A DNA stretch of 64,000 bases, taken from IMG/VR virus record IMGVR_UViG_3300033074_001537; one strand, 5' to 3'. Made by a program: the position numbers and the translations under genes. Origin of the DNA: an uncultured virus (IMG/VR IMGVR_UViG_3300033074_001537) (taxonomy: Duplodnaviria > Heunggongvirae > Uroviricota > Caudoviricetes). The notes beneath the pieces are model-generated. The model made no database searches, was not told the origin of the DNA, and was given only the letters and a program-made list of their open reading frames with translations. Shown here piece by piece: positions 1 to 64,000 of the stretch; positions within the stretch are counted from its first letter, which is position 1, and each line of letters opens with the position of its first letter.

Positions 1-404
1 CCGCCGCCACCACCACCGCCGCCGCTCTTGCCGAACTTCGGGATGCGCACCTTCGGGATGTTCACTTTCTTAGAGTAAACACCCACCGACCGCACCGGGC
101 TCCAGCCAGCCTTGATGCCGGTGCCGAACGAGTCCATCGCGTGCTTGCCGATGCCGACGCCCGTTCGCGCTGCGAGAATCGTGGACGCCCGCCCGCTTGA
201 CGAGGACAGGTGCTTCGCACGCTGCTCGTGATATGCCTGGCCGACGCGATCCCCCATCGCCGCGGCGTGCCGTGCGTGGGCCTCGTGCTCGCGGGCGAGC
301 TTTCCGAGCCGGTGGTAGTCGCGCGCGGCCGAAAAGGCGCCGCCAGCGGTGACCAGCTTGAGGGGGTTGAAGAAAGTCGGTCGGTAGCTGACGGAAACCG
401 GCAT
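1..404 (-). CDS. Hypothetical basic/Gly-rich protein, running off the window start (not in the ORF track)
   Basis: Manual translation from ATG 404 (GAGGTG upstream) gives MPVSVSYRPTFFNPLK...KVRIPKFGKSGGGGGGG, with no stop before position 1. Confidence 0.7.
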   Translation of the reverse strand, partial: MPVSVSYRPTFFNPLKLVTAGGAFSAARDYHRLGKLAREHEAHARHAAAMGDRVGQAYHEQRAKHLSSSSGRASTILAARTGVGIGKHAMDSFGTGIKAGWSPVRSVGVYSKKVNIPKVRIPKFGKSGGGGGGG

Positions 405-437
405 GGGCACCTCGCCGCAGCATCGTAGCACGCACCC

Positions 438-3400
438 CTAGCTGTACAAGCGCGCCCCTGCTCTGCCTGCCTTGTACATCTTGTACATACTCAGTATCCC
501 ACCGATACCACCACGCGTGACGTACACCTTTTTACCCTCGGGGCTGTAGTAGAAGACGCCGCCCTTGCTGCCCTTGTGCAGTACATGCGGCACCTCGTCG
601 TGTGCGTGTTTCAGCTCTTCGGCCATCTCGCGCATCTTCGCGCGGTGGTCGGGGTGCTGAAAACCACTCCTGCCCGTGAGGAACATCATACCAACGCCGC
701 CCATGCCGCCCGCGACGTACGCCTCACCGCGGTAGCCTTTATCACTACCGAACACCTTTTGCATGATGGTCTTTCGCTGACTCGGCTTGAGCGGCTTGTC
801 AATGCCGTGCTTCTTTTTGAACTCCAAGAACTTCGCGGCAATCGCAGAACGGATCGCCTTCACTCGTCGCGAGGGTGCCTTGAGTGCGTGCACAACCTTC
901 CCGACGCCCCGCTTGATACGAGTACCGATTGCCTTCTCGATCTTGCCCGCAATAGCCGACCTGACGTTGCCGGCAGCCTGCACGCGGAGTTTGTGGTCCG
1001 CCACCGCTTGTTTTGCTTTGGCTACGCCGGCCCGTGCTTGGTTCAAATCTTCAACTGCCTTAGCCCAGGCACGCTCTCTCGCAGAGCCGGGTACGCGCAT
1101 CTCACGGATATCGCGAGCTGACGACGCGGCGGCCAACGCGGCGCGCGCGCTCCGAACCTTGTCGTGCGCGTCGCGCAGGTCTTTGTTGACTTGGCGGGAC
1201 TTCTTGATGAGCTCTTTCTCTATTGCCTGTGCGTGCGCGAGGTTCTCTTGATCGGTGAGCTTGCGCTTGTACTCTTTACCAGTGACTAGCTTATAAGAAG
1301 CCTTGAGCGCCTTCTTGAATGGGGCGGCGCGTGCCGCCCACTTAGCGGCCTTCTTCGCCGCTACTTTTGCTTGGTGAGCTGCCTCCTGTTTCTTGTCCAA
1401 CTTTTCTAGGAAGGCGCGCGATTTCTTCGCCGCAATGATCTCCGAAGTGCGCCCCTTCGCAAAGGCGTGACCCCACCCATACGATTTGCGGCGCTCCTGG
1501 CGCATACGCTCGCGGATAGCAGCCTTGCGAATTTGAATACGCTTTCGCTTTGCCTTAGCCTGACCCTCTGGTGACGTGTGCTTGTCGTATCTGGCCGATG
1601 CCGCTGCCGCACTGCGCGACTCTGCGCGCGCGGCAGCTAGTCGCGCCTTCACCTGTTCGCCGAGTTTCAGTGCGCGCGCAGACGCCTTCTCCGCATCTGG
1701 ATCAACACGGTCCACCGACTCGCCGCGCGTCTGCGCTTCTGCAATACTAGCGAGCGCGGCAGACTGCGCGGAGGCGTCTGTGTCACCCGACTCATCGTGA
1801 CGCCTTTCGTCCGCACGCCACTCTCGTGCTTCCGCTACAAGGTTTGCGTGGCGCTCGTGTGATGCACGCGCCTTGTGCGCGCGCGCAGCAGCAGCCTTGA
1901 CTGCTGCTGCTGCTGAAAGACTCTTGGCAAGATCGTGGTCGCCGCGAGCACGCGCAACAGCGGCGCTCTTCCGAAGCTGGTTAGCTTCGGCAGCAGCCGA
2001 TCTGGCGCGGTCTGCGTGCGGGACACGCGGACCTGTGTTGTGAAGCTGCCGGTCAATACCGTGAAGATCACGCGTGCGCTCAACTAGCTTCTGAACGGCG
2101 CGGTCGCCGCCGCGTTGTGACCCCGCACGGCGCACAGCCCTTGGCTTCTCGGGCCCAACGTAGACACCATCGAGTGCGCCTTTCGCCATGCGCCGTAGGT
2201 CACGGGCGCGCGCCTTGTCACCGACGCGCGCTGCCTCACGCGCCCTGATGAACAGCTCGCGGGCGTGGCGCTGCCGTGGGGTGTCCTCTTCTACCTTGGG
2301 TTCTGCTGCCTTCGGCGGCGGCTTTGCCGGCGCGGTAGGCGTCACTGGGGCGTCTGTAGAAGGCGGCGTCGATTGTGCTGCGAACGGCCGCCGCACTTTG
2401 CCGAGCATCTCTTTCGCGACGCCGAACGGCTGGCGTGCCTGAGCCGTGACGCGTGACGACATGTCCCGCATCTTCTCGGCCATATCCCGAGCACCAGACA
2501 GCTTCTCTTTAGCAGCCGCCATTGCCTGGCGAGCCGCCAGCATGTTGCCGGAAGCCATCGCACTAGCAGCCGCTTTGCGTGCTTCGTGCGCCTCGTCCAA
2601 CAACCGCTTCGTGTGATCGTCGAGCTTTACAGGCGGCAGACCCGGCTCTCGGTGCGGCCTAACTCCAGACTCCGCACGCCCAGCAGCAGACACCGCGCGA
2701 GCGGCGCGCGCCTTGGCGAGCATCGCCGCAGCCTCGGCATCTCTCGGCTGCTCTTTCTTTTTGAACAGGTCGGCTGCTTGGTCTTTCAAACCGCCAGCCC
2801 GGCGGATCAACTCACGAGTTGACTCATCCGCCTTCGCCGCCTTGAGCGACCCGGCCTTTTTGATCCGCCCGAGTGCGATACGCGACGCCTCAGACTTCTC
2901 TGCCAGCTTTACACGAGCCTCTTTCGACAAGCCGCGCATCTTGTCGCGGGCGGCCTGCGTGGCCTGCGCGGCAGCGCGCGCCTTTTCCGCGGCGGCGGCT
3001 CGACCAGCTTCTAGCTTTTGGCGGTGATCTTCGGTGTCTGCCTTGACCTGAGCAGCCTTGCGTTCTGCGGACACACGCGCGCGCTCGGCGTACGCAGACG
3101 CCATCGTCCGCGCCGCGACAAGCCGCTCCTCAAGCTGCGCTTTGCGCCGGAGAAGCGCCTCTTTGTGCGCGGCGACATCCTTAGCAACGCGGTCTTCCTT
3201 CGACGAAGCGCGCGACTCACCGCGACCCGCGGCCGAAACAGCACGGGCAGCCCGCGACTTCGCGAGCATCGCCGCAGCCTCGGCGTCCTTCGGTGCCGCC
3301 TTGCCAACGAGTGAAGCGGCTTTTGCCCGTGCGGCATCCATAGACGCACGAACTTCGGAAACCCTCGCGGAGAGTTCGGCATGGCGCTCTCGCAGATCGT

Positions 3401-5087
3401 GCGCGTGCGAACCGGCGACGATCTTTGCAGCCGCGACCTTCTCTGCGGAAGCAGCCTTTGCCCTGCCTGCCACCTCACCAGCGCGAGAGCGCGCCGCAGT
3501 GATCTTCGCCGCGACCGCGGCCCGCCGCTCCTCCAACTCGTGACGATGCTTCGCCGTAGCTGCTTTTGCCGCCTGCTGCGCAGACTGACCACGAGCAACC
3601 ATCTGCTCGCGCGCCTTTGCAGCAACCTCGGCAGCACGAGTTCCCGCGGCGCGCGCCTTCTCGGCGGCAACCGCGCGATGCTCTTCCAGCTCGTGCCGGT
3701 GCTTGGCAGTATCGGCCCGTACTTGCGCAGCCTTTCTCTCGGCTGACGCACGCATCCTCTCAGCACCCGCGGCGACCCGCGCCCTGGTTTCGCTGAGCCT
3801 CTGTGCCGCGACCGCTTTGTGCTCCTCTAGCTCATGCCGATGCTTGGCAACGTCTGTCTTTACCTGCGCGGCCTTGCGTTCCGCAGACACACGAGCCCTC
3901 TCGGCGCCAGCAGCAACGCGGGCTCGGGCCTCTGTGAGTTTCTGAGCTGCGGCGGCCTTGTGCTCCTCCAGCTCGTGTCGGTGCTTTGCCGTGTCGGCCT
4001 TGACCTGCGCGGCCTTCTTCTCAGCAGAAGCCCGCACGCGGCCTGCTGCTGCGGCGGCTCGTTCGCGAGCCCCAGCCACCTTCGCGGTAGCTTCGGCTTT
4101 GCGCTCGGCAAACTCGTGCTCCCCCACCGCCTGTAGGCGGCGCACTTCCGCGAGTTTCTCACCAACTGTTTTCTTTGCCGCGCCCGCCGCACTCTGTGCT
4201 CGGGCAGTGACACGCGCGCGGGCGGCAGCGGCACCGGCTACCAGCTCGGCGTGCTTTTCTCGAAGCTCGTGCTTGTGCGCCCCAGCAGCGAACTCCGCGC
4301 CGGCCCGCGCTCTAGCCGCAGCCGCGGTGACACGCGCGCGTGCCTCGGTAGCCTTTTTTGAAAGACCCTCGGTGCGCGCGCGGACCTTCGCGCGCGCCTC
4401 TGCCGTGCGCGCGGACAACTCAGCCTGCCGCTCTCTCAGGTCATGCTTATACGAGCCAACTACGAAATTCGCGCCGGCCTTCGCACGCGCAGTGCGCTGC
4501 CGAACCGCCTCTGCCGCGCCCGACGCAGTTGCAGCTACCCGTGCGCGGTGCTCGGCAATTTCGTGCTTCGCAGTGGCCCTAGCGGTCTTTGCTTTGCTAG
4601 CCACGGCGGCGCGTGCGCTACTGCCCGCCTCTGCGGCAGTTTTCACACCACCACGAACAGCGTCTTCTGCGCGACCACGGATCGTCGGCTTAGTAACACC
4701 CGACGTTGCTCTGCCCGCCGCTGCGGCAGCGCGGTTAGCACGCGACTTCGCGATCAGCGATGCCGCCTCCGCGTCACGCGACGCAGTGGTAGACCGCGCC
4801 GTGACGCGCGCCGCAGCCTTGCGCGCGGCATCGGATGCCTCTGAAGCCCGCGCGGTGGCCTTTTCACGGGCAGCCCGTGCTGAGGTAGCGGCAGACGACG
4901 CAGCCGCGCCTGCCCGCTGAGCCGTACCAGCAGCGTGTGTGCGCGCGGCAGCGAGATGCGACGCCGCTTTGGCTCGCAGTGCTGCGATGGTGCCCTGGTC
5001 ACCCCCCGAGGTCCGCAGCCGCTTGGCCTCGGCCGCCGCAGCACGAGCTTCTTTGAGGAGCTTCTCTAGGTCTTTGTCGCGGGCCAT
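438..5087 (-). CDS. 1549-aa Ala/Arg/Lys-rich repeat protein, putative internal head or DNA-condensing protein
   Basis: Long ORF; ~47-aa repeats containing AKHRHELEE; three DAEAA(A/S)xxAKxRA repeats; C-terminal KGSKGGVFYYSPEGKKVYV motif; lies in the head module. Confidence 0.8.
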   Translation of the reverse strand: MARDKDLEKLLKEARAAAAEAKRLRTSGGDQGTIAALRAKAASHLAAARTHAAGTAQRAGAAASSAATSARAAREKATARASEASDAARKAAARVTARSTTASRDAEAASLIAKSRANRAAAAAGRATSGVTKPTIRGRAEDAVRGGVKTAAEAGSSARAAVASKAKTARATAKHEIAEHRARVAATASGAAEAVRQRTARAKAGANFVVGSYKHDLRERQAELSARTAEARAKVRARTEGLSKKATEARARVTAAAARARAGAEFAAGAHKHELREKHAELVAGAAAARARVTARAQSAAGAAKKTVGEKLAEVRRLQAVGEHEFAERKAEATAKVAGARERAAAAAGRVRASAEKKAAQVKADTAKHRHELEEHKAAAAQKLTEARARVAAGAERARVSAERKAAQVKTDVAKHRHELEEHKAVAAQRLSETRARVAAGAERMRASAERKAAQVRADTAKHRHELEEHRAVAAEKARAAGTRAAEVAAKAREQMVARGQSAQQAAKAATAKHRHELEERRAAVAAKITAARSRAGEVAGRAKAASAEKVAAAKIVAGSHAHDLRERHAELSARVSEVRASMDAARAKAASLVGKAAPKDAEAAAMLAKSRAARAVSAAGRGESRASSKEDRVAKDVAAHKEALLRRKAQLEERLVAARTMASAYAERARVSAERKAAQVKADTEDHRQKLEAGRAAAAEKARAAAQATQAARDKMRGLSKEARVKLAEKSEASRIALGRIKKAGSLKAAKADESTRELIRRAGGLKDQAADLFKKKEQPRDAEAAAMLAKARAARAVSAAGRAESGVRPHREPGLPPVKLDDHTKRLLDEAHEARKAAASAMASGNMLAARQAMAAAKEKLSGARDMAEKMRDMSSRVTAQARQPFGVAKEMLGKVRRPFAAQSTPPSTDAPVTPTAPAKPPPKAAEPKVEEDTPRQRHARELFIRAREAARVGDKARARDLRRMAKGALDGVYVGPEKPRAVRRAGSQRGGDRAVQKLVERTRDLHGIDRQLHNTGPRVPHADRARSAAAEANQLRKSAAVARARGDHDLAKSLSAAAAVKAAAARAHKARASHERHANLVAEAREWRADERRHDESGDTDASAQSAALASIAEAQTRGESVDRVDPDAEKASARALKLGEQVKARLAAARAESRSAAAASARYDKHTSPEGQAKAKRKRIQIRKAAIRERMRQERRKSYGWGHAFAKGRTSEIIAAKKSRAFLEKLDKKQEAAHQAKVAAKKAAKWAARAAPFKKALKASYKLVTGKEYKRKLTDQENLAHAQAIEKELIKKSRQVNKDLRDAHDKVRSARAALAAASSARDIREMRVPGSARERAWAKAVEDLNQARAGVAKAKQAVADHKLRVQAAGNVRSAIAGKIEKAIGTRIKRGVGKVVHALKAPSRRVKAIRSAIAAKFLEFKKKHGIDKPLKPSQRKTIMQKVFGSDKGYRGEAYVAGGMGGVGMMFLTGRSGFQHPDHRAKMREMAEELKHAHDEVPHVLHKGSKGGVFYYSPEGKKVYVTRGGIGGILSMYKMYKAGRAGARLYS

Positions 5088-5096
5088 GCCGCCAGA

Positions 5097-5978
5097 CTAG
5101 CGGCGACCCTTCGCCGAAGCGAGCAGGCGCGCTTCGAGATCGCTCTTGGGACGCACCTTCGGCGCGTAGGCGCCCATCTCTTCGCTCTCCGGGTAGCTGA
5201 GCCAGAGCACTTCGGTGCGCGTCCCACGGTTCTTCCCCGCGAGCAACGCCGTGTCGAACCGCACGACGCGCCACCCTGCGTACAGCTCGTTGTACAGGTC
5301 GCTGTCGTACCCCGACACGGCAACCCGGCCGCCGTACCCAACGATGGTGTGCAGGCGCGCCGCGAGGTGCCGATGGTGCGCGTCGTCCATCTCGTGCGCG
5401 TACGCGACGCCCTTGCGGGTTCCGAGCACATACGGCGGGTCTGCGTAGACGAACACCTTGTTGGATCGGCACTGCGCTTCGGTGCCGTACCCCGTGAGGA
5501 AGTCCAGCGCGTCGGCGTTGTCGATCTCCGTCACGCGCACGAGGGCGCGCGCGTACTCGCGGAGCTGGTCGATCTTGCCGTAGCCCTTCAAGGTGTCACG
5601 GCCGTAGCCGTTCGTGGGAAGGTCGATTCCCGCAAACCCCATGCGCGAGCGACACCAGAAACGACGTGCTTTCTCCACCGGGTCGTCGGCGGGCTCGCGG
5701 GCGGCAACGAGCTCGTCGCGTGCGTGCGGAGACAGCTCGACGACTTCGTGCAGCGCGTCGGGCTGGTTCCGCAGCACACGAAAGAAGTTCACCACGTCGC
5801 TGTCTCGGTCGTTGACCGCGTAGAACTGGTACGCCGACAACGGCAGCGCGAAGAACACCGACCCCGCGCCGAAGAACGGTTCGATGTACCAGTCGGCGCG
5901 CGCGAAGTGGGGGATCAAGTGCTGCGCCGTGGCGCCCTTCCCCCCGTAGCGTTTCACGATGCTGCCGCGCTTGGTCAC
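5097..5978 (-). CDS. DNA adenine methyltransferase (Dam/D12 class)
   Basis: SAM-binding motif YIEPFFGAGSVFF, NDRD, catalytic DPPY. Confidence 0.92.
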   Translation of the reverse strand: MTKRGSIVKRYGGKGATAQHLIPHFARADWYIEPFFGAGSVFFALPLSAYQFYAVNDRDSDVVNFFRVLRNQPDALHEVVELSPHARDELVAAREPADDPVEKARRFWCRSRMGFAGIDLPTNGYGRDTLKGYGKIDQLREYARALVRVTEIDNADALDFLTGYGTEAQCRSNKVFVYADPPYVLGTRKGVAYAHEMDDAHHRHLAARLHTIVGYGGRVAVSGYDSDLYNELYAGWRVVRFDTALLAGKNRGTRTEVLWLSYPESEEMGAYAPKVRPKSDLEARLLASAKGRR

Positions 5979-6403
5979 GTCGGCATCGTCCCCCAGCCCA
6001 CCTTGGGCTTGTCCTCACCGGGGCCGCGATTGATCTCGACGACGGCCCACGAGGGGCCCTTCGCTGCGGCGCGCTCCGCATCCGGCGTGTGCGTCTTGCA
6101 GGCGTACACCGTCGAGATGCGAATGTGGTTCACCGCGGGCTGCGTGGGTCCGTTGATCTTCAACGGAATCATCATCGCGAGAAACTTCGCCGGATCGGTC
6201 TGCGCAAGCACGTCGATGCCGGGGTCGCGCTTACGGAGCTCCTCGTAGGGCACCATCACGATGATCCGCGTGAGCGGGTGCGCGGGGCACCCCCCGACTT
6301 GGCACTTCGTGCCGGGGGGGAACGCGTACTTGGAGTGATACTGCTCGGGCGTCGCGCGCCCGCCCATGAACCGACGACGGTGCTGGATGTTCTGCTTGCT
6401 CAT
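5975..6403 (-). CDS. Hypothetical protein with Cys/His motifs
   Basis: Start MSKQ at 6403 with GAGGAG RBS; CQVGGC and CKTH; coupled to both neighbours. Confidence 0.7.
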   Translation of the reverse strand: MSKQNIQHRRRFMGGRATPEQYHSKYAFPPGTKCQVGGCPAHPLTRIIVMVPYEELRKRDPGIDVLAQTDPAKFLAMMIPLKINGPTQPAVNHIRISTVYACKTHTPDAERAAAKGPSWAVVEINRGPGEDKPKVGWGTMPT

Positions 6404-6849
6404 CGCGCTCTCCTCGTTCTGTACCCGAAGCACTGCATGATCGCCGGCCACCCACCCTGGTTGAACGCGCGTGCCTTCGCGTCGATGTGCAGGTCTACGA
6501 CGGGCTTACCCTGCAAGCCATCGTCGATGGCATGAAACACACCCGGTAGGTAGGCCAGCACGAAGGCCAACATCTCTTGGTAGCGGTTCTCGAAGAACCC
6601 TTGCTGCTCTTTCCAGAGCACAGGGTCCACCTTCACAACCCCCGCAGTGACCAAGGGGTCCAGCCGGGGGTCTACCCGAAGGGCTCGGTTCGCACGGTCG
6701 GAGCACAAAAGCAGGATGTGCCCGGCACGACGCAACGACCGTAGGGTCAGCGAAGCGCCGGGCACGAGCTCCAGCGGCGTCTCCAGGTCATCGAACGCGC
6801 GCGTGTCGTCGCGCACGATGACGCCGTCGAACTCGAACGAGATCAGCAT
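6400..6849 (-). CDS. HAD-fold protein with degenerate catalytic motifs
   Basis: ISFEFDGVI resembles HAD motif I (DxDG); GKPVVDLHIDAKA resembles GKPxxDxxIDD. Confidence 0.65.
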   Translation of the reverse strand: MLISFEFDGVIVRDDTRAFDDLETPLELVPGASLTLRSLRRAGHILLLCSDRANRALRVDPRLDPLVTAGVVKVDPVLWKEQQGFFENRYQEMLAFVLAYLPGVFHAIDDGLQGKPVVDLHIDAKARAFNQGGWPAIMQCFGYRTRRAR

Positions 6850-6850
6850 G

Positions 6851-7147
6851 TCACTCGTCGGGGGCGAGGTGGCTGTCGAACTCGCCGACGACAAGCCCGT
6901 GCGTGGCGCGAACCATCTCAGCGATGATGGTGTCTTCGTGCTTCCCGCGCCACGCCCCTGTGACGAGCGCCCCGTCGGGGCCTACGGCGATCGTGAAGAA
7001 GTCCGTGATCTCCCCTCGCGCGACCATCTTGGTGAAGGCCGCCGCAGCGCGGAGCGTGCCGCGACTGACTGGCTTCTGCTTCGGAGGCTCCTTCGACCCG
7101 TCCTTGGCGTCGAGCAAAACGAGGCGCGGCTTGTTGAAGTCACCCAT
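6851..7147 (-). CDS. Hypothetical protein
   Basis: Tightly packed ORF in the minus-strand operon. Confidence 0.7.
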   Translation of the reverse strand: MGDFNKPRLVLLDAKDGSKEPPKQKPVSRGTLRAAAAFTKMVARGEITDFFTIAVGPDGALVTGAWRGKHEDTIIAEMVRATHGLVVGEFDSHLAPDE

Positions 7148-7539
7148 CAGCGGACCCTCCGATTGGCCTTAGCGGCGCGTGCGATCTTGTCTCGCATGAG
7201 TCGGTGAGGGTCCAGTACGCGGTACCGCTTGCCGCCTTTCGGCGTCGCCGCTGCTGCGATCAGCCCATCGCGTACCCACTGCACGACCATCTCGAACGAC
7301 GCGTTGTACCAGCGCATCACCACGTCTGCGGTGACCCACTCCCCCTGCGTCATGTTGTCGAGAATGGGGTAGGTGATGCCGTACTTCGTGTCTTGAAGCA
7401 CGGTCGGCTTTTCCGTGCCCGCCTTGGGTGGGAGAGGCACGAACTTCGGGTCGTCGAGGTACTCCGCGCGACCGATCCAGCTCGGGTACCGCGCCGTGCC
7501 GAGCACAGGGCGGCTGTTGTGAATGAAGAACGAGCTCAC
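7147..7539 (-). CDS. Putative HTH (excisionase/MerR-like) DNA-binding protein
   Basis: VTADVVMRWYNASFEMVVQWVRDGLIAAAATPKGGKRYRV has the HTH-plus-wing pattern. Confidence 0.55.
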   Translation of the reverse strand: MSSFFIHNSRPVLGTARYPSWIGRAEYLDDPKFVPLPPKAGTEKPTVLQDTKYGITYPILDNMTQGEWVTADVVMRWYNASFEMVVQWVRDGLIAAAATPKGGKRYRVLDPHRLMRDKIARAAKANRRVR

Positions 7540-9344
7540 TCGGCGGGCTCCTCGGGCAACGGCTCCTCGCCTTCGGCCGGCATACCCTCTGCGCCCTCCT
7601 CCCCTTCGAGTGCGGCGAGCTCCGCGTCGAGTGCGGCGAGCTCCGCGTCGAGTGCGGCGTCGTCCTCGGGGGCACCCTCCTCACCCTCGGCGGGCTCGGC
7701 GGCGGACTCTTCCTCCATCTCTTTCTGCATCTGCATCTGACGCTTGGCCATCTCTTCCATCTTGGCCATCTCTTCGTCAGCGTCTTGCTTGATCTGATGG
7801 ATGGTGTCGGCGGGATCGTCGAGCCCGAAGTACGGGCCGATGAACTTCGTGGCCGTGAGCGCGTCCACGAGCCCCTTTTCCTTCGCCGTGCCGGCCGCCT
7901 GCACAGCCGTGTTGGCGTCCGAGAGCGTCGGCTGGAAGTACGGGCCCCACGCCAGCGTGATGTGGTCGCTCGACCCGAACTTCCGCGGCTCGAAGCTGCG
8001 CTCCCCCGTGTCGGGGTTGGTCACCGGGCGCATCGGCAGGTCGAGCACCTGACGCACGACGCCGACCCCTTCGACCGGGCGCGGCGTCAGGGCCGCCTTG
8101 CACACCTTGATGACGATGCGGAGCAACCGCTTGATGCCCCGCTCGCCGTACTGCTCGCGCAGCACGTCGGCCTTCTCCAACATCGAGCTGTAGTCGCGGT
8201 CGATCTCCGTGGCAGTCTTCGCGACCTGCGAGCTCGACTGGTCGATCACGACGCGCGCCATGCGGCACACGAGCTTCTCGAAGCGCTCGGCGAGCTCCAG
8301 CGCAGCGCGAGGGCCCTGGCCGTTCATCTCCATGTAGCTCGCGTTGCCCTTGCTGAGCTTGAGCGCGTTGCTGGAGCCCTTCTTCAAGCCCTCCGGCATC
8401 TCGTCTTCCGACACGATGAGCAGCGTCGGGTCGCAGTTGGAGATCACCCCGCGGTTGGCCTGCGAGATGAGTGCGTCCATCTGCTCCATCATGTCGAACG
8501 CACCGTGCGCGTCGGGGTCGCCGTCGATGTCGTCTTGCACCTCTTGGTTCTGAATCCACACGGCGGGGCACTCCCCGATGCCGTGCTCGACGCGGTTGGA
8601 GTCAAACTCGTTCCAGTTCGGCTCGCCCTTGTCGGCCGGCACGCCCTCCCAAACCTCGTCCGACTGCGTGTCGATCACACGGCGGTAGAAGAACGGCCGC
8701 TGCTCGACGATGCGGTTCTTCTTCTCGTCGAAGGTGACGACGGGCTCGTAGTAGACGTAGCGAACTTCGAGCTTGCGCAGCGTGTTCTCCGCGCGCGACA
8801 GGTACATGGGGATGCACCACCGCGGATCGAACACCTCGAAGACGGGGCGCCCCTTGTCGAGCTTGAACCCGATGGCCACCGAGCCCATCGCGCCGCCGTA
8901 GTTGCGGGCCATCACCATCTTCGACCACAGCCGGCCCTCGTCGCAGATCGCGCCGAGCATGTCCTCCGTATCGGGGTCACCCGGCACGCGCACGATGGGG
9001 TGGCGCCGCTGCGAAAAGAGCAGGCCGGTGAAGCGCTCGACGATGACGCGACCGAGGTGGTACGGCGCGTCGGGCCGGCGGTACTTCAACGAGAGCGTCT
9101 GGTCGGGGTTGCCCTCGAAGCCCGGCGGGATGTACCCGGTGTGCGCGACGGAGGCGCGCTGTTCGGTGGGCAGCACGGGGGTGCCGTCCCACGCAACGCG
9201 CCGATGGTCGTACTGCTGCGCGCGGAAAAAGCCCCACAGCCTGTTCAAGTGCATCTGACGCGCGGTCATGCGGTCGCCAGACGACATCTGATCGAAGGCT
9301 GCAATCGCGGTGTCCCGGCCGGTGCCGTCGTTGGTCACGCTCAT
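7536..9344 (-). CDS. Portal protein
   Basis: 602 aa directly downstream of TerL; portal-like pattern (RNYGGAMGSVAI, HGIGECPAVWIQN, KTATEI); acidic tail. Confidence 0.85.
   Translation of the reverse strand: MSVTNDGTGRDTAIAAFDQMSSGDRMTARQMHLNRLWGFFRAQQYDHRRVAWDGTPVLPTEQRASVAHTGYIPPGFEGNPDQTLSLKYRRPDAPYHLGRVIVERFTGLLFSQRRHPIVRVPGDPDTEDMLGAICDEGRLWSKMVMARNYGGAMGSVAIGFKLDKGRPVFEVFDPRWCIPMYLSRAENTLRKLEVRYVYYEPVVTFDEKKNRIVEQRPFFYRRVIDTQSDEVWEGVPADKGEPNWNEFDSNRVEHGIGECPAVWIQNQEVQDDIDGDPDAHGAFDMMEQMDALISQANRGVISNCDPTLLIVSEDEMPEGLKKGSSNALKLSKGNASYMEMNGQGPRAALELAERFEKLVCRMARVVIDQSSSQVAKTATEIDRDYSSMLEKADVLREQYGERGIKRLLRIVIKVCKAALTPRPVEGVGVVRQVLDLPMRPVTNPDTGERSFEPRKFGSSDHITLAWGPYFQPTLSDANTAVQAAGTAKEKGLVDALTATKFIGPYFGLDDPADTIHQIKQDADEEMAKMEEMAKRQMQMQKEMEEESAAEPAEGEEGAPEDDAALDAELAALDAELAALEGEEGAEGMPAEGEEPLPEEPAE
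7606..7657. repeat. 21-bp tandem repeat encoding ALDAELA in the portal C-terminus
   Basis: tcgagtgcggcgagctccgcg repeated about 2.5 times. Confidence 0.8.
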
Positions 9345-9362
9345 GGCTCGTACCTTACCCCG

Positions 9363-12023
9363 TCACCGCTGTAGCAGGGAGTGCTTGAGCAGCTTTGCCT
9401 TCTTGGCTTCCTTCGGGCCGACGGTGCGCGCGCCTTCACGAGCAAACCAGCAGTTGTGTACCGCGTAGCCGTGCACGACGAACGACTCGTCTTCCTCGAC
9501 GTGCAGGTTGTAGACGGTCCCGCGGAACGTGCTCTTGTCGATGCGAAGCAGCGGCGCGCGCACACCCTCGGGAACCCGCTCCGTGTGGTACCCAGCAGCG
9601 GGGGGCCGGCGCACCGCGCCCCCGAAATGAACGCGGTCGAGGTCGCTCCCCGTGTTGTTGTAAAGCACGGCGGTGTCGTGCACGCCGAGGGTCACGCGGT
9701 ACTGCCCATCGACCAGCGACGTGACCCCCGTGTTCGGGTTCGTGTACAGGTGCTCGCCCTTGTCGATGATGAGCGAGGGACGAAACCCAGCGTCTACGAG
9801 GGTCTGGCGTGCCTGCTCGGCCATGCCGAGCGACCGGGTACGCAGCACGAAGGCACTGTTGCCGAAGCGATCCACAGGCATCGGGTCTTCGGCAACGAGA
9901 ACCCACCCACGGAGAACGGCGAGACGCAGGCTTGTGGGCGCACGGAGCCAGTTCCACGGAAGCGCGGCACGCCGACCGGCGGCCCCCAACAGCCGGATGG
10001 CGGCGACACCCTTCTGGCCGAGCACGATGCGGAACGAGGAGCGGTCTTCTTCGATGTGAAACCCCGTCCCCGGCGCAACACGGTTCGCCTGCTGCGTGCA
10101 GAACAGGCGTAGGTGCATCGAGTTCGGCGGCAGCTTCACGGAGAAGTGCGCAGCGCCGGGCCGAACCTTCGCGCGACTGGCGAGCAGGATGCCGACGAAC
10201 TGCATGAACTCTTCGTCGAGGGGCAATCCGAGCGCCGCGGCACCCGGCGGAAGCGCGGGCGGCTCCTCTGTGAACTCCTGCTGCGGCGACAAGAGCGAGT
10301 GGTGCTCGTTCAAGTCGCGAGCGCGCACCCACTGCCACCCTTCCGGCCAGTGAAACTCGCCCTGCTTTCGGTACTTGAAGTCCGCAGGGAACATCGCGAG
10401 CACGGGGTGCTCGTGCGTGACCGTGATCGGCGGCCCGTTTCGAGGGGTGAGCTTGTAGACCGTCGAGTCGTACGCGCGGCTGGTCACCTCGGTGACCTTG
10501 CGCCAGCGACCTTTGTGCGTGAGCACGCGGTCGCCCACTTCGATTTCTTCGATGCGCGTGGGGCCCCTGTGTGTGAGCACGCGCTGGCCGGGGGGTAGGC
10601 ACGCCATGAGATAGTCCGACGTGTGGCCCGCGGGCGAGTAGTTCATCATGCCGTTCATCCACGCTGCGACTTCATTGGTGAGTGGCTGGCCTCCCTGACT
10701 CGGGATGATCCACTTGCCGTTCTCCATCTCGACGGCGATCGACTCGACACCGAAAACCGGGTCGCTCTTGTTGCGGCCGGTGGTGAAGGGGCGCACGGGC
10801 ACTGCGGATAGATCGCGTGTGAAGTCGAGAATGAACGACTGCGCAGCGTTCGACTCTACGAACACGATGGACAGGTAGCGTTGGTGCGTGTTCACGATGC
10901 GCTGCACGATCTCGGGGGCGGTCCATCGCCCCGACTCGATGCACAGCACCTCGCGGTCGCCGTTCGGGTGAATGGCGATCGTAAAGATTACGCTCAGGTC
11001 AGAGTTCTTCTTACCCGTTCCGAGGTCTACGCCGGTCACGGTCATGTAGCCGGGGGGTACAACACGCAGCTCGCCGGGCATGGAGCGCCCGGAGCCTCGT
11101 TCGAGGGCGCGCTTGAGCCACTCTTCACGAAACCGCGAGTCGGTGTCGTCGCGCGCAACGCAGAGAAGCTGTCTCGCGAATTCGAGACTGCCCATCGTCT
11201 TGCTCTCTTCGATACGCTCGGCGGGCCAGCGCTCGGGCCACGACAGGGAGCCGTCTTCACGCACGACGGGGTTGCGTTCGGAGAACCAACCCGGCAGGGC
11301 CGCCAGCCGGTGCATCAAGTCTTCGGGGTGCCACGCCGTGCCGACGAGCCAGATGAAGGCGTTGGCGGTCATGCGCCCTGAGATGGTCGCGTTGTACCAG
11401 CGGTACAGGTCGTCGCGTGCGTGGTCGGTGCGTGTGTTCTCGTAGTCGAGCACGTCGTCGAGGAAGGCTCCGTCGAGGCGCGAGCCGAGCACGTTGCCGT
11501 GCACACCGACGGCTTGCACAGAGGGGTCGCGGGCGGCGGACGTACGCTTGACGGTGATGGCGGCGTCGGACCAGCGATCCCCTGGGACGAGGTTCGGAAA
11601 GACGAGCCGCAGCTCTTCGGACTGCTCGATGTACGTCTTGATTGCTTTAACAATCTTGACTGCCTGCCCCGCGGTGTTCGAGACGATGGCGAGGCGCAGG
11701 TCGGGGTTGTTCCCGAGGAGCCAGAGGGTGCGCATGACGCACAGCGAGAAGGACTTACCCGACTCGATGTGCGACCAGATGACGGCGCGCTTGTGCTTGC
11801 TGGCGATCTCGTGAAACCGGCGGTGGATGGGGGCCTGCCGGATGGGCTTGTGGGTGAGCTCGTCGCGCCCCACGAACTCGCAGAACACGTCACACGACAG
11901 CCGAGCCGCGGCGATGCGGATACGCTGTGCGCGTTCGAGCATGTCTCTCGCCGCGTCCGGGTTGGCGGCGAGCCAGTTCAAGACACGTTCTTTGTTCCGC
12001 TCGTCGAGCATGGCGCTGTTCAT
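9363..12023 (-). CDS. terL: Terminase large subunit containing an intein
   Basis: Walker A-like HIESGKS, Walker B AFLDD, GTAWHxED coupling motif, RNase H motifs TGVDLG, VESNAAQ and HTSD; probable start ATG 12023 (or 12011). Confidence 0.93.
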   Translation of the reverse strand: MNSAMLDERNKERVLNWLAANPDAARDMLERAQRIRIAAARLSCDVFCEFVGRDELTHKPIRQAPIHRRFHEIASKHKRAVIWSHIESGKSFSLCVMRTLWLLGNNPDLRLAIVSNTAGQAVKIVKAIKTYIEQSEELRLVFPNLVPGDRWSDAAITVKRTSAARDPSVQAVGVHGNVLGSRLDGAFLDDVLDYENTRTDHARDDLYRWYNATISGRMTANAFIWLVGTAWHPEDLMHRLAALPGWFSERNPVVREDGSLSWPERWPAERIEESKTMGSLEFARQLLCVARDDTDSRFREEWLKRALERGSGRSMPGELRVVPPGYMTVTGVDLGTGKKNSDLSVIFTIAIHPNGDREVLCIESGRWTAPEIVQRIVNTHQRYLSIVFVESNAAQSFILDFTRDLSAVPVRPFTTGRNKSDPVFGVESIAVEMENGKWIIPSQGGQPLTNEVAAWMNGMMNYSPAGHTSDYLMACLPPGQRVLTHRGPTRIEEIEVGDRVLTHKGRWRKVTEVTSRAYDSTVYKLTPRNGPPITVTHEHPVLAMFPADFKYRKQGEFHWPEGWQWVRARDLNEHHSLLSPQQEFTEEPPALPPGAAALGLPLDEEFMQFVGILLASRAKVRPGAAHFSVKLPPNSMHLRLFCTQQANRVAPGTGFHIEEDRSSFRIVLGQKGVAAIRLLGAAGRRAALPWNWLRAPTSLRLAVLRGWVLVAEDPMPVDRFGNSAFVLRTRSLGMAEQARQTLVDAGFRPSLIIDKGEHLYTNPNTGVTSLVDGQYRVTLGVHDTAVLYNNTGSDLDRVHFGGAVRRPPAAGYHTERVPEGVRAPLLRIDKSTFRGTVYNLHVEEDESFVVHGYAVHNCWFAREGARTVGPKEAKKAKLLKHSLLQR
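9453..10601 (-). mobile_element. Intein (383 aa) with a degenerate LAGLIDADG-type endonuclease region
   Basis: N-terminal CLPPGQRVLT, block B TVTHEHP, C-terminal VYNLHVEEDESFVVHGYAVHN followed by Cys(+1). Confidence 0.93.
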
Positions 12024-12044
12024 TGTTGTATGAGTAGCGTTGCC

Positions 12045-12752
12045 ATGCCGAAGCAGCAATACACGCGGGACTTGTACGAGACGTTGCTGGTGTACTACCG
12101 GGACCACGCGGAGGATCACGCGGAGGCTGCCCGGCGGTGTAAATGCACACGCAAGCTGGCACAGACGACCTACGAGCGCGGGTGGCGCGGCCTTGCGTGG
12201 GCGAAGCCGCTACGCGAGGTGCTGGAGTCTGAGCAGATGCAGGCGCGCGCGGCGCGCTTGAAGATGGAGCGCGAGTCCTTGGAGGCCGAGGAGCGCGCAC
12301 GCATGGACGCACGAAAGGATGCGTTGGAGGCGCGCGCCGCAGAGGCGAAGGGCGCGAAGCTGAGCAGGGCGAACGCGATCATGTTCTCGGCGGCCTGCTC
12401 AAAGGCGCTGGTGGGGTTGCAGCGCTTGGTCGCGGAATTCGAGGGCCGCACACAGAGCCCCGCCGCTGTGCAGAGCATGTCGTTGAAAGAGATTCGCTAC
12501 TGGATCACGACCGTCAGCGGCGCCGTACGCGACGCACAGGTCATGTTGAAGACGGCCCTAGAGATCGAACGCATCGTCACAGGCGAACCCCTGGCCGTGC
12601 TCTCGATCCGCACCGAGAACATGGGCCCGCAAGAGATGTACGCAGAGCTCACCCGCACCCTAGAGTCGCTGCGCATCCTCAAGCACCTCCCCAACGGCAC
12701 CGAAGGCAGAGACGCCGCCCTCGACATCCTAGACATAGACCCCACCGCCTAG
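12045..12752 (+). CDS. Putative terminase small subunit-like protein, divergent from terL
   Basis: Starts MPKQQ (alternative ATG 12030); N-terminal HTH-like segment AEAARRCKCTRKLAQTTYERGW, helical body, IERIVTGEP; adjacent to terL. Confidence 0.5.
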   Translation: MPKQQYTRDLYETLLVYYRDHAEDHAEAARRCKCTRKLAQTTYERGWRGLAWAKPLREVLESEQMQARAARLKMERESLEAEERARMDARKDALEARAAEAKGAKLSRANAIMFSAACSKALVGLQRLVAEFEGRTQSPAAVQSMSLKEIRYWITTVSGAVRDAQVMLKTALEIERIVTGEPLAVLSIRTENMGPQEMYAELTRTLESLRILKHLPNGTEGRDAALDILDIDPTA

Positions 12753-12793
12753 CCGCGCTTCGAGTAGGGGCATGGGTCGGGGGCCCGCGCCTC

Positions 12794-12914
12794 AATTCGT
12801 CTAAGAAAGGGTTTTTGGATTCTACATTTTAGAATTTCGTTTTAGAACGAGGTCGAAACTGCATTCATTTTCTAATTTCGTTTAAGAGGGCGGTTCAAAC
12901 TGCATTCATTTTCT
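12794..12914. repeat. Three degenerate ~40-bp AT-rich direct repeats
   Basis: AATT(T)CGTyTwAGA starts each unit; aaactgcattcattttct is identical at 12856 and 12897. Confidence 0.85.
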
Positions 12915-12981
12915 GATCTGCGTACCTACCCCTCCGAGCCTCCTGTTTTCCCAGGGGGGTACCCCCCATCGAAACGCAGAA

Positions 12982-13264
12982 CGGGCTAGTCACGTTTTGA
13001 TATCGTGACCGCTTTGGGTGACCAATGCGTACAGCCTTTGGATACCCTGACGAGCTAGTCACGTTTCGCGAACACGCGCGGAGGGTAGGGTACGCGCGCG
13101 AAACGTGACTAGGGAGTGTTGCGTTTGGGGGCGCTCTGAAACCCTGAACGAGCTAGTCATGTTTAAGAAAGGGTGACTGACTAGTGCGTACTGCGTTTCG
13201 ATATCGCGCACGAGCTAGTCAGCGTTTCGATATCGTGACTGACTAGTGCGTACTGCGTTTGGGG
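12982..13264. repeat. Array of four CTAGTCA...TGACTAG hairpin units
   Basis: CTAGTCA at 12986, 13055, 13153 and 13215, each followed by an inverted copy (degenerate in unit 1) and a tgcgtactgcgttt-like tail. Confidence 0.85.
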
Positions 13265-13545
13265 TATGGGCTCGGCACGAAGGCTGCTATGTGGGGCCCC
13301 CTAGAGCTCTGAGCAGAAAACCCTCTGAACCCCCTTGCGTTCTCTTTAAGAATGGGTATTGTGTTGGGGCCTCGACGAACTGGCCCCGCAAGGGGGCCCT
13401 GGCGCGCCAAGGGCGCGAAACGCGAGACGCGAGAGTCACAACATACTTCCCCCGCTGCGGCGGGGGCCTTTTCGCGTTCTAGGACTAGGCGCGAAACTGG
13501 GGAAGGGTGCGTCTTGTGTGCGCACCCTGGAAAAGGATCGAAACC

Positions 13546-13659
13546 ATGACCCGTTGGCAAAGTTTCATGCTCTGGGTAGTGTTCATCAACGTCATCCTTG
13601 GCGTGTTCGGGGGGATCATCGCGACCGCGATGATCCTGCTCGGCGGCGGTGTCGCATAA
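13546..13659 (+). CDS. 37-aa single-TM hydrophobic peptide
   Basis: AAAGGA RBS; MTRWQSFMLWVVFINVILGVFGGIIATAMILLGGGVA. Confidence 0.55.
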   Translation: MTRWQSFMLWVVFINVILGVFGGIIATAMILLGGGVA

Positions 13660-13860
13660 GACACCTAAGTGTCGCGATGTACGCAATGAGCTTGGGTACT
13701 GCGATCATCGCGGTGCTCAACATCCTGTACGCCTAGCTAGGCACTGTGCCTAGCTTCCCTCTGCGCATCGCACGCGCGTAGGGTCGCCGGTACCCCCCGG
13801 CAGAGCTCTTTTACAACTAGACGCACGCGCCTACCCCTGGCGCCTCTCATGCTCGCGAGC

Positions 13861-13876
13861 TGTTTCACGTGAAACA
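13861..13876. promoter_or_regulatory. parS site (perfect consensus)
   Basis: TGTTTCACGTGAAACA, the canonical 16-bp chromosomal ParB-binding palindrome. Confidence 0.88.
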
Positions 13877-14003
13877 GACTCCCGCAGCAAGGGGGATACC
13901 CAGGATGCAAGGTACCCGCGTGCGTCACCTCTGCCAATACCCCCACCGGGCCCATTGAACCCGGTGGGGTCGATACCGCGATGCCTCGCAGTACCTACCG
14001 CCG

Positions 14004-14019
14004 TGTTTCACGTGAAACA
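14004..14019. promoter_or_regulatory. parS site (perfect consensus)
   Basis: Second exact TGTTTCACGTGAAACA, 143 bp from the first. Confidence 0.88.
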
Positions 14020-14105
14020 GCTTCCGGCGGTAGGTTCTACGGCGCACCGCGCCGTGTCTCGAAACCAACGCCGCGATTCACCGCGGCACTTGAAAGGAAT
14101 TCATC

Positions 14106-15083
14106 ATGGCCAAGAGCTCTAAGTCTAACCGCCGCGCCCCTCGTACCACCATCCTTGCCACCATCGCGGATACCGACACCGCCCCGGCCGACGAGGCCAC
14201 CGTGCTCGACACCGCCCGCGAGATTGCCGCGTACTCGGCGGCCGCGTCCGCGGCGGACACCGCCGCCCCGGTGAACACCGACACCGCCGCCGAGCTCACC
14301 GCGGTGAACACCGCCGCGGTCACCGACACCGCCGCCCCGGCCGACACCGCGGCCGACCCCCACGGCGCGGCCGTGGCCTTCCTGGCGGCCTTTGATCCGG
14401 CGCGGTTGCCGCCGGGGATGCACGCGAAGTTTCTGGCCAGGGGCAACGTGACCCGTATGGGTCGCGTAGCTCTCGCGGCGGCCGGAGTCGAGTTGGATGG
14501 TCCAACGCACCGGGCATACAACGAGCTCCGTTCAGGGTTCTGGTCCCGTATGGGCGGAACCCTCCCGCGGCGCGAAGGGGGCGGGCCCCGCACGTCCAAC
14601 GGTACCCGCGCGTCCGGCGGGCCCCGCGGTAACCGGGCGGCCCGTATCGCGGTGTTCGCCAAAAAGATTGCCGCGGCGGCGGGGAAGCTGGCCGACATTC
14701 TCGCCGCGGTTCCCGCGGGTGCCGCGCCCTTGGGTGACGGGCCCGAGTCACTGGCCACGGTCGCCGCGGTCGCCGCGGGCGCGTTCGCCACGGTGGCCGC
14801 CGCCGTGGCCGGCCGCGCAGAGACGAACCCGGCCGGGTTCGAGGCGCCGCGAGTCGCTACGCCGGCCGTGGCGCCGGTTCCCCTCACGGTGGGCGGATGG
14901 GCGGTGCTCACGCCGGCCGGCCGCCGCAGTGCCGTCGAAGGTGGTCTTATCGACGAAGGCGACGCGGGGGAACGCCTCACCATCGTAGCACTGCCCGACG
15001 GCGGAAAGGTAGCCACCGTGCGAACCGCGTCGGGCGACCGCACTCGCATCGCGACGCGGTTTCTCGTCGGTGTGACGGCGTAG
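14106..15083 (+). CDS. Early-region Ala-rich hypothetical protein
   Basis: GAAAGGAATT RBS; N-terminal DTA/NTA low-complexity repeats. Confidence 0.75.
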   Translation: MAKSSKSNRRAPRTTILATIADTDTAPADEATVLDTAREIAAYSAAASAADTAAPVNTDTAAELTAVNTAAVTDTAAPADTAADPHGAAVAFLAAFDPARLPPGMHAKFLARGNVTRMGRVALAAAGVELDGPTHRAYNELRSGFWSRMGGTLPRREGGGPRTSNGTRASGGPRGNRAARIAVFAKKIAAAAGKLADILAAVPAGAAPLGDGPESLATVAAVAAGAFATVAAAVAGRAETNPAGFEAPRVATPAVAPVPLTVGGWAVLTPAGRRSAVEGGLIDEGDAGERLTIVALPDGGKVATVRTASGDRTRIATRFLVGVTA

Positions 15084-15201
15084 TTCCGTCACCTAGCACC
15101 GGGGCGCCCTACCGCGCCGCGCCCCGGTGCTCACTCCCGCGCGGTCGTTTATGTGTATTCGTTTAATGTTTGGTTTTAGACCGTCTCGAACCCTCTAGAC
15201 G

Positions 15202-15225
15202 GTTTGCATAAGAGATTATGCAAAC
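15202..15225. promoter_or_regulatory. Perfect 10-bp inverted repeat, operator-like
   Basis: GTTTGCATAA-gaga-TTATGCAAAC in an AT-rich intergenic region. Confidence 0.55.
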
Positions 15226-15294
15226 ATCGGCCGGCGCACGGTACCCGCCCGGCCGTTACCTACCCCGCACCGGGTACCTGGAAAGGGAATTGTC

Positions 15295-15627
15295 ATGGAT
15301 AAGAGCTTGAACCGACTGGCCCGTGAGAAGTTCGAGACTGCGCACGCGGCCGCGTGCGCCGCAGCCACGGCCCGCGGGCCCGCACTGGCCGAGATGTCGG
15401 CGGTCTGCGGGGCCCCCGCGGATTACCCGGAGCTGCTCAATGGCCGTATCGCGGCCTACGCCGACGCGGCCCGCGCCGCCGCGGAAGCTGGCCTCGCGTT
15501 CGACGCGGTAGGGTCTACGCCCGGCGTAGACCCGGCGGCCTACTTCGCCGGGGCGCGGGCCCTCGCCGCGCCCGACGATCGCGGCGCGCGCGAACGGGCA
15601 GACCGCGCGTTCGACGCGGTTTGCTAA
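15295..15627 (+). CDS. Early hypothetical protein
   Basis: GAAAGGGAATT RBS; starts MDKS. Confidence 0.75.
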   Translation: MDKSLNRLAREKFETAHAAACAAATARGPALAEMSAVCGAPADYPELLNGRIAAYADAARAAAEAGLAFDAVGSTPGVDPAAYFAGARALAAPDDRGARERADRAFDAVC

Positions 15628-15782
15628 CCTGCCAGGGCCCGCGCGGGCCCTGGCTTCATGCGCCGCATAATATCGGTGCGTCCACCGTCCTAGCTAGACG
15701 GTACGCGCGGCGCGGGAAACCCGTACCCTCGTGCATGGTGCACGGGCAGCCGGGGAGCCAAACCAAGAAAAGGAATTGAGCC

Positions 15783-16196
15783 ATGAACAAGAGCGAAGCC
15801 AAGGCTACCGCAGAGATCGTCGCGAGCGGGCTGTGCGAGGTCGCAATCGTCGGAAACAGCAAGGGTACCGTGTACGTGTACGCGGAAGGAATGTGCGTGG
15901 CAGTGCTCGACGTTCCGGGCGCAGGGGTACGCGGCGCAGCATCGGAAACGCTGGCGCGGGGGATGCTCCGCGCGGAGCGTCGCCGTATCGCCACGGACGG
16001 GCACGGATGGTCTGCGGACGTGGCTACCAGGGAGCTCGACTACAGCGTAAGCCCAGGTGTTGCCAAACACGCTTTCCGAGAGATCGTCGGCGCGTTGCGC
16101 CGGTGGGAGCGCCAGAACCCCACCGCGGCTAGGGTCCGCTCCGAGCAGAACGGCGCGGCGCGCGCCGCGCTCAATGCGTGGGTCAAAGCGCACTGA
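15783..16196 (+). CDS. Early hypothetical protein
   Basis: GAAAAGGAATT RBS; starts MNKS. Confidence 0.75.
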   Translation: MNKSEAKATAEIVASGLCEVAIVGNSKGTVYVYAEGMCVAVLDVPGAGVRGAASETLARGMLRAERRRIATDGHGWSADVATRELDYSVSPGVAKHAFREIVGALRRWERQNPTAARVRSEQNGAARAALNAWVKAH

Positions 16197-16291
16197 GCGA
16201 ACAGCCCCCGCGTGATGGGGCTGGCACTGCGCGCCCATAGTGGGCGCGTAGCCCGCGGCTGCGAGGATGCCGCACAGCGCAGGGGATGCGC
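16197..16291 (+). ncRNA. Candidate structured RNA element, copy 1 (four stems)
   Basis: 34 nt identical to 16691-16724, followed by stems with compensatory changes relative to copy 2. Confidence 0.6.
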
Positions 16292-16363
16292 GCCGTGCTC
16301 ACGGTGAGCACGCACTGTCGCGGGTTTCTTCGGGCACCCGCGACACGACAAGAGGAAACCGCC

Positions 16364-16684
16364 ATGAACAAGAATACCACCATGAACAAGAACGATATTC
16401 ACAGCATCGCCACGGTCATCGCGACCGTCGAGGACGCGGCGGCCCGTGCCTCGCTCCGAGCGAACTACCGGCGCGCGAAGCGCGCGAGCCTTTCTCGCGC
16501 CGAGCGCGCATGGAAAGACCTGTTTTTGGAGGCGAGCGACTGGAATCTCGCCCCCGAGGACAATCGGAGGCTGCACGCCATCGCGATGCACGCGATCCGC
16601 GAGAGATGGCGCATGGCACAAGCCATGTCGGCGAGCGAGCGCCATCGGTTCGCAGAATGGCGCAGTATGGGGTACGTCTGCTGA
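16364..16684 (+). CDS. Early hypothetical protein
   Basis: AAGAGGA RBS; starts MNKNTTMNKND. Confidence 0.75.
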   Translation: MNKNTTMNKNDIHSIATVIATVEDAAARASLRANYRRAKRASLSRAERAWKDLFLEASDWNLAPEDNRRLHAIAMHAIRERWRMAQAMSASERHRFAEWRSMGYVC

Positions 16685-16690
16685 CCCCCC

Positions 16691-16786
16691 GCGAACAGCC
16701 CCCGCGTGATGGGGCTGGCACTGCTGTTTCATAAAGAAACAGCAGCCCGCGGCTGCACGGATGCCGCAAGAGCGCGGGGAACGCGC
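16691..16786 (+). ncRNA. Candidate structured RNA element, copy 2
   Basis: Same stem architecture as 16197-16291. Confidence 0.6.
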
Positions 16787-16798
16787 CGGAAAGGAATT

Positions 16799-17371
16799 GT
16801 GATAATCCGGGTGAACACCGTGCCCGTGCTCGACGAAGACGGGGCAACCCGTCACGTCCCGCACGGGACAATGGTAAGCTACCGGCGGCAGCCGGTAGCG
16901 ATCGAGACGGTACCCGTTGACGGTACCGTCGTGCTCGACACGCCCACCGGGCGTGTTACCGCGTGGGTCGAGCCGGCCTACGCGACGCGCCCCGGGCGCC
17001 CTTCCGTCGCGGCGAGCGACGTGGCGGGCCCGCGCGCAGAGTACCGCACCGCCGCCCCCACGGCGGTGCACACGCGCGCCGTGGGGGCGTGCGACCGCAC
17101 GCCGAACCGGGGCACCGCGCATATCGCGTTGGTGCCCGTTGCCCGCGGCGCTGCCGCTGGTACGGCTCGAGTCACGTTTTCGTGGCTCGACCCCAGCCTC
17201 TCCCCCGCGCGCCGGTCCAAGCTCGCGCGGATGGTTTTCGAGCTCGCGGGGCTCGAAAACCCATCGTCGGACGGCGCCTGGGCTGTCCGCAACCTGGATG
17301 AAACGCACCGCGAGCTTGTCGCGGTGTGCGCTCAACTGGGGATCATGCCCGCAGTTCACCGCGTGGCGTGA
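16799..17371 (+). CDS. Early hypothetical protein
   Basis: GAAAGGAATT immediately before GTG 16799; exact start uncertain. Confidence 0.65.
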   Translation: MIIRVNTVPVLDEDGATRHVPHGTMVSYRRQPVAIETVPVDGTVVLDTPTGRVTAWVEPAYATRPGRPSVAASDVAGPRAEYRTAAPTAVHTRAVGACDRTPNRGTAHIALVPVARGAAAGTARVTFSWLDPSLSPARRSKLARMVFELAGLENPSSDGAWAVRNLDETHRELVAVCAQLGIMPAVHRVA

Positions 17372-17458
17372 TCCCACCCCCGAAGCCGCGGGGCTTTTTC
17401 GCGGCGCGCAGAATGCCGAACCCGAGCAACGCGAGGGTGAGGCAAGCATGTGCACGGT

Positions 17459-17974
17459 TTCGTTTAAGACTTCTGCTTTTGGCTCCGGCTCGGGGGGAGC
17501 GGGGGGTTTCCAAAGGGGGGTATGCGGGGGGCGACGGCGAGCGAAGCGAGCCCGCCCCCCTATATCCCCCCTTTGGGCTGAGTGCGCGAAGCGCACCATG
17601 CACGGGCACCGCGGCGAGCGGAGCGAGCCCGTGCCCGTGCATCCTCGGCGAAGCCGAGGGTCCGATTGTCATGGTTTGGTCATAGTTTGGTCATTTTCTC
17701 ACCATCGTTCACTTTTTCCCTTGTCCGATCGCTCGGTTTCTCTTAAAACGGGGGGTAGGGGGGAGCCGGACAGAGGGCCCCGGCTTCGCCGGGGGGTGAG
17801 AGGGCGAAGCCCTCTCACCGGGCGGCTTCGCCGCCCCAATGCGAGGGGGGGCTGCTGCGCACCCCCCCTCCACCCCCCCGCTGTCCAGACTCCAGATTCA
17901 GACCATAGGGAATGGAGCTTCGCTCCATTCCCTATACACGGAAGCCCGAGGTGCGCTCAGGCTTCTTAAACGAA
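17459..17974. other. Non-coding hairpin cluster, candidate origin or ssDNA signal
   Basis: Six stems capped by GCGAAGC/GCTTCGC, G/C runs, flanked by inverted TTCGTTTAAGA copies. Confidence 0.6.
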
Positions 17975-18004
17975 CGGTATTAAACGAAAAGAATAGGCGG
18001 ATCA

Positions 18005-19189
18005 ATGGACGTGCTCGAAGTGCTCAAGGTTGCCTACTTCGCGCGGGGTGGGTCCTACGGTGACGGGCTGCCGTTGCTGTTTTGGGGCCTCCCCGGCCCC
18101 GGAAAGACCGCGATCATCGAGCAGTTCGCGAGATCGCTCGGGGTGCACTGCGAAGTGCTTTCCCCCGGCGAGCGCGGGGAGGGGGCGTTTGGCTGCGTCC
18201 CCGTCCCCGTTGGCAAGGCGAAGGATACGCGCATCGCGTATCCCGCACCGTGGTGGCTTGACGACTTCAACGACAGGCCGGGCTCCATCCTCTTCGTGGA
18301 TGAGCTTTCGTCGGCGCCCCCGGCGTTGCACCCGCCGTTGTTGGGGCTTATCCAAGCCAAACGCATCGGCGGCAGCGAGCTCCCGCGCACGACGAGGGTT
18401 TTCGCGGCTGCGAACCCCCCGGAGTGCGCCGCGGGTGGCTTCGACCTCGCGCCGCCCGTGGCGAACCGGCTGGGCCACATTCAGTGGCCCATGCCCACTG
18501 CTGAGCAGTGGGCCGACTACATGATCGGCGGCGCTTCGGGCGTGCGCCGCCCCATCGACGTGGCAGCCGCCACGTCGCTCGTGGAATCGGGCTGGGACGC
18601 CGCGTTCGCGGCGGCGTCTGCGCTGACGAGCGCGTTTGCGCGAGCGAACCCCGGCATCCTGCACAGGATGCCGACGGAAGGGAGTGCCGCGAAAGCGTGG
18701 CCCTCCCACCGCACCTGGGAGCTCGCCACGCGAGCTCTTGCGTCGGCCCGGCTGCATCGGGCGAGCGAAGAGACGAGCATCACGCTCGTCTCGGCTTTCG
18801 TTGGCGACGGCGCCGCGAGCGAATTCTTGACCTGGGCTGCCAGGCAAGACCTCCCCGACGCTGGGGAACTTCTCGACGGGCGTGCGACGTTCAAGCACGA
18901 CCCGGCGCGGGCCGACCGCACGCATGTGGTCGCGTCGGCCCTCGCGGCGACGCTCATCAGTGAGCGCGCCGACAAGGCGCGCTTCTCCGCGCGCGCCGAA
19001 AAGATGTGGGCGATCTTCGACGGCTTGGCCGTCGAAGGTGTGGACTTGATCTACGGTGCCGCGCGAGCGGCGCTACTGGCCGCCAAGAACGGCCACCCGC
19101 TCGCGCCGGCCCTGACCACGGGGACGGCTTGGATTCGGGTTATGACCAGAATCAAGCCCGCCCTCGCGGCGGCGGGCATCACCCCGTAG
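18005..19189 (+). CDS. MoxR-type AAA+ ATPase
   Basis: Walker A WGLPGPGKT, Walker B ILFVDE, sensor AAANP, PVANR, PSHRTWE. Confidence 0.9.
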   Translation: MDVLEVLKVAYFARGGSYGDGLPLLFWGLPGPGKTAIIEQFARSLGVHCEVLSPGERGEGAFGCVPVPVGKAKDTRIAYPAPWWLDDFNDRPGSILFVDELSSAPPALHPPLLGLIQAKRIGGSELPRTTRVFAAANPPECAAGGFDLAPPVANRLGHIQWPMPTAEQWADYMIGGASGVRRPIDVAAATSLVESGWDAAFAAASALTSAFARANPGILHRMPTEGSAAKAWPSHRTWELATRALASARLHRASEETSITLVSAFVGDGAASEFLTWAARQDLPDAGELLDGRATFKHDPARADRTHVVASALAATLISERADKARFSARAEKMWAIFDGLAVEGVDLIYGAARAALLAAKNGHPLAPALTTGTAWIRVMTRIKPALAAAGITP

Positions 19190-19257
19190 CGTTCGCGGTA
19201 GGGCATCGGCTTCGGTCGGTGCCTCTCCGCGAGCGCTGCGCTCGAGAAAGGAATTGA

Positions 19258-20586
19258 ATGGTCTGGAACGCGAAAAGCCCCAAGAACCTCGGGGCGAAGG
19301 AAAAGCTGACCGCAGCCAAGATCACGGTAGTTCATAAACTACCGTATCTGGCTCAGGCGGTCAGTGCGCTCGTGCTGCGCGAAGTGCCGCGCGGCACGCT
19401 CAATACTATGGCCGTGTCTCCCAACGGAGTGCTCCGTTGGGATGCGGCCGACCTCGACGAGCTGACCGTCGAACAGACGGCAGCCTCGCTCGTTCACGAG
19501 GTGTTTCACCTCTTGAACGAGCACCACCCCCGGCGCCATGCGTCGGGGATTCTCGACAGCGACGCGCCTCTGTGGAACGTCGCCGCGGACTGCGAGATTA
19601 ACGACAATCTCGCGGCTACGGGGGTCGACATGTTCAGCATGGTGACCCCGACGAGCATGGGTCAGCCCGATGGGCTGACCGCAGAGATGTACTACGCCGC
19701 TCTCAAAAAGAGCGGCCAGGGTACGCCGCAGCCCAAGCAAGGCGGCCAGAGCCAGGGCCAAGGCCAGAGTCAGCCGAAAGCCGGCAACGCCCCCAACAAG
19801 TGCGGCGGCAAGTGCGGCAGCGGCAAGTGCGGCGGTGGGGCCGGTGGCGAGCCGGCCGACGGGGAGGCCGGCGACAAGCCGGGCAGTGGTAGCGGCGCCG
19901 AGGGGCGTTCTGCGGGCGACATGAAAGCCGTGGCCGTCGCCACGGCAGCCGCAATGCAGGAAGCCGCAGCCAAACAGAAGGGGAGCGTACCCGGCGGCTG
20001 GGTGCGCTGGGCGGGCGACATGCTCGCGCCCCCCAAAGTGCGATGGCAGGACAAGCTGCGCGCGAAGGTGCGCAGCGCGGTCAACCATGCGGCCGGCATG
20101 GTTGATAAGACCTACAAACGTCCAAACCGCCGACAGGCGGGGCTCGGCTACGGGGCCGGCGCCCCCGTTCTCGCGGGCTGGCACGCGCCGCAGCCCCGCG
20201 TGATGGTCGCCCTCGACACGTCGGGGTCGATGGGTTCAGACGACTTCGAGCTCGCCATGAACGAGCTCGAAGGCATCCTCAAGGCGATGCCTGGGCGCGT
20301 CGTAGACTTCGTGGCGTGCGACGCCCAGGTGCACGCTGCGGTGCCCGTTCGCTCGTGGCGTGAGGCGAAAGCCTCGCTCCGCGGCGGCGGGGGTACATCC
20401 TTCGAGCCCGTGATGGAACACATCACGGGGCTACCGGCCGCAAAGCGGCCGCACGTTCTCGTCGTAGCCACCGATGGCTACGGCGACGACCCCCCGATCC
20501 CCCGCGACGTGCGGGTGATCTGGCTCGTCACGAGAGGCAACTACTGCTCTGCGAAGAGCGGAGAGCATGTCTACCTCGACGGGTGA
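19258..20586 (+). CDS. HExxH metallopeptidase-like domain fused to a VWA domain (DUF2201-type)
   Basis: HEVFH and WNVAADCEIN in the N-terminal domain; VWA MIDAS motifs DTSGS, GGGGT, TDG; typical MoxR partner. Confidence 0.9.
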   Translation: MVWNAKSPKNLGAKEKLTAAKITVVHKLPYLAQAVSALVLREVPRGTLNTMAVSPNGVLRWDAADLDELTVEQTAASLVHEVFHLLNEHHPRRHASGILDSDAPLWNVAADCEINDNLAATGVDMFSMVTPTSMGQPDGLTAEMYYAALKKSGQGTPQPKQGGQSQGQGQSQPKAGNAPNKCGGKCGSGKCGGGAGGEPADGEAGDKPGSGSGAEGRSAGDMKAVAVATAAAMQEAAAKQKGSVPGGWVRWAGDMLAPPKVRWQDKLRAKVRSAVNHAAGMVDKTYKRPNRRQAGLGYGAGAPVLAGWHAPQPRVMVALDTSGSMGSDDFELAMNELEGILKAMPGRVVDFVACDAQVHAAVPVRSWREAKASLRGGGGTSFEPVMEHITGLPAAKRPHVLVVATDGYGDDPPIPRDVRVIWLVTRGNYCSAKSGEHVYLDG

Positions 20587-21034
20587 TGTCACAGCACGCG
20601 TGCACTTGCTCGGCGTGCTGTACTCTTCGACGCACCGCACGCTCCCCTGTGCGTGCGTCGAAGAGTTTTCCATCACGGTGAGGCCCGGTGCGCCGCGCAT
20701 CCCCGTGCGGTACACGAGCTTCAACGCGCAGTGCCCGCTCGCGGGGCAAGACCACCGAAGCGGGTGGTTTTCCGTAGGGAGCGGGGCGAACCGCGGGTCA
20801 GCGCGCCGTGTTCTGAACGACACCGTGGGCTCGCTCGTGGTCGTGATGACTACGGAAATCTTCGTGGGCTGGTCCCACTTCATGCACGCGAGCAAGCGCA
20901 GCTCAAACTTCTACCTCGCGTTCACCAAGATGCTCCCCGGCATCTACGCAGATCGAATCAAAGCACCAACGAGGCGGGCGATCCGCGACGAACTCGACGC
21001 GCGGATCGACGCAGCATTAATAGCCTGTCTGTAA
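20567..21034 (+). CDS. Hypothetical protein (loose match to the C-terminal motif family)
   Basis: Overlaps the VWA gene end; ends DARIDAALIACL. Confidence 0.65.
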   Translation: MSTSTGDVTARVHLLGVLYSSTHRTLPCACVEEFSITVRPGAPRIPVRYTSFNAQCPLAGQDHRSGWFSVGSGANRGSARRVLNDTVGSLVVVMTTEIFVGWSHFMHASKRSSNFYLAFTKMLPGIYADRIKAPTRRAIRDELDARIDAALIACL

Positions 21035-21049
21035 GAAAAGAGGAATCAC

Positions 21050-21919
21050 ATGGAAAAGCTGACGATCGTAGACGGTGGGGCGACCACGGGCGTTGTGACC
21101 TACTGGCAGCTGGCGGGGCGCACGGAGCGCACCCGTCTGGAAGCGGCCTGGATGAAGGCCGGCCTGGACATGGCGGCGCTGCCGCCCGTCACTACGCCCC
21201 GCACGGCGCTCCAACGCGCGCTCGCAGAGTTTGCGGACAAAGATACGCTGGTCCGGCCGTCCGAGGATCCACACACCTTCGCGGTGCTCAAGCGGGAGAA
21301 GGACTCCCGAGGAAAGCCCGTCTTCGTCACGCAGTGGGAGGCGCGGCTGGCGTCTCCCGACACCGACGACCCCGTCTGCGTGCTCCCCGACGGGGCGGAT
21401 GTCTCCGAGGAAACCGCGGAGACGGTCGTGCTCGCGTTCCGCCGCGAGCTGCGCACGATCCACCACCACGACATCTCGTCGTGGCTGGTGGAGTGGGCTC
21501 GCCGCTGCCACGCCGTTTCGCTCCGAGACTCGGGCGGCTTCTACTACATCCCCAACACGCACGCGGCGACATGGCGTGCTGTCGGCGACGCGCTGGGCAG
21601 CGCGTCGCGATCGAAGGTCTATGAGATCGCTGCGATGGCTGGCGACAAGGCGGCGGAAGCCGTCCTCGACGCCCTCACGCGCGAAGTACGCACCGTCGTC
21701 GAGGGCATCGACGAGAAGCTGGGCGACGTAGGCGTCCGCGCCCTCAAGGGGCGCGAGCGCGAGCTCGCAGCCTACGAGGCCAAGGTGGCCTCGTTCGAGT
21801 CGGCCCTCGGGGTGAAGCTGGACGCGCTCCGCGGGCAGCTCACCGAGCTCGGTGGCCGTGTGGCTGTGGCGGTGATGGCCGCCGAAGCCAACACCGGGTT
21901 CAGCGGCCTGGGTCTGTAG
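21050..21919 (+). CDS. Hypothetical protein with C-terminal coiled coil
   Basis: AAGAGGA RBS; strongly GC3-biased codons; LRDSGGFYYIP. Confidence 0.8.
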   Translation: MEKLTIVDGGATTGVVTYWQLAGRTERTRLEAAWMKAGLDMAALPPVTTPRTALQRALAEFADKDTLVRPSEDPHTFAVLKREKDSRGKPVFVTQWEARLASPDTDDPVCVLPDGADVSEETAETVVLAFRRELRTIHHHDISSWLVEWARRCHAVSLRDSGGFYYIPNTHAATWRAVGDALGSASRSKVYEIAAMAGDKAAEAVLDALTREVRTVVEGIDEKLGDVGVRALKGRERELAAYEAKVASFESALGVKLDALRGQLTELGGRVAVAVMAAEANTGFSGLGL

Positions 21920-21922
21920 CAT

Positions 21923-21955
21923 CGGGGTGCCCTATGGCACCCCGGCTTCTCTTTT
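21923..21955 (+). terminator. Probable Rho-independent terminator
   Basis: cggggtgcc-ctat-ggcaccccg followed by a T-rich tract. Confidence 0.65.
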
Positions 21956-21992
21956 AGACTTCTGAATATCCAAGGAGAGCCTATGAAAGCCT

Positions 21993-22586
21993 ATGAAAGC
22001 GTGGACGTGGCGTGACTTAGAGAGCGGCGTGGTCTTCGACCCAACCGAGACAGGCTGGCTCCCCATGCAGCTAGCCGAACAATTTAATGCTACCAAGTGG
22101 GGCACAGTGCGCCGCGCGTACGATCGCATCCTGAACTCACCAGTCGGGGAGGGCTTGATGTTCGTGCAAACCCGTGGGTTCGCGTGCACTCGGCTGATGA
22201 CCGCGATGTACATGAATGAGGACGGCTGCAAGCGAGTTCTCAAGATGCAGCCCGACGACCTCGCGCGGTTTTATCAGACGAAGCCAGAGTGGTATCGAGC
22301 CTGCCGCACGGATGAGCCCTTGTGGGGGCACATCGTCGGCGCGCTGTACGGCGACACCTATGCGGATGTGGTCATGCGCCGCGTGCCGTGCATGGCGGGA
22401 ATGTACCGATCGGTACTCCCCATCGCGTGGCATACAAGGCTAACTGATCTCTACGCGCCCGATCGCACCACCCTGAGCGTGGTGTTCGCGTCGGTGTTTG
22501 GTCGAGCGAACCCGAGCCGCACACAGGTTGCGGAGTGGCTAGGTGCATCCTACGCCGCATGGAGCATGACCCGTGAAGTGGGATGA
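21993..22586 (+). CDS. Hypothetical protein (C-terminal motif family)
   Basis: AAGGAG upstream; 10-bp duplication agcctatgaa at the start; ends GASYAAWSMTREVG. Confidence 0.7.
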   Translation: MKAWTWRDLESGVVFDPTETGWLPMQLAEQFNATKWGTVRRAYDRILNSPVGEGLMFVQTRGFACTRLMTAMYMNEDGCKRVLKMQPDDLARFYQTKPEWYRACRTDEPLWGHIVGALYGDTYADVVMRRVPCMAGMYRSVLPIAWHTRLTDLYAPDRTTLSVVFASVFGRANPSRTQVAEWLGASYAAWSMTREVG

Positions 22587-23109
22587 GCTGAAAATCAACG
22601 GAGCAGTGGTAGTCGGGGAGAAGTACCTGAGCAGTGTATGCCCCGACCACTACGACTTTGGCTGGCGTCGGAACAACCGAATCGTCAAACCAACCGTAGA
22701 CTTCCGCGAAATCCAGATCATCACGGCGTTCGACTTCCCGCAAGAGCTGTCGGACGAAATCCTGCTGATGACGCCTGATGAGTTCGCGGAGTTTATCGCT
22801 GCCAAGCCGCGAATCAGGCTCCCCGATACAGATGAAGTGCTCGTCGATGGATTCCACGGAAGGTATGACATCTTCGCAGAGATCGTAACCTTCCGGCTAC
22901 GCACCTCGGGGTATGTGCTGCTCGCACTACACCCGCTCGGCGACCTCCCACTGACAGCCACCGGGGCGAGTGTCTGGCAGTACACGCCAGAGCAAGTGCG
23001 GGAGGCATGTTTGTTCTGGACGGGGAAGCCCGAACCGGGGCCGATGGAGCTGGAGAACGCCATGCGCGAGCGGTGGCACGTCGTGCGCGGCTTGTTGGTG
23101 GCGGAATGA
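22573..23109 (+). CDS. Hypothetical protein
   Basis: Overlapping ORF in the operon. Confidence 0.7.
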   Translation: MKWDELKINGAVVVGEKYLSSVCPDHYDFGWRRNNRIVKPTVDFREIQIITAFDFPQELSDEILLMTPDEFAEFIAAKPRIRLPDTDEVLVDGFHGRYDIFAEIVTFRLRTSGYVLLALHPLGDLPLTATGASVWQYTPEQVREACLFWTGKPEPGPMELENAMRERWHVVRGLLVAE

Positions 23110-23444
23110 AGAAACCGAGCCTTCACCTCCGTGCGTTCGCTGAGCTCAAGACAACAGACGTGGATGGGCTCGTCAAGTGCCTTGAGCCGAACATCCATCG
23201 TATGTCCCGCGTCATCCGTGCCAACAAGTACATCAACGACTTGCCTGCCGCGAACAACAACGGTTTGACCGTGCACCTCAGCATGTACGGGGCGCTTATC
23301 TACAAAATCGTAGACGAGCCGCTTGCCCGTCAGTGGGTTGCTGAGTTTCACAACATCGACAAGCAAGAGGTGGTAGACTCCTGGGAGTACCTGTACTGGT
23401 ACTACGATGAAATCCTACCCGTGATCCAAGCAATCACACAGTGA
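23106..23444 (+). CDS. Hypothetical protein (C-terminal motif family)
   Basis: ATGA overlap at 23106 (MKKPSL); ends EILPVIQAITQ. Confidence 0.7.
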   Translation: MKKPSLHLRAFAELKTTDVDGLVKCLEPNIHRMSRVIRANKYINDLPAANNNGLTVHLSMYGALIYKIVDEPLARQWVAEFHNIDKQEVVDSWEYLYWYYDEILPVIQAITQ

Positions 23445-23451
23445 GCGTGAA

Positions 23452-23976
23452 GTGAACCAAACAATCGTGGACGTGCTCAACGAAGCCGCACGACGGTACA
23501 ACCGCGTGTGGTGGGCAAACGCAATGGAGCTCACTCAAGCCGCGTGGCCCGACGTGCTCGTGGCCAGCCGTCGGTTCGACCCGGCCCGCGGCGACTACCG
23601 CGGTCTGCTGTACCACGTCGCCGTGCGGGCAATGGCGCGGTACCTGCGCTCGATGAGTGCCCCGGTGAGCGGGGACGTGTGGCGCAAGGGGAGGCTCGAC
23701 GGGATTCTTAGAGAACCCGTCGAAGACGATTCTTTAACACTTGACGCCGCGCCCGAGCGGGTCGAATGTGTCGCGCGGGTTCGCGCCCGCGTCGAGGAAG
23801 TCCTCGGAGAAGAGGCGCCGTTCGCAGTGCGTTTGCTAACGCGCGAGAGCACGGCACAAGAGATTGCCGACGAGGCGGGTGTATCCACCAGTCTCGTATA
23901 CAAGTGGACGATGGTGTGGCGTCGTGTTCTCAAGCACGACGCCGAGCTCCGTCTGCTGTGGGAGGAGTCCGACTGA
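23452..23976 (+). CDS. Small sigma70-family (ECF-like) sigma factor
   Basis: Region 2-like ELTQAAW...RRFDPARG; region 4 HTH TAQEIADEAGVSTSLV. Confidence 0.75.
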   Translation: MNQTIVDVLNEAARRYNRVWWANAMELTQAAWPDVLVASRRFDPARGDYRGLLYHVAVRAMARYLRSMSAPVSGDVWRKGRLDGILREPVEDDSLTLDAAPERVECVARVRARVEEVLGEEAPFAVRLLTRESTAQEIADEAGVSTSLVYKWTMVWRRVLKHDAELRLLWEESD

Positions 23977-24602
23977 TGGACATGGAACTCAAGACGATTA
24001 CGGCTGCCGAGCTCCGCAGGCAGCCGGTGAACCCGAACGAGATGTCGAGCGACGAGCTCGTCATGCTCCAGAAGTCGATCAAGCGCTTCGGCATGATCGA
24101 CCCTGTCATCGTGCAGCCCAACGAAGACGGGCTGACGTATGACATTCTCGACGGGCACCACCGACTCGAAGCCGCCATCGCGAACGGCATCGTCGGGATT
24201 CCGTGTGTCGTCGTGGGCGGCTACATGCCCGACGAGATCAACGCGCTTCAACTCGCGTTGAACAAGAACCGCGGGCACATCCGACTCGACACTGCGGAGA
24301 CGATCCTCCGCGAGCTGGCGAGTATGGGATGGGAGCGCACGGAGCTCGCGGTGACGGGGTTCAGCGACGACGAGCTCTCGCGCCTGCTCGATGACGCCGT
24401 CGAGCAGACTGCGAAGGCAGCGAAGGCGGTGTCGGTCGAAGCTCCTGCGGCCGAAGACAGACCCTTCACCCTGGAGCTCAAGTTCCACACACAAGAGCAG
24501 CTCCGCGCGGTGCGCAAGGCGCTCAAGCGGTCGAGCGGAGAGCTCAAGGACGAAAGCCTCGGCATGTTGAACATGCTCGGGCTTCTGGAGGATGGACGAT
24601 GA
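23976..24602 (+). CDS. ParB/Srx N-terminal domain protein
   Basis: NPN...SIKRFGMIDPVIV...ILDGHHR...LALNK. Confidence 0.88.
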   Translation: MDMELKTITAAELRRQPVNPNEMSSDELVMLQKSIKRFGMIDPVIVQPNEDGLTYDILDGHHRLEAAIANGIVGIPCVVVGGYMPDEINALQLALNKNRGHIRLDTAETILRELASMGWERTELAVTGFSDDELSRLLDDAVEQTAKAAKAVSVEAPAAEDRPFTLELKFHTQEQLRAVRKALKRSSGELKDESLGMLNMLGLLEDGR

Positions 24603-24907
24603 CGACGGAAGTGGTGAAGACGCGGCACGCCCGCAAGTACAAGCGGCGCACCTCGAAGGCCGACGACGCGTGGCTCTTGCGTGGGTACATCAACCCGTCG
24701 CGGGTGAGCGAGCTCCTCGGCCTGACGGCCCCGACGGTCTACCGCTGGGGGGCGCTCGGGTATGTGAAGGTCGTCGAAGACGGGCGACGCCGCTTCTTCG
24801 ACGTGGCATCGCTGCGTGCATATCTGGCGGACGAGAGCCAGACCGCACTGATCGACGCCCACATTCGCGAGCGCAAGGCACAGCTCCTCGACGAGCTGGA
24901 CACCTAG
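24599..24907 (+). CDS. HTH DNA-binding protein (excisionase-like)
   Basis: VSELLGLTAPTVYRWGALG. Confidence 0.7.
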   Translation: MTTEVVKTRHARKYKRRTSKADDAWLLRGYINPSRVSELLGLTAPTVYRWGALGYVKVVEDGRRRFFDVASLRAYLADESQTALIDAHIRERKAQLLDELDT

Positions 24908-24908
24908 C

Positions 24909-26354
24909 GTGTGGATCGAGGTGGACAACGTCGTCGCGCGGGTCAGCAAGATCAGCGACGACGAGGCGCACTGGCTGTACAACTTCCTCGTACTGCCGGT
25001 GAACGGCTTTCGTGCGCGGTACCTGGGCGGCCAGCAAGGCGAGCCCTTGTACAACGTGCGCGCGCAGTGCTTCCCGTCAGGGTTGCTCGGCGTGGTCATG
25101 CGCGGCGCGCGTGCCGAGAGCATCGAGGTGAACGTGCGCGACAAGCGCAAGCCGCCTGGGAAGCACGACCACAAGGCGGACCTGTCGTGGCTGCGCGACT
25201 ACCAGCATGAGGCCGTCGAGCGGTGCTTCGTAAAGCACCGCGGCATCATCAAGGTAGGCACGGGCGGCGGCAAGACGGAGATCATCGCAGCGCTCGCAGC
25301 GCTCTACCCCGTCGAGTGGGATTTTCTCGTGCACCGCGCGAGCCTTCTCGACGAGATCGCCACGCGCATCGAGCGCCGCATCGGGGAGCCGGTAGGCCGC
25401 TTTGGTGACGGCCGGCGGACCTTCGAGCGCGTGAACGTCGTGATGTTTCAGTCGCTCCACAAGGCGCTCTGTCAGAAAGACAGCCGCGCCTTGGCGCACG
25501 TCAAGAGCGTACGCGGCATGGGCATCGACGAAGTGCACGTCGCCGCGAGCAAGACGTTCTTGCAGACCGCGCAGGCGTACAGCGGGGCGTACTACCGCTT
25601 CGGGTTCAGCGGCACGCCGCTCGACCGCAGCGATGAGCGCAACCTCGCAGTGATCGGCGCGACGGGCGACGTGATTTACCGCCTCGACTCCGCGCAGCTT
25701 GTCGAGCACGGCGCCATCGCCCGGCCGACCATTCACCTTGTGCGTATCCCGGTGCCGCGCATCGGCGGCTACAAGGCGATGAACATGATGCAGTTCTCGC
25801 GGCAGTGGGCGCAGTCGTACGACGCGGTCATGGCGTCGCAAGAACGGATGAAGGTGCTCGTCAGCACGGTGCAGCAGGCGCCCAAGCCGTGCCTGACTTT
25901 CGTGAGGAGCATCGACCACGGGCGTGAGGTAGTGCGCGCGCTACGCAAGGCGGGGGTCGCGGCAGACTTCGTCTTCGGACAGCGCGACACGCACGCACGA
26001 GCCAGCGCGGTCAAGGCGCTCGTCAACGGCGACCTCGATGTGCTGGTCGCGAACATCGTGTTTCAAGAGGGCGTGGACATCCCGTCGCTCCAGTCCCTCG
26101 TCATGGCCGGTGCGAACAAGAGCACCATCGGCACCCTCCAGTCGCTCGGGCGCGCGCTGCGCCGAACCGACTCCAACAACGTAGTCGTGAAGGATGAAGT
26201 GCCGGTTTACGACATCGCGGACACGCACTGCGGGTGCAAGCGCACCGAGGGTGGGTACACGATGTACGACCACAACACTTGCAAGTGGTTCGACCAGCAC
26301 ACGTCTGCGCGTGTGAAGGACTACCGCAAGGCCGGTCATACTGTGAAGGAGTGA
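24909..26354 (+). CDS. Superfamily 2 helicase (UvsW/XPB-like)
   Basis: LRDYQ, GTGGGKT, DEVH, SGT, EGVDIP, QSLGRALR. Confidence 0.92.
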   Translation: MWIEVDNVVARVSKISDDEAHWLYNFLVLPVNGFRARYLGGQQGEPLYNVRAQCFPSGLLGVVMRGARAESIEVNVRDKRKPPGKHDHKADLSWLRDYQHEAVERCFVKHRGIIKVGTGGGKTEIIAALAALYPVEWDFLVHRASLLDEIATRIERRIGEPVGRFGDGRRTFERVNVVMFQSLHKALCQKDSRALAHVKSVRGMGIDEVHVAASKTFLQTAQAYSGAYYRFGFSGTPLDRSDERNLAVIGATGDVIYRLDSAQLVEHGAIARPTIHLVRIPVPRIGGYKAMNMMQFSRQWAQSYDAVMASQERMKVLVSTVQQAPKPCLTFVRSIDHGREVVRALRKAGVAADFVFGQRDTHARASAVKALVNGDLDVLVANIVFQEGVDIPSLQSLVMAGANKSTIGTLQSLGRALRRTDSNNVVVKDEVPVYDIADTHCGCKRTEGGYTMYDHNTCKWFDQHTSARVKDYRKAGHTVKE

Positions 26355-26355
26355 G

Positions 26356-27120
26356 ATGATTGACTTGAACCAGCCTTTGATTGGCGGCGCGCCCGTCCGG
26401 CGGGTTATGCCGTGGGGGCTCATCACGGTGACGTGGCAGGGTGTGTTTCCACGAGAGCCGGGCCCGTGGCTCTACACGCAGCTCCCGCGTCCCCCGGTGC
26501 TCAGGGCAACCAACACCGACGAGCAGAACGCACAGCTCGTCGCGACTGCGCTCCGCACGACCTACGAGTATGTGCACCCAATTCGTGCACGCTCCGTGAA
26601 GGCGGAGCTGGGGTACAGCCGCAGGCGCGCGGTGGGGTCGCTCGACGTGTACCCGCAGCTCGTCGAGTTCGCACAGCACGCGCTACGGCGAACGTGCGCC
26701 CCGCACGAGTGGTTCTACTGGAGCCTCGCTGTGTGGAGCAACCACGTCCGCGCGAAGAGCAGCGAGGTGTCCATCTTCCCACGCATGGACTGGATGCTGC
26801 GCGCGTCGCGCATCGGCACCGACAAGACGTGGGCGTGGTTCAAGCACGACCTGCGCAAGATGGGCGGCCAGATCGTGCTCGCCGCGGAGGCGCGGCTGTA
26901 CGCCGAGCGCTTTCAGCAGATGCAGGCGCGCGTGCAGGCTGTCGCAGACCACGGCGCCGCCAAGTCGGTTGTGGTCGCGGCGGCCAACGACGGGCCGTGC
27001 ACGCTGGAGCAACTACGCGCGATGGCCCCCAAGGCAGAGCGCGCCGCCAGGGAGCTCCACGCAGACCTACAGGCGCGCTACGACGCGTTCGAGTTCTTGA
27101 AGGAGTGGGCAAGTGGCTGA
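26356..27120 (+). CDS. Hypothetical replication-region protein
   Basis: Fills the gap between the two helicases. Confidence 0.7.
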   Translation: MIDLNQPLIGGAPVRRVMPWGLITVTWQGVFPREPGPWLYTQLPRPPVLRATNTDEQNAQLVATALRTTYEYVHPIRARSVKAELGYSRRRAVGSLDVYPQLVEFAQHALRRTCAPHEWFYWSLAVWSNHVRAKSSEVSIFPRMDWMLRASRIGTDKTWAWFKHDLRKMGGQIVLAAEARLYAERFQQMQARVQAVADHGAAKSVVVAAANDGPCTLEQLRAMAPKAERAARELHADLQARYDAFEFLKEWASG

Positions 27121-28414
27121 CAAAAAAGATTCCTACGGGATGACGATGTCCTTCGAGCGGCTGGTTGCATGTATGTGCGCCAGCCGCGCCTCGTTCATCG
27201 GCAAGATCATCACCATCGACCCATCGCGTCTCGGCGACCCGGCCGCGCAGCTCGCCGTTCGCTGCGCGCTGGCGATTTTCAAAGACACGGGGCACGGCCC
27301 GAGCAGCACGGTCATCTGCGCGCAGCGCGCGCGAAGGTGGGTGCACGAGGGCTCCACCACCTACGAAGAGCTGAACATGATGCTCGACATGTTCATCGAG
27401 GCCCCGCACGAGAAGACTGGCGAGGCCGACGTGCTTGGGGAGCTCGTACCCGTACTCAAGCGCGCGGCGCACCAAGAGATCGTCACGAGCACCATGACCG
27501 AGTTCGCGAACCGCGGTGACTTCACCAAGGTCCGCAAAAAGCTGGACGAGGTAGACCGGCTGGGCGTCGTGGATACGTCGCTCGGTACGATTCTCGGCAC
27601 CGAAGACGTGTTCTCGGAGATCAACCGCTCCAACCTCGCAGACAGGCGGAGCACGGGCATCTTCGAGCTCGACCTCGTGCTGCAAGGCGGCCTGCCTCGT
27701 GGGTGCTTGCTGATCGCCGTGGCCGGCACGAGCGGCGGCAAGAGCGTCTTTATGAATCACATGAGCGCCAAGGGTCTGCGCGACGGGTTGTTCGTCGGAT
27801 ACGCGACCCTGGAGCTGAACGTGGCCACGGTGAACGCGCGCCTGCTGGCCAACCTCACCGAAGTGCCGATCAACACGATCATGGGCGGCAACCACACGAT
27901 CGCCCGTGAGAAGTACGAAGAGATGAAGCCCAACCTCGGGCAGTTCGTGAGCAAGTGGTTCCCTGCGAAGCTCACGACCATGACGGACATCAACGCGTGG
28001 GTGGCCGACGCCGAGCAGCGCATGGGTCGCAAGATGGATTTGTTGGCCGTGGACTACGGCGACAAACTGGCTTCGACGAAGCAAGCCGACAACATGCAGT
28101 CGAGCAGCTACGCCGCGATGGACACGGTGTACGAGACGATGCGCATGTCGAGCGAGGTTGCGCAGCGCTTCACGATCACCGGGTCGCAGGCGCAGCGTCG
28201 CAAGACCAACGACCGCAACAAGCGCATCGAGTCGGAAGACATCGCGGACTCGATGGCGAAAGCACGCATCTGCGACCAGATGATCTCGATGGTCAAGAGC
28301 GACGACGGCATGATTACCTTCTTCGTCGCCAAGAACCGCTTTGGTGACGAGAACATGCTGGTCGGCCCCGTGGCTACCAACTTCGCGTGCGGGCGCATCG
28401 CGGGGGTGTACTGA
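27113..28414 (+). CDS. DnaB-like replicative helicase
   Basis: STGIFELD...GG, AGTSGGKS, YATLE, VDYGD, SQ, KNRFG. Confidence 0.9.
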   Translation: MADKKDSYGMTMSFERLVACMCASRASFIGKIITIDPSRLGDPAAQLAVRCALAIFKDTGHGPSSTVICAQRARRWVHEGSTTYEELNMMLDMFIEAPHEKTGEADVLGELVPVLKRAAHQEIVTSTMTEFANRGDFTKVRKKLDEVDRLGVVDTSLGTILGTEDVFSEINRSNLADRRSTGIFELDLVLQGGLPRGCLLIAVAGTSGGKSVFMNHMSAKGLRDGLFVGYATLELNVATVNARLLANLTEVPINTIMGGNHTIAREKYEEMKPNLGQFVSKWFPAKLTTMTDINAWVADAEQRMGRKMDLLAVDYGDKLASTKQADNMQSSSYAAMDTVYETMRMSSEVAQRFTITGSQAQRRKTNDRNKRIESEDIADSMAKARICDQMISMVKSDDGMITFFVAKNRFGDENMLVGPVATNFACGRIAGVY

Positions 28415-29301
28415 TGCGCTACCGCCAGCTCAAGGACGCGGTCGCCGCAGCACTGGAGAGCCCCGAGGCACGCCGAAGCAACGGCCGCGCACGGGTGCTC
28501 TGCCCAAACTGCGTGAGCAGCAAGACCAACCGGCCTGACCACAGCATGTCCGTGCACCTTATCGCCGGGTGGTTCTACTGCCAGCGATGCAACGTGCGCG
28601 GCAAGCTGTGGGACAGCGTAGAAGAGACGGTGCGGGCGATAGGCGGCGACGACACAGCACCGGCCTTCGAGTTCTCGTCGGCGGTGTCCGGCGGCCAAGC
28701 GCTGTGGGCCGTCTCCCGTGAACACGGGCTCGGCAAAAAGCTCGCGCAGTTCATCGAGTATCGAAAGCTCCCTGAGCTGTGGCACGCGCCGTTCGTGACC
28801 GTGCGATCGAGTTTGAACACGGACACCGACTTCTCGCTGACGGCGCTCATGCACCGCGTGGATAAGCTCGACGAGGTAGCAGGCGCGCAGCGCTTGTACT
28901 GCTCAGAGCAATTCTCGCGGTGGGTCGTCGAGAAGCGAACCTTGGCGGGGAGCGACCGAGCCCACGCGTTCTACAACGCACACCAGCTCATGCGCCCGTG
29001 CCGGCGCCCGGTGCTGGTGGTCGAGGGGCTGTTCGACGCGGTTGCGCACCTACCTGACGCAGTCGCAGTGATGGGCACCCCCGCGGAGGGGCATCTCGAA
29101 GCGCTCGCCTTCGCGCCGCGCCCTGTCGTACTCGTGCTCGACGGCGACGCCTGGGAGCGTGGGTGGGCGAACTCCGAGTACCTACGCTTCATGGGGCAGT
29201 GGTCTGCGTCGGTTCGGCTGCCGCCCCGAAAAGACCCCGACGACTTCACGCGAGCACAGTTGATGCGTGCAGCGATCGACGAGCTTCTCGAAACCGTATG
29301 A
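28414..29301 (+). CDS. DNA primase (Zn finger + TOPRIM)
   Basis: CPNC...CQRC; VVEGLFDA; LDGDA; KDPDD. Confidence 0.88.
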   Translation: MRYRQLKDAVAAALESPEARRSNGRARVLCPNCVSSKTNRPDHSMSVHLIAGWFYCQRCNVRGKLWDSVEETVRAIGGDDTAPAFEFSSAVSGGQALWAVSREHGLGKKLAQFIEYRKLPELWHAPFVTVRSSLNTDTDFSLTALMHRVDKLDEVAGAQRLYCSEQFSRWVVEKRTLAGSDRAHAFYNAHQLMRPCRRPVLVVEGLFDAVAHLPDAVAVMGTPAEGHLEALAFAPRPVVLVLDGDAWERGWANSEYLRFMGQWSASVRLPPRKDPDDFTRAQLMRAAIDELLETV

Positions 29302-30065
29302 GCTTCCGCACCGTCGGCAACACGAAGCGAAAACCTGCAACGGCTCGGCGCGCAGCGAAACAGGTTTCCATCTACCACCTGACCGGCGGCGACCCCGAGC
29401 TCTGCAAAACACTGTACGATCCTGTCCCGCGTATTCGCGTCGTCGCGCCGCCCCCTGAGCTCTACACGCCAAAGACAAAGATGCGGTGGTCCCTTGACCT
29501 GCGCGGGCAGTGGGGGCTACTCAACGCACTCCGAGGGTATGCGCCCACCGACCGCGCAGCCCTCGGCACGCACTGGCACTGCGTATGCCGCTGCGGCGCG
29601 CAGGTTATGGTCATCGCCTCGAAGCTCACCCAAGGTGCCGTGTTCGCCTGCTCGTGGGCGTGTTGGAACCGTCACGTCGAAGCCGTCATGGAGCTCGACG
29701 GTGTGCCTCGCGAAACTGCGGTGCTCTCGCTGCTGGCCCTGACGCGCACGAGAATTCGCCGCTTCCTCATCGGGCAGCTTGGGGGGATCGACCCACACGA
29801 TCATAAACGAATTCTTACAACAACCCGTCTCGTGAAAGGTACGGAACGGGTTGCACAAGGCATTATGCGCGCATGGGCGCGCCTCGACGAGCGCGAGTGC
29901 CACGTCGAGCTGACCCGGCGGTTTCTTCCTGACGGTGTAGAAGCGAAATGGGTGGCGCGTGTGACGCGCGCCACCGACGGCAAGACGAAAGCCGTGTCCG
30001 CCAACACAGCCATCGGCGCACTGCACAGGCTCGCCCGAGCGGTGAAAAGGGATCGTATTACATGA
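29298..30065 (+). CDS. Hypothetical protein with a Zn-binding motif like the N-termini of phage HNH/AP2 endonucleases
   Basis: DLRGQWGLL...WHCVCRCG...LTQG...CSWAC; no HNH motif seen. Confidence 0.6.
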   Translation: MSFRTVGNTKRKPATARRAAKQVSIYHLTGGDPELCKTLYDPVPRIRVVAPPPELYTPKTKMRWSLDLRGQWGLLNALRGYAPTDRAALGTHWHCVCRCGAQVMVIASKLTQGAVFACSWACWNRHVEAVMELDGVPRETAVLSLLALTRTRIRRFLIGQLGGIDPHDHKRILTTTRLVKGTERVAQGIMRAWARLDERECHVELTRRFLPDGVEAKWVARVTRATDGKTKAVSANTAIGALHRLARAVKRDRIT

Positions 30066-30388
30066 AGACGTTTGTGCTGCTGCACACCACCCTCGCGGGT
30101 GCGAAGCACCACTTGAACCCCGCAACCTGGGCCAAGCTGTTGCCGCACGGCACGCCGCTCGATCTGGAGTTCGAGCCGGAAAACGAGTTCGACAAGAACG
30201 CGATCCGGCTCATGCTCGGATCGCGCATCAAGGCGGGGTACATTCCCGCCACGCTCGCACCGATGATCGGTGCGCTGCTCAAGAACGGTCACTGCGTCAT
30301 GGCGGAAGTCGATGACGCCGATTCGAGTAGCCGCAACCCCACGGTGGGGATTGCGCTGCTCATGTTCGTAGCGGAGAGCAAACAATGA
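30062..30388 (+). CDS. HIRAN domain protein
   Basis: LEFEPENEFDKNAI...GYIP. Confidence 0.85.
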   Translation: MKTFVLLHTTLAGAKHHLNPATWAKLLPHGTPLDLEFEPENEFDKNAIRLMLGSRIKAGYIPATLAPMIGALLKNGHCVMAEVDDADSSSRNPTVGIALLMFVAESKQ

Positions 30389-31053
30389 AGAAGCTGGTTC
30401 GATTCTGGACGACCAACAACGGCGACGGTGGGTGCAGCGCGACGGTGGAGTTCGAGTGCTCGAACACCGAAGAGGCGCTCGCCGTGCTCGGTGAGCTCGG
30501 GTTCGTCAAGCGCCCCACGGTCGTGACGCTGCCGCCGGCTGCGCCCACGGTGCCGCCGCCCCCGAAGGCCAACCGCGTCGAGCCCGAGCCGACGCCGCCC
30601 CCCGCGGTCGCCGCGCCGGCCCCCGTCGCCCCGGCGCCCGCGGCGCCCGCGGCGCCCGCGGCCGAGGCCCCCGTGCGGCGCGGCCCCGGTCGCCCCCCGA
30701 AGAACCCGGCCCCCGTCGCCCCCGTGGCGCCCGCGCCTCAGCCGAAGCCGGCCCCGGCGCCCACCCCCGTCGAAGAGAGCGACGACCTCGACAGCCTCGA
30801 CGAGCCGGAGCCCGAGCCGGTCGCGGTGCGGTCTGGCGAAGACGACAAGATCGTGGCCGACGCGGCGAACCTCGGCAAGATTCGCGACGTGGTGGAGCTC
30901 ATCATCAAGCGCAAGGGCTTCACCAAGAGCGAGCAGATCGCGGACTGGGTCGCCAAGTACGGCGCCCGCATCGAGGCGGTTGCCCGGCTGGGTGACAAGG
31001 GTGTCGAGCGCGCGCGCACCGCGGCCGACCTGATGCTCCCCGACGAGGAGTAG
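30385..31053 (+). CDS. Pro/Ala-rich protein with an AT-hook-like motif
   Basis: RRGPGRPPK within a PAPA linker. Confidence 0.75.
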   Translation: MKKLVRFWTTNNGDGGCSATVEFECSNTEEALAVLGELGFVKRPTVVTLPPAAPTVPPPPKANRVEPEPTPPPAVAAPAPVAPAPAAPAAPAAEAPVRRGPGRPPKNPAPVAPVAPAPQPKPAPAPTPVEESDDLDSLDEPEPEPVAVRSGEDDKIVADAANLGKIRDVVELIIKRKGFTKSEQIADWVAKYGARIEAVARLGDKGVERARTAADLMLPDEE

Positions 31054-31062
31054 CCCGTACCG

Positions 31063-31103
31063 AGGCGCGGCTGGGTTTCTGCCCCGGCCGCGCCTTTCTT
31101 TTT
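31063..31103 (+). terminator. Rho-independent terminator
   Basis: aggcgcggc...gccgcgcct followed by ttcttttt. Confidence 0.75.
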
Positions 31104-31107
31104 AGAC

Positions 31108-31602
31108 ATGAGAACATTCATCCACCCGCGGTTTTCCATAATACATATGTCTGACGAAAGCCGCCTCAACGCATCGCACGAGCACTCGCTGTTGAGCACG
31201 GGCTACCCTCTCGGATCGTGCCAAGTGTGCAACCGCTCGTACAACGTCATGCGCGTTACGTTCAGTGCGCGAGCTCGTGGTGCTGCGCGATGGTCGTTCG
31301 ACTTGTGCCCGACTTGCGAACCGTCGGACGTGTGGGTTGACCGCGAGCAGTATTCTCGCTGCGAGAAAACGGTCCCGTTCAAGCGTGTGGAAACCTACAA
31401 GAGCGGGGGCATTCGCGTAGTGCTTTTCCACCGGCACTCCTCGTTCGTGATGGAGTCGATGCTCACGCACAACAGCTACATGAACCGTAATCTGCCGATC
31501 CCGAAGGAAATGCAGGCTCCGACGATCCTGTACACCGGGGTCGCACGGAAAGCACACGAGTTCATCGAGGCGTTGTTCGTTATGATGGGAATGGCCTTGT
31601 GA
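31108..31602 (+). CDS. CxxC-containing hypothetical protein (C-terminal motif family)
   Basis: CQVC...CPTC; ends EALFVMMGMAL; start uncertain. Confidence 0.65.
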   Translation: MRTFIHPRFSIIHMSDESRLNASHEHSLLSTGYPLGSCQVCNRSYNVMRVTFSARARGAARWSFDLCPTCEPSDVWVDREQYSRCEKTVPFKRVETYKSGGIRVVLFHRHSSFVMESMLTHNSYMNRNLPIPKEMQAPTILYTGVARKAHEFIEALFVMMGMAL

Positions 31603-32069
31603 GGTGCGCTGAATACGCGCCACGAATCGGCATAGCGCGAATGCTAGATAAGCGTTGCGCTAAGTGCGGTGCGGCGGACGCGTTGGAAATGTACCCTCTC
31701 AGCCAAAACTTGCTGCCGCCGGCTTGCTGCTTGTGCTGGCTGCACAGCATCGCGCGGGTAGAATATTCCAAACAGACACCCGACCGCGCACACGGTGCTT
31801 GGTCACACACCCGTGAATCGTCTGGCTTTCTTTTCAAAGAGCCGGTGATCTACGCAAACTCGGTGATGCCCAACAAGATGCTAACGACGGTAGCAACACT
31901 GCGTGTGTCGTGCGTCTCGTTCGTCGAAATCAACATGCACTGCGGCGACGTGCGAGGGGGGAGCGGGCTGGTGGGTCGGTTTCGCCGTACCGTCGTGTAC
32001 TCACGGAGCACAAAAAACGCCTTGGCGTTCTACGATGCGCTCCAAACGTCCGAGATAATCAGCAGTTGA
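31599..32069 (+). CDS. CxxC-containing hypothetical protein (C-terminal motif family)
   Basis: CAKC...CCLC; ends DALQTSEIISS. Confidence 0.65.
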   Translation: MRCAEYAPRIGIARMLDKRCAKCGAADALEMYPLSQNLLPPACCLCWLHSIARVEYSKQTPDRAHGAWSHTRESSGFLFKEPVIYANSVMPNKMLTTVATLRVSCVSFVEINMHCGDVRGGSGLVGRFRRTVVYSRSTKNALAFYDALQTSEIISS

Positions 32070-32077
32070 GGGAAAAC

Positions 32078-32644
32078 ATGCTACAAGAATTGGTGAAGAC
32101 GCTCGTAAACAACACCGCCACGCGCGACAACCCGCAGATTGTCATACTCCGCGGGCTGCCGGGGGCCGGCAAGACTGCGGTGGCCGACTACCTGCGCTCA
32201 GAACTCCTCGCGCATGGGCGCGTTGCGTACGTCACGAGCCTTCTCAACGCGGCGGCGCGACGTAGTTGGTCGGTGCCGAGCAGAAAACTCCAGGCCGACG
32301 AGCTTTTGGAGCTCGACACATGGATGTTCGCAGACGCGGACAGTGTGATGCGTGAATCGCGTGGGTACGCGACGCCAAACGTGCTGATCGTGGACTCGTC
32401 TTCGATCTTCAACGAAGACGTGTCGCCCTACATCATGCTCGCGCGGCTCGATGGGATGGTCCCCCACATCGTCGCGTGCATCGCAGACCCGTACGAGGCG
32501 TACAAGCGCTCGCGGAAGTTCTACTCCGAGGCGCAGCTCGTGCAGCTCGTGCCAAAGTTCATGGGGGAGATCATGCACCAGCCCCCCTTCTGGCCGAAGG
32601 CGTTGCACGTCTACCCGTCGAAGGAGCTCTCGCTGTGGGCGTAG
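32078..32644 (+). CDS. P-loop kinase (AAA_33/polynucleotide kinase-like)
   Basis: IVILRGLPGAGKT; LIVD. Confidence 0.8.
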   Translation: MLQELVKTLVNNTATRDNPQIVILRGLPGAGKTAVADYLRSELLAHGRVAYVTSLLNAAARRSWSVPSRKLQADELLELDTWMFADADSVMRESRGYATPNVLIVDSSSIFNEDVSPYIMLARLDGMVPHIVACIADPYEAYKRSRKFYSEAQLVQLVPKFMGEIMHQPPFWPKALHVYPSKELSLWA

Positions 32645-33198
32645 CATACGCCGGCTACGGGGTGTGGCCGTTCAACCGCCCCGACCGCGAACCGATCGCC
32701 GTGTTTCACGGCGACAACGCCCAGGAGCTCGCACGGAACTACGCCAACCTCGTCGGTGGAGCGCTGGTGAGCCCCGTGACCTGCATCACGTCGAACCGTA
32801 GTGACGACGTGTTGCGGAGCGTCTCCAACTACGAAGAAGTCATCGCGACCTTGGAGCGCAAGGTCGAAGACGTGGAGCACAATCTGGAGCTGGAGCGCCT
32901 CGGCCGCGAAGACACGCGTAGGCAGAATCTAGCGGCGCTGGCAGCCTATTCCAAACAAGTCGCAGCGCTCTTGCGCGCGGTCAACGCTGTGCCTTCGCAG
33001 GGGTTCTCGCACCAACACATCGTAGACAGCGTGGTCGAGCGCAGGTTCTACGACGAGAAGTACGTTCACGAGCTGGAAGTCGCCCTGGGGCTAGAGGGCT
33101 TCCCCGAAGTCGCCATCGAGCGTCTCCGCAGACGGTGCATCATCGCGGGAGGCAACTACGCAATTCGTCCGCACGATGGAAAGGTCGCGACACCGTGA
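32635..33198 (+). CDS. Hypothetical coiled-coil protein
   Basis: AAGGAG RBS before GTG 32635. Confidence 0.65.
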
Positions 33199-34022
33199 GC
33201 AACAAGCTGCTGCCCCCGGAAAACCTGCTGCGCAACCGGCCGAAGAAGGGTACGACGAACATCAAGCGCATCGGTAAGCAGCGGTTGCGCCACGAGATGA
33301 ACCTCGCGAACCTGCGCTTGATCGGCGTAGACAAGGCGCGCCCCAAGACGCGTGCCGACTGTCTGCAAGGGCCGAATGCGCAGCGCCCGTGCCCGTTCGT
33401 GTCGTGCAAGCACCACCTGTACCTCGACGTGAATCAGCGCGTGGGCTCCATCAAGCTGAATTTCAGCGACCTCGACGTAGGGATGCTGTGGGAGACATGC
33501 TCGCTCGACGTGGCCGACCGCAACGGCGCGTCGCTCGACGAGATCGCGAAGTACATGAACCTCGGGCGTGAGCGCGTCCGTCAGATCGAAGAGGCGGCGC
33601 TCGCGAAGCTGAAAGATGGTGTGGCCGCGTTGGGAATCAGCGCGAGCGATATCACGCACACGTTCAGCGCGTGGGATACCGCGACCTCGCCCGTCACCTC
33701 CGAGGTAGACGGCATCGACGACAGCGAATACAGGGCCATCTCGCGCCAAGTAATCCGAGACTCGGGCGACTTGCTCAAGGTGCCGGTGTTCATGCGCGGC
33801 GACATGGCGCTGCTCAGCAGTGAGAGGGGGCGCAAGTTCGTCTTGGCCCGCGCGACGAAGAAGCTCGATCGGTACAAGCGGGGGCTGGCCACCGCGCAGG
33901 GGTATCTTGCGAAGTGCGTCGCCAAGAACCGCAGCACCGTGATCGCGCAGCGCTCGATCCACCGATACAAGCAGCTCATGGCCCTGACGGCGCGCCGGAT
34001 CGAAGCGATCCAGAACTTGTAA
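33195..34022 (+). CDS. Sigma70 region-4 HTH protein with a Cys/His N-terminal domain
   Basis: RPKTRADC...[16 protein letters not shown]...[20 protein letters not shown]. Confidence 0.85.
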
Positions 34023-34050
34023 GAACTTCGTGTAAGAACGAGGGTGGAAA

Positions 34051-34353
34051 ATGAATCTTTTTCAAATCGCAGACCAGATCGCAACCGGCAAGCTGGTCGA
34101 ACAAGACCACGTCGCGCGTGTACTCCGAGCCGCCGCGGACCTTGCCGCGGCTCGTAAGCTGGTTGTCGCGGCAGAGAATGCCTGCTTGCAAACACGCGAA
34201 GCCCTGCGTGGCGTGAACGAGCTGCACACGTTCCGAGCACCGCAGTACCGCTCTGCACAAGCCAACGTGCGCGCGGCCGACGCACGCATGACCCACGCCA
34301 AGCTGCGCTTCGCAGAAGCGCAGGCACACTTCGACAAGATCGTAGGAGGTTAA
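34051..34353 (+). CDS. Hypothetical helical protein
   Basis: GAGGG RBS-like sequence; in operon. Confidence 0.7.
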   Translation: MNLFQIADQIATGKLVEQDHVARVLRAAADLAAARKLVVAAENACLQTREALRGVNELHTFRAPQYRSAQANVRAADARMTHAKLRFAEAQAHFDKIVGG

Positions 34354-34359
34354 AAAGAA

Positions 34360-35214
34360 ATGCTGTCTATTGCTCAGTACCTCGCCGGGATCAAGCGCTG
34401 CGGAAACACGCCCAAGTCGTTCCGCAACTGGTTGGACTACGCCACGCAGGAAGACGAAAGCGACGGTGTGCCAAAGCACAAGTTCGACGCGTGCGGTGGG
34501 GGGTTTCTCAACCCGCTGTCTCAACAGCCCAAAACAACCATCATCGCGGTGTACAAATACTGCCGAGCGACCCGCAAGAGCGGGGTGCCTGCGGCTCCGC
34601 GTAACGACAACTTCGTGATCGGGTTCGGTGCGCTGGACGCGCCCCACTGGTCGCACGGCGCGCTCAGCAAGTGGTTCGTTGGCATGGAGTGGTTTAGCCA
34701 ACTCGGCTTGAGCCTGCGTGGGGTTGGGGCGTCCCCGATGCTGGCGGGGATGCTCAACACCATCCCGCAGGCGATTCCCGGTGCTTGGTGGGCGGCGTGC
34801 CCGCATGGGTTCACCGTGTCCACTCCCGGCAACAACGTGGTGGAGCTGCGCCCGTACCCCGCGGGCAGCGACGTGCACTTCCTCGCGTACTACGGCGACC
34901 AGACGGCCGACGTAGCGCCGGAGGCGGACCTCGGGCAGATCATCTTCGATCTCGTCACGAAGCCGCGTACGCAGAAGCCGATGACCACGCCGCGAGAGCC
35001 CGAGCAGCCTACGGTTGCCACGGCGTCCCCGTCGGTGGCTTACGCGCGTTTCCGAGACATGGAGCGGGAGATGGACGAGCTTCGCTTGACCGTGAAGAAG
35101 CTCACGGGCGGCGCGGAGATCGCCAAGTACGTTCTGCAACAGATCAACAACGGGTCTGCCGTACCCCCGGCGCTCGTGAACTACGCCATCGCCCGTCTCG
35201 GGGGTGGCGAGTGA
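34360..35214 (+). CDS. Hypothetical protein
   Basis: AGGAGG RBS. Confidence 0.75.
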   Translation: MLSIAQYLAGIKRCGNTPKSFRNWLDYATQEDESDGVPKHKFDACGGGFLNPLSQQPKTTIIAVYKYCRATRKSGVPAAPRNDNFVIGFGALDAPHWSHGALSKWFVGMEWFSQLGLSLRGVGASPMLAGMLNTIPQAIPGAWWAACPHGFTVSTPGNNVVELRPYPAGSDVHFLAYYGDQTADVAPEADLGQIIFDLVTKPRTQKPMTTPREPEQPTVATASPSVAYARFRDMEREMDELRLTVKKLTGGAEIAKYVLQQINNGSAVPPALVNYAIARLGGGE

Positions 35215-35648
35215 ACGGGGCAGAGCTTCTCGTGGCGCTCTTGTCGCTGTGGCGGCACATGCGGTACCGCGAGTGCATCGAAGCGCACCGCGCTCAGATC
35301 GTCGCCGTCGCAGAGGCGGGTGAACGTGAGTACGGCGTGCCCGCCGGCTTGTCGCTGGTGACGGGCTTCTTCGAGACACACCTGGGCTGCGCGCACGGTG
35401 AGGGTGGCAATTGGGGTGCGCCCATCGACCGCTTTCACCGGCACACCGCAGGTACGCCCATGCACGCCGTGCGTGCGATGGCTGCAAGCTACCGAGTGTG
35501 CGGCACCTGGGTTGGTGCGGTGGGTCGCTTTCGTTCGGGCTTGTGCCACCCGACGAACCCCCTGCATCGTGTGGCGGTCACCATGCGCGTGCGAACTACA
35601 CGCATCATCTACCAGCAGGCGGGCCTACCCGTCCCCGAGGGCTTGTGA
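35211..35648 (+). CDS. Putative lysozyme-like/SLT transglycosylase
   Basis: EYGVPAGLSLVTGFFET resembles the SLT catalytic Glu motif; hydrophobic N-terminus. Confidence 0.5.
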   Translation: MNGAELLVALLSLWRHMRYRECIEAHRAQIVAVAEAGEREYGVPAGLSLVTGFFETHLGCAHGEGGNWGAPIDRFHRHTAGTPMHAVRAMAASYRVCGTWVGAVGRFRSGLCHPTNPLHRVAVTMRVRTTRIIYQQAGLPVPEGL

Positions 35649-38314
35649 AGCATCTCCCACTCTACCCAAACGGTACGCCCTCCCCAACGGACAACCGGGT
35701 GCCTGCACCGAGCTCGGGGCTCGGATGTACCGCGTGCGAGCTCTCGTCGGGGGCCAAGTACGCACCTCTGGCCAACTACGTTCTCGGTCGGCGCATGAGC
35801 GGCGGAGCCGAGAAGGGCGCACCTTCCGTAGCTGTGGTGTTCGAGGCGCCGACTCGCGGTGAGGACGCAGGCGGTGACCCGTTTAGTAGCGCCACCTACC
35901 GTACGCTGGTGGAGATCATCCGTGCGTCGAGCACTCACCGTGTCGTGCCGATGTACGCCGTGCACTGCGCCCCTGGTAACGCCGAGGTAACTGCGGAGCA
36001 CGTCACAGCTTGCCGAGGGCATCTTCACGAGACGATCGCCCAGGGTGCCGCCGCCGTGCATCTCATCATCGCGGTTGGCCCTCTGGCGCACATCGCGGTG
36101 CTCGGTCGGAAAGTCGCGGCAGACCTCGTGCCCAACACGGTGAGCGTGATCGACGCGTTTTGGGCCAAGCGCGTTCCCGTCATCTGCCTGCCCGCGGCGA
36201 GCGTGCTGCGCAAAGACCCGGCGCGGACGCGGTGGCGCATCGCGGACGCGATCGAAACGGCACAGAACGTGGCTAGGTCAATCCATCACGGCCGGCTCGC
36301 GACAACCTTCGTCCAGTCGTACGAAGACCATCTGCGCGTGCTCGGAGTTCTTAAAAAGGCAGACGCACTTGTGTTCGACACGGAGACGGTCGGCCGGCTG
36401 CATACTCCGACGTTCTACGTCGAGGAGCTGTCGTTCGCTGTGAACGACAGTAACGCGGTCACCTACGGCCGCGATGTGCTGGGCGATCGACGCGTTCGTA
36501 GTGACTTGAAGGCGCTGTTGGAGAACCACGCCGTCTGCAAAGTCGGCCACAACATCAAGTACGACCTACTCGCGCTGCGGACGTGGCTCAACGTGCACTG
36601 CTTCGGGCACCCGCTTCGCGACACGCGCCTCGACCACAAGCTGCTGCACGCAGACTCGGTGGGTGACCTCGCGACCTGCGCAGAGATGGTCGGCTTCGGC
36701 GGCCACAAGGAAGAGGCGCGGGCGGCGATCGACGTGGTCAAGCACGACCTGAACGCGCTCGCTTCGGCGCCGAAGCGAGCTCTGACCAAGAGCGGCAAGC
36801 CGCGGAAGCCGCCAACGCTCAAGTACCTCGACGAGTCCGAGGTGGACCCCGAGCATCTCGAAGACATCCAGCAGGGCGCCGACACCGAAGCGTACGCGCA
36901 GGCGTACATTCCGTGGCGTATCCGTGCGCGATACAACGCGCTCGACGCGATGAGCACCTACTGGCTCGACAAGCTCAACGCAGACCGCTTCGACATGTCC
37001 AACCGCGAGTTGTCGGAGGGGCGTATGGCGGTCGCGAACGAGATCGTGCGGCCTGCTATCTCCGCGCTGGTCGAGATGGAGGCGACGGGTATCCGTGTGG
37101 ACACCGCGGCGCTAGACATCTTCACACAGTTCTTGAAGTCCGAAATCGCCGTAGTGCAGTCTCGGCTCAACCACTACCCCGGCGTGAACTTCGCGAGTCC
37201 GAAGCAGCTCGCGGAGCTCCTCTACGACAAGCTCGGGCTGCCTGTGCTCGCAGAAACACCCTCGGGGGGCCGCGCGACCGGCGAAGAGGTGTTGCTCGAA
37301 CTCGCGGAGAAGACCAAGCACCCGCTTCCAAAAGACGTGCTCGCTTTCCGCGAGCTCGAAAAGCTGCTCGGCACCTACGCCGAGGGCATGAAGAAGCACA
37401 TCCGTGTGGGGCCCAACGGGCCGCGCATCCATCCGAGCACGCTGCTCGACGGGGCTGGTACCGGCAGGTTGTCCAGCCAGAACCCCAACATGCAGAACGT
37501 GCCGAGCCCCGACCGAGATACGCCTGGGCGGCCGGCGTTCGGCAAGATGGCTCGTGACATCTTCGTCGCAGACCCAGGCTGCGTACTCCTCGAAGTGGAC
37601 ATGAGCCAGCAAGAGCTGCGCATCGCTGGGATGCTCTCGGGCGACCCGGTGATCCTCGAATGTTATAAGAACAACGAGGATATTCACCGCGGCACGGCGG
37701 CGATTGTGTACGGCGTCCCGCTGGCCGCAGTAACGAAGGAGCAGCGGGCACGCTCGAAGACCGTGACCTTCGGGCTGGTGTACGGCAAGACCGACCGCGG
37801 GCTCGCCAAGCAGCTCAACATCACCGTGGCGGAAGCCGTGCGCATTCGCAAAGCGGTGCTCGGGCGGTTCAAGAAACTCGCAGAGTTCTGCGAGCGGTGT
37901 CTGGCGTCGGCCCGCAGGGACGGTGGCGCGTATACATGGTGGAACGGTCACGAGCGGGCGCGGTGGCGCCCGCTGCCTGCGATCAACGACATGACCGACG
38001 AAGGCTTCGGCGCGCGCATCAACGCGGAGAACGCCGCGGTGAACACCCCGGTCCAGGGGCTCGCTGCGGACATCGTCACCGCCAGCTTGTTTCCGATCGT
38101 TGCCCGCTTCCGCAAGGACAACCTCGACGCGCAGCTGGTGAACACCGTGCATGACTCGGTGATGATCAACGTGCGCGAAGACCAGCTACCGCTCGCCGCC
38201 AAGATCATGCGCGAAGTGATGCTCGGGCACAACACGAACGGGTTTCCGCTGGGCGTTGACATGAAGGTGGGCAAGAGCTGGGGCAGCATGACCGAGTACC
38301 ACCTACCGGGGTGA
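35645..38314 (+). CDS. Family A DNA polymerase with an N-terminal UDG-like domain and 3'-5' exonuclease
   Basis: CTAC...EAP..ED..GDPF...HCAP (UDG-like); FDTET, HNIKYD, YNALD (exonuclease); TGRLSSQNPN, DMSQQELR, KTVTFGLVYG, VHDS (polymerase). Confidence 0.95.
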   Translation: MKHLPLYPNGTPSPTDNRVPAPSSGLGCTACELSSGAKYAPLANYVLGRRMSGGAEKGAPSVAVVFEAPTRGEDAGGDPFSSATYRTLVEIIRASSTHRVVPMYAVHCAPGNAEVTAEHVTACRGHLHETIAQGAAAVHLIIAVGPLAHIAVLGRKVAADLVPNTVSVIDAFWAKRVPVICLPAASVLRKDPARTRWRIADAIETAQNVARSIHHGRLATTFVQSYEDHLRVLGVLKKADALVFDTETVGRLHTPTFYVEELSFAVNDSNAVTYGRDVLGDRRVRSDLKALLENHAVCKVGHNIKYDLLALRTWLNVHCFGHPLRDTRLDHKLLHADSVGDLATCAEMVGFGGHKEEARAAIDVVKHDLNALASAPKRALTKSGKPRKPPTLKYLDESEVDPEHLEDIQQGADTEAYAQAYIPWRIRARYNALDAMSTYWLDKLNADRFDMSNRELSEGRMAVANEIVRPAISALVEMEATGIRVDTAALDIFTQFLKSEIAVVQSRLNHYPGVNFASPKQLAELLYDKLGLPVLAETPSGGRATGEEVLLELAEKTKHPLPKDVLAFRELEKLLGTYAEGMKKHIRVGPNGPRIHPSTLLDGAGTGRLSSQNPNMQNVPSPDRDTPGRPAFGKMARDIFVADPGCVLLEVDMSQQELRIAGMLSGDPVILECYKNNEDIHRGTAAIVYGVPLAAVTKEQRARSKTVTFGLVYGKTDRGLAKQLNITVAEAVRIRKAVLGRFKKLAEFCERCLASARRDGGAYTWWNGHERARWRPLPAINDMTDEGFGARINAENAAVNTPVQGLAADIVTASLFPIVARFRKDNLDAQLVNTVHDSVMINVREDQLPLAAKIMREVMLGHNTNGFPLGVDMKVGKSWGSMTEYHLPG

Positions 38315-38351
38315 AACCTTTTCAACGCGCCGCACAAGACACGAGACGCCT

Positions 38352-38798
38352 GTGAAGAAACCGCAGCACAGCATCAACCCCGACCAGATCGACCTGGAGT
38401 TCATGCGGCTCCCCGGCGACTTGGCCTACTTCGGGCAAATCTTCGCAGAGGCGTGCGAAGCGCTCAACGAGCTGGAGCTGAAACTGGAGGTGTACGAGGC
38501 TCGTACGAGCCTGACCATTCGTGAAGCAAGAAGCATGATGGGTGAACGTGTGACGAACGACACGGTTGCCGCTAGAATGCGTGGCAGCGCGGAGTGGCAA
38601 GCTCTGCGCGAAAAGGTCATCGAAGCGGAGGCCGACAAGCTCCGCGCAAAGATTGACCTCGACGCGGTCATCGCGAAGAAAGACATGCTCATCAGCCTGG
38701 GCGCGTACATGCGGGCCCAGGCAAACGGCGACCCGGCCATTCGGCTGCCGAGCGGCAAGCCGAGGCAGACTGACAAACACAACTGGAGTGGTGAGTGA
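38352..38798 (+). CDS. Putative UvsY-like recombination mediator
   Basis: All-helical 148 aa, KKDMLISLG; located between the polymerase and SSB. Confidence 0.5.
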   Translation: MKKPQHSINPDQIDLEFMRLPGDLAYFGQIFAEACEALNELELKLEVYEARTSLTIREARSMMGERVTNDTVAARMRGSAEWQALREKVIEAEADKLRAKIDLDAVIAKKDMLISLGAYMRAQANGDPAIRLPSGKPRQTDKHNWSGE

Positions 38799-39556
38799 AC
38801 ATGACGAACGCACTGGACGGGCTTTTCTCGGACTACGACGACACGAGCGCTGCCAAGGACGTAGAGTTGGCGAAGAAGCCCTCGCAGTTCATCAGCAAGC
38901 TGCCGGTGGGCAAGACCGTGATGCGGTTCCTCCCGCCCGCGCCTGGGAAGAAGAGCCCGTTTCGGGTCTACTACCAGCACTTCGTGAAGGGCATCCCCGG
39001 CGTCGCGGACTGCGTGTTCGTGTGCCCGCGCATGGAGATGAAGCGGCCCTGCCCGCTCTGCACGATCAAGGCACGGTGGGAGGCGAGCGACGACTCGACC
39101 AAGATCAACGCGGCGAAGGACTTGGAGCCGCGCTCCACCACGTCGGCTCTCGTGATCGTGCGCGGCGAAGAGGAGCAGGGCGTGCGGGTGTTCCGCATGA
39201 GCTACTCCGTGCACCAATCCCTGCTGGAGATTCGCAACGAGCTGGACATGAATTTCAGCCACCCGATCGACGGGTGCGACATCGTCATCTCGCGCAAGGG
39301 CACGGGGCCCACCGACACCCGCTACCGCGTGATCCCCGACCCGAAGGGCAAGTCGCCGCTCGCGTCGAGCGAAGCCGAGATGGCTGAGCTGCTGGGTTCG
39401 ATGCCCAACCTCGACAGCTTCGTCAAGGTTCACGACGCGCCCACCATCGAGGGGATGCTCCGCGGTGAGAAGCCGCAGAACCGCCAGCTCGGCGGCGGGG
39501 GTGGCGCGCAGCAGCTCCCCGGCAAGCGCGCCTCGTCGTACTTGAACGACGAGTGA
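38795..39556 (+). CDS. ssDNA-binding protein (gp32-like)
   Basis: MRFLPP, CP...CPLC, HPIDGCDIVISRKG.G..T.Y; short acidic end. Confidence 0.8.
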   Translation: MNMTNALDGLFSDYDDTSAAKDVELAKKPSQFISKLPVGKTVMRFLPPAPGKKSPFRVYYQHFVKGIPGVADCVFVCPRMEMKRPCPLCTIKARWEASDDSTKINAAKDLEPRSTTSALVIVRGEEEQGVRVFRMSYSVHQSLLEIRNELDMNFSHPIDGCDIVISRKGTGPTDTRYRVIPDPKGKSPLASSEAEMAELLGSMPNLDSFVKVHDAPTIEGMLRGEKPQNRQLGGGGGAQQLPGKRASSYLNDE

Positions 39557-39601
39557 CCCATCAGACACGGCCGCAGGCGGCCGTGTCTCCCGTAACGGCG
39601 T

Positions 39602-39669
39602 GCGGTCACCTGTACGCGCTTCCGCAAGCAGCGTGTACGGTGCGGGTTCGACTCCCGCGGCCGGTCCCA
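39602..39669 (+). ncRNA. tRNA-like fragment (T-arm plus CCA), not a canonical tRNA
   Basis: GCGGG-TTCGACT-CCCGC followed by GGCCGGT-C-CCA; no D-arm or anticodon arm resolved. Confidence 0.35.
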
Positions 39670-39708
39670 CAGGGCGCCGCAAGGCGCTCTCTTCGTTTAG
39701 AGGTACCC

Positions 39709-40692
39709 ATGTCGGACGCAAACGCGCGCCTGCTGAAAGTGCAGAAAGCGCTCGCCAAGAAATTCGGTCAAGAGAGCGTATCGGTGGCGTCGCAAACCAC
39801 CACGCGCTCGAAAATCACCACGGTGCTCCCCACGGGGCTGCCCGTACTGGACGAGTACGTCATCGGATGCGGTGGCCTGCCGACACGACGCATCAGCGAA
39901 ATCTACGGCGGCGAGGGCGACGGCAAGACTTCCTTCGCGTACGCGGTTGCCGCGAGCGCGCAACGGGCCGGCGCAATCGTCGGGTGGTGCGACAGCGAGC
40001 ACGCGTTCGACAGCGCCCGCGCCAAGTCGTTCGGTGTGGACGAGAGTGCCATGCTGCTCATGGACCCGTACACTTTCGAGGAAGCGATCAACCAGCAGCT
40101 CGAATTCCTGCGGGCACTCGAAGACAACGGGGCCCCCGTGCTGCTCGTGTGGGACTCGCTCTCGGGGTCGCCTACGGCGTCGGCTCTCGACGGGCAAGCG
40201 GGCGACAAGGTGGTTGCCGACCGAGCCAGAATGCTCTCCCAAGGAGTGCCGGCGGCTCTGAGCCTGTGTGTGAAAAAGAACGCACACTGGATGGTGATTA
40301 ACCAGCTGCGCGAAAAGATCGGCGTGATGTACGGCGACAACACCACCACGCCGGGTGGGCGCACGCTCAAGTATTTCGCGTCGATCCGACTGCGCCTGTA
40401 CGGCGGAAAAGCCATCAAGGCGGGCGAGTCCGACAACGCCATCGGCAAGATGGTCACCATCTCGGGCGTGAAGTCGCGATGGGCCCCCGCCTACCGCAAG
40501 ACACGCGTGCGGTGGCTGTTCAAAAAGGGCTACGACCTCGATTGGTCGTTGGTCGATCACTTCAAGGCGCAAGGGCTGGTGAATGGGCGCGATAAGAACG
40601 CTCTGGAGAAGGCTCGTGGGTTTGCTGACCAAGAACGATGGGAAGGCGACGATGATGCTCAGAGCGCAGGTTCAGACGACGACGAAGACTGA
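39709..40692 (+). CDS. recA: RecA/UvsX recombinase
   Basis: EIYGGEGDGKT, DSEHAFD, WDS, INQLREKIGVMYG, TTPGG.TLKYFASIR. Confidence 0.95.
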   Translation: MSDANARLLKVQKALAKKFGQESVSVASQTTTRSKITTVLPTGLPVLDEYVIGCGGLPTRRISEIYGGEGDGKTSFAYAVAASAQRAGAIVGWCDSEHAFDSARAKSFGVDESAMLLMDPYTFEEAINQQLEFLRALEDNGAPVLLVWDSLSGSPTASALDGQAGDKVVADRARMLSQGVPAALSLCVKKNAHWMVINQLREKIGVMYGDNTTTPGGRTLKYFASIRLRLYGGKAIKAGESDNAIGKMVTISGVKSRWAPAYRKTRVRWLFKKGYDLDWSLVDHFKAQGLVNGRDKNALEKARGFADQERWEGDDDAQSAGSDDDED

Positions 40693-40843
40693 CCAACACC
40701 GACACTACGCGCTGCTCAAGACGCGCGACGGCAACCTGCTGATCTACAGCGGGTGCACCGACACCATGACGTACGAGCTGCTCGGAGCCACGCCCATGCC
40801 GGCGAAGTGCGTGCTCTTGCCCCCGGTGGAGACGCTCCAGTGA
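40652..40843 (+). CDS. Small hypothetical protein
   Basis: Bridges recA and the SbcD-like gene; start uncertain. Confidence 0.4.
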   Translation: MMLRAQVQTTTKTDQHRHYALLKTRDGNLLIYSGCTDTMTYELLGATPMPAKCVLLPPVETLQ

Positions 40844-41997
40844 GAACCGCCTTCATCGCAGACGTTCACATCGGCAACCACAGCGCACCGCAGCCTCCGC
40901 ACAGTCTCGTCGCCCACACCAAGTCGCCGCTGTTGAACATGCGAGCGCAAGAGGTGCTGGGTGTGCTGAGCGCCGCGGTCGGGGTCGCGCAATACCACAA
41001 AGCCACTGAGCTCGTCGTGTGCGGTGACCTGTTCGACGTGCCGTCGCCCTCGGCACCGTTTTACATGGCTGCACGCGCAGCATTCAGCACGTTCATGGGC
41101 GACGTGGTCTTGTTGGCGGGCAACCACGAGATCGCGTCGTCGCAAGCAACCGACAGCCCGGCGGCAGTGCTCGCGAAGATGCTGCCTCGGTGTCGGTACG
41201 CCCCGCCTGGGCAGACGGTAGACACCCCGCGAGGTGTGCGGTGCCTCGGGTTCCCCGCGTTGGCAACGCAGAGCGAAACCCTCGCCGCCGTGAAGGGCGC
41301 CGCGGCGGCCCGCGGGAACGTGTACATCCTGGCTACGCACTTGGGAGTCATCACCGACGGCACACCGCCGTGGAGCCGTGACTCTGCGGAGGCGCTCTCC
41401 GCGAGTGCGTTCCGCGAAGTGCTCAAGGGGTGGGGCGGCGTCGTGTTGGGAAACTGGCACGACGCCGAGAGCATCGAAGGCTCGCCGTGGGTCGAGCAGG
41501 TTGGCGCGCTGTGTCCAACGGGGTTCGACAACGCCAACGACCTGCTGAACTACGGCCAGTTGCTCGTCGTTGACCACGAAGAGGGTACGCGGTCGCGGCA
41601 CTTCGTACCCGCGCCGCGGTTCGTCCGCGTGGACGTACCGAGCGGCGCACCTGTGCCCGACTTCGCGGCGGCGCTCGTCGGCGTACTCGCGCAGAAAGCC
41701 GGCCGGTACAACCTCGTGACCAACCTGTACGTCAGGCTGCGGTGTGTCGCTGGCGACCAGCGCCGCGTACGGGACGAAGCAGAGAAGTACCGGCCGGCGC
41801 TCGAAGCACTCACCCGCGGTGTGGTGCTCGTCGTGGACCCAACCATGCCGAAAGACGTGAGCGTCAAGTCGGTGTCGGTCACGCAAGCGGAAGAAGACGA
41901 CCACCTGTTTGACTACGTCGTGCAGGCCGACATCCCGACGAACGTGCCGCGCAAGCGCTTGATGAAAACCTTGAAAGAGTTGGTGAAGCGTGAGTAA
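40840..41997 (+). CDS. sbcD: SbcD/Mre11-like metallophosphoesterase nuclease
   Basis: ADVH, GDLFD, GNHE, THLG, GNWH. Confidence 0.88.
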   Translation: MRTAFIADVHIGNHSAPQPPHSLVAHTKSPLLNMRAQEVLGVLSAAVGVAQYHKATELVVCGDLFDVPSPSAPFYMAARAAFSTFMGDVVLLAGNHEIASSQATDSPAAVLAKMLPRCRYAPPGQTVDTPRGVRCLGFPALATQSETLAAVKGAAAARGNVYILATHLGVITDGTPPWSRDSAEALSASAFREVLKGWGGVVLGNWHDAESIEGSPWVEQVGALCPTGFDNANDLLNYGQLLVVDHEEGTRSRHFVPAPRFVRVDVPSGAPVPDFAAALVGVLAQKAGRYNLVTNLYVRLRCVAGDQRRVRDEAEKYRPALEALTRGVVLVVDPTMPKDVSVKSVSVTQAEEDDHLFDYVVQADIPTNVPRKRLMKTLKELVKRE

Positions 41998-42388
41998 CGA
42001 TCAACGCTTCGCGCAGATGCGTGAAGCACTCGAAAAGCTGGCAGCGCACGACGCCAAATTGGCGAAGCCCGCAGCGACGTTCAAGCCACAGCGCAGGTCG
42101 GTGTTCACGCCGGGGTCGAACACTCCGACGGACCCGGCGTGGGCTGAGATGAACACAACCGAGGAGATGATCGACTTCATGTTCGGGGCAGCCACCGCCA
42201 ACCTCGCGGCGCTCTCCGGATGGGAGGTGACCTTCGTTGACTCAGCCAAGAACCAGCACAACCGCAAGATGGCGGCAGGGTTCAAGGCCACCAACACCCT
42301 GAGCGGGCGCCAGCTCGTCGTGCTGTACCGCATCGTGCAAAAGCTGGCGTCCACAACCGTGAAGGCGATGACCAATGAAGATCAGTGA
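41990..42388 (+). CDS. Hypothetical protein (C-terminal motif family)
   Basis: Lies between sbcD and sbcC; ends LASTTVKAMTNEDQ. Confidence 0.7.
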   Translation: MSNDQRFAQMREALEKLAAHDAKLAKPAATFKPQRRSVFTPGSNTPTDPAWAEMNTTEEMIDFMFGAATANLAALSGWEVTFVDSAKNQHNRKMAAGFKATNTLSGRQLVVLYRIVQKLASTTVKAMTNEDQ

Positions 42389-44000
42389 CCTGAGCATCGA
42401 AGGGTTCTGCGGCATCGGCTCGCGCGCCAACGTGGCGTTCCCACAAACGGGCCTCGTGCTCGTGACGGGCCGCAACGGGTACGGCAAGAGTACGTTGATC
42501 GAAGCCGTCTCCCACGCCGTGTGGGGCGAGGGTGTGTTTCGCACCGGGTCGCTGTGGGCGGACAAGGGCACCATCGAGCTGCACACACACGACGGCTCGA
42601 TGGTGCACAGACAACGCGCGGGCTCGCGTACGTCGGGGCAGTTGTACCGGCACGGCAGTACGTCGCTGTTCGACACCGCTACGAAGATGAACGAGGCGGC
42701 AGCGGCGGCGTTCGGGTCGCACGACGCGTGGCGCACGACGCACATCATCGAGCCCAGCGACGCGGCGATGTTCACGCGCGCGAGCGACACGGTGCGAAAG
42801 CACGTCTTGGAGGGGCTTCTCGGGCTGAGCGTCTACGACGACGCCCTGGTGAAGTCCCGCACGTTCCGCAAGGCAGCAGACCGGGTACGCGAAGACACGG
42901 CGAACAAGATCGCCGAGATTCGCGGTCGCCTGGAGACGCTCAACAACGTGTACAGCGCGTCCAAGTCGGCCCGCTCGAAAGAGGAGCTCACCGCGATCAT
43001 CGACGACGCCACCGCGCGCATAGACGCCCTGCAACAGCGCATCACGGAGTGCGACGACAAGGTGGGCGATCTGCGGTCGTCGGCCCAAAACCTACGCAGC
43101 TCCGAAGCGGTGCTGGTTGCGAAGCTGCACAACATCCACCGCGTATCCGTGCACGACGACCGGGTGTGTCCCCTGTGCGGCAGCACCGTCGGTGACGACG
43201 TGGCCAAGGGGATCAATGATGCCGCGACTGCCGAAGAACACGAAGTGAAAGCCCAACTTGCGGAGCTGCGAGAGAAAGCCCACCTGTGCGAAGCCGAGTT
43301 GAGCACGCAGTTGCTCGTGCAGGGCGACACGCGCCGGGATCAGGCGGCCCAGCAAGGCCGGCAAGACGCGGCGCGCCGCGAGCTCGACATCGTTCAGAAG
43401 GCCGAGGGCATTCGCGAGCGCATGGAGGCCGAGCAGGCACAGCTCGACGTGCTGAACGACAAGCTGGCGAACTCCATGACCGACGTAGACCTGTACGCGA
43501 CCGCCGAGAAGATTCTCGGGGTGCGTGGTGTGCGCGCGCACATCCTCGACAACGCGGTCAACGCGCTCGGGCACTTCGCGGCGCAATGGATGTCGCAGCT
43601 CTCCGACAACGAGATGAGCGTCTCCGTGCAGTCCTACACGGAGAACACCCGCGGCGACGCCCGCAACGCTATCTCCATCTCGCTGCTGCGCGGTGACCGC
43701 ACGACGCCGTACGCCGCCTGCTCTCGCGGTGAGCAGCGCCGCATCGACATCGCCGTGACGCTCGCGCTGGCCGACATTCAGTCGTCCGCGACGGCGCACC
43801 CGACGGGCACGCTGTTCGTAGACGAGATCATGGACGGGCTCGACGACGCCGGGGCTCTCGCAACGCTTAGCTGTCTCGCGAAGATGGCAGCCAAGCGTTG
43901 CGTAGTGGTAATTACTCACAAGGCGAGCGTGCAGCTCGCCGCGAAGGCTGCGGCGCACTTCATGTTCGTGGCGCCGGGGGTTATCGAAAGGGCGAAGTAA
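42375..44000 (+). CDS. sbcC: SbcC/Rad50-like ATPase
   Basis: GRNGYGKST, zinc hook CPLC, coiled coil, signature CSRGE, FVDE, ITH. Confidence 0.92.
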   Translation: MKISDLSIEGFCGIGSRANVAFPQTGLVLVTGRNGYGKSTLIEAVSHAVWGEGVFRTGSLWADKGTIELHTHDGSMVHRQRAGSRTSGQLYRHGSTSLFDTATKMNEAAAAAFGSHDAWRTTHIIEPSDAAMFTRASDTVRKHVLEGLLGLSVYDDALVKSRTFRKAADRVREDTANKIAEIRGRLETLNNVYSASKSARSKEELTAIIDDATARIDALQQRITECDDKVGDLRSSAQNLRSSEAVLVAKLHNIHRVSVHDDRVCPLCGSTVGDDVAKGINDAATAEEHEVKAQLAELREKAHLCEAELSTQLLVQGDTRRDQAAQQGRQDAARRELDIVQKAEGIRERMEAEQAQLDVLNDKLANSMTDVDLYATAEKILGVRGVRAHILDNAVNALGHFAAQWMSQLSDNEMSVSVQSYTENTRGDARNAISISLLRGDRTTPYAACSRGEQRRIDIAVTLALADIQSSATAHPTGTLFVDEIMDGLDDAGALATLSCLAKMAAKRCVVVITHKASVQLAAKAAAHFMFVAPGVIERAK

Positions 44001-44677
44001 TGAGCGACCGCGTGGAGTTTCAGAAGGTAGGCAACCTGACGGTCGGGCTCGTCCCGCTCAGCCGGCTGGTGCAGCGTCGGACGAACTACCGACAGATGAG
44101 CGACCGCGACTACGCGGCGCTCAAGACGGCAATCTCCACGTTCGGGTTCAGCACGGTCATCGCCGTGCGGCTCGCTGCCGACGGTGAGCACTACGAAGTC
44201 ATCGACGGTCACCACCGCTGGCGCGCGGCGAAGGAGCTGGAGATGGACAGCATCCCGGCGGCCCTGGTCAACACCGACGACGACATGGCCGACGTAGCCA
44301 TGCTCTCTTTCAACGTCTCGGGCGACGTGTTGCCCGACGTGCTGATGGAGATGCTCCGCGAGATGAGCTCGCGCGTCGCGTCCTCCGTGGTGGAGGCGCA
44401 CGCGGGGTTCAGCGATGGGTTCATCGAGGAAGCGATCCGCGCCGCCGAGGGCGCCGTGTCGGCCGTCGCCCCGCCGAAGGAACCCAAGGCACGCGCGACT
44501 CCGAAGGAGCCCACCGTCGATCGCATCGAGCCGGTGCCGACCATCACCGTGCTGCTCACGCGGCAGATGGCCCGAGCCATCGAGGCGATTCGCAAGGACC
44601 GCAGCTACGACTCGTCGATGAGCGACGCCGACGTGCTCACGGCTGTGATGCTCGATACGGCGATGGGCGATGCCTAA
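44000..44677 (+). CDS. Second ParB/Srx N-terminal domain protein
   Basis: NYRQMS...ISTFGF...EVIDGHHRWRAA. Confidence 0.85.
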   Translation: MSDRVEFQKVGNLTVGLVPLSRLVQRRTNYRQMSDRDYAALKTAISTFGFSTVIAVRLAADGEHYEVIDGHHRWRAAKELEMDSIPAALVNTDDDMADVAMLSFNVSGDVLPDVLMEMLREMSSRVASSVVEAHAGFSDGFIEEAIRAAEGAVSAVAPPKEPKARATPKEPTVDRIEPVPTITVLLTRQMARAIEAIRKDRSYDSSMSDADVLTAVMLDTAMGDA

Positions 44678-45065
44678 GAAAGCCAAGCCCTCGGCCGAGG
44701 CAACGCGCCGGGCGAAAGGGTCGCGGCGTAAGGGGCAGACCTACGAGCGTGAAAACGCCAACCGGCTCAAGTCGGTGTGGCCAGATGCCAAGCGCGGCAT
44801 CGGTCAGGCGCGGAGCGCGAAAGAGGTGGCCGACGTAGAGGGCACCCCCTACTGGATCGAAGCGAAGCATCACAAGCGCGTCAACATTCGGGCGGCCTTC
44901 AACCAGGGCACAGAGGCCACCGATGGGCGCCCGGTCGTCGTGGTGAGCCGCGACACGAACAAGCCGCCCGATCTTGTGACCATGAGCTTCGACGAGTGGC
45001 TCCGCTTGGTCGCAGAATTGGCGAAGCTGCGGAAGGTCGTCGATGACTACTTGGACAAGGTGTAG
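44670..45065 (+). CDS. Holliday junction resolvase (PD-(D/E)xK, Hjc-like)
   Basis: SRRKGQTYERE...ADV...IEAK. Confidence 0.85.
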   Translation: MPKKAKPSAEATRRAKGSRRKGQTYERENANRLKSVWPDAKRGIGQARSAKEVADVEGTPYWIEAKHHKRVNIRAAFNQGTEATDGRPVVVVSRDTNKPPDLVTMSFDEWLRLVAELAKLRKVVDDYLDKV

Positions 45066-45067
45066 CC

Positions 45068-45376
45068 GTGGCCTGCCGATGTGAGCACTGCGATGAGTTT
45101 CACCCGCGGGCCCACGACTTGTGTGAGTTCTGCGAGGAGCACTGCCCGCACATGATCGAACCGCAGGGAAACTTCGTCGAAGGCTTCCTCGGCATTCAGC
45201 GGTGGCACGCGCACCGGGCCAAGTCGTACCTCGACGATATGGCTGTAGACGGCTCCGTCCATGCCGGCACGCTGATGCGGCACGGCATGGACGGAGTCTT
45301 GCGCGACCTACGCTTGCTGAAAGAGTCGCGTGAGCTCGACCGATGCTTTCTTAGAAGTCTCGATCGAACGCAGTAG
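45068..45376 (+). CDS. Cys/His-rich hypothetical protein
   Basis: CRCEHC...HDLCEFCEEHC. Confidence 0.6.
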   Translation: MACRCEHCDEFHPRAHDLCEFCEEHCPHMIEPQGNFVEGFLGIQRWHAHRAKSYLDDMAVDGSVHAGTLMRHGMDGVLRDLRLLKESRELDRCFLRSLDRTQ

Positions 45377-45381
45377 GCACG

Positions 45382-46362
45382 CTACTTGTTGAGCGCCAGG
45401 ATGGCTTGCGTCGTGGCGGGGCCGACGATGCCGTCAACCTTGAGCCCCGCGTCGCGCTGAAATGCCTGTATGGCGCCGGCACCGCCGTACCCGGCTCGTT
45501 GCAGCTTGCAGGCGAGCACGAAGGCGATCCGCCCTTCTTCGTCGGAGCGCGTGGGCAGCGCCCATCCGAAGCTGAGCGGGTGGTGGAGTGCGCCCGCGAT
45601 GGTGTCCGTACGGCTGACATGGTGCAGCTGATAGTACGGCGCCCAATCCACGTCGGTTAGGTCCGCGGGCCCGTCGGGGGCGTCCGGGCGAATGCCCAGG
45701 TTCCGCACGCCGTCACGCCACGAGGCCAGGGCGCGCGCCTCGCGCCGCGGGAGGGCGCCCCGGTGCGCCATACCGGCGTCACCCGCGGCGCCCGCGGCGT
45801 AGACCTGCGCGGCCGACAGACGCACGGGCGACCGCGCCCCCAACCACGCCGCCCACGGGTAGGTGGTGTGGTAGCTCGGGTGATCGTACGCGGTGTGCCA
45901 CTGCAAGAGCTGCGGGTAGGCTGCCTCGACAGCCTTCAACGACTCTTCGATGGCTTCCTTGAGACGCGACCGCTGTGAAGCATCCGGCGGCGTCTTCCAG
46001 TCCGCCTCGGCGTTCCACACGATCGCGTCGGCGCCCGCGTCGGCTGCGGCGCCGGCACAACGAAGAAACTGCCCGATCGCCCACTTCGTGTTGCGCCCGC
46101 CTTTGGTGACGGACCGCGCCGTGCCATCGACGCCGCAGCCGATGACGAGTCGGTAGCCCTCGCCGCGAAGCAGCGACACGAGACGCTTCGGGGTCCAAGT
46201 GTGGAGCTGCACGGCTTCTGGTCGCGCCTCGGCAAGCAGCTTGGCGACTTCGACGGTGTAGGCGTTGTGAATCCCGCCGGAAGGACTCCAGAGGGTCGGC
46301 ACAAGACCACGGAACGGTGCGCCGCCCACGGCGGCGTCGGGCACAGCAGGGTTGCTCGTCAT
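45382..46362 (-). CDS. Putative endolysin with a C-terminal peptidoglycan-binding domain
   Basis: IQAFQRDAGLKVDGIVGPAT (PG_binding_1); glycoside-hydrolase-like N-terminal part (WNAE, AAQVY). Confidence 0.8.
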   Translation of the reverse strand: MTSNPAVPDAAVGGAPFRGLVPTLWSPSGGIHNAYTVEVAKLLAEARPEAVQLHTWTPKRLVSLLRGEGYRLVIGCGVDGTARSVTKGGRNTKWAIGQFLRCAGAAADAGADAIVWNAEADWKTPPDASQRSRLKEAIEESLKAVEAAYPQLLQWHTAYDHPSYHTTYPWAAWLGARSPVRLSAAQVYAAGAAGDAGMAHRGALPRREARALASWRDGVRNLGIRPDAPDGPADLTDVDWAPYYQLHHVSRTDTIAGALHHPLSFGWALPTRSDEEGRIAFVLACKLQRAGYGGAGAIQAFQRDAGLKVDGIVGPATTQAILALNK

Positions 46363-46387
46363 GGTGCGAGCCTAGCAGGAGCAAAGC

Positions 46388-46870
46388 ATGAGCGAGCTGG
46401 TCGTAGAACCGATCCCTGTCGTGAGCCTAGAGAGCTTGTCTCCCACATCCGTCAGCGTGGGCCCCAGCAGCTTCCTGTGCGCGGTGTGCAGGGTGACACA
46501 GCGTGAAATGTACAACAACGGGCTGTTCATTATCGCACCATGTATCGGGGACAACGGTGTGGTTCGGCGAGCGGTGAACCACCCGGTACTTTGGCTTTGT
46601 CACCAATGCGGGTCGTCGGCCCCGAGGATGGTCAGGGCCGATTGCTGGTTTATAACAACCACGCCACAAGCCCACCACCCTTTCATCGTGCGTGTGTCGA
46701 TGCACCTCGCCAGTCAAAAGACCAAAGACGGGCGGGATATTGCCCTGCTGGCACGGCGTGCGATGGACTTCGAGGGTCCGTTCACATGGCGGCTCGTTGG
46801 CCCGCACGAAGCGGCCATCGCCTACTACGAGGCTGTCGCGACGATGGTGGTGATGACACATGGAGATTGA
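46388..46870 (+). CDS. CxxC hypothetical protein (C-terminal motif family)
   Basis: CAVC...CHQC; ends EAVATMVVMTHGD. Confidence 0.7.
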   Translation: MSELVVEPIPVVSLESLSPTSVSVGPSSFLCAVCRVTQREMYNNGLFIIAPCIGDNGVVRRAVNHPVLWLCHQCGSSAPRMVRADCWFITTTPQAHHPFIVRVSMHLASQKTKDGRDIALLARRAMDFEGPFTWRLVGPHEAAIAYYEAVATMVVMTHGD

Positions 46871-47459
46871 ATACTTTAATGAAAGAGTGGTGATGAGCGG
46901 ATTCGGCGACGCAGCCCGCTTTTACGAAGGTGAGTCGCGGAAAAGCTGCATGATCTGCCGCAAGAACACTGAGAATACATCGACAACAAGAATGCTGTTC
47001 CTGCGCCGCATCGGTTACGAAGTCGTGGACTTCGGCCCCCTGTGTGGAGCCTGCCTCTCGGGCACGAGAAGCGTGAACCTCCACTGCGGCGCGCGACCGG
47101 CGAATACAGCTCTCACCGGCCCCACCGCGGTGCTCGAATTCACCGTGCGCAAAACATTCAGAGTCATTGCGCGCATCGAGTACATGGGGGTCTTCAATTC
47201 TTATAAGCAAGCGCTCGGAGTGCGGCACTACGGGAAGAAGCCGAACTCGATGCTGATGGGCATGTGGGTTCTCACGGACCTCAAGGTGTACACGCGCGAG
47301 CCGGAAGGGCACCTTGCCCTCGTGCAGCAGGTTGACCTCTACCCGTACGGTACCGTGGGGCGGCGAGGGGAAATGGAAACCCACGCGCGGAACATCGCTG
47401 AGGAGTTTGCCGATGAGTACGCGAAAGCCGTTGTCGATGACATCACCAGGACCGATTAA
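46860..47459 (+). CDS. CxxC hypothetical protein (C-terminal motif family)
   Basis: CMIC...CGAC; ends YAKAVVDDITRTD. Confidence 0.7.
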   Translation: MEIEYFNERVVMSGFGDAARFYEGESRKSCMICRKNTENTSTTRMLFLRRIGYEVVDFGPLCGACLSGTRSVNLHCGARPANTALTGPTAVLEFTVRKTFRVIARIEYMGVFNSYKQALGVRHYGKKPNSMLMGMWVLTDLKVYTREPEGHLALVQQVDLYPYGTVGRRGEMETHARNIAEEFADEYAKAVVDDITRTD

Positions 47460-47895
47460 ATTTCTCGACTTCGCCGTGGACTGCCAGTCGGGCAGGCAGC
47501 ACGCAGAAAGCCCCGATGGCCCACTCATGTCAGGGGCGCCGATCTGCGGCGAAGACGGGAAGCACACTTGCTACCTACCCTGTCTGCGGCGCACCGAGCT
47601 CTACTACCCCGCCTGCCGGCGGCAGGGTGGGAAGTGCGGTGGGCCTGAGTATCACGTCACCATTCGTATAAAAGTGGGTGCGCTATACGCGGTGTACCGC
47701 GTGACCAACACGATGCGCCGCCGCTGCTGGTACGTCTATGTGACCGTGCACGTCGGGGGAAAGAGCAACAGTTGGGGGATCGTCGAAGACGCCCCCGTGC
47801 GCACGGCGCAGCAAATAAAAGACCTCGGGTTTCACGAAATTGTCGTGAGGATGGTCAGCGAACCCGTGGTCGCAGCCATGACGAAGGAAAGCTAA
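47413..47895 (+). CDS. Cys-rich hypothetical protein (C-terminal motif family)
   Basis: GAGGAG before ATG 47413; ends VSEPVVAAMTKES. Confidence 0.65.
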   Translation: MSTRKPLSMTSPGPIKFLDFAVDCQSGRQHAESPDGPLMSGAPICGEDGKHTCYLPCLRRTELYYPACRRQGGKCGGPEYHVTIRIKVGALYAVYRVTNTMRRRCWYVYVTVHVGGKSNSWGIVEDAPVRTAQQIKDLGFHEIVVRMVSEPVVAAMTKES

Positions 47896-48345
47896 ATGGA
47901 CACGTGCGTAGACGAAGCGCTGAATCGCGGCGATCAGTGCACCCGCGAGCCGCGGCTGCTGTTCCACAACCCGGTGGGGTTGTGCTCTACCGAACCCCTT
48001 GGGAACGAGCCGTGCCGTGCGGTTTCGTACACCGTCAGGATGTCGTACAAAGGCATTACGATCGTGGCCCAGCTCTCGCTCAACGCGGCGGACAGGAACA
48101 ACATGCTCGTACCGCGATGGCGCTGTCAGCAACCACACATGGGGTCCACGAAAGAGTTTAGCGACGCGTGGTTGCGTCTGCATAAGAACGGCTACGACAA
48201 GAAAATGCAGTTGTACCCGCGGTGGCCTGTGCGCGCGGCGTCGAAAGAATTTCTTGAGCAGCGTCTCAGAGATAGTTTGAAAGAGCACGTCGATCGTATC
48301 TTCGCGGCAGACACCGCGCTGCGAATGACGGAGCACACGCCGTGA
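47896..48345 (+). CDS. Hypothetical protein (C-terminal motif family)
   Basis: AAGGA RBS; ends FAADTALRMTEHTP. Confidence 0.7.
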   Translation: MDTCVDEALNRGDQCTREPRLLFHNPVGLCSTEPLGNEPCRAVSYTVRMSYKGITIVAQLSLNAADRNNMLVPRWRCQQPHMGSTKEFSDAWLRLHKNGYDKKMQLYPRWPVRAASKEFLEQRLRDSLKEHVDRIFAADTALRMTEHTP

Positions 48346-48731
48346 CACCCACACCCGGTAATTCGGTCTGCGCGCGCATCGGTGCGTTCGGGTGGAGACG
48401 CAACGTGTGCCCCCCGCATTCACGGGGGCAATGCCGCCGCGCGTGCATAGAGGTGAGCACGCGAATGGGTGGCTTCCAAGCTACAGCATACTTCACGCGT
48501 GACGCGACTCGCGGCGTGTGGGTGTTCGCACGCGACCATTATGGGGACGCCCGCGTGTGGGGTGTATGGGTGCGCGATGAGCTTGCGGTCAAGTACCGCG
48601 ATGCCACGACATTCACCGTGGACACCGCCCGCACATTCGTGGAGCTAGACAATGCAAAAGAATACCTGCGAGAGCGCATCGACGCCGTGTGGGCCGGTAT
48701 CACCGCGGCTGCTATGGCGTGCACCGACTGA
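48342..48731 (+). CDS. Hypothetical protein (C-terminal motif family)
   Basis: GTGA overlap; ends WAGITAAAMACTD. Confidence 0.7.
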   Translation: MTPTPGNSVCARIGAFGWRRNVCPPHSRGQCRRACIEVSTRMGGFQATAYFTRDATRGVWVFARDHYGDARVWGVWVRDELAVKYRDATTFTVDTARTFVELDNAKEYLRERIDAVWAGITAAAMACTD

Positions 48732-49092
48732 CAGCGCAAAGCCGCCAGAAGTCTGCAAGACCTGCGGGAGCGACCCCTGGTATCCGAATCTACCCACCGA
48801 TCGGTGCGTATACCCGATGGTGTATCACATGACGATCCCCGCACTCGACTCCCGTGTTGGTATGACTCTGCGCTTCGCTCGTATGGGCGGTCGGTGGAGA
48901 TGCGACCTCTGGATTTCTTGGGACGCAGCGTTTCGCACTACGATGCACCGCGACACCATGCGGCAGATTGAAAAAGCCCGAGTGATCCCCGCGGAAACCA
49001 CGACCGATAGCTGGTTGGAGGGGCTCGACTGGGCGCTCACCCACGCCGAGTGGGTAGAGGCTTGCTTCATAAGCAGCCTTTTGGCTAAATAA
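48652..49092 (+). CDS. Hypothetical protein (C-terminal motif family), start uncertain
   Basis: CKTC; ends EACFISSLLAK. Confidence 0.6.
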   Translation: MQKNTCESASTPCGPVSPRLLWRAPTDSAKPPEVCKTCGSDPWYPNLPTDRCVYPMVYHMTIPALDSRVGMTLRFARMGGRWRCDLWISWDAAFRTTMHRDTMRQIEKARVIPAETTTDSWLEGLDWALTHAEWVEACFISSLLAK

Positions 49093-49125
49093 AAAGCCCA
49101 CCCAAGCCGAATGCCTGGGTGGGCT
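49091..49125 (-). terminator. Terminator at the convergence of the plus and minus blocks
   Basis: aaaa-agcccaccca...tgggtgggct; U-tract on the minus strand. Confidence 0.75.
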
Positions 49126-49166
49126 CGTTCGTGGGGGGTGAACGTACTACCGACTCTACAGCAGCG

Positions 49167-49793
49167 TTACCCGAGGAGCCACCGCGGGCCACCGCGGGCA
49201 GCGAGCAGTTCGTTCAGCCGAAGCACAGGCTTCGTGCGGAGCACCCCGTTGGCGATCGACGTGAGCGCAATCTCGCTCATGTCCCCGGCAAGTACCCGCG
49301 CCTTGGCACCGAGCTCGCCGTTGAGGTTGTAGCCCTGCGTCAGCCCCGCGCAGACCGACTCGGGGGTGTAGGTGCTCGGGTCGCCTTCGAGCACCGCGAG
49401 GGCTTCGGGGCCGGTGCGGTACGCCTGCGCCTCGTACGCCGCGAGCGCTTCCATGACCGTGAGGTAGAGCCACACGAACCTGATGGGGTCCGCGAAGAAC
49501 TGCTCGACGTGAACGAGCTCGTGCAGCAACACGAGGATGCGCTGCTTACGGCTCCACTTGCGCGGGATGAAGACGAACATCCCGAGCGTGGTGGCGTAGT
49601 TCTCCAGAAACTCCTTCGGTGCGGGCACCCCCGGCAAAAGCCCGAGCTGGCGCCCGACCCCAAAGGCTTCTGCCACGCCGCGCATGACGAAGTTGTCTTC
49701 CTTGTCGAGCACGATGGCGCCAGTGCCCTTCACGAGCTCCGCTTCGAGCTCGGCGCACCGCTCGTCGTTCCACTCCCTGTCGATCAGTTGCAT
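49167..49793 (-). CDS. HExxH zinc metallopeptidase-like protein
   Basis: YATTLG...LLHELVHVEQF...YEAQAY. Confidence 0.75.
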   Translation of the reverse strand: MQLIDREWNDERCAELEAELVKGTGAIVLDKEDNFVMRGVAEAFGVGRQLGLLPGVPAPKEFLENYATTLGMFVFIPRKWSRKQRILVLLHELVHVEQFFADPIRFVWLYLTVMEALAAYEAQAYRTGPEALAVLEGDPSTYTPESVCAGLTQGYNLNGELGAKARVLAGDMSEIALTSIANGVLRTKPVLRLNELLAARGGPRWLLG

Positions 49794-50107
49794 CGGGCGT
49801 CTCCTTCGGCTTCGTGGATCACCACGACGGTTGCGGTGTGCGTGTAGAGCTTGATGTGCTGATGGCACGGGCGTGGTGACACGCACCGCGGGCACTCGCT
49901 CGACGTGGCGAAGTCATCTTCGGCCCACTCATACAGCGCACCTACGTCGGGGGCGCGCAGCGGGCTCTTGGCGGCGTGCTCGGGTACTTCGACGCTGCCT
50001 TCGGCGTCGTTTTCCTCGACGATCCACCCGGCGCCGTGCCTACGAATATCCACCTCGCGGCGAACTTCGTAGGTCGGAAGGTCACTGTGCGTCGGTGGTT
50101 CCGGCAT
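49784..50107 (-). CDS. Hypothetical protein
   Basis: CPRC...CHQH; overlaps both neighbours. Confidence 0.5.
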   Translation of the reverse strand: MPEPPTHSDLPTYEVRREVDIRRHGAGWIVEENDAEGSVEVPEHAAKSPLRAPDVGALYEWAEDDFATSSECPRCVSPRPCHQHIKLYTHTATVVVIHEAEGDARCN

Positions 50108-50654
50108 CGCCGCTGACCATGCACGCGAGGGCGGGCACACACGCGTGGACGAGCCGCCCCCGTGGGGACAGCGCCTCGCAGCACACCGCCCCCGGCGTTG
50201 TCGAGCAGGGCTCCCCGTTCACCTCCACGGGCGTCCACCGCTGCGTCTGGCTGCACACTTCGGGGCTGTTGTTGTGGCAGCGGGTCGAGCTCGGCACACA
50301 CCCCGAAGGGTTGGGCAGCCGCGGGCACGCCGCGAGCACGAGGGTCGCCAGGGTGAACACCCCAGCGAGCCACACGAGCGACGCCCACCGAACGTGGCCC
50401 GACTGCCCCCGCGGGGGCTCCTCGGGCTTGGGCTCCGTGGGCTGAAACAGGCTGCGCCCGACGACGGGCCACGAGAGCTTGTTCTGTGCCCCGTTGCGGG
50501 TGACCGCCGAGAGCCGGTCGATCAGCAGCTCGACGAGCGCCTTCGGTCGGCCCTTGAGCATCGGGTTGACGAGGTTCACGAGCACGAACAGCGCGACGAC
50601 GCACACCTCGAACGGGTGCGCGAGAATCCACGTCCAGACCGACTGCATGTTCAT
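50082..50654 (-). CDS. Membrane protein: holin-like N-terminus, internal lipobox, Cys-rich C-terminus
   Basis: MNM dual start, TM segment, second hydrophobic stretch ending LAAC, Cys-rich domain, DAG tail. Confidence 0.7.
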   Translation of the reverse strand: MNMQSVWTWILAHPFEVCVVALFVLVNLVNPMLKGRPKALVELLIDRLSAVTRNGAQNKLSWPVVGRSLFQPTEPKPEEPPRGQSGHVRWASLVWLAGVFTLATLVLAACPRLPNPSGCVPSSTRCHNNSPEVCSQTQRWTPVEVNGEPCSTTPGAVCCEALSPRGRLVHACVPALACMVSGDAGTTDAQ

Positions 50655-51187
50655 TGGGTACCTTTCTCGGGCGCGTGGTGCCGCCGAATCTCATCGATCA
50701 AGTCCTCGTACCGCCGTTCTTGCTGCTCACGGAGTGCGCGCTCTGCACGAAGCTCCTGCGCCATCACCTCGACGCGCGCCGCGGCGTCCTGCGCGACAGC
50801 CATAGCGCCGACGAGTTCTCTGTGGCAGTCGTCGCGCTGCCGGACAAGCTCCTCTTTTGCGGCGTTCGCCGCGGCTTCGACCATCGCGATGCGCGTGTGC
50901 AGGTCACGGTTCTGGTCGAACAGCCCGCGAATCATCGCCTGCACGGTCATGTTCGACGCTTCGATCGCTGCGCGCTCCGCGATCACCTCTTGCGTGCGTA
51001 CGGCGCTGACCGCTTCGAGCGTGGCTTGCTCGGTGCGCTCCTCCGCAACCCGTGCCGCGGTGAGGGACCGCACCTCGGAAGCGCGCCGCATCTCGCGCGA
51101 GCGAAAGTACCCGGCGGCGGCGCCGACGCCGCCACCCGCACCGAATACTGCGCTGAGCAGCGGGATCAGTAGTTCGCTCATCGCCAT
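50651..51187 (-). CDS. N-terminally anchored coiled-coil protein (holin- or i-spanin-like)
   Basis: Hydrophobic/Gly N-terminus followed by a long coiled coil. Confidence 0.7.
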   Translation of the reverse strand: MAMSELLIPLLSAVFGAGGGVGAAAGYFRSREMRRASEVRSLTAARVAEERTEQATLEAVSAVRTQEVIAERAAIEASNMTVQAMIRGLFDQNRDLHTRIAMVEAAANAAKEELVRQRDDCHRELVGAMAVAQDAAARVEVMAQELRAERALREQQERRYEDLIDEIRRHHAPEKGTQ

Positions 51188-51188
51188 G

Positions 51189-51590
51189 TCACACCCCCGC
51201 GGAGGGCTGGAGGGAGTACACGGCAAGCGGCACGACTACAGTACGGTCGCTCCCCTCGACCATCACCACGTCGTAGACGTAGCGGCCAGGGTCCATCGTA
51301 TTGTTCGCCGCGGTGACGGGGAACGTCACGACACCCCGAGCCGCGTCGGTCAGCACGCCGGCCACCGAGAACCCCGGCGGCACGGTGCGCTGGAGGGTGT
51401 TTCGCTTCACCGTGAGCGTGAGGGTTTTCCCCGTCAGGTTGTGCGGGGAGCCATCGGCGTTCACGACGTAGACCGTGACCGTGAGGTTCGACTTCGCTTG
51501 CGCGGTGAGCTGGTGCCCCGCGGACTGCGTAAGCGCGGTGCTCAGCCGCGATCCGTCGTAGACGATGCCGAGTAGGGTTTGTGCGTTCAT
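51189..51590 (-). CDS. BppU-like baseplate/tail Ig-fold protein
   Basis: NLTGKTL...DAARGVVTF...DPGRYVYDV. Confidence 0.65.
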   Translation of the reverse strand: MNAQTLLGIVYDGSRLSTALTQSAGHQLTAQAKSNLTVTVYVVNADGSPHNLTGKTLTLTVKRNTLQRTVPPGFSVAGVLTDAARGVVTFPVTAANNTMDPGRYVYDVVMVEGSDRTVVVPLAVYSLQPSAGV

Positions 51591-51922
51591 CACAGCCTCG
51601 CGGTGACGACGATGGTGCCGTAGCTGCCGTCGTCGGGGACGACCACGACGGTAGCGCCCACGGTGACGACGTACTGGTAGTCGTACGTCCCCGGCTGGAG
51701 GTCGCTGGCCCCAAACGTAGTGTCCACGTTGCCGTCGGTGGCGGGGGATACGACCGAAGGGGTTTTCGTGACGCGCACGCCGAGGTCGCGGTGCTTCGCA
51801 ACGAGGCTCACCGTCGCTGCTGTCAGGTCGATCGGCTCCCCGCCCTGTGTCAGCGTGTCGCGCAGCACGGGGAGGGTGGCGCCCTCGCTGATATAGAACT
51901 CCGACAAGCACCCGCAGCTCAT
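51590..51922 (-). CDS. BppU-like baseplate/tail protein
   Basis: IDLTAATV...DGNV...DLQPGTYDYQ. Confidence 0.65.
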   Translation of the reverse strand: MSCGCLSEFYISEGATLPVLRDTLTQGGEPIDLTAATVSLVAKHRDLGVRVTKTPSVVSPATDGNVDTTFGASDLQPGTYDYQYVVTVGATVVVVPDDGSYGTIVVTARL

Positions 51923-52881
51923 GGTCGCCTCCGTCGCACGGACGATACCGCGCGGGCACGCCCCGCGGCAGTCGTCGTTTCACGGGCGACCGGGGCGGGG
52001 GCCGTTGTCTCCCGACCGACGCCGGCCGCCGAGGTGACAGGGCGTACCTGCGGGCCGAGGTTTGTGGCCGACCGCGGCGCGAGGCGGAACACATACAGGC
52101 TGCCAGACGCAGCACCTACGCCGGCTGCGACGCCCGCAATCCCAACGATGTTTGAAAGGTTGCCAGCGGTAGCCGCAACACCGACTGCGGCGCCAGCCAA
52201 CCCTCGGGAAACCGCGGCGGCGCCCGATGCGCCCGCCACGCCGTCGGTCTGGCCCGCGACGTAGATAACCCGGCTGATCGTTCCGCTGACGGCGGCCGCA
52301 CCATCCGTTTGACCGGCGAGCCCGCGGGTTGCGACGACGGCGCCCGACACCGTGGCGACACCGGCAGCCCCGCCAGCCAGGGGCCGGGCTACAGCGAGGG
52401 CGCCGGAAACACTCGCCGCACCATCCGTCTGCCCGACCAGCCCTCGGGTGACCGCGGCGGCGCCTGATACGGTGGCGGCGCCCGCAGATACTCCCGCGAG
52501 AGCTACCGTGACCGCCACCGAGCCACTTGCGTTGGCGACGCCATCGGCAGCACCGACCAAGGCGCGCGTGGCTACGAGCGCGCCGCTTGCGGTGGCAGCT
52601 CCATCGGACTGCCCAGCGAGAGTACGGGCAATGGTGATCGCACCCGCAGCGCTTGCGGTACCGTCAACCTGCCCCGCAAGGGTACGGGTAACCGCGAGCG
52701 CGCCGGCCGCGGTAGCAGCACCGTCGGTCTGACCAGCAATTGCGCGCGTGACCGCAAGGGTACCGGCCGCGGTTGCTACGCCGTCAGTTTGCCCCGCGAG
52801 GGCGACGCTGGAACCCGGCGTATCGAGCGCAATGTCGAATCCACCCGCACCGTTGTCGCGAAGCTCGATGTCGAACGACAC
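51919..52881 (-). CDS. Virion protein with 20-aa Ala/Gly/Thr repeats
   Basis: About 12 copies of LAGQTDGAATAAGALAVTRT-like units; AGGAGG RBS. Confidence 0.8.
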   Translation of the reverse strand: MSFDIELRDNGAGGFDIALDTPGSSVALAGQTDGVATAAGTLAVTRAIAGQTDGAATAAGALAVTRTLAGQVDGTASAAGAITIARTLAGQSDGAATASGALVATRALVGAADGVANASGSVAVTVALAGVSAGAATVSGAAAVTRGLVGQTDGAASVSGALAVARPLAGGAAGVATVSGAVVATRGLAGQTDGAAAVSGTISRVIYVAGQTDGVAGASGAAAVSRGLAGAAVGVAATAGNLSNIVGIAGVAAGVGAASGSLYVFRLAPRSATNLGPQVRPVTSAAGVGRETTAPAPVARETTTAAGRARAVSSVRRRRP

Positions 52882-52891
52882 GGCGAGCCTC

Positions 52892-54874
52892 CTACGTCAG
52901 CGTGGGCGTTGCGTTGTCGCTTCGACCGAGGTGGGTCGCGTCCTCACGGGCCTCGGAAAACACGGTGCTCACGTTGCTGTACACGTTGACGGTGTACGAA
53001 CCGTCTCCCACGCGCGACGTGGTGCCCATGCGCTCGCCGGTCGAGGTGCTGTACGCCGCGATGTTGACTGTGCCGCCGGCCGACCCGCTCACGTTGCCCG
53101 TGGCGGCGTACTGGTAGCCGTGCCACGTCACCCACAGCAACGTACCCATCCTGTACGTCGCGGTGATCGTGCGAATTCGGTAGTTGCGAGCCGTCTCGAT
53201 GTTTGCGCGCGCGGTGATCGTCGGCAGGTAGTTGAACTGCTCGACGCTGTTGTGCGTGATTCCGTACGTCCCGAGCTCGCCGTCAGCGAGCACATAGACG
53301 GTAGGGATCGCATGAGCCCACCCCGTCGAGTTGAACTCGCCCGACTGCACCTTGAACTGCACCACCGCTGCGTTACTCGCGCCGACGCGCCCCTCGAACT
53401 GATAGCCAACGCTGACCAGCCGGTAGTAGCTCTCGGGGATGTTCGGGGTGCGCATCCCTGAGCTGATCGTGGTGATCGTCGGCTGTGCGCCGCTCGTCGG
53501 GTCAGCCTGCTGAATCAGCCAGCACGTCGAGTGCGTGCCGCGGAACGCGGCGGGTGAGCCGCCCTGCGTCGCAATGTCGCTCTCGTAGTTCAAGAACAGC
53601 ATGGCAGACGTAGCGGCGAACGTCGTCGCGGTCGTCGTGTACATGCGCGCCGAGCACGCGTTGCTTCCGCGCACAAGCGTGATCGAGCTGTTGTGATCGA
53701 CGCGGTGGATGACCGACGACCCGCCCGAATTCGTGTAGTTGCCGAGGGTGTAGCTGCGTTCGGCTTGCGCGCCGGCCCACGTTCTGAACGTAGCGCCGCT
53801 CACGCTCATGCCGCGGAACTGCACGCCGCTCTGCCGCAGCGTGATCGTCCCGGCATCTTCGATCCAGACGCTCTGCCCGACTTCCTCAGCGTCCGCCGTG
53901 GCGGTCGCCTGAACGTAGATGTTCTCGCCCCCGATCGAGCACGGCAGCGTGAGTGAGTTGAGCACGCGTGTCGTGGTGGTCGGGTTGTATTCGTAGGTGA
54001 CGACGAGCAGCGCACCGCAGCACTCGAAGCGACCCGTGGTGCCGCTGCGTGCTTTCGCGGCGTGGGCGCTCGCGGTGCTGTAGGTCGCCGTGTCGTACGG
54101 GATGATGTCGCGGTAGTACGCAGACCCGGCGAGCGCCTGTTCCCGAAACCCACGCGTCAGCTCAGGATCGCTGTCGATGGCCCAATAAAAGATGAAGTCG
54201 GTGGTCGTGTTGCCGCCGTCGGCGCACTCGACGATGAAGTACGCCTGCCGGATGGTCTTTCCAGCTTCGGGGAGGAACGTGTCCAAGGCCGGAATCTGGT
54301 TGGCCGGCGCGTTGTTCGTGCCGCCCGTCGTGCCGAACTCTTGCAGCACCGCCGTCAGCGTCGTGTGGTGCGACTGGAGCGGGATCACCACGGTCTTGAG
54401 CTCCGCGGTGATGCCCGCGTCGTCGTACTCGTAGGTGATGAGGAGCTCGCACGTCAGCAATCCGACGAACACCGCGACGCTGGCGGTTGCAGCGAATGCC
54501 CACACGCACGTCTGCGAAGTGCCCGCGCCGAAGTTCGCGACGAAGTGGTCTGTCACGTCGCGTGTGAATCCGATGACGCTCTCGGGGTCGCCGGTATTCG
54601 CCTGCGCCGTTGGGGTCCAGTCTTGATCGCTGATCGCCGCGGCGCCGACCTGAATTCCGAGCCGCACCCCCGTCAGGTTGCTTGCAATCGCCGCTTCCCA
54701 ATTGAACGAGACGACCATCACCGCGCTACGGATCGTGCGCGATGTCGTCTCGGGGAGGTGCAGCGTGGTGACGGCGCTCGTGTACCTCGTGCTCGCCGCG
54801 AACGTGGTGTCCGCGGTGATGCTTAGTACCTGCGTTTCGAGCGCGTACCGAACGGTCTTGGTGCGGAGCGCCAC
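52892..54874 (-). CDS. Thr-rich beta-structured virion/tail protein
   Basis: 660 aa in the tail module; repeated LLxTYEY motif. Confidence 0.75.
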   Translation of the reverse strand: MALRTKTVRYALETQVLSITADTTFAASTRYTSAVTTLHLPETTSRTIRSAVMVVSFNWEAAIASNLTGVRLGIQVGAAAISDQDWTPTAQANTGDPESVIGFTRDVTDHFVANFGAGTSQTCVWAFAATASVAVFVGLLTCELLITYEYDDAGITAELKTVVIPLQSHHTTLTAVLQEFGTTGGTNNAPANQIPALDTFLPEAGKTIRQAYFIVECADGGNTTTDFIFYWAIDSDPELTRGFREQALAGSAYYRDIIPYDTATYSTASAHAAKARSGTTGRFECCGALLVVTYEYNPTTTTRVLNSLTLPCSIGGENIYVQATATADAEEVGQSVWIEDAGTITLRQSGVQFRGMSVSGATFRTWAGAQAERSYTLGNYTNSGGSSVIHRVDHNSSITLVRGSNACSARMYTTTATTFAATSAMLFLNYESDIATQGGSPAAFRGTHSTCWLIQQADPTSGAQPTITTISSGMRTPNIPESYYRLVSVGYQFEGRVGASNAAVVQFKVQSGEFNSTGWAHAIPTVYVLADGELGTYGITHNSVEQFNYLPTITARANIETARNYRIRTITATYRMGTLLWVTWHGYQYAATGNVSGSAGGTVNIAAYSTSTGERMGTTSRVGDGSYTVNVYSNVSTVFSEAREDATHLGRSDNATPTLT

Positions 54875-54877
54875 GGA

Positions 54878-55282
54878 TCACGTCTCCGTGATATCGAGCT
54901 CGCCCGCATTGAATACGGCAGTGTCGCCCGACCCGATGGCTTTCGGGGTCGTAAGGTCGCCCCAGTACAGCATGTTGCCGCCGGAGCTGGCGTCGAGGAT
55001 CGCGAACGCGACCACCGTGCCCCAGCCGGCCGTAGCCGTGGTGAACGTCACCGCGCCCGTGTTCGCCGTCGCCCCACCCGAGGCGGCGTTGAACGTTCCG
55101 GCGGCGCGGTTCAGGGTGGCGCGCGCGTACGAACCGCCCGTAACCTCGGTGCCGCCGCCCCCGTCGGAAGGGGCGACGGTGTACAGCGCGAGGTAGAGGT
55201 CCGCGGGCAGCGACCACGCGACGCCGCGGAAGATGTGGTCGAGGAGCGTGTTGGAAAACGCGGTGGTCTTGCTACCGGCCAT
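54878..55282 (-). CDS. Small tail-fibre-associated structural protein
   Basis: LYLALYT..P.D.G.GTEVTGGSYAR...DASSGGNMLYWG. Confidence 0.8.
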   Translation of the reverse strand: MAGSKTTAFSNTLLDHIFRGVAWSLPADLYLALYTVAPSDGGGGTEVTGGSYARATLNRAAGTFNAASGGATANTGAVTFTTATAGWGTVVAFAILDASSGGNMLYWGDLTTPKAIGSGDTAVFNAGELDITET

Positions 55283-55892
55283 GCGCCGACGGTAGCACGG
55301 AGAGCAGCCGTGCGTCGGCAGGGTGCAGGTACACACCCAGGCTCAACCCATCCCCGAGCGCCGGCACGCGCGGGTTAAGCGCCGCCGTGCCGAATATCTC
55401 GTCGTGGCAGTCCGCCGCCTCGTCCCGGTAGAGGCAAACGTGCCCGACCCACCGGGCGCGCTGCCACGTCAGCCAGTGGAGGGCTTCGTGTACGGCAACC
55501 CACGCGAGCACGTCCTCACTCGGTGTGCACGCGGGGTCGATCTCAACGAACCGCGCACCAGGAACGTACCGACCCGAACCCTCGACGGCGCACCCGTCGT
55601 CGGCAACGTAGGCGTAAACCACGAGGTCTGCGTCGCCGGTTTCGCTCCGCACCCAGCGGTCGCCCGTCGTTGAAAGAACGTCGAGCACGCGGCCCGTGAT
55701 GACGGCGCGCTGCGCGGGAGTCCATCCAGTGCGCCCGTCGAGCGCGTCCTCCACCGAGACACGGTACCCGATGCCGGTCTGCGGGAGCTGGGGTGCGCGC
55801 CCTACGTCGGGGCACGCCCCCACGAAAACCAGCATGAAAAGCAAGAACGCGGCGAGAACCACGTTCACCACGGGGAGGTTACGCGTCATCAC
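55272..55892 (-). CDS. Lipoprotein with a HExxH metallopeptidase motif
   Basis: Signal peptide ending FVGAC; AVHEALHWL. Confidence 0.72.
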   Translation of the reverse strand: MMTRNLPVVNVVLAAFLLFMLVFVGACPDVGRAPQLPQTGIGYRVSVEDALDGRTGWTPAQRAVITGRVLDVLSTTGDRWVRSETGDADLVVYAYVADDGCAVEGSGRYVPGARFVEIDPACTPSEDVLAWVAVHEALHWLTWQRARWVGHVCLYRDEAADCHDEIFGTAALNPRVPALGDGLSLGVYLHPADARLLSVLPSAHGR

Positions 55893-56142
55893 GACCCGCG
55901 CGCTTCCGCAGAGTGGCTGCCTCCGCGGGCGTCAGTAGACGTTCGAGCTCGGGTGGTACGAGCACAACGCCTGCGGCCTCGTCGTACGAAACCGCTTCCA
56001 GTGTGACGCATTGTTCGAGTGGCGTGTGGATACCGCCGCCCACGCGGTCGCTCTCGACGGCGGTGCGCGGCAGACCGAGCGCGCTGCGTAGCCTCGCACG
56101 CAGCGCGGCTGCCTGGGCCTTGGTGCGGGGTAGCTCTCTCAT
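55879..56142 (-). CDS. Hypothetical protein
   Basis: Coupled ORF in the tail module. Confidence 0.6.
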   Translation of the reverse strand: MRELPRTKAQAAALRARLRSALGLPRTAVESDRVGGGIHTPLEQCVTLEAVSYDEAAGVVLVPPELERLLTPAEAATLRKRAGRDDA

Positions 56143-56954
56143 GCGTTCACACCGTAGCGAGTTCGGATGTACCGGCGTAGTGCAGCAAGGTTGTCGGCAT
56201 TCGGAACTCCTACGGTGGCGCCCATCTCACAGATGCGGTGGCGCGTGCCCGCGGACGGCGCCGCAAGCAGGCGACCAATCGTTGCAAGCCCAGGCGGGTC
56301 CGTGGCTTGTGGTGTGTACGGGCCCGGCGTGATAGCAACCGCCGCACCGTTGCTCTGGATTACAACCGCGGTTGCCGGTGCGTAGAAAAACTCAACGTAC
56401 CGCCACGTCGCGCCGGGGAACGCACCGCTGGATGACCGCGAGTCGTACTGCGTGACCGCGCTCGTGTATGAGACAAGCCGCACACCGGCTCCACCCGGAA
56501 TCACCGCGTTGCGGTCCTCCGAGAAGTAACCGATGCCGGGGCCGGTCCCCGTGCTCGTCGCGGTTGCAAGGAGCGCCGTGATCGAGATGGCGTTGACGAC
56601 AGACGGGTCCGGGTCCACGGCTTGCGCGACGCACCAGAAGGAACTGTCGGCTTTGTGCAGCGCTGCGAGAAGCGCCGCGGAGCTGGATTGCAGCCACTTG
56701 TCGGGGCCGACCTCGACGTACGGGCGGTCGTTGACGCCGCCACCACCACTGTACGGTGGTTGGTCGGCTGCGACAGCTTGTCCGAAGCTACCGCCAGCCG
56801 ACCCCTGGTTTGCCCACGAAAGCACGTTTCCGGCGTTGAGCGTCACGCCCATGTCTGGGCGTAGCCACAGCAGGGGGGTGAGAAACGACGGGTTCCACGA
56901 TGGTAGACCCGCTAGCCTCCCGTCGCCGCCGAGCAGCAGGCTTCGCACGAACAT
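56139..56954 (-). CDS. LamG/ConA-like tail protein
   Basis: LLWLRPD.GVT..GNVLSWANQ...YIRTRYG pattern. Confidence 0.7.
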   Translation of the reverse strand: MFVRSLLLGGDGRLAGLPSWNPSFLTPLLWLRPDMGVTLNAGNVLSWANQGSAGGSFGQAVAADQPPYSGGGGVNDRPYVEVGPDKWLQSSSAALLAALHKADSSFWCVAQAVDPDPSVVNAISITALLATATSTGTGPGIGYFSEDRNAVIPGGAGVRLVSYTSAVTQYDSRSSSGAFPGATWRYVEFFYAPATAVVIQSNGAAVAITPGPYTPQATDPPGLATIGRLLAAPSAGTRHRICEMGATVGVPNADNLAALRRYIRTRYGVNA

Positions 56955-56957
56955 GGT

Positions 56958-57242
56958 TCAGCTCTCCGCGATGATCTGAACGACGAGCCCGCTCGCCGCT
57001 GCGGCGCGCTTGAAGTAGAGCTTCGTGGCCGACTGCCGAAGCTCGAGCCCGGCGCTCGGCGTACCCGGCGTGAGCTGCGCGTGGTCGGTCGTCGCGTCGT
57101 ACGACATGAGCGCCGCGACGCTCGGGTGCTCGTTGATCACCAGGAGCCGCTTCGGCAGGAAGGGGATGGTAACCTGCGGGGAGCCGACCGCAGGGTATGC
57201 AGCGGTGGCGTCGAGCGTGACGGTGGTGCGGTAGACGGCCAT
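56958..57242 (-). CDS. Small structural protein
   Basis: Beta-rich, 94 aa, in the tail module. Confidence 0.7.
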   Translation of the reverse strand: MAVYRTTVTLDATAAYPAVGSPQVTIPFLPKRLLVINEHPSVAALMSYDATTDHAQLTPGTPSAGLELRQSATKLYFKRAAAASGLVVQIIAES

Positions 57243-57259
57243 GCGGGGATCGTAGCCGA

Positions 57260-60200
57260 CTACGGCTCAAACACCAGCTCGGCCGAGATGCTGTACTTGG
57301 CGGACCCGTCGCTGATATGCCCCGAGTCCAGTACCACATCGAAGATATCCCCGTCGGCCGGAGGCCAGTTGGCGCCCGCGAGCGCGTTCAAGTCGGCACT
57401 CTCCAGCACTACCCACGCCGTGCTCGCGGTGTCGAGGTAATCCTGCGCGGCCTGTAGCTCGACGGCGCCCCCGTTGGTGTACAGCTGAACCTTGGCCATC
57501 TCGGTGATGTCCGTCGTACGGATGATCGCGCGGAAGTACGCCTTGCGTCCGCCCGTCAGGTCGTGCTCGGCGCTCTTGAAAACACCGCCGCCGATCGTGA
57601 TGGGGGCGTTGGTGGTATAGCCGAGGGTCTTGCTGAGCGGGATGAAGGTGTAGTCGGGGAGCCCGCCGCCACCGCCGCCGCCCCAATTCTCGGAGTAGCC
57701 CGCGCGGATCAGCCACCCATTGGAGTATGGGAAGAAAACGTACGAGTCGTTCCACTCCAGGGTGATGTTCGAGCTCTTGTAGTCGATCTGCTTCCCCGAG
57801 GGCCGCGCCAGGGTGAGCGGCGTCTTGTACGTCGGGCCGGTGTACTTGACCGTCAGCGGGCGGCCGTGCGTCCAACCCGTCGGGTCGGGCAGCGTGACCG
57901 TGAACGTCGTCGCGCTCGGCGGAATGATGATCGCGAGCGTCGTCGAAGCCGCGATGGTCGCGGTGCCGGTGATGACTTCCAGCACCTCGTCGTGCACCGA
58001 CGTGTACCCGTTGACCGTGATGCCGGCGGCTGTGCGGTAGGGGATGCTCGCCGTCGCACCGATGAGGTTGTACGCGCCGCCGATCTGAACCGAGCCCGTC
58101 GCGTCGCTCGTGTTGAACAGGTAGGTCGTGTTCGCGCCGCTCGAAAAAACGTGGTTCCCGAGCAGCTTCACCACCGAGCTACCGGCGAGCATGAACAGGC
58201 TGTTTTCCCCCGTGAGCGATGCGGTGATCGCGTTCACACCGGGGAACAGCACGAGCTCCGAGCCACCCTCGATCTTGTACTGCCCGTTGCTGACGTAGAT
58301 CGACGGATTACCCGGCGAGATGTACGTCACCCCCCCAGCGGTAGACCACATGATCGGTGGCTGCGCGGTGCCCGAATTCGGGGCGTCCATCGAGTCCACC
58401 GCGAGCGACACCTGCCCGCCGACGTTGCGAATCACCGCGTCGGCGCTCGCCGTCGAAGTACGTGCACCGATGATGTCGCCCAGCAAACCTGCGGCGACCG
58501 CACCTGACTCGACGTGGATCACCGCGTCGGTGGAGCCGGCGGTGTTCGATGCGTCCACACGGTGAACCAGCATCACCGCAGCGGCTTTGTCGCCAACCGG
58601 CGCGACGTGGATCGCGCTACCGCTGACCCCAGCGTTGCGCACCGTGAGAAACGCAGCGCCGCAGTAGTCCACATCGGTCGGCCCGTACGAGCCATCCGTG
58701 GTGAACGTCGCGGTGATCTTGCTGACGATCGTTTCCTTTTCCGCACCCGGCATCCCCGACACGAACCAGCCGGGCTCCAAGTCGATCGTCTCGTTGTAGG
58801 TACCGGGGAGAATCTTGAAGTGCGCCGGGTAGTCGGCGTTGACGTGGCCCGCGGCCTGGGCGGCAGCCTTCGCGCCAGCCCAAGTGTCGAACTGAGGGCT
58901 TGCCCCGAAGGGGCCGTACCCCGCCGTGCCGACGATGTACTCGGGGATGATTCCCTTGTACCCAACGGGCAGCCAGACGAACCCGTTGAAGTATTCGTAG
59001 CGCTCGATGGTGGTGTTGAAGATGAGAAGCCAGTCGGCCGCCGCGATGGCGTTGCGCTGCGTCGTCGTCATGCGAGGGACGAGCAGCCCCTTCGTGGTGC
59101 TGTTCATCTCCAGCATCGCGCTCGCGACGGGCGTGGTGCCGAGGCCGAGTGACGTTTCGATGCGCGCCGAGCCGGCGCCGGGGTCCGTGGTCGTGCCGAC
59201 CATGAATCCCTGCACGAACCGCCCGCGCTCGACCGAATTCGTCACGAACTGAATGGGCTGCGCGCCCGTAGACTCCAACCGCAGCTCCGCGACACCGAGC
59301 AGCTTGCGCGTGGTCGAGAGCTGAATGTCGGCGTTGAAGGTCTTTACGCCCGTGATCGTCTGCGTACCGGCGAGCTTGACGTACAAGGCGTCGTTGCTGC
59401 CTTCGAGAATCGTCCCCGCCGTGGTGCCGAAGGTAACCCCGAGCGTGAACGACGACCCCGTACCACCACCCGTGAGCGGTGCGCTCGTATTGATCGTGAT
59501 GGAGCTCGCGGGCGGGGCTACCCACGTCGGCGCCGATCCTGCGCCGTTGGTCTGTAGTAGGTACCCAGCCGTACCGGGAGCGAGCCGAACCCACGCGCTT
59601 CCGTTTCGGTACAGAAGGTCGCCGTGCGCCTCGCTCGCTACGCTGAAAGAGAGGTTGAACGACGCCCCGGTGCCGCCCCCCTGCAAGGGCGACGCGGTGT
59701 TGATGGTGACGGAGCTCGCGGCCGGCGCGGCCCACGCGGGGAGCCCGCCCACCACGGTCAGCACATGGCCCGACGACCCGATGGCGAGTCGCGCCCACGC
59801 GCCGGCCGCGCGGCGCACGATGTCACCGTCCGCTTGCCCACTGAATTGAAAACTCAGCGTGCGGTTGGCGCTCAAGTCCACCGCCGTGTGCACCCCGGCG
59901 ACGGCGATGGGCTCGGTGCCCGTGAGCGTGCGCGTCAGCGGGACGAACGCGCCGTCGAAGTCGGGGAACGCGCCGTCCCACCACACCGCGTACGGACCGC
60001 CCCCCGACGCGACGTGCCCGACGATGCGGCGCACGGTGCCCTGCGTACCCGAGAGCGTACCAGCGTCGTCGAGGTAGACCAGCGCACCTACGGCGGGGCT
60101 GCCCGACACCGAAAGCCCCTGCGCCAAGCCCACGGTGCGAACTTGAAAGAGAACGCCCGCGGTGATCGCCCCACCGTCCACCGACTGCACGACGACGCCG

Positions 60201-60748
60201 AGTAGCCCGCGGCAGTTGGCCGCGGTCGTGGCGTTCGCGGCGCCCCACCGCGAGAGCACTTCCTGCCCCGGCAGGGTCGCCTTGATGGTCGTCGTGCTCA
60301 CCACCCGCACGACTTGCCCGACCGAGAGCGACCCGTCCGCCACGCCGACGAACACGCCGGGGTCCGTCCGCGCCGCTTCGGAGAGCTGGAGCACGACGTT
60401 GGCCGCAAGCGCCCAGCCCTTCGTCGAGTTCACCTCGGAGGTTTCACTCGCGGCGGGCACACGGATGCGAGTCTTGAGCTGCCGGATGCCGACGATCACC
60501 TTGTTCTCCAAGGTGCCGTTGACCGTCAGCTTGACGAGGTACGAGCCCTCTTTCTTCGGCGTGAACGTAACCGACGGCGCGCTCGTCGAGCTCAGCGTGT
60601 CCGCCGTGCCAACCGGCTGATCGACGATCTCCCACAGATACGTCGTCTCGCCGCCCACGTTGTCGTTGGCGAGCGTGACGAGCGTGTTGATGGGGAGGTC
60701 GTCGTTGGAGCCGACGACCGAGTTGACGGTGATGAGGGCTTGGGGCAT
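57260..60748 (-). CDS. Long tail fibre / receptor-binding protein (1162 aa)
   Basis: PKD-like N-terminus (YLWEIVDQP...FTPKKEGSYLVKLTVN), duplicated GD...W.RLA.G modules, QTITGVKTF, STTKGLLVPRMTTTQR. Confidence 0.85.
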   Translation of the reverse strand: MPQALITVNSVVGSNDDLPINTLVTLANDNVGGETTYLWEIVDQPVGTADTLSSTSAPSVTFTPKKEGSYLVKLTVNGTLENKVIVGIRQLKTRIRVPAASETSEVNSTKGWALAANVVLQLSEAARTDPGVFVGVADGSLSVGQVVRVVSTTTIKATLPGQEVLSRWGAANATTAANCRGLLGVVVQSVDGGAITAGVLFQVRTVGLAQGLSVSGSPAVGALVYLDDAGTLSGTQGTVRRIVGHVASGGGPYAVWWDGAFPDFDGAFVPLTRTLTGTEPIAVAGVHTAVDLSANRTLSFQFSGQADGDIVRRAAGAWARLAIGSSGHVLTVVGGLPAWAAPAASSVTINTASPLQGGGTGASFNLSFSVASEAHGDLLYRNGSAWVRLAPGTAGYLLQTNGAGSAPTWVAPPASSITINTSAPLTGGGTGSSFTLGVTFGTTAGTILEGSNDALYVKLAGTQTITGVKTFNADIQLSTTRKLLGVAELRLESTGAQPIQFVTNSVERGRFVQGFMVGTTTDPGAGSARIETSLGLGTTPVASAMLEMNSTTKGLLVPRMTTTQRNAIAAADWLLIFNTTIERYEYFNGFVWLPVGYKGIIPEYIVGTAGYGPFGASPQFDTWAGAKAAAQAAGHVNADYPAHFKILPGTYNETIDLEPGWFVSGMPGAEKETIVSKITATFTTDGSYGPTDVDYCGAAFLTVRNAGVSGSAIHVAPVGDKAAAVMLVHRVDASNTAGSTDAVIHVESGAVAAGLLGDIIGARTSTASADAVIRNVGGQVSLAVDSMDAPNSGTAQPPIMWSTAGGVTYISPGNPSIYVSNGQYKIEGGSELVLFPGVNAITASLTGENSLFMLAGSSVVKLLGNHVFSSGANTTYLFNTSDATGSVQIGGAYNLIGATASIPYRTAAGITVNGYTSVHDEVLEVITGTATIAASTTLAIIIPPSATTFTVTLPDPTGWTHGRPLTVKYTGPTYKTPLTLARPSGKQIDYKSSNITLEWNDSYVFFPYSNGWLIRAGYSENWGGGGGGGLPDYTFIPLSKTLGYTTNAPITIGGGVFKSAEHDLTGGRKAYFRAIIRTTDITEMAKVQLYTNGGAVELQAAQDYLDTASTAWVVLESADLNALAGANWPPADGDIFDVVLDSGHISDGSAKYSISAELVFEP

Positions 60749-60849
60749 GGCGCGGAGATTCTACTCCGCGCCAGCGTCTCTCACACGCGCTCGAACTCGG
60801 GCTGGTCGGGCTTGTCGGTGCTCATGCACCTTCCCCTACCGCGCCGAGG

Positions 60850-61986
60850 TCAGTACGACCAGCACGCCTCGAAAAAGTACGTCGCCGGGTCGGGTAGAAC
60901 GGGGCTGGGGTCGGTAACCCCGTCGTTCTGATCGACCTGACGCAGACGAAAGCGAAACAGCGTTTGCCCCTCAGCCACGTCCATCGCAGGGGTGCTTACC
61001 GCTGGGTTCGCGTACGCCGCGACATCTCCGCTCGTAGCGACGCCGCTGTTGATAAACGTGACGATGGCCGTACGAAACTCAGACCCAGGCACGAGATAGA
61101 GAAGGTTCGCGCGAGGGGAGAAGCCAGCAACTTGCGCCCCTGCGACGACGGCGATCTCGACTTGCGATCCGGCGACCGCAACGCCTCGAGCAATCACGTC
61201 CACGCCGGGAGGCGCCTGCACGTCGGAAAGCGTCGGCAGCACCGAGCCGCCCGTCGCGGGCATCGTCACCGTACCGCTGATGCGCCCGATGCCGCCGGGG
61301 AACAACATCTTGCGAAGGTCTTTGATCTTGTTCGCGGCAATCGAAGTCGCGAGGGCGTCTACGCGCACCTCCGCGATCTTGATGTAGCCGGCCGTCGTGC
61401 TCGGAGCTGCGGGGCTGCCGGCCGGGGTGCCGGTCTTGTAGTTGATCTTCGCTGCGCCGTTGACGGACGTGCGGCCGTCTTGCAGCCACGCGAGGGTCTT
61501 ATCGACCAGCGTGGCCACGAACTGCCCCGTGCCCGTGTTGAGGATGTCGCGCGAGAGCGAATCCGTGAGATAGCGGTCGTACGCAACCTCCACGATGTCG
61601 ATGCGGGGGTTGGTCGGGTCTGCCGCCGGCACGGCGATGGTCTGCGTGGCGCTCAGCACCAGCGGTTTGTACGAGCTGCGGTCGTCGAGGCCCGTGATGC
61701 TGCCGATGGCGACTGGCACATCACCCGTGTTGTCCTGAAAGCCGTACCCAGCGCGCACGGTGACGTTCATGCTCGCCGGGGACTCCGCGCGAACTTGAAA
61801 AGAATCACCGAGGAAGCCCGAAGCGGCGAGCAGGTTGCGGTTGGCCGCCGCGGTGCGGCCGGCGTAGAGGTACTTGAGCAAGTCCCGCATCGTGCGGGCG
61901 CTCTGCGACCACTGCTGGTTCTGGTCCGTCGAGAGCGGGCGCTCGCGGACGTTGAGAATCATCTGATCCCAGGCGTTGTTAGCCAT
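60850..61986 (-). CDS. Tail/baseplate structural protein
   Basis: Starts MANNAW with GAGGAG RBS; ADPTNPRIDIV and IAEVRV tail motifs. Confidence 0.8.
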   Translation of the reverse strand: MANNAWDQMILNVRERPLSTDQNQQWSQSARTMRDLLKYLYAGRTAAANRNLLAASGFLGDSFQVRAESPASMNVTVRAGYGFQDNTGDVPVAIGSITGLDDRSSYKPLVLSATQTIAVPAADPTNPRIDIVEVAYDRYLTDSLSRDILNTGTGQFVATLVDKTLAWLQDGRTSVNGAAKINYKTGTPAGSPAAPSTTAGYIKIAEVRVDALATSIAANKIKDLRKMLFPGGIGRISGTVTMPATGGSVLPTLSDVQAPPGVDVIARGVAVAGSQVEIAVVAGAQVAGFSPRANLLYLVPGSEFRTAIVTFINSGVATSGDVAAYANPAVSTPAMDVAEGQTLFRFRLRQVDQNDGVTDPSPVLPDPATYFFEACWSY

Positions 61987-61988
61987 CG

Positions 61989-63611
61989 CTACTCTCCTCG
62001 GAGTTCCAACACCGACGCGACGCCAGCCGCGCGGATCGCCGCAAGGTTGTCGAACAGCGTCTTGTAAAACCGCTGCTTCGGCAGGTCGAAGCCGTCGTAG
62101 CCGCCCTGCACACCGAGGCTGAACGTCCCCGGTACGTCGAACGCAGCATACCCGCGCCGGCCGACCACTTCCCCTTGCGTGTACGAGTGCCCCGCGACGT
62201 TGGTGGCGGTGTCGTCGTACGCCATGCCCACATCTTCGAGGTGGGCAAGGTTCGGCACACCGATGATGAACGCGGCTCGGTACTCCACGTCGTCGAGCCA
62301 CCGATTACGGATCGGTGTCGTCGGGTCAGGCCAGTCGTAGCAGAAGATCGACTCGTACGGCGAGAGCCACGCGGGCAACGCCCCGCCGTAGTAGGTCGGC
62401 GTACCCGATTGGTCCGAGGGGTAGTCGTAACAAGTCTGGTAGTCGAGCTCGAACGTCTCGATGAAGTCGTACGTCAGCCCGTACAGGTCGAAGATCGTCT
62501 CCAAGAACCGCTGGATCGCGTCCGGCGAGATCGTGTCAGGCAGCGTGCGGACGCGGTAGCGGTACTGGTTGTCGGGCTCGTTGCGCGCGCGAACAATTCC
62601 GCGGTCGAACCCCACGGCGTCGAGCATCGCGGACTTGCCGTTCGTAAACGGCAGGATGTTCGTGACGGTGATCGTGTTGTCGATGAACGTGCGCGCGCCC
62701 GACGTGTCGAGCTGCACCATCTTCTCGACGGTGTCTACGTCGCCTTCGAGCGTGATTGCGGAGACAGGGGTGATGACCCGGCCGGCAGCGTTGTACTGGT
62801 AGCTCTTGTGGAGCGACCGAGCGCTCGCCGCGATGGGGCCAAGGTCAGACGCGCCGAACACAGCATCCGTCGTCGTGACGAAGCGTCGGCCCGACTTGCT
62901 GCACCGAAGAAGTGTTCCGGCACCGACGGTGACGGCGCCGGCCGTGTCCGTGGGGCGCTGAAACTCCACAGTGCCCGTCGCGTACGCCCCGCTGTCGGCG
63001 TACATGGCGAGGTTGCCGCACTCGTAGCGCTCCACGGCCAGAGAGACGCGTTCAGCAACCGCGGCAATGGCACGGAACACTTCGTAGCCGCTGTCCGAGT
63101 ACAGCTTGAGCGGGTCGAGGTACCAACCCGGCAGCACGTTGTCGAACATGCGCAGGTAGTACGCGGCGTCGTGCACCACACCGTCGCACTCCGTTGGGCC
63201 GGGGCCCGCGGTGGGCGAGAACGTGGGCACCACCGTCGGCTCGGGGGCTGCCGCGGGGGCTTCGAGGGAGTACACCGCGGAGTCGTCGGCCGTCTCACCC
63301 CCTGTACCGACAGCGAAGGTGTGCAGGGTGGGGCCGTCGGGCCAGATGGGCGCCCGTCGAAGCGTGTACCCGTAGCCGTTGCCGTAGGTACCGTGAACCA
63401 CCGCGACCCGCGACGACAGCGTGCGGTACGCCTCCGTGAACGCGGCCCCATCCCAGGCAATCTCCGTCAGGAGCATTCCTGGGAACTCCACCGAGAGGAT
63501 GTCTCGCGCGATGGGCGTACCGTTCTCGTACACCTCGACGTAGATACCGTCGTCGGTGGCGATCTCGGAGCCCGACGTGGGGCTGTTCGCGGTGATGACG
63601 GGGGGTGCCAT
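61989..63611 (-). CDS. Baseplate wedge-like protein
   Basis: ATGTVEFQR...VGAGT...RFVTT (J-like); LDAVGFDRGIVR..EPDNQYRYRV; IRAAGV. Confidence 0.75.
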   Translation of the reverse strand: MAPPVITANSPTSGSEIATDDGIYVEVYENGTPIARDILSVEFPGMLLTEIAWDGAAFTEAYRTLSSRVAVVHGTYGNGYGYTLRRAPIWPDGPTLHTFAVGTGGETADDSAVYSLEAPAAAPEPTVVPTFSPTAGPGPTECDGVVHDAAYYLRMFDNVLPGWYLDPLKLYSDSGYEVFRAIAAVAERVSLAVERYECGNLAMYADSGAYATGTVEFQRPTDTAGAVTVGAGTLLRCSKSGRRFVTTTDAVFGASDLGPIAASARSLHKSYQYNAAGRVITPVSAITLEGDVDTVEKMVQLDTSGARTFIDNTITVTNILPFTNGKSAMLDAVGFDRGIVRARNEPDNQYRYRVRTLPDTISPDAIQRFLETIFDLYGLTYDFIETFELDYQTCYDYPSDQSGTPTYYGGALPAWLSPYESIFCYDWPDPTTPIRNRWLDDVEYRAAFIIGVPNLAHLEDVGMAYDDTATNVAGHSYTQGEVVGRRGYAAFDVPGTFSLGVQGGYDGFDLPKQRFYKTLFDNLAAIRAAGVASVLELRGE

Positions 63612-63612
63612 G

Positions 63613-64000
63613 TCAGTAAGCCGGCGCGTCGGGGTTGTTACTACCCTGGAGCGTGCGGTCGGGCTGCACGCTCGTGGCGACCACCACAGCAACGGAGCTG
63701 CGGAGCACTTGCAGCGGGGCCACGTTCACGTCACCCGCGGGTGAAAGAATCTCTTGCCCCGTCACGTCGAGCCCGTTCACCGCGCGCAGGCGTTGGATCA
63801 AGTTCGCGATGGTCAGGTCTTGCCCCGGAGCCAGCGAGTTGATGTACGCGGCCACGGCCCCGCGGGCGTTCATGGCCACGGTGTCGGCGTCGCTGCCGGC
63901 GTAGAAGCGCAGACCCAGGGTCACCGCCTGCATGACGACCGACGCGACTTGCACTTGCACGAAGATGCCGGCGGCCCTCGTGTCAGACAGCGCGTTGAAG
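63613..64000 (-). CDS. Baseplate J-like protein, C-terminal part (start outside the window)
   Basis: Open to the window edge: ...TRAAGIFVQV...AVAAYINSLAPGQDL. Confidence 0.8.
   Translation of the reverse strand, partial: FNALSDTRAAGIFVQVQVASVVMQAVTLGLRFYAGSDADTVAMNARGAVAAYINSLAPGQDLTIANLIQRLRAVNGLDVTGQEILSPAGDVNVAPLQVLRSSVAVVVATSVQPDRTLQGSNNPDAPAY

Follow-up and report, generated by a model that had tools for sequence, protein, structure and literature searches.

A duplicated four-hairpin element before an early gene of uncultured tailed phages: a candidate leader RNA and recombination junction

The early operon and its two element copies

The window considered here is a 64,000-nucleotide stretch of DNA with a G+C content of 65%, taken from an uncultured tailed phage (IMG/VR record IMGVR_UViG_3300033074_001537) with its own replication genes. 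Among these are a family-A DNA polymerase, several helicases (one DnaB-like), a primase, a gp32-like protein, RecA and SbcCD; two sigma-like proteins are also encoded, and the minus strand carries a terminase, a portal and a fibre protein of the kind seen in Ralstonia phage GP4. The nearest record is an 84.7-kb IMG/VR genome with terminal repeats, G001. Cultured phages gave no DNA-level match to the window, and protein matches to them are remote, with the polymerase at most 30% identical and the portal 25–28% identical to those of Ralstonia and Komagataeibacter phages; the MoxR-like ATPase had no protein match among cultured phages. Scans of 41 proteins against PHROGs and of 80 against Pfam turned up no integrase. 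The sole tRNA located by ARAGORN is a tRNA-Ser at 34676–34748, with nothing at the element described below.

A divergent, repeat-rich region at ~12.7–14.1 kb lies between the minus-strand structural genes and a plus-strand block that starts with small genes, namely those at 14106–15083 and 15295–15627 followed by P0001, P0002 and P0004. The element is located in this predicted early-type operon, which extends from 14106 to a terminator-like hairpin at 17378–17399, and is preceded by ~2–3 kb of the operon, with two to four genes. P0001 (15783–16196, plus strand) encodes 137 amino acids of no recognized family, and its stop codon adjoins the first element copy, copy A; P0001 and P0003 of G001 (131 aa) are fast-diverging orthologues with 36% identity. 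P0002 (16364–16684, plus strand; 106 aa, no family) is flanked by copies A and B, and is missing from G001, from the more distant IMG/VR fragment L026 and from a 96%-identical relative represented in runs X3 and X4. Two extra plus-strand hairpins (16295–16311 and 16317–16344) between copy A and the P0002 start belong to the inserted cassette and lie outside the conserved element.

Downstream of copy B, a ribosome-binding site, AAAGGA (16790–16795, plus strand), begins 3 nt past the last hairpin and serves P0004, a 190-aa plus-strand gene with a GTG start at 16799 and its end at 17371. Protein searches place P0004 in a clade-specific family of 4 protein clusters in total. Neither P0004 nor its neighbouring proteins belong to a Pfam or PHROG family, and the predicted P0004 structure is poor (pLDDT 46), with no match in Atlas. 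The plus-strand terminator-like hairpin and T run at 17378–17399, directly 3′ of P0004, probably mark the end of the early operon, and the ~630 nt of non-coding DNA between this site and the next genes look like a new control region.

The first-pass annotation, made from the window alone, had described two intergenic copies sharing 34 nt, and both the coordinates and the exact repeat are borne out: positions 16197–16230 are identical to 16691–16724 as a direct repeat, with 0 expected by chance. The 22-nt P1 hairpin, the first of the element, has exactly two occurrences in the window, where 100 shuffles lead one to expect 0.00. As also noted originally, the copies start just after stop codons, copy A immediately at the TGA of the 15783–16196 gene (0 nt) and copy B 6 nt past the TGA of the 16364–16684 gene.

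Copy A (16197–16291, plus strand) consists of a 5′ GCGAAC and hairpins P1 to P4, and scores 114.9 bits with the covariance model R1 introduced below. Its P1 spans 16202–16223, with 16202–16208 paired to 16217–16223; P2 (16227–16251) has a G+C-rich apex, P3 (16255–16273) carries the loop UGCGAGGAU, and P4 (16277–16291) ends in a GGGGA loop. Copy B (16691–16786, plus strand; 123.6 bits) has the same four hairpins, P1 at 16696–16717, P2 at 16721–16745 with an A+T-rich apex (TGTTTC/GAAACA), P3 at 16749–16767 with the loop UGCACGGAU, and P4 at 16772–16786 with the loop GGGAA.

Folding recovered the four stems as first described in both copies, as either the minimum-energy or the centroid structure. 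Some minimum-energy folds contain a helix that competes with P3, in which the 5′ CCGCG pairs with a CGCGG spanning the linker and the P3 5′ strand. Relative to a background of 65% G+C, the folding energies are unremarkable (z = −1.07 for copy A and −2.62 for copy B), and support for the structure therefore comes from comparing copies rather than from energy. Between A and B, every within-stem difference preserves pairing, and the remaining differences fall in loops and linkers.

Homologues, covariation and strand

Comparison beyond the window relied on a covariance model, R1, built from copies A and B and the copy in G001, with L026 left out. R1 nevertheless picked up the copy in L026, with a score of 60.9 bits (E ≈ 1e-10), a result that supports and strengthens the original proposal of a new structured cis-acting RNA. 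The element is rare, with two copies in the window, one in G001 and one in L026. R1 has only two strong matches in the window, the next best reaching 17.3 bits, and a single strong match in the 84.7-kb G001 record. The G001 copy (G001:3027–3128) follows P0003 and directly precedes a P0004 orthologue that is 89% identical to the window protein. In L026 the element again stands directly before a P0004 homologue, whose protein is 68% identical; the gene order there is a homologue of the 15295–15627 gene, a 14-bp hairpin, the element and the P0004 homologue, with the P0001-type gene missing.

Pattern searches added little to this set. The exact P1 pattern recovered two stretches in IMG/VR, one from G001 and one from a 30.7-kb record that showed no difference from the window along the stretch compared. 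A degenerate version gave eight stretches in IMG/VR; none of the six new ones exceeded 23.5 bits with R1, and their match is confined to the part that the pattern fixes. Among JGI metagenome contigs a P1-type pattern likewise returned eight stretches; one, L018, is real (123.2 bits, carrying the G001 allele), and the other seven scored no more than 23 bits. The P3 pattern gave nothing in IMG/VR beyond the three known records, and its ten stretches in GTDB, sampled at one genome per species, included one at E ≤ 0.01 (23.5 bits) that was taken as a chance match, being without P1 and P2. A second model, R2, was run on 77 loci of distant phages sharing the MoxR-like ATPase (28–47% identity), where the best score was 17.9 bits (E = 0.99). 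Because these scans, including the 77 distant loci, gave nothing else, we regard the element and P0004 as occurring together and as limited to one narrow clade. Within the operon, R1 also gave a weak match in the upstream gap at 15625–15716 (14.5 bits, and 19.4 bits in L018), which we judged to be a composition effect of a hairpin-rich gap and not homology.

The element had been thought to fall outside known RNA families, and a search of the whole window against Rfam 15 returned no matches at gathering scores. At E ≤ 10, positions 15500–17500 yielded five weak matches, of which only sX9 touches the element, on the minus strand, with E = 1.3 and 19.4 bits against a gathering score of 44; the Csr/Rsm families of Rfam had no match to it. 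Nor is the sequence coding: the long-ORF extension over copy B is cut off in L026 by a TGA that lies in frame and precedes the ATG by 15 nt, and indels of 1–2 nt distinguish the copies. The element is genuine: it is conserved, structured, non-coding and without a counterpart in Rfam.

The pairing itself was evaluated in an alignment, A5, of the four distinct copies from three lineages, fitted to the model structure. Paired bases occupy 106 of 107 stem cells across the four copies, and both sides change in 10 of 27 pairs (eight in P2 and two in P4), which bears out the compensatory changes originally seen between the two window copies. None of 500 column shuffles attained any of five measures, and sliding the 3′ partners by 1–3 columns lowered pairing to 30–46%; these controls are not probabilities, and four copies are too few for a formal covariation statistic (R-scape). 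RNAalifold, unaided, gave the same four stems. P2 is represented by three unrelated sequences, the third carried by L026, each of which keeps a 10–11-bp stem. In P4 an A-U pair is exchanged for G-C and, in L026, a G-C pair for U-A in compensatory fashion. P3 is invariant, as is P1 except for an A-U pair absent from both sides in L026; P3 and the remainder of P1 are therefore uninformative on pairing.

Variation is distributed unevenly between stems and loops. Variable columns make up 24 of 54 paired positions and 14 of 45 unpaired positions, with 31 of the 45 unpaired columns invariant. The fixed letters include the 5′ GCGAAC, most of loop 1, the GGCA and CCC linkers, loop 3 apart from its two middle letters, and the GGGAA core of loop 4, which in L026 is retained within a 7-nt loop and flanked by U.U. 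Outside P2, copy B and L026 agree at 61 of 74 columns (82%) and differ at 13, whereas the neighbouring genes show 61–75% DNA identity in the same comparison. This conservation pattern marks an RNA in which the loops are read, while for the stems it is enough to pair.

A G-T pair had been cited as favouring plus-strand RNA. Such wobbles do exist at the base of P2, as G.U in copy A and as U.G and G.U in G001, but the strand argument drawn from them is weak, since the plus strand pairs in 106 of 107 cells and the minus strand in 104, only a slight preference. Pairing cannot settle the strand, and the strand assignment consequently rests on gene orientation. RNA-library runs X3, X4 and X8 contain contigs covering parts of 14000–18500; because such libraries can hold DNA and the contigs show no ends or strand, they say nothing on transcription.

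This slight asymmetry is one of several observations that would suit a feature acting as DNA, whether as protein-binding palindromes, as single-stranded hairpins used in replication or recombination, or as functionless G+C-rich palindromes kept only through repeated copying by recombination. In copy B, the P2 apex (TGTTTC, 5 nt, GAAACA) consists of the half-sites of a perfect 16-bp palindrome that occurs twice upstream (13861 and 14004) and twice in G001, with 0 expected, and is operator-like; homology breakpoints also fall at the element edge. A sequence-specific DNA site, however, would not allow three unrelated P2 sequences that each keep the stem, and the wobbles at the P2 base, the location of invariant letters in loops instead of arms, and the same position beside a ribosome-binding site in three lineages all speak against a DNA-level feature. 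A neutral scar in particular would be hard to reconcile with retention of the element in L026 across ~30% divergence of the neighbouring genes. We therefore consider a DNA-level origin highly improbable, and regard the element as probably a previously uncatalogued regulatory RNA on the strength of these comparisons.

Several further features were weighed by eye and set aside. A sigma-54-like promoter at TGGCAC in the P1–P2 linker fails at its −12 element in copy A, G001 and L026. Loops 1 and 3 could form a kissing pair in copy B and G001, an option not kept in copy A or L026. Only L026 shows GCGAAC paired, over a long range, with the beginning of the coding sequence. The first-pass annotation had also suggested a switch in which GGGCUG pairs alternatively with a downstream YAGCCC, the partners being the P1 3′ strand and the P2 3′ base plus CCC linker. 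This pairing is perfect in copy B only; copy A requires one wobble, G001 requires two, and in L026 a mismatch falls at its centre. Because it is not kept by compensation, we did not adopt the switch.

A candidate leader of P0004

In every lineage that has P0004 (the window, G001 and L026), the element lies directly upstream of the P0004 homologue. The distance from the end of P4 to the start codon is 12 nt in the window, 9 or 18 nt in G001 depending on the start chosen, and 13 nt in L026. With P4 ending 9–18 nt before the start codon, the purine-rich ribosome-binding site is therefore found 1–3 nt past P4. On the basis of this fixed geometry and of co-occurrence with P0004, we read the element as a P0004 leader. 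Our main reading is that it is a structured cis-acting RNA leader of P0004 that has additionally served as a recombination junction, to which we assign a probability of roughly 0.5; as to type, the leader is probably a protein-binding translational operator.

According to this model, an element of ~96–100 nt with four hairpins would be carried in the polycistronic early transcript of a narrow, lytic-type phage clade. A trans-acting RNA-binding protein, of phage or host origin, may read the invariant letters of loop 3 (GGAUG core), loop 4 (GGGAA) and the P1 loop, with P2 presumably a mere spacer arm of free sequence. As P4 touches the ribosome-binding site, binding would set P0004 translation initiation and perhaps mRNA stability. 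The most likely mechanism is that the loop-bound factor occludes or exposes the ribosome-binding site. Copy A, which lies 72 nt from the next start codon and before a different gene, counts against a pure P0004 operator.

The placement of copy A, after a gene and not adjoining a start codon, is also what might be expected if the hairpin array were an intercistronic processing or stability element, acting as a nuclease entry point or barrier that sets P0004 apart from the upstream cistron and protecting new ends with no specific regulator. That the element begins 0–6 nt past the upstream stop in copies A, B and G001, and that G+C-rich hairpins fill every intergenic gap of the early operon, would fit such punctuation. 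Protective hairpins need no fixed loops, yet the unpaired columns of the element are mostly invariant while the flanking genes diverge as described above. In L026, moreover, the element is 50 nt from the stop codon and behind another hairpin, yet still adjoins the P0004 start, and no stem has the long, internally looped form of a T7 RNase III site. Punctuation alone is accordingly an unlikely account of the element.

Candidates for a putative loop-binding factor, offered as guesses, come from one host and one phage system. Loop 3 reads A-N-GGAUG in three of four copies and GAGGAUG in copy A, and its variable columns are those just before GGA; loops 3 and 4 contain GGA in all four copies, as do the ribosome-binding sites past P4 in the window, G001 and L026. 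These features recall a host CsrA/RsmA leader, in which a CsrA dimer would bridge a hairpin loop and the ribosome-binding site and repress P0004 in the manner of glgC. In the review PMC7652899, the SELEX consensus of CsrA is RUACARGGAUGU with GGA in a hairpin loop, CsrB repeats read CAGGA(U/A/C)G, the RsmE target is an ANGGAN hexaloop, and the glgC leader combines an upstream hairpin site with a site over the ribosome-binding site. The same review describes CsrA affinity as lowered by extra loop letters and very stable stems, and loop 3 is 9 nt long instead of 6 and closes a 5-bp stem made up of G and C throughout. By our own estimate, the chance of such a match in 100 nt at 65% G+C is a few per cent, and several motifs were tried. 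CsrA binding offers no account of P1, of its loop or of the 5′ GCGAAC, and neither the G001 nor the L026 record contains a CsrA gene (PF02599). Those cultured phages that have a related portal all infect Ralstonia or Komagataeibacter, and these groups are, for the most part, not known to carry CsrA. We judge a CsrA-type leader to be quite improbable.

The form of P4 invites a different comparison, with processive antitermination sites of the lambda nut or HK022 put type, in which the nascent RNA, by itself or together with a small phage protein bound at P4, would modify RNA polymerase and so give read-through of downstream terminators. P4 is a 5-bp stem with an all-purine G...A pentaloop (GGGAA or GGGGA) in three of four copies, the L026 variant keeping GGGAA within its U.U flanks. 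As described in PMC9074901 and PMC9378689, boxB is recognised by phage N proteins via a pentaloop of GNRA-like fold, and put RNAs are cis-acting, multi-stem RNAs of ~70 nt with two long stem-loops, located twice per genome just downstream of early promoters. The boxB-like form of P4, the parallels with put RNAs in cis action, multi-stem build and occurrence, and a position in the early operon upstream of the terminator-like hairpin at 17378–17399 would all be in keeping with antitermination. Against this, a by-eye comparison with the boxA consensus revealed no plus-strand boxA-like motif, and no small arginine-rich N-like protein was recognised, the neighbouring proteins having no Pfam or PHROG match. 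The lone terminator-like site before the next gene block comes after P0004, and at 96–100 nt the four short hairpins differ from the two-stem put architecture, as does their placement ~2–3 kb into the operon from that of put RNAs next to early promoters. Antitermination would also leave the tight, conserved spacing to the ribosome-binding site unexplained, and we hold it to be very unlikely.

The duplication and the P0002 cassette

The two window copies differ in their relationship to the single copy of G001. Copy A has one difference from G001 in alignment columns 4–67 and five in columns 68–102; copy B has 14 and two, respectively. Copy A thus closely matches G001 through P2 and the P3 5′ strand while copy B matches in the 3′ part, forming a reciprocal chimera. 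DNA homology between the window and G001 restarts exactly at 16689. In a relative ~96% identical across P0004, contigs from X3 and X4 join 15805 to 16690 with 355 other letters between, and because of this junction we take the relative to have a single element copy and no P0002.

The reciprocal pattern of A and B fits that expected from one crossover between two element alleles, as read from the aligned copies. We envisage that the P0002 cassette was gained in a recent single crossover within the invariant stretch between P2 and loop 3, the partners being the resident element and a second allele, perhaps on a circular or co-infecting molecule, which would have brought the two extra hairpins and P0002. 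The outcome would be two reciprocal chimeric copies on either side of the cargo. As the sole conserved non-coding block in a hypervariable early-gene slot, the element is taken to serve as the recombination homology. An old in-place tandem duplication is unlikely, because P0001 and P0002 can scarcely be aligned at all (27% over 74 residues, E = 0.043) while the copies keep 34 identical bases. Two observations go beyond the first-pass annotation, namely that the element is tied to one downstream gene and that its duplication marks insertion of a gene cassette.

A bolder version of the leader reading would make the element the founding case of an undescribed class of phage leader, a portable four-hairpin platform that gates an early gene at the level of translation or transcription, and that both travels with accessory gene cassettes and captures them by recombination between alleles. 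Its invariant loops would recruit a host CsrA-type protein, a phage N-like protein or an autoregulatory protein such as P0004. We view this extension as doubtful.

Comparison with known systems

Beyond model phages, the cataloguing of structured cis-regulatory phage RNAs is poor. The element is a clean, small case, with covarying stems, conserved loops and a fixed position at a ribosome-binding site, and close relatives with one, two or differently flanked copies provide a natural experiment. Should a binding partner be found, the element would represent a new RNA–protein control module for early phage genes and a second, promoter-less example of regulatory modules acting as crossover points for gene shuffling. 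Its narrow range, three lineages of one uncultured clade, limits this reach.

An integron attC site was considered for an element that follows stop codons and flanks a cassette. An attC site consists of one long imperfect hairpin, each end of which carries a core site paired with the other, and an integron integrase is encoded close by; the element was rejected as such a site on account of its four tandem hairpins and the integrase-free scans. In the T7 early region, each gene junction has an RNase III site in the form of one long hairpin bearing an internal loop. These sites resemble the element as repeated structured intercistronic elements of a polycistronic early mRNA, positioned just past stop codons, and differ from its four short, conserved-loop hairpins at one junction (two in the window).

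A parallel for the cassette is found in the PeSL (promoter-early stem-loop) elements of the T4-type phages RB49 and phi1 (Arbiol et al. 2010, PMC2839356), each of which combines a strong sigma-70-like promoter with one terminator stem-loop; many copies exist per genome, and recombination between them is reported to shuffle genes. As at a PeSL-type junction, copies A and B flank P0002, homology restarts at 16689/16690 and the chimerism is reciprocal. In both systems a short piece of conserved non-coding DNA lies between early genes that are small and non-essential, and recombination between copies explains gain or loss of single genes in close relatives, with two copies flanking the mobile gene. 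The element differs from a PeSL in being without that promoter and terminator. A scan of 12400–18200 on both strands for the sigma-70-like consensus found 0 promoter-like sites against 0.7 expected, and the gap from P4 to the ribosome-binding site is too short to hold a promoter. Neither copy contains a plus-strand terminator-like site, the three at 16739–16761 being on the minus strand, and a T run follows none of P1–P4. Occurring once or twice per genome and tied to one gene, the element departs further from the PeSL pattern.

Among RNA regulators, nut and put sites share with the element the character of cis-acting structured RNAs of phage early transcripts, present twice per genome, and P4 is boxB-like in form. 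The element has four hairpins as opposed to one in nut or two long ones in put, and the window copies stand in tandem in one operon, one of them a recent insertion product, whereas relatives are single-copy. With the glgC leader and the CsrB/RsmZ hairpins the element shares GGA-loop hairpins just upstream of a GGA-holding ribosome-binding site, at a spacing that would suit a bridging dimer; it is distinguished by the 9-nt loop 3, by its stable G+C-rich stems and by P1 and P2, which have no counterpart there. Overall, the element, itself absent from Rfam but akin to known kinds of phage regulatory RNA, is best explained as a cis-acting leader of one early gene that also provided the crossover site when a gene cassette was inserted.

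Mosaic early-gene slot

Comparison of the window with its nearest relative, the 84.7-kb IMG/VR genome G001, revealed 99% identity for the MoxR-like ATPase and 89% for the small early protein P0004, but only 36% between P0001 and its G001 orthologue P0003. From these values, the early-gene slot differs sharply between the two genomes whereas sequence roughly 1 kb downstream hardly differs at all, and on sequence comparison the relationship is a mosaic one. Early-gene 5′ sequences are shared (15763-15796, 16362-16395 and 14088-14108): the start ATGAACAAGA is common to P0001, P0003 and P0002, the cargo of the cassette inserted between element copies A and B, where it is doubled in tandem. The ribosome-binding motif AAAGGAATT lies 5′ of 14106, 15783 and 16799. 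These common 5′ ends may provide the left-hand homology for cassette exchange.

Domain content of other phage proteins

Since matches to Hint and intein-splicing domains occupy the middle of the 918-residue large terminase subunit (9363-12119, minus strand), the presence of an intein within this protein is suggested. The intein domain also occurs in some ATPase homologues of relatives (P0020 and P0026). Two plus-strand phage proteins match sigma-70 region 2 (23452-23976) and sigma-70 region 4 (33135-34022), respectively, so that host RNA polymerase is probably redirected by sigma-like factors encoded by the phage itself. The DNA polymerase I-type protein (35411-38314, plus strand) carries an N-terminal match to the uracil-DNA-glycosylase superfamily (residues 140-270) that precedes the exonuclease and polymerase domains. 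Read along the minus strand, the region directly downstream of the 660-residue ORF at 52892-54874 contains a 60-nt periodic repeat, with seven copies at 60-71% identity (52197-52799).

Candidate control regions around the early genes

Between the divergent gene blocks lies a repeat region of reduced G+C (12820-13260). It contains two sets of tandem repeats, one of 41-nt units (12825 and 12866), of which a third copy is located at 34016, and one of 62-nt units (13131 and 13193). The motif GAGCTAGTCA occurs there four times, each copy adjoining an inverted repeat, and the region is a possible promoter or origin cluster. The non-coding gap of ~630 nt from P0004 to the MoxR-like ATPase gene (17372-18004), which is also kept in the lineage of the more distant phage fragment L026 (locus L044, 1995-2610), may represent either an origin or a further control region; it contains numerous short G+C hairpins whose loops read GAAG or TTCG, G-runs and C-runs, and three direct repeats of the TTTGGTCAT type at ~17670-17697.

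Ahead of the gene that opens the plus-strand early block, the perfect 16-bp palindrome TGTTTCACGTGAAACA occurs twice (13861-13876 and 14004-14019) with a spacing of ~143 bp, and both sites are kept in G001 (782-797 and 926-941), against a chance expectation of 0. Its half-sites are also found at the apex of the second hairpin (P2) of copy B, separated there by one additional base. The palindrome pair looks like a paired operator.

Follow-up and report, generated by a model that had tools for sequence, protein, structure and literature searches.

A shared C-terminal helix among small, fast-evolving cysteine-rich proteins of an uncultured phage

Adaptors which combine a variable body with a constant C-terminal box make up the F-box, SOCS-box and poxvirus ankyrin/PRANC families. 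The internal proteins of phage T4 carry an N-terminal capsid targeting sequence, which the prohead protease cleaves away, and C-terminal degrons of the ssrA type, tail anchors and membrane-targeting amphipathic helices of the MinD type are further examples of short functional elements at the C-terminus. In Bacillus phage G, a zinc-ribbon protein has undergone a lineage-specific expansion to approximately 35 copies, and the authors of an overview of jumbo phages suggest that the copies are transcription factors or DNA-binding proteins (PMC7824862).

The DNA analysed here, referred to as the window, is a stretch of 64,000 nucleotides. It comes from a high-GC phage, one relative of which is an 84.7-kb record that bears terminal repeats. 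The initial annotation had drawn attention to some twelve small orphan proteins ending in a common helix. All 12 peptides quoted there were confirmed as C-termini of plus-strand open reading frames (112-199 aa) which begin where it had placed them, with the motif 0-4 residues from the stop, and the four separate sites were borne out (20567-23444, 31108-32069, 41990-42388 and 46388-49092). Genes are named below by their first nucleotide (Table 1).

Like the expansion in phage G, the window would hold many diverged copies of a small protein with cysteine pairs; unlike it, the set here is defined by a constant helix at the C-terminus rather than a zinc ribbon, and the phage is far smaller than that jumbo phage. 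No relation in sequence was found, as two members used as tblastn queries matched nothing at E<=1 in 50,697 phage records. The likeness to the F-box, SOCS-box and PRANC families lies in the pairing, across a gene family, of a body that diversifies with a C-terminal element that does not, which the contrast in rates described below fits. The difference is that no Pfam box domain was found, the constant element being a single helix with a putative docking role. With the T4 capsid targeting sequence the proteins have in common a short terminal peptide borne by dissimilar, fast-evolving phage proteins, although that sequence is N-terminal and cleaved, whereas the element here is C-terminal and helical. 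An ssrA-like degron was ruled against, as the motif is followed by 0-4 residues of varying identity and the extreme C-terminus is not conserved. A tail anchor or membrane-targeting helix was also rejected, the longest uncharged run of 3-14 residues being too short for a membrane span (about 18 needed), and the last 24 residues, at a net charge between -5 and +1, are neutral to acidic, unlike a cationic amphipathic helix.

Table 1. Tagged genes and neighbouring hairpins in the window. Ranks are from the leave-one-out comparison with 64 non-members.
Feature	Position	Strand	Description
Probable member	20567..21034	+	155 aa; Cys/His motif; loose tag at very end; non-strict, above all non-members
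Terminator-like hairpin	21922..21945	+	just upstream of 21993 cluster; 10-bp stem, then T run
Doubtful carrier	21993..22586	+	197 aa; separate paralogue subfamily with 22573-23109; rank 14 of 64
Doubtful carrier	23106..23444	+	112 aa; 1 Cys; non-strict; rank 7 of 64
Terminator-like hairpin	31062..31096	+	just upstream of 31108 cluster; 14-bp stem, then T run
Family member	31108..31602	+	164 aa; two CxxC pairs; tag 31567-31596; strict match; P0005; above all non-members
Family member	31599..32069	+	156 aa (126 aa in public call); tag 32034-32063; strict match; rank 11 (weak)
Doubtful carrier	41990..42388	+	132 aa; no Cys; strict match; one non-member scores above
Family member	46388..46870	+	160 aa; two CxxC pairs; tag 46829-46858, 3 residues before stop; strict match
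Family member	46860..47459	+	199 aa; tag 47418-47447; strict match; rank 9 of 64 (weak)
Family member	47413..47895	+	160 aa; 7 Cys (4.4%); tag 47854-47883 with Ser replacing Ala; non-strict
Family member	47896..48345	+	149 aa; tag 48301-48330; strict match; above all non-members
Family member	48342..48731	+	129 aa; tag 48690-48719; strict match; above all non-members
Family member	48652..49092	+	146 aa if start is ATG 48652; tag 49057-49086; strict match; last gene of unit
Hairpin	49094..49126		directly after 48652; between convergent early (+) and late (-) genes

Counted back from its cap, the motif forms one conserved stripe on the helix, with Ala at position -8, one of Thr/Val/Ile at -5, one of Met/Ile/Leu at -1 and Thr/Ala/Ser as the cap at 0, and usually a hydrophobic or aromatic residue upstream of the stripe. 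The residues after it differ in number (0-4) and identity, and this variable tail simply reflects the position of the next gene's start. A strict pattern was defined as A-x-x-[TVI]-x-x-x-[MIL]-[TAS], 0-4 residues before the stop, and matched eight (31108, 31599, 41990, 46388, 46860, 47896, 48342 and 48652) of the 76 complete genes which codon-usage-based calling gave in the window. Inside the proteins this pattern occurs 20 times in 18,023 positions, a rate from which 0.42 matches are expected, and 2000 shuffles of each last 30 residues gave 0.35 with a highest count of 4; the Poisson P for eight carriers among 76 genes is ~2e-8. Enrichment over shuffled C-termini, the check which the initial annotation had proposed, was thus found. 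At least one fixed position is missed in 47413, 21993, 23106 and 20567, four of the 12. As the pattern had been defined after viewing the data, it was cross-validated with a leave-one-out 18-column matrix comparing the 12 members with 64 non-members. Five of the 12 (46388, 47896, 48342, 31108 and 20567) scored above all 64 non-members (P ~6e-7), 41990 was beaten by one, and 47413 and 48652 by three each, while 23106, 46860, 31599 and 21993 were inseparable from this background. The C-terminal motif is real.

The list of about twelve carriers held up for eight or nine, leaving 41990, 21993 and 23106 doubtful. In the window the family comprises 31108, 31599, 46388, 46860, 47413, 47896, 48342 and 48652, and probably 20567. 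Start positions are uncertain for 31108 (the public call starts 13 codons downstream), 31599, 48342 and 48652, the last of which overlaps the preceding gene by 80 nt if ATG 48652 is its start. Directly upstream of 20567 lies a pair encoding a MoxR ATPase and a VWA/metallopeptidase-like protein, an arrangement conserved in a divergent relative (G003), whose orthologue of 20567 shares 30% identity and has retained both the Cys/His motif and a terminal helix. The doubtful carrier 41990 is situated between SbcD-like and SbcC-like genes and is well conserved (63% identical in G003), and 21993 is linked to 22573 by BLASTP (E 6.8e-4). The 21993 subfamily is present in G003 as two tandem copies, 41% identical, and the gene of this subfamily at G003 7265-7870 is a strict match. 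Chance is the best account of the tag in 41990, 21993 and 23106, because about 0.4 strict matches are expected by chance and these three took leave-one-out places 1, 14 and 7 of 64, respectively.

The robust members have an architecture in common. Cysteine makes up 2.5-5.1% of the nine members against 1.27% overall, and a C-x(1-4)-C pair is present in eight of the nine (the exception being 47896), with two such pairs each in 46388, 46860, 31108 and 31599; the N-terminal CxxC pairs noted at the outset in several carriers were thus correct, and they probably bind zinc, judging from the sequence. Among small proteins, 16 have a Cys content of 2.5% or more, and these include seven of the eight strict carriers, whereas the 30 others include one (Fisher P 0.0014). 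The predicted order of domains is Cys pairs near the N-terminus, a strand-rich body and the final helix. AlphaFold2 models, both of low confidence, place five strands before a helix at residues 93-127 in 48342 (pLDDT 49.5), and strands and two further helices before a C-terminal helix at 140-158 in 46388 (pLDDT 47.1). With such models, a Foldseek search of the PDB yielded nothing at E<=0.001. No Pfam family was matched by the tagged proteins at E<=0.01, and neither a box domain nor anything else relevant at E<=1; no zinc-ribbon family exceeded its curated cut-off, 46388 giving sub-threshold hits only (Zn_ribbon_10, E 0.022; zf-C2HC_3, E 0.04) and the other tagged proteins giving not even these. 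The observation that recognisable enzymes lack the tag was confirmed, in that no Pfam-annotated protein is among the eight strict carriers.

Outside the helix the proteins have little detectable similarity. An all-against-all BLASTP of 19 proteins gave the 21993-22573 pair as its sole link and none among core members, and of the 91 pairs of ortholog groups aligned with hhalign, three reached P<0.02, against a chance expectation of about 1.8; after removal of the helix no pair did so. Leave-one-out profile HMMs on the last 32 residues alone gave P 6e-7, and those lacking the last 25 residues a weak combined P of 0.0024, driven by 47896, 48342 and 31108; with full-length HMMs single left-out members were not convincingly recovered. 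The description of the carriers as dissimilar thus stands at the level of sequence (BLASTP, hhalign), though not for the architecture of the robust members.

Comparison with a sister phage revealed different rates in the two parts of these genes. In the tagged genes dN/dS was 0.53 for the body and 0.10 for the last 22 codons, the latter resting on 4 changes only, and in other genes it was 0.12 and 0.10, respectively. The third codon position accounted for 0.42 of the differences in tagged genes versus 0.66 in others (P 6e-14). With 20567 left out, the last 22 codons of tagged genes had 9 differences where 25.2 were expected (P 1.4e-4), compared with 117 and 143 in other genes, and none of the 37 nucleotide differences in 31599 falls in this region. 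The tail of 20567 was not conserved against the sister phage, with 18 of its 106 differences there and about 15 expected. In four more distant ortholog pairs the tail was only slightly better kept, 14 of 100 of the last 25 residues having changed against 90 of 465 in the body (P 0.26); P0002, the orthologue of 47896, shares 77% identity with it and differs at only 2 of the last 25 residues. The earlier view of a variable body joined to a constant C-terminal helix is supported by the dN/dS contrast, with small counts in the tail. Where the window and the sister phage (G2) differ by 3.2 kb, the zinc-module half of one member has been joined in frame to the body and helix of a second. The resulting chimera of two sister-phage genes is 46860, its N-terminal part corresponding to G2 33193-33433 and its C-terminal part to G2 36630-37008. 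The family thus shows changes in copy number and exchange of parts.

The motif recurs in G003 (56-66% identical), where the strict pattern is found in four of 38 genes and 0.24-0.29 would be expected; three are positional counterparts of window members, and one of the four is probably due to chance. Further copies of the family are present in relatives. A gene found only in the sister phage, G2 33193-33633, scored 7.2 bits, a value reached by ~0.3-1% of 3,298 internal pseudo-termini. An exhaustive profile search found 10 proteins, all members or close orthologues, with no relatives beyond this phage lineage among 1.84 billion representatives, and the tagged family thus appears to be confined to it.

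Three rival accounts of the motif were weighed first. The residues could be a by-product of ribosome-binding sites, overlapping starts or another DNA or RNA signal at gene junctions, and the next start codon indeed lies 2-3 nt past the tag in four of the 11 carriers which have a downstream gene, with purine-rich, Shine-Dalgarno-like words within variable tag positions. Translational coupling, of the ATGA type or through a ribosome-binding site, nevertheless fails as an explanation, because codons vary and the spacing to the next start varies (-67 to +19 nt from the tag end) or, for 48652, there is only a hairpin downstream. At the fixed positions Ala is encoded in four ways, and Thr, Val and Ile each by several codons, the same codon occurs at 56 of 152 aligned identical residues where codon usage predicts 63.9, and mean nucleotide identity in the tag regions is 35%. 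This alternative, named in advance as one that could undo the observation, is hardly credible, and the motif acts at the protein level. Chance combined with post hoc fitting of a pattern to the Ala-, Thr-, Val- and Met-rich C-termini of a high-GC phage is highly improbable. The pattern was indeed written with the data in view, four of the 12 do not conform to it, and cross-validation was unable to separate four; for the core set, however, chance is contradicted by the composition-preserving shuffles and the leave-one-out ranking, and the motif reappears in sequences outside the original observation. It is also very unlikely that some tagged frames are non-genic, so that the similarity would be a property of an unused frame. 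Codon-usage scores are low (9-14) for 46388, 48652 and 31599, and changes relative to the sister phage fall on the codon positions in nearly equal numbers, yet the frames are open at the same length in orthologues 77-90% identical (P0002, P0008, P0010 and P0011), the genes abut or overlap in one direction in an operon-like manner, and a third-position excess is present though weak.

Two further readings give the helix a role as a docking element. The proposal of a portable docking or targeting tag holds that unrelated proteins each gained the same helix, to be read by one machine of the phage or the host. Candidates for it would be the MoxR-VWA pair nearby, the packaging apparatus, a protease or a chaperone. 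It draws on the findings that the helix alone is significantly common to the carriers, that it stays constant while bodies change, that the 46860 chimera demonstrates in-frame exchange of halves to be possible, and that proteins built differently (41990, and the 21993 subfamily with a G003 copy among it) likewise finish in a tag-like helix. The Cys-rich build of one architecture in seven of the eight strict carriers weakens it, however. The diverged family is the simpler reading, because the carriers of other architecture are those which chance explains, and we regard a portable tag as unlikely. Similarly doubtful is an adaptor array, in which fast-evolving heads would seize host proteins and the constant helix would deliver them to a common phage or host apparatus, with the MoxR ATPase and VWA/metallopeptidase-like pair as a candidate for the latter.

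On balance, we favour a multigene family specific to this lineage, whose members diversify rapidly while their C-terminal helix stays constant; we hold this reading to be somewhat probable. The copies would have arisen from one ancestor by common descent, their bodies diverging past recognition while purifying selection, as seen between the window and the sister phage, would maintain the helix. Members of 129-199 aa would end in an amphipathic helix of ~20-35 residues and may serve as accessory host-directed proteins in takeover or counter-defence, with the variable body addressing different targets and the constant helix providing a common interface. Whether the helix closes the protein's own fold or zinc module, or instead binds sister copies or one common partner, stands at roughly even odds.

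Small orphan phage genes are abundant and their sequences give no handle, and here the selected end-helix groups about nine of them. A constant part set against a fast-changing one is what proteins engaged in an arms race against their host would be expected to show. If the helices have a common partner, the target machinery of the whole set could be reached through that one partner, and if the adaptor array were true, it would bring F-box/PRANC logic to a bacteriophage. If, instead, the helix merely closes the fold, these genes would be an ordinary lineage-specific gene family.

About nine small, Cys-rich proteins end in a motif that is under selection at the protein level and is predicted to be helical. 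The initial annotation had listed twelve carriers of this tag, A-x-x-[TVI]-x-x-x-[MIL]-[TAS], and all twelve peptide strings were found at the ends of + strand ORFs starting at the coordinates by which the genes are named here, 0-4 residues before the stop. Gene calling relied on a codon-usage script of our own in place of a standard gene finder and gave 76 complete genes for the window, 107 for the sister phage G002 and 38 for G003, a divergent relative. The strict pattern, at most four residues from the stop, was present in 8 of the 76 window genes (31108, 31599, 41990, 46388, 46860, 47896, 48342 and 48652), while its internal frequency predicted 0.42 and shuffled tails predicted 0.35 (maximum 4 in 2000 shuffles), which bears out the enrichment over shuffled C-termini that had been named as a check. 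Each of the four other listed proteins missed at least one fixed position. As the pattern had been fitted to the data, it was cross-validated by leaving each listed protein in turn out of an 18-column matrix and ranking it against 64 non-members. In this analysis 46388, 47896, 48342, 31108 and 20567 scored above all 64 non-members, and five first places out of twelve correspond to a P of about 6e-7. One non-member ranked above 41990 and three above each of 47413 and 48652; 23106, 46860, 31599 and 21993 were not separable (ranks 7-14).

The C-terminal motif is a real feature, and sequences that were not seen when it was proposed agree with it. In G003 there were strict matches in 4 of 38 genes versus 0.24-0.29 expected; three correspond in position to members in the window, and the fourth, the counterpart of 21050, is probably due to chance. 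G003 gene 16444-16869 scored 14.2 bits with the window matrix, and only 0.09% of 3,298 internal pseudo-termini reached 10 bits. Gene 33193-33633, present in G002 only, scored 7.2 bits, and P0008, its orthologue, has a version of the motif that, read by eye, fits the residue pattern and is followed by five residues.

The initial annotation had itself named overlapping start or RBS coupling as the alternative that might explain the tag. The variable tail of 0-4 residues does simply reflect how far a gene runs into the next one or how closely it comes up to it. The distance from the end of the tag to the next start codon, however, ranges from 67 nt inside the next gene to 19 nt upstream, and the last member is followed by a hairpin only, with no gene downstream, which argues against such coupling. 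Any nucleotide signal as the cause of the tag was ruled out by this variable spacing, together with the variety of codons (four at the fixed Ala; GTG, GTT, ACG, ACC and ATA at the Thr/Val/Ile position) and the finding that equal residues in two tags shared a codon in 56 of 152 cases, where codon usage predicts 63.9. At the nucleotide level, tag regions compared in pairs were on average 35% identical. On tail residues, charge and uncharged runs, the tags were rejected as degrons, as tail anchors and as cationic helices that bind membranes.

Of the 16 small proteins whose Cys content is 2.5% or more (genome mean 1.27%), seven are strict carriers; the eighth strict carrier, the Cys-free 41990, is the only one among the other 30 small proteins (Fisher P 0.0014). 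Two C-x(1-4)-C pairs apiece are present in 46388, 46860, 31108 and 31599, and one pair with further Cys in 47413, 48342, 48652 and 20567; 47896 has five Cys without such a pair. Eight to nine of the twelve proposed carriers were retained. The remaining three, 41990, 21993 and 23106, are best left out of the family, because about 0.4 strict chance matches are expected and their ranks were 1, 14 and 7, respectively. 41990 is well conserved and lies between the SbcD-like and SbcC-like genes, 23106 has one Cys, and 21993 groups with 22573 and two tandem G003 genes in a separate paralogue subfamily. The ends of the G003 members of this subfamily resemble the tag, with one strict match, which makes the exclusion tentative.

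The 64-kb window is phage DNA over its whole length, with a GC content of 60-70%, lowest around 22-24 kb and 46-48 kb, where it falls to 0.60-0.62. Its - strand flanks carry genes for a portal, a D12-class methyltransferase and structural proteins as well as one large Hint/intein-bearing gene, and the + strand from ~13 to 49 kb encodes MoxR-like and VWA/DUF2201 genes, two sigma-like genes, helicases, a primase-like gene, PolA with a UDG-like N-terminus, a gp32-like protein, RecA, and SbcD-like, SbcC-like, ParB-like and RusA-like genes. G002 is a complete viral record of 84,736 bp with direct terminal repeats and 74-99% nucleotide identity to the window in aligned blocks and tagged genes; G003 is a 31-kb fragment with 56-66% protein identity. 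The window spans the terminal repeat of G002 and thus shows the genome in permuted or joined form. No close relative was found among 50,697 phage records, a collection from which the window's own record may be missing, and scans of viral and metagenome contigs anchored on the SbcC-like protein gave only near-identical copies and the one divergent fragment, so comparative depth is small. With two terminator-like hairpins upstream of tagged clusters and a third hairpin closing the last array, the clusters have the look of distinct accessory cassettes set among core modules.

Coordinates of features in the window and its relatives (window positions unless a locus is named)
Feature	Position	Strand	Observation
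Large gene adjoining portal	9363-12023	-	Hint and intein-splicing matches, hence probably an intein-bearing terminase-like gene
Terminal repeat region	12866-13549		12866-13197 matches last 332 bases of G002; 13129-13549 matches first 421
9-nt word [C/T/G]TTTTAGAC	15173-15181, 21951-21959, 31099-31107	+	Intergenic, after terminator-like hairpins; last two copies just before tagged clusters; 5 matches versus 3.25 expected over whole window, not enriched
Cassette with 20567	18005-21919	+	MoxR-like ATPase, VWA/DUF2201 metallopeptidase-like protein (PHROGs family label 'HNH endonuclease' looks like a mislabel), 20567, 289-aa protein (weak DUF6744 match, E 0.063); order kept in G003 (L012:2609-6573)
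Best two terminator-like hairpins	21922-21945, 31062-31096	+	Directly upstream of 21993 and 31108 clusters
Third hairpin	49094-49126		Closes 46388-49092 array
Counterpart of 21993 in G002	L007:8317-8910		Indels, 16 gap positions; stops upstream of last ~143 codons (one frame tried); may be truncated or start later
Two separate sigma-like genes	23452-23976, 33195-34022	+	One matches sigma-70 region 2 only, the other region 4 only
tRNA-Ser(TGA), ARAGORN, 73 nt	34676-34748	+	Within well-scoring predicted gene 34360-35214; shorter than expected of a tRNA-Ser and may not be genuine
Family A DNA polymerase	35411-38314	+	UDG-superfamily match in N-terminal part; fusion uncertain, as our gene caller separated 35211-35648 as a distinct ORF
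Region of G002 with the extra 3.2 kb	L008:13193-17008 (G002 33193-37008)		Between window ~47082 and 47099
Start of 48652	48652-48731	+	With ATG 48652 as true start, first 26 codons overlap helix-coding end of 48342 in another frame; next in-frame start would lose the Cys pair

Besides two small ORFs, the extra DNA of G002 contains one dNTP-pyrophosphohydrolase-like and one MazG-like gene. Relative to G002, a deletion in the window fuses two family members in frame to give 46860: its zinc-module half is that of G002 33193-33633, its body and helix are those of G002 36466-37008, and the two are joined at a short run of identical bases. The unfused state is probably the older, as a third phage (the source of P0008) retains an unfused 33193-like gene.

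Rates of evolution were compared between the window and G002, with 11 tagged genes aligned over their full length and 46860 left out because it is a chimera. Third-codon positions accounted for 0.42 of the differences in tagged genes and 0.66 in 52 other genes (P 6e-14). In the last 22 codons, 27 differences were observed versus 40.2 expected in tagged genes and 117 versus 143 in the others; without 20567, which displayed no tail conservation between window and G002, the tagged genes had 9 versus 25.2 expected (P 1.4e-4). For gapless genes the dN/dS of the body was 0.53 in seven tagged genes (46 non-synonymous and 26 synonymous changes) and 0.12 in the others, so that member bodies have four to five times the value of other phage genes; for the last 22 codons it was 0.10 in both, the tagged value coming from one and three changes. 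The direction of the contrast is clear, although the tail estimate is of four changes only, and these rates support the proposed combination of a constant helix with a variable body. Across four more distant ortholog pairs, 14 of 100 residues were changed in the last 25 versus 90 of 465 in the body, a lower share that is not significant (P 0.26), with strong tail conservation in two pairs and none in the other two.

The core members are as dissimilar as the initial annotation had stated, there being no BLASTP link among them. With hhalign, three of 91 ortholog-group pairs had P<0.02 versus ~1.8 expected; two of the three align helix to helix, in register, none survived removal of the helix, and the comparison lent homology no support. 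When profile HMMs built with one member left out at a time were set against 300 shuffles of the protein left out, the combined P was 3e-4 for whole proteins, 0.0024 after the last 25 residues had been trimmed and 6e-7 when the last 32 alone were used, which suggests a faint signal outside the helix and a helix that carries most of it. AlphaFold2 models built with paralogue alignments were of low confidence, and secondary structure alone was taken from them, with caution: five strands followed by a helix (93-127) in 48342 (pLDDT 49.5), and in 46388 (pLDDT 47.1) several strands, two helices (38-44, 118-125) and, as the best-scored part, helix 140-158 at the end. Foldseek found no match in the PDB at E<=0.001. 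Complex prediction with two copies of 48342 scored 0.00 with the partner fold uncertain, and speaks neither for nor against self-association. A common build of the core members is thus evident; they may also share one fold and one ancestor.

Searches of Pfam, PHROGs and PDB sequences with the tagged proteins gave nothing above threshold, and the ESM Atlas gave no informative neighbours or stored models for two members. A word-based search with 47896 returned its own cluster and one 77% relative only. A profile search run exhaustively over 1.84 billion representatives recovered ten proteins, all members or close orthologues, and did not recover 48652. The DNA of the array had no match in the 50,697 phage records, from which records of the window's own genome may be missing, and tblastn with two members none at E<=1. 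Our literature searches found nothing on this orphan family, which is new, though we claim no wider absence from print; the nearest printed parallel found was a roughly 35-copy zinc-ribbon expansion in Bacillus phage G (PMC7824862). In logic the family may be likened to adaptor families, with their variable body and constant box, and to the T4 capsid targeting sequence, but it did not qualify as a member of either kind.

The tag presents a stripe of conserved small and beta-branched residues, 3-4 apart, which fits tight packing against something invariant. This may be the zinc module of the same protein, another copy of the family or one partner shared by all; the proposed docking role of the helix is one candidate. 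The Cys-rich proteins are probably a single diverged family of accessory, host-directed proteins, of which the helix would be the constant interface. What emerges is a new family with a design of constant helix and variable body that is backed by the rates at which the two parts evolve.
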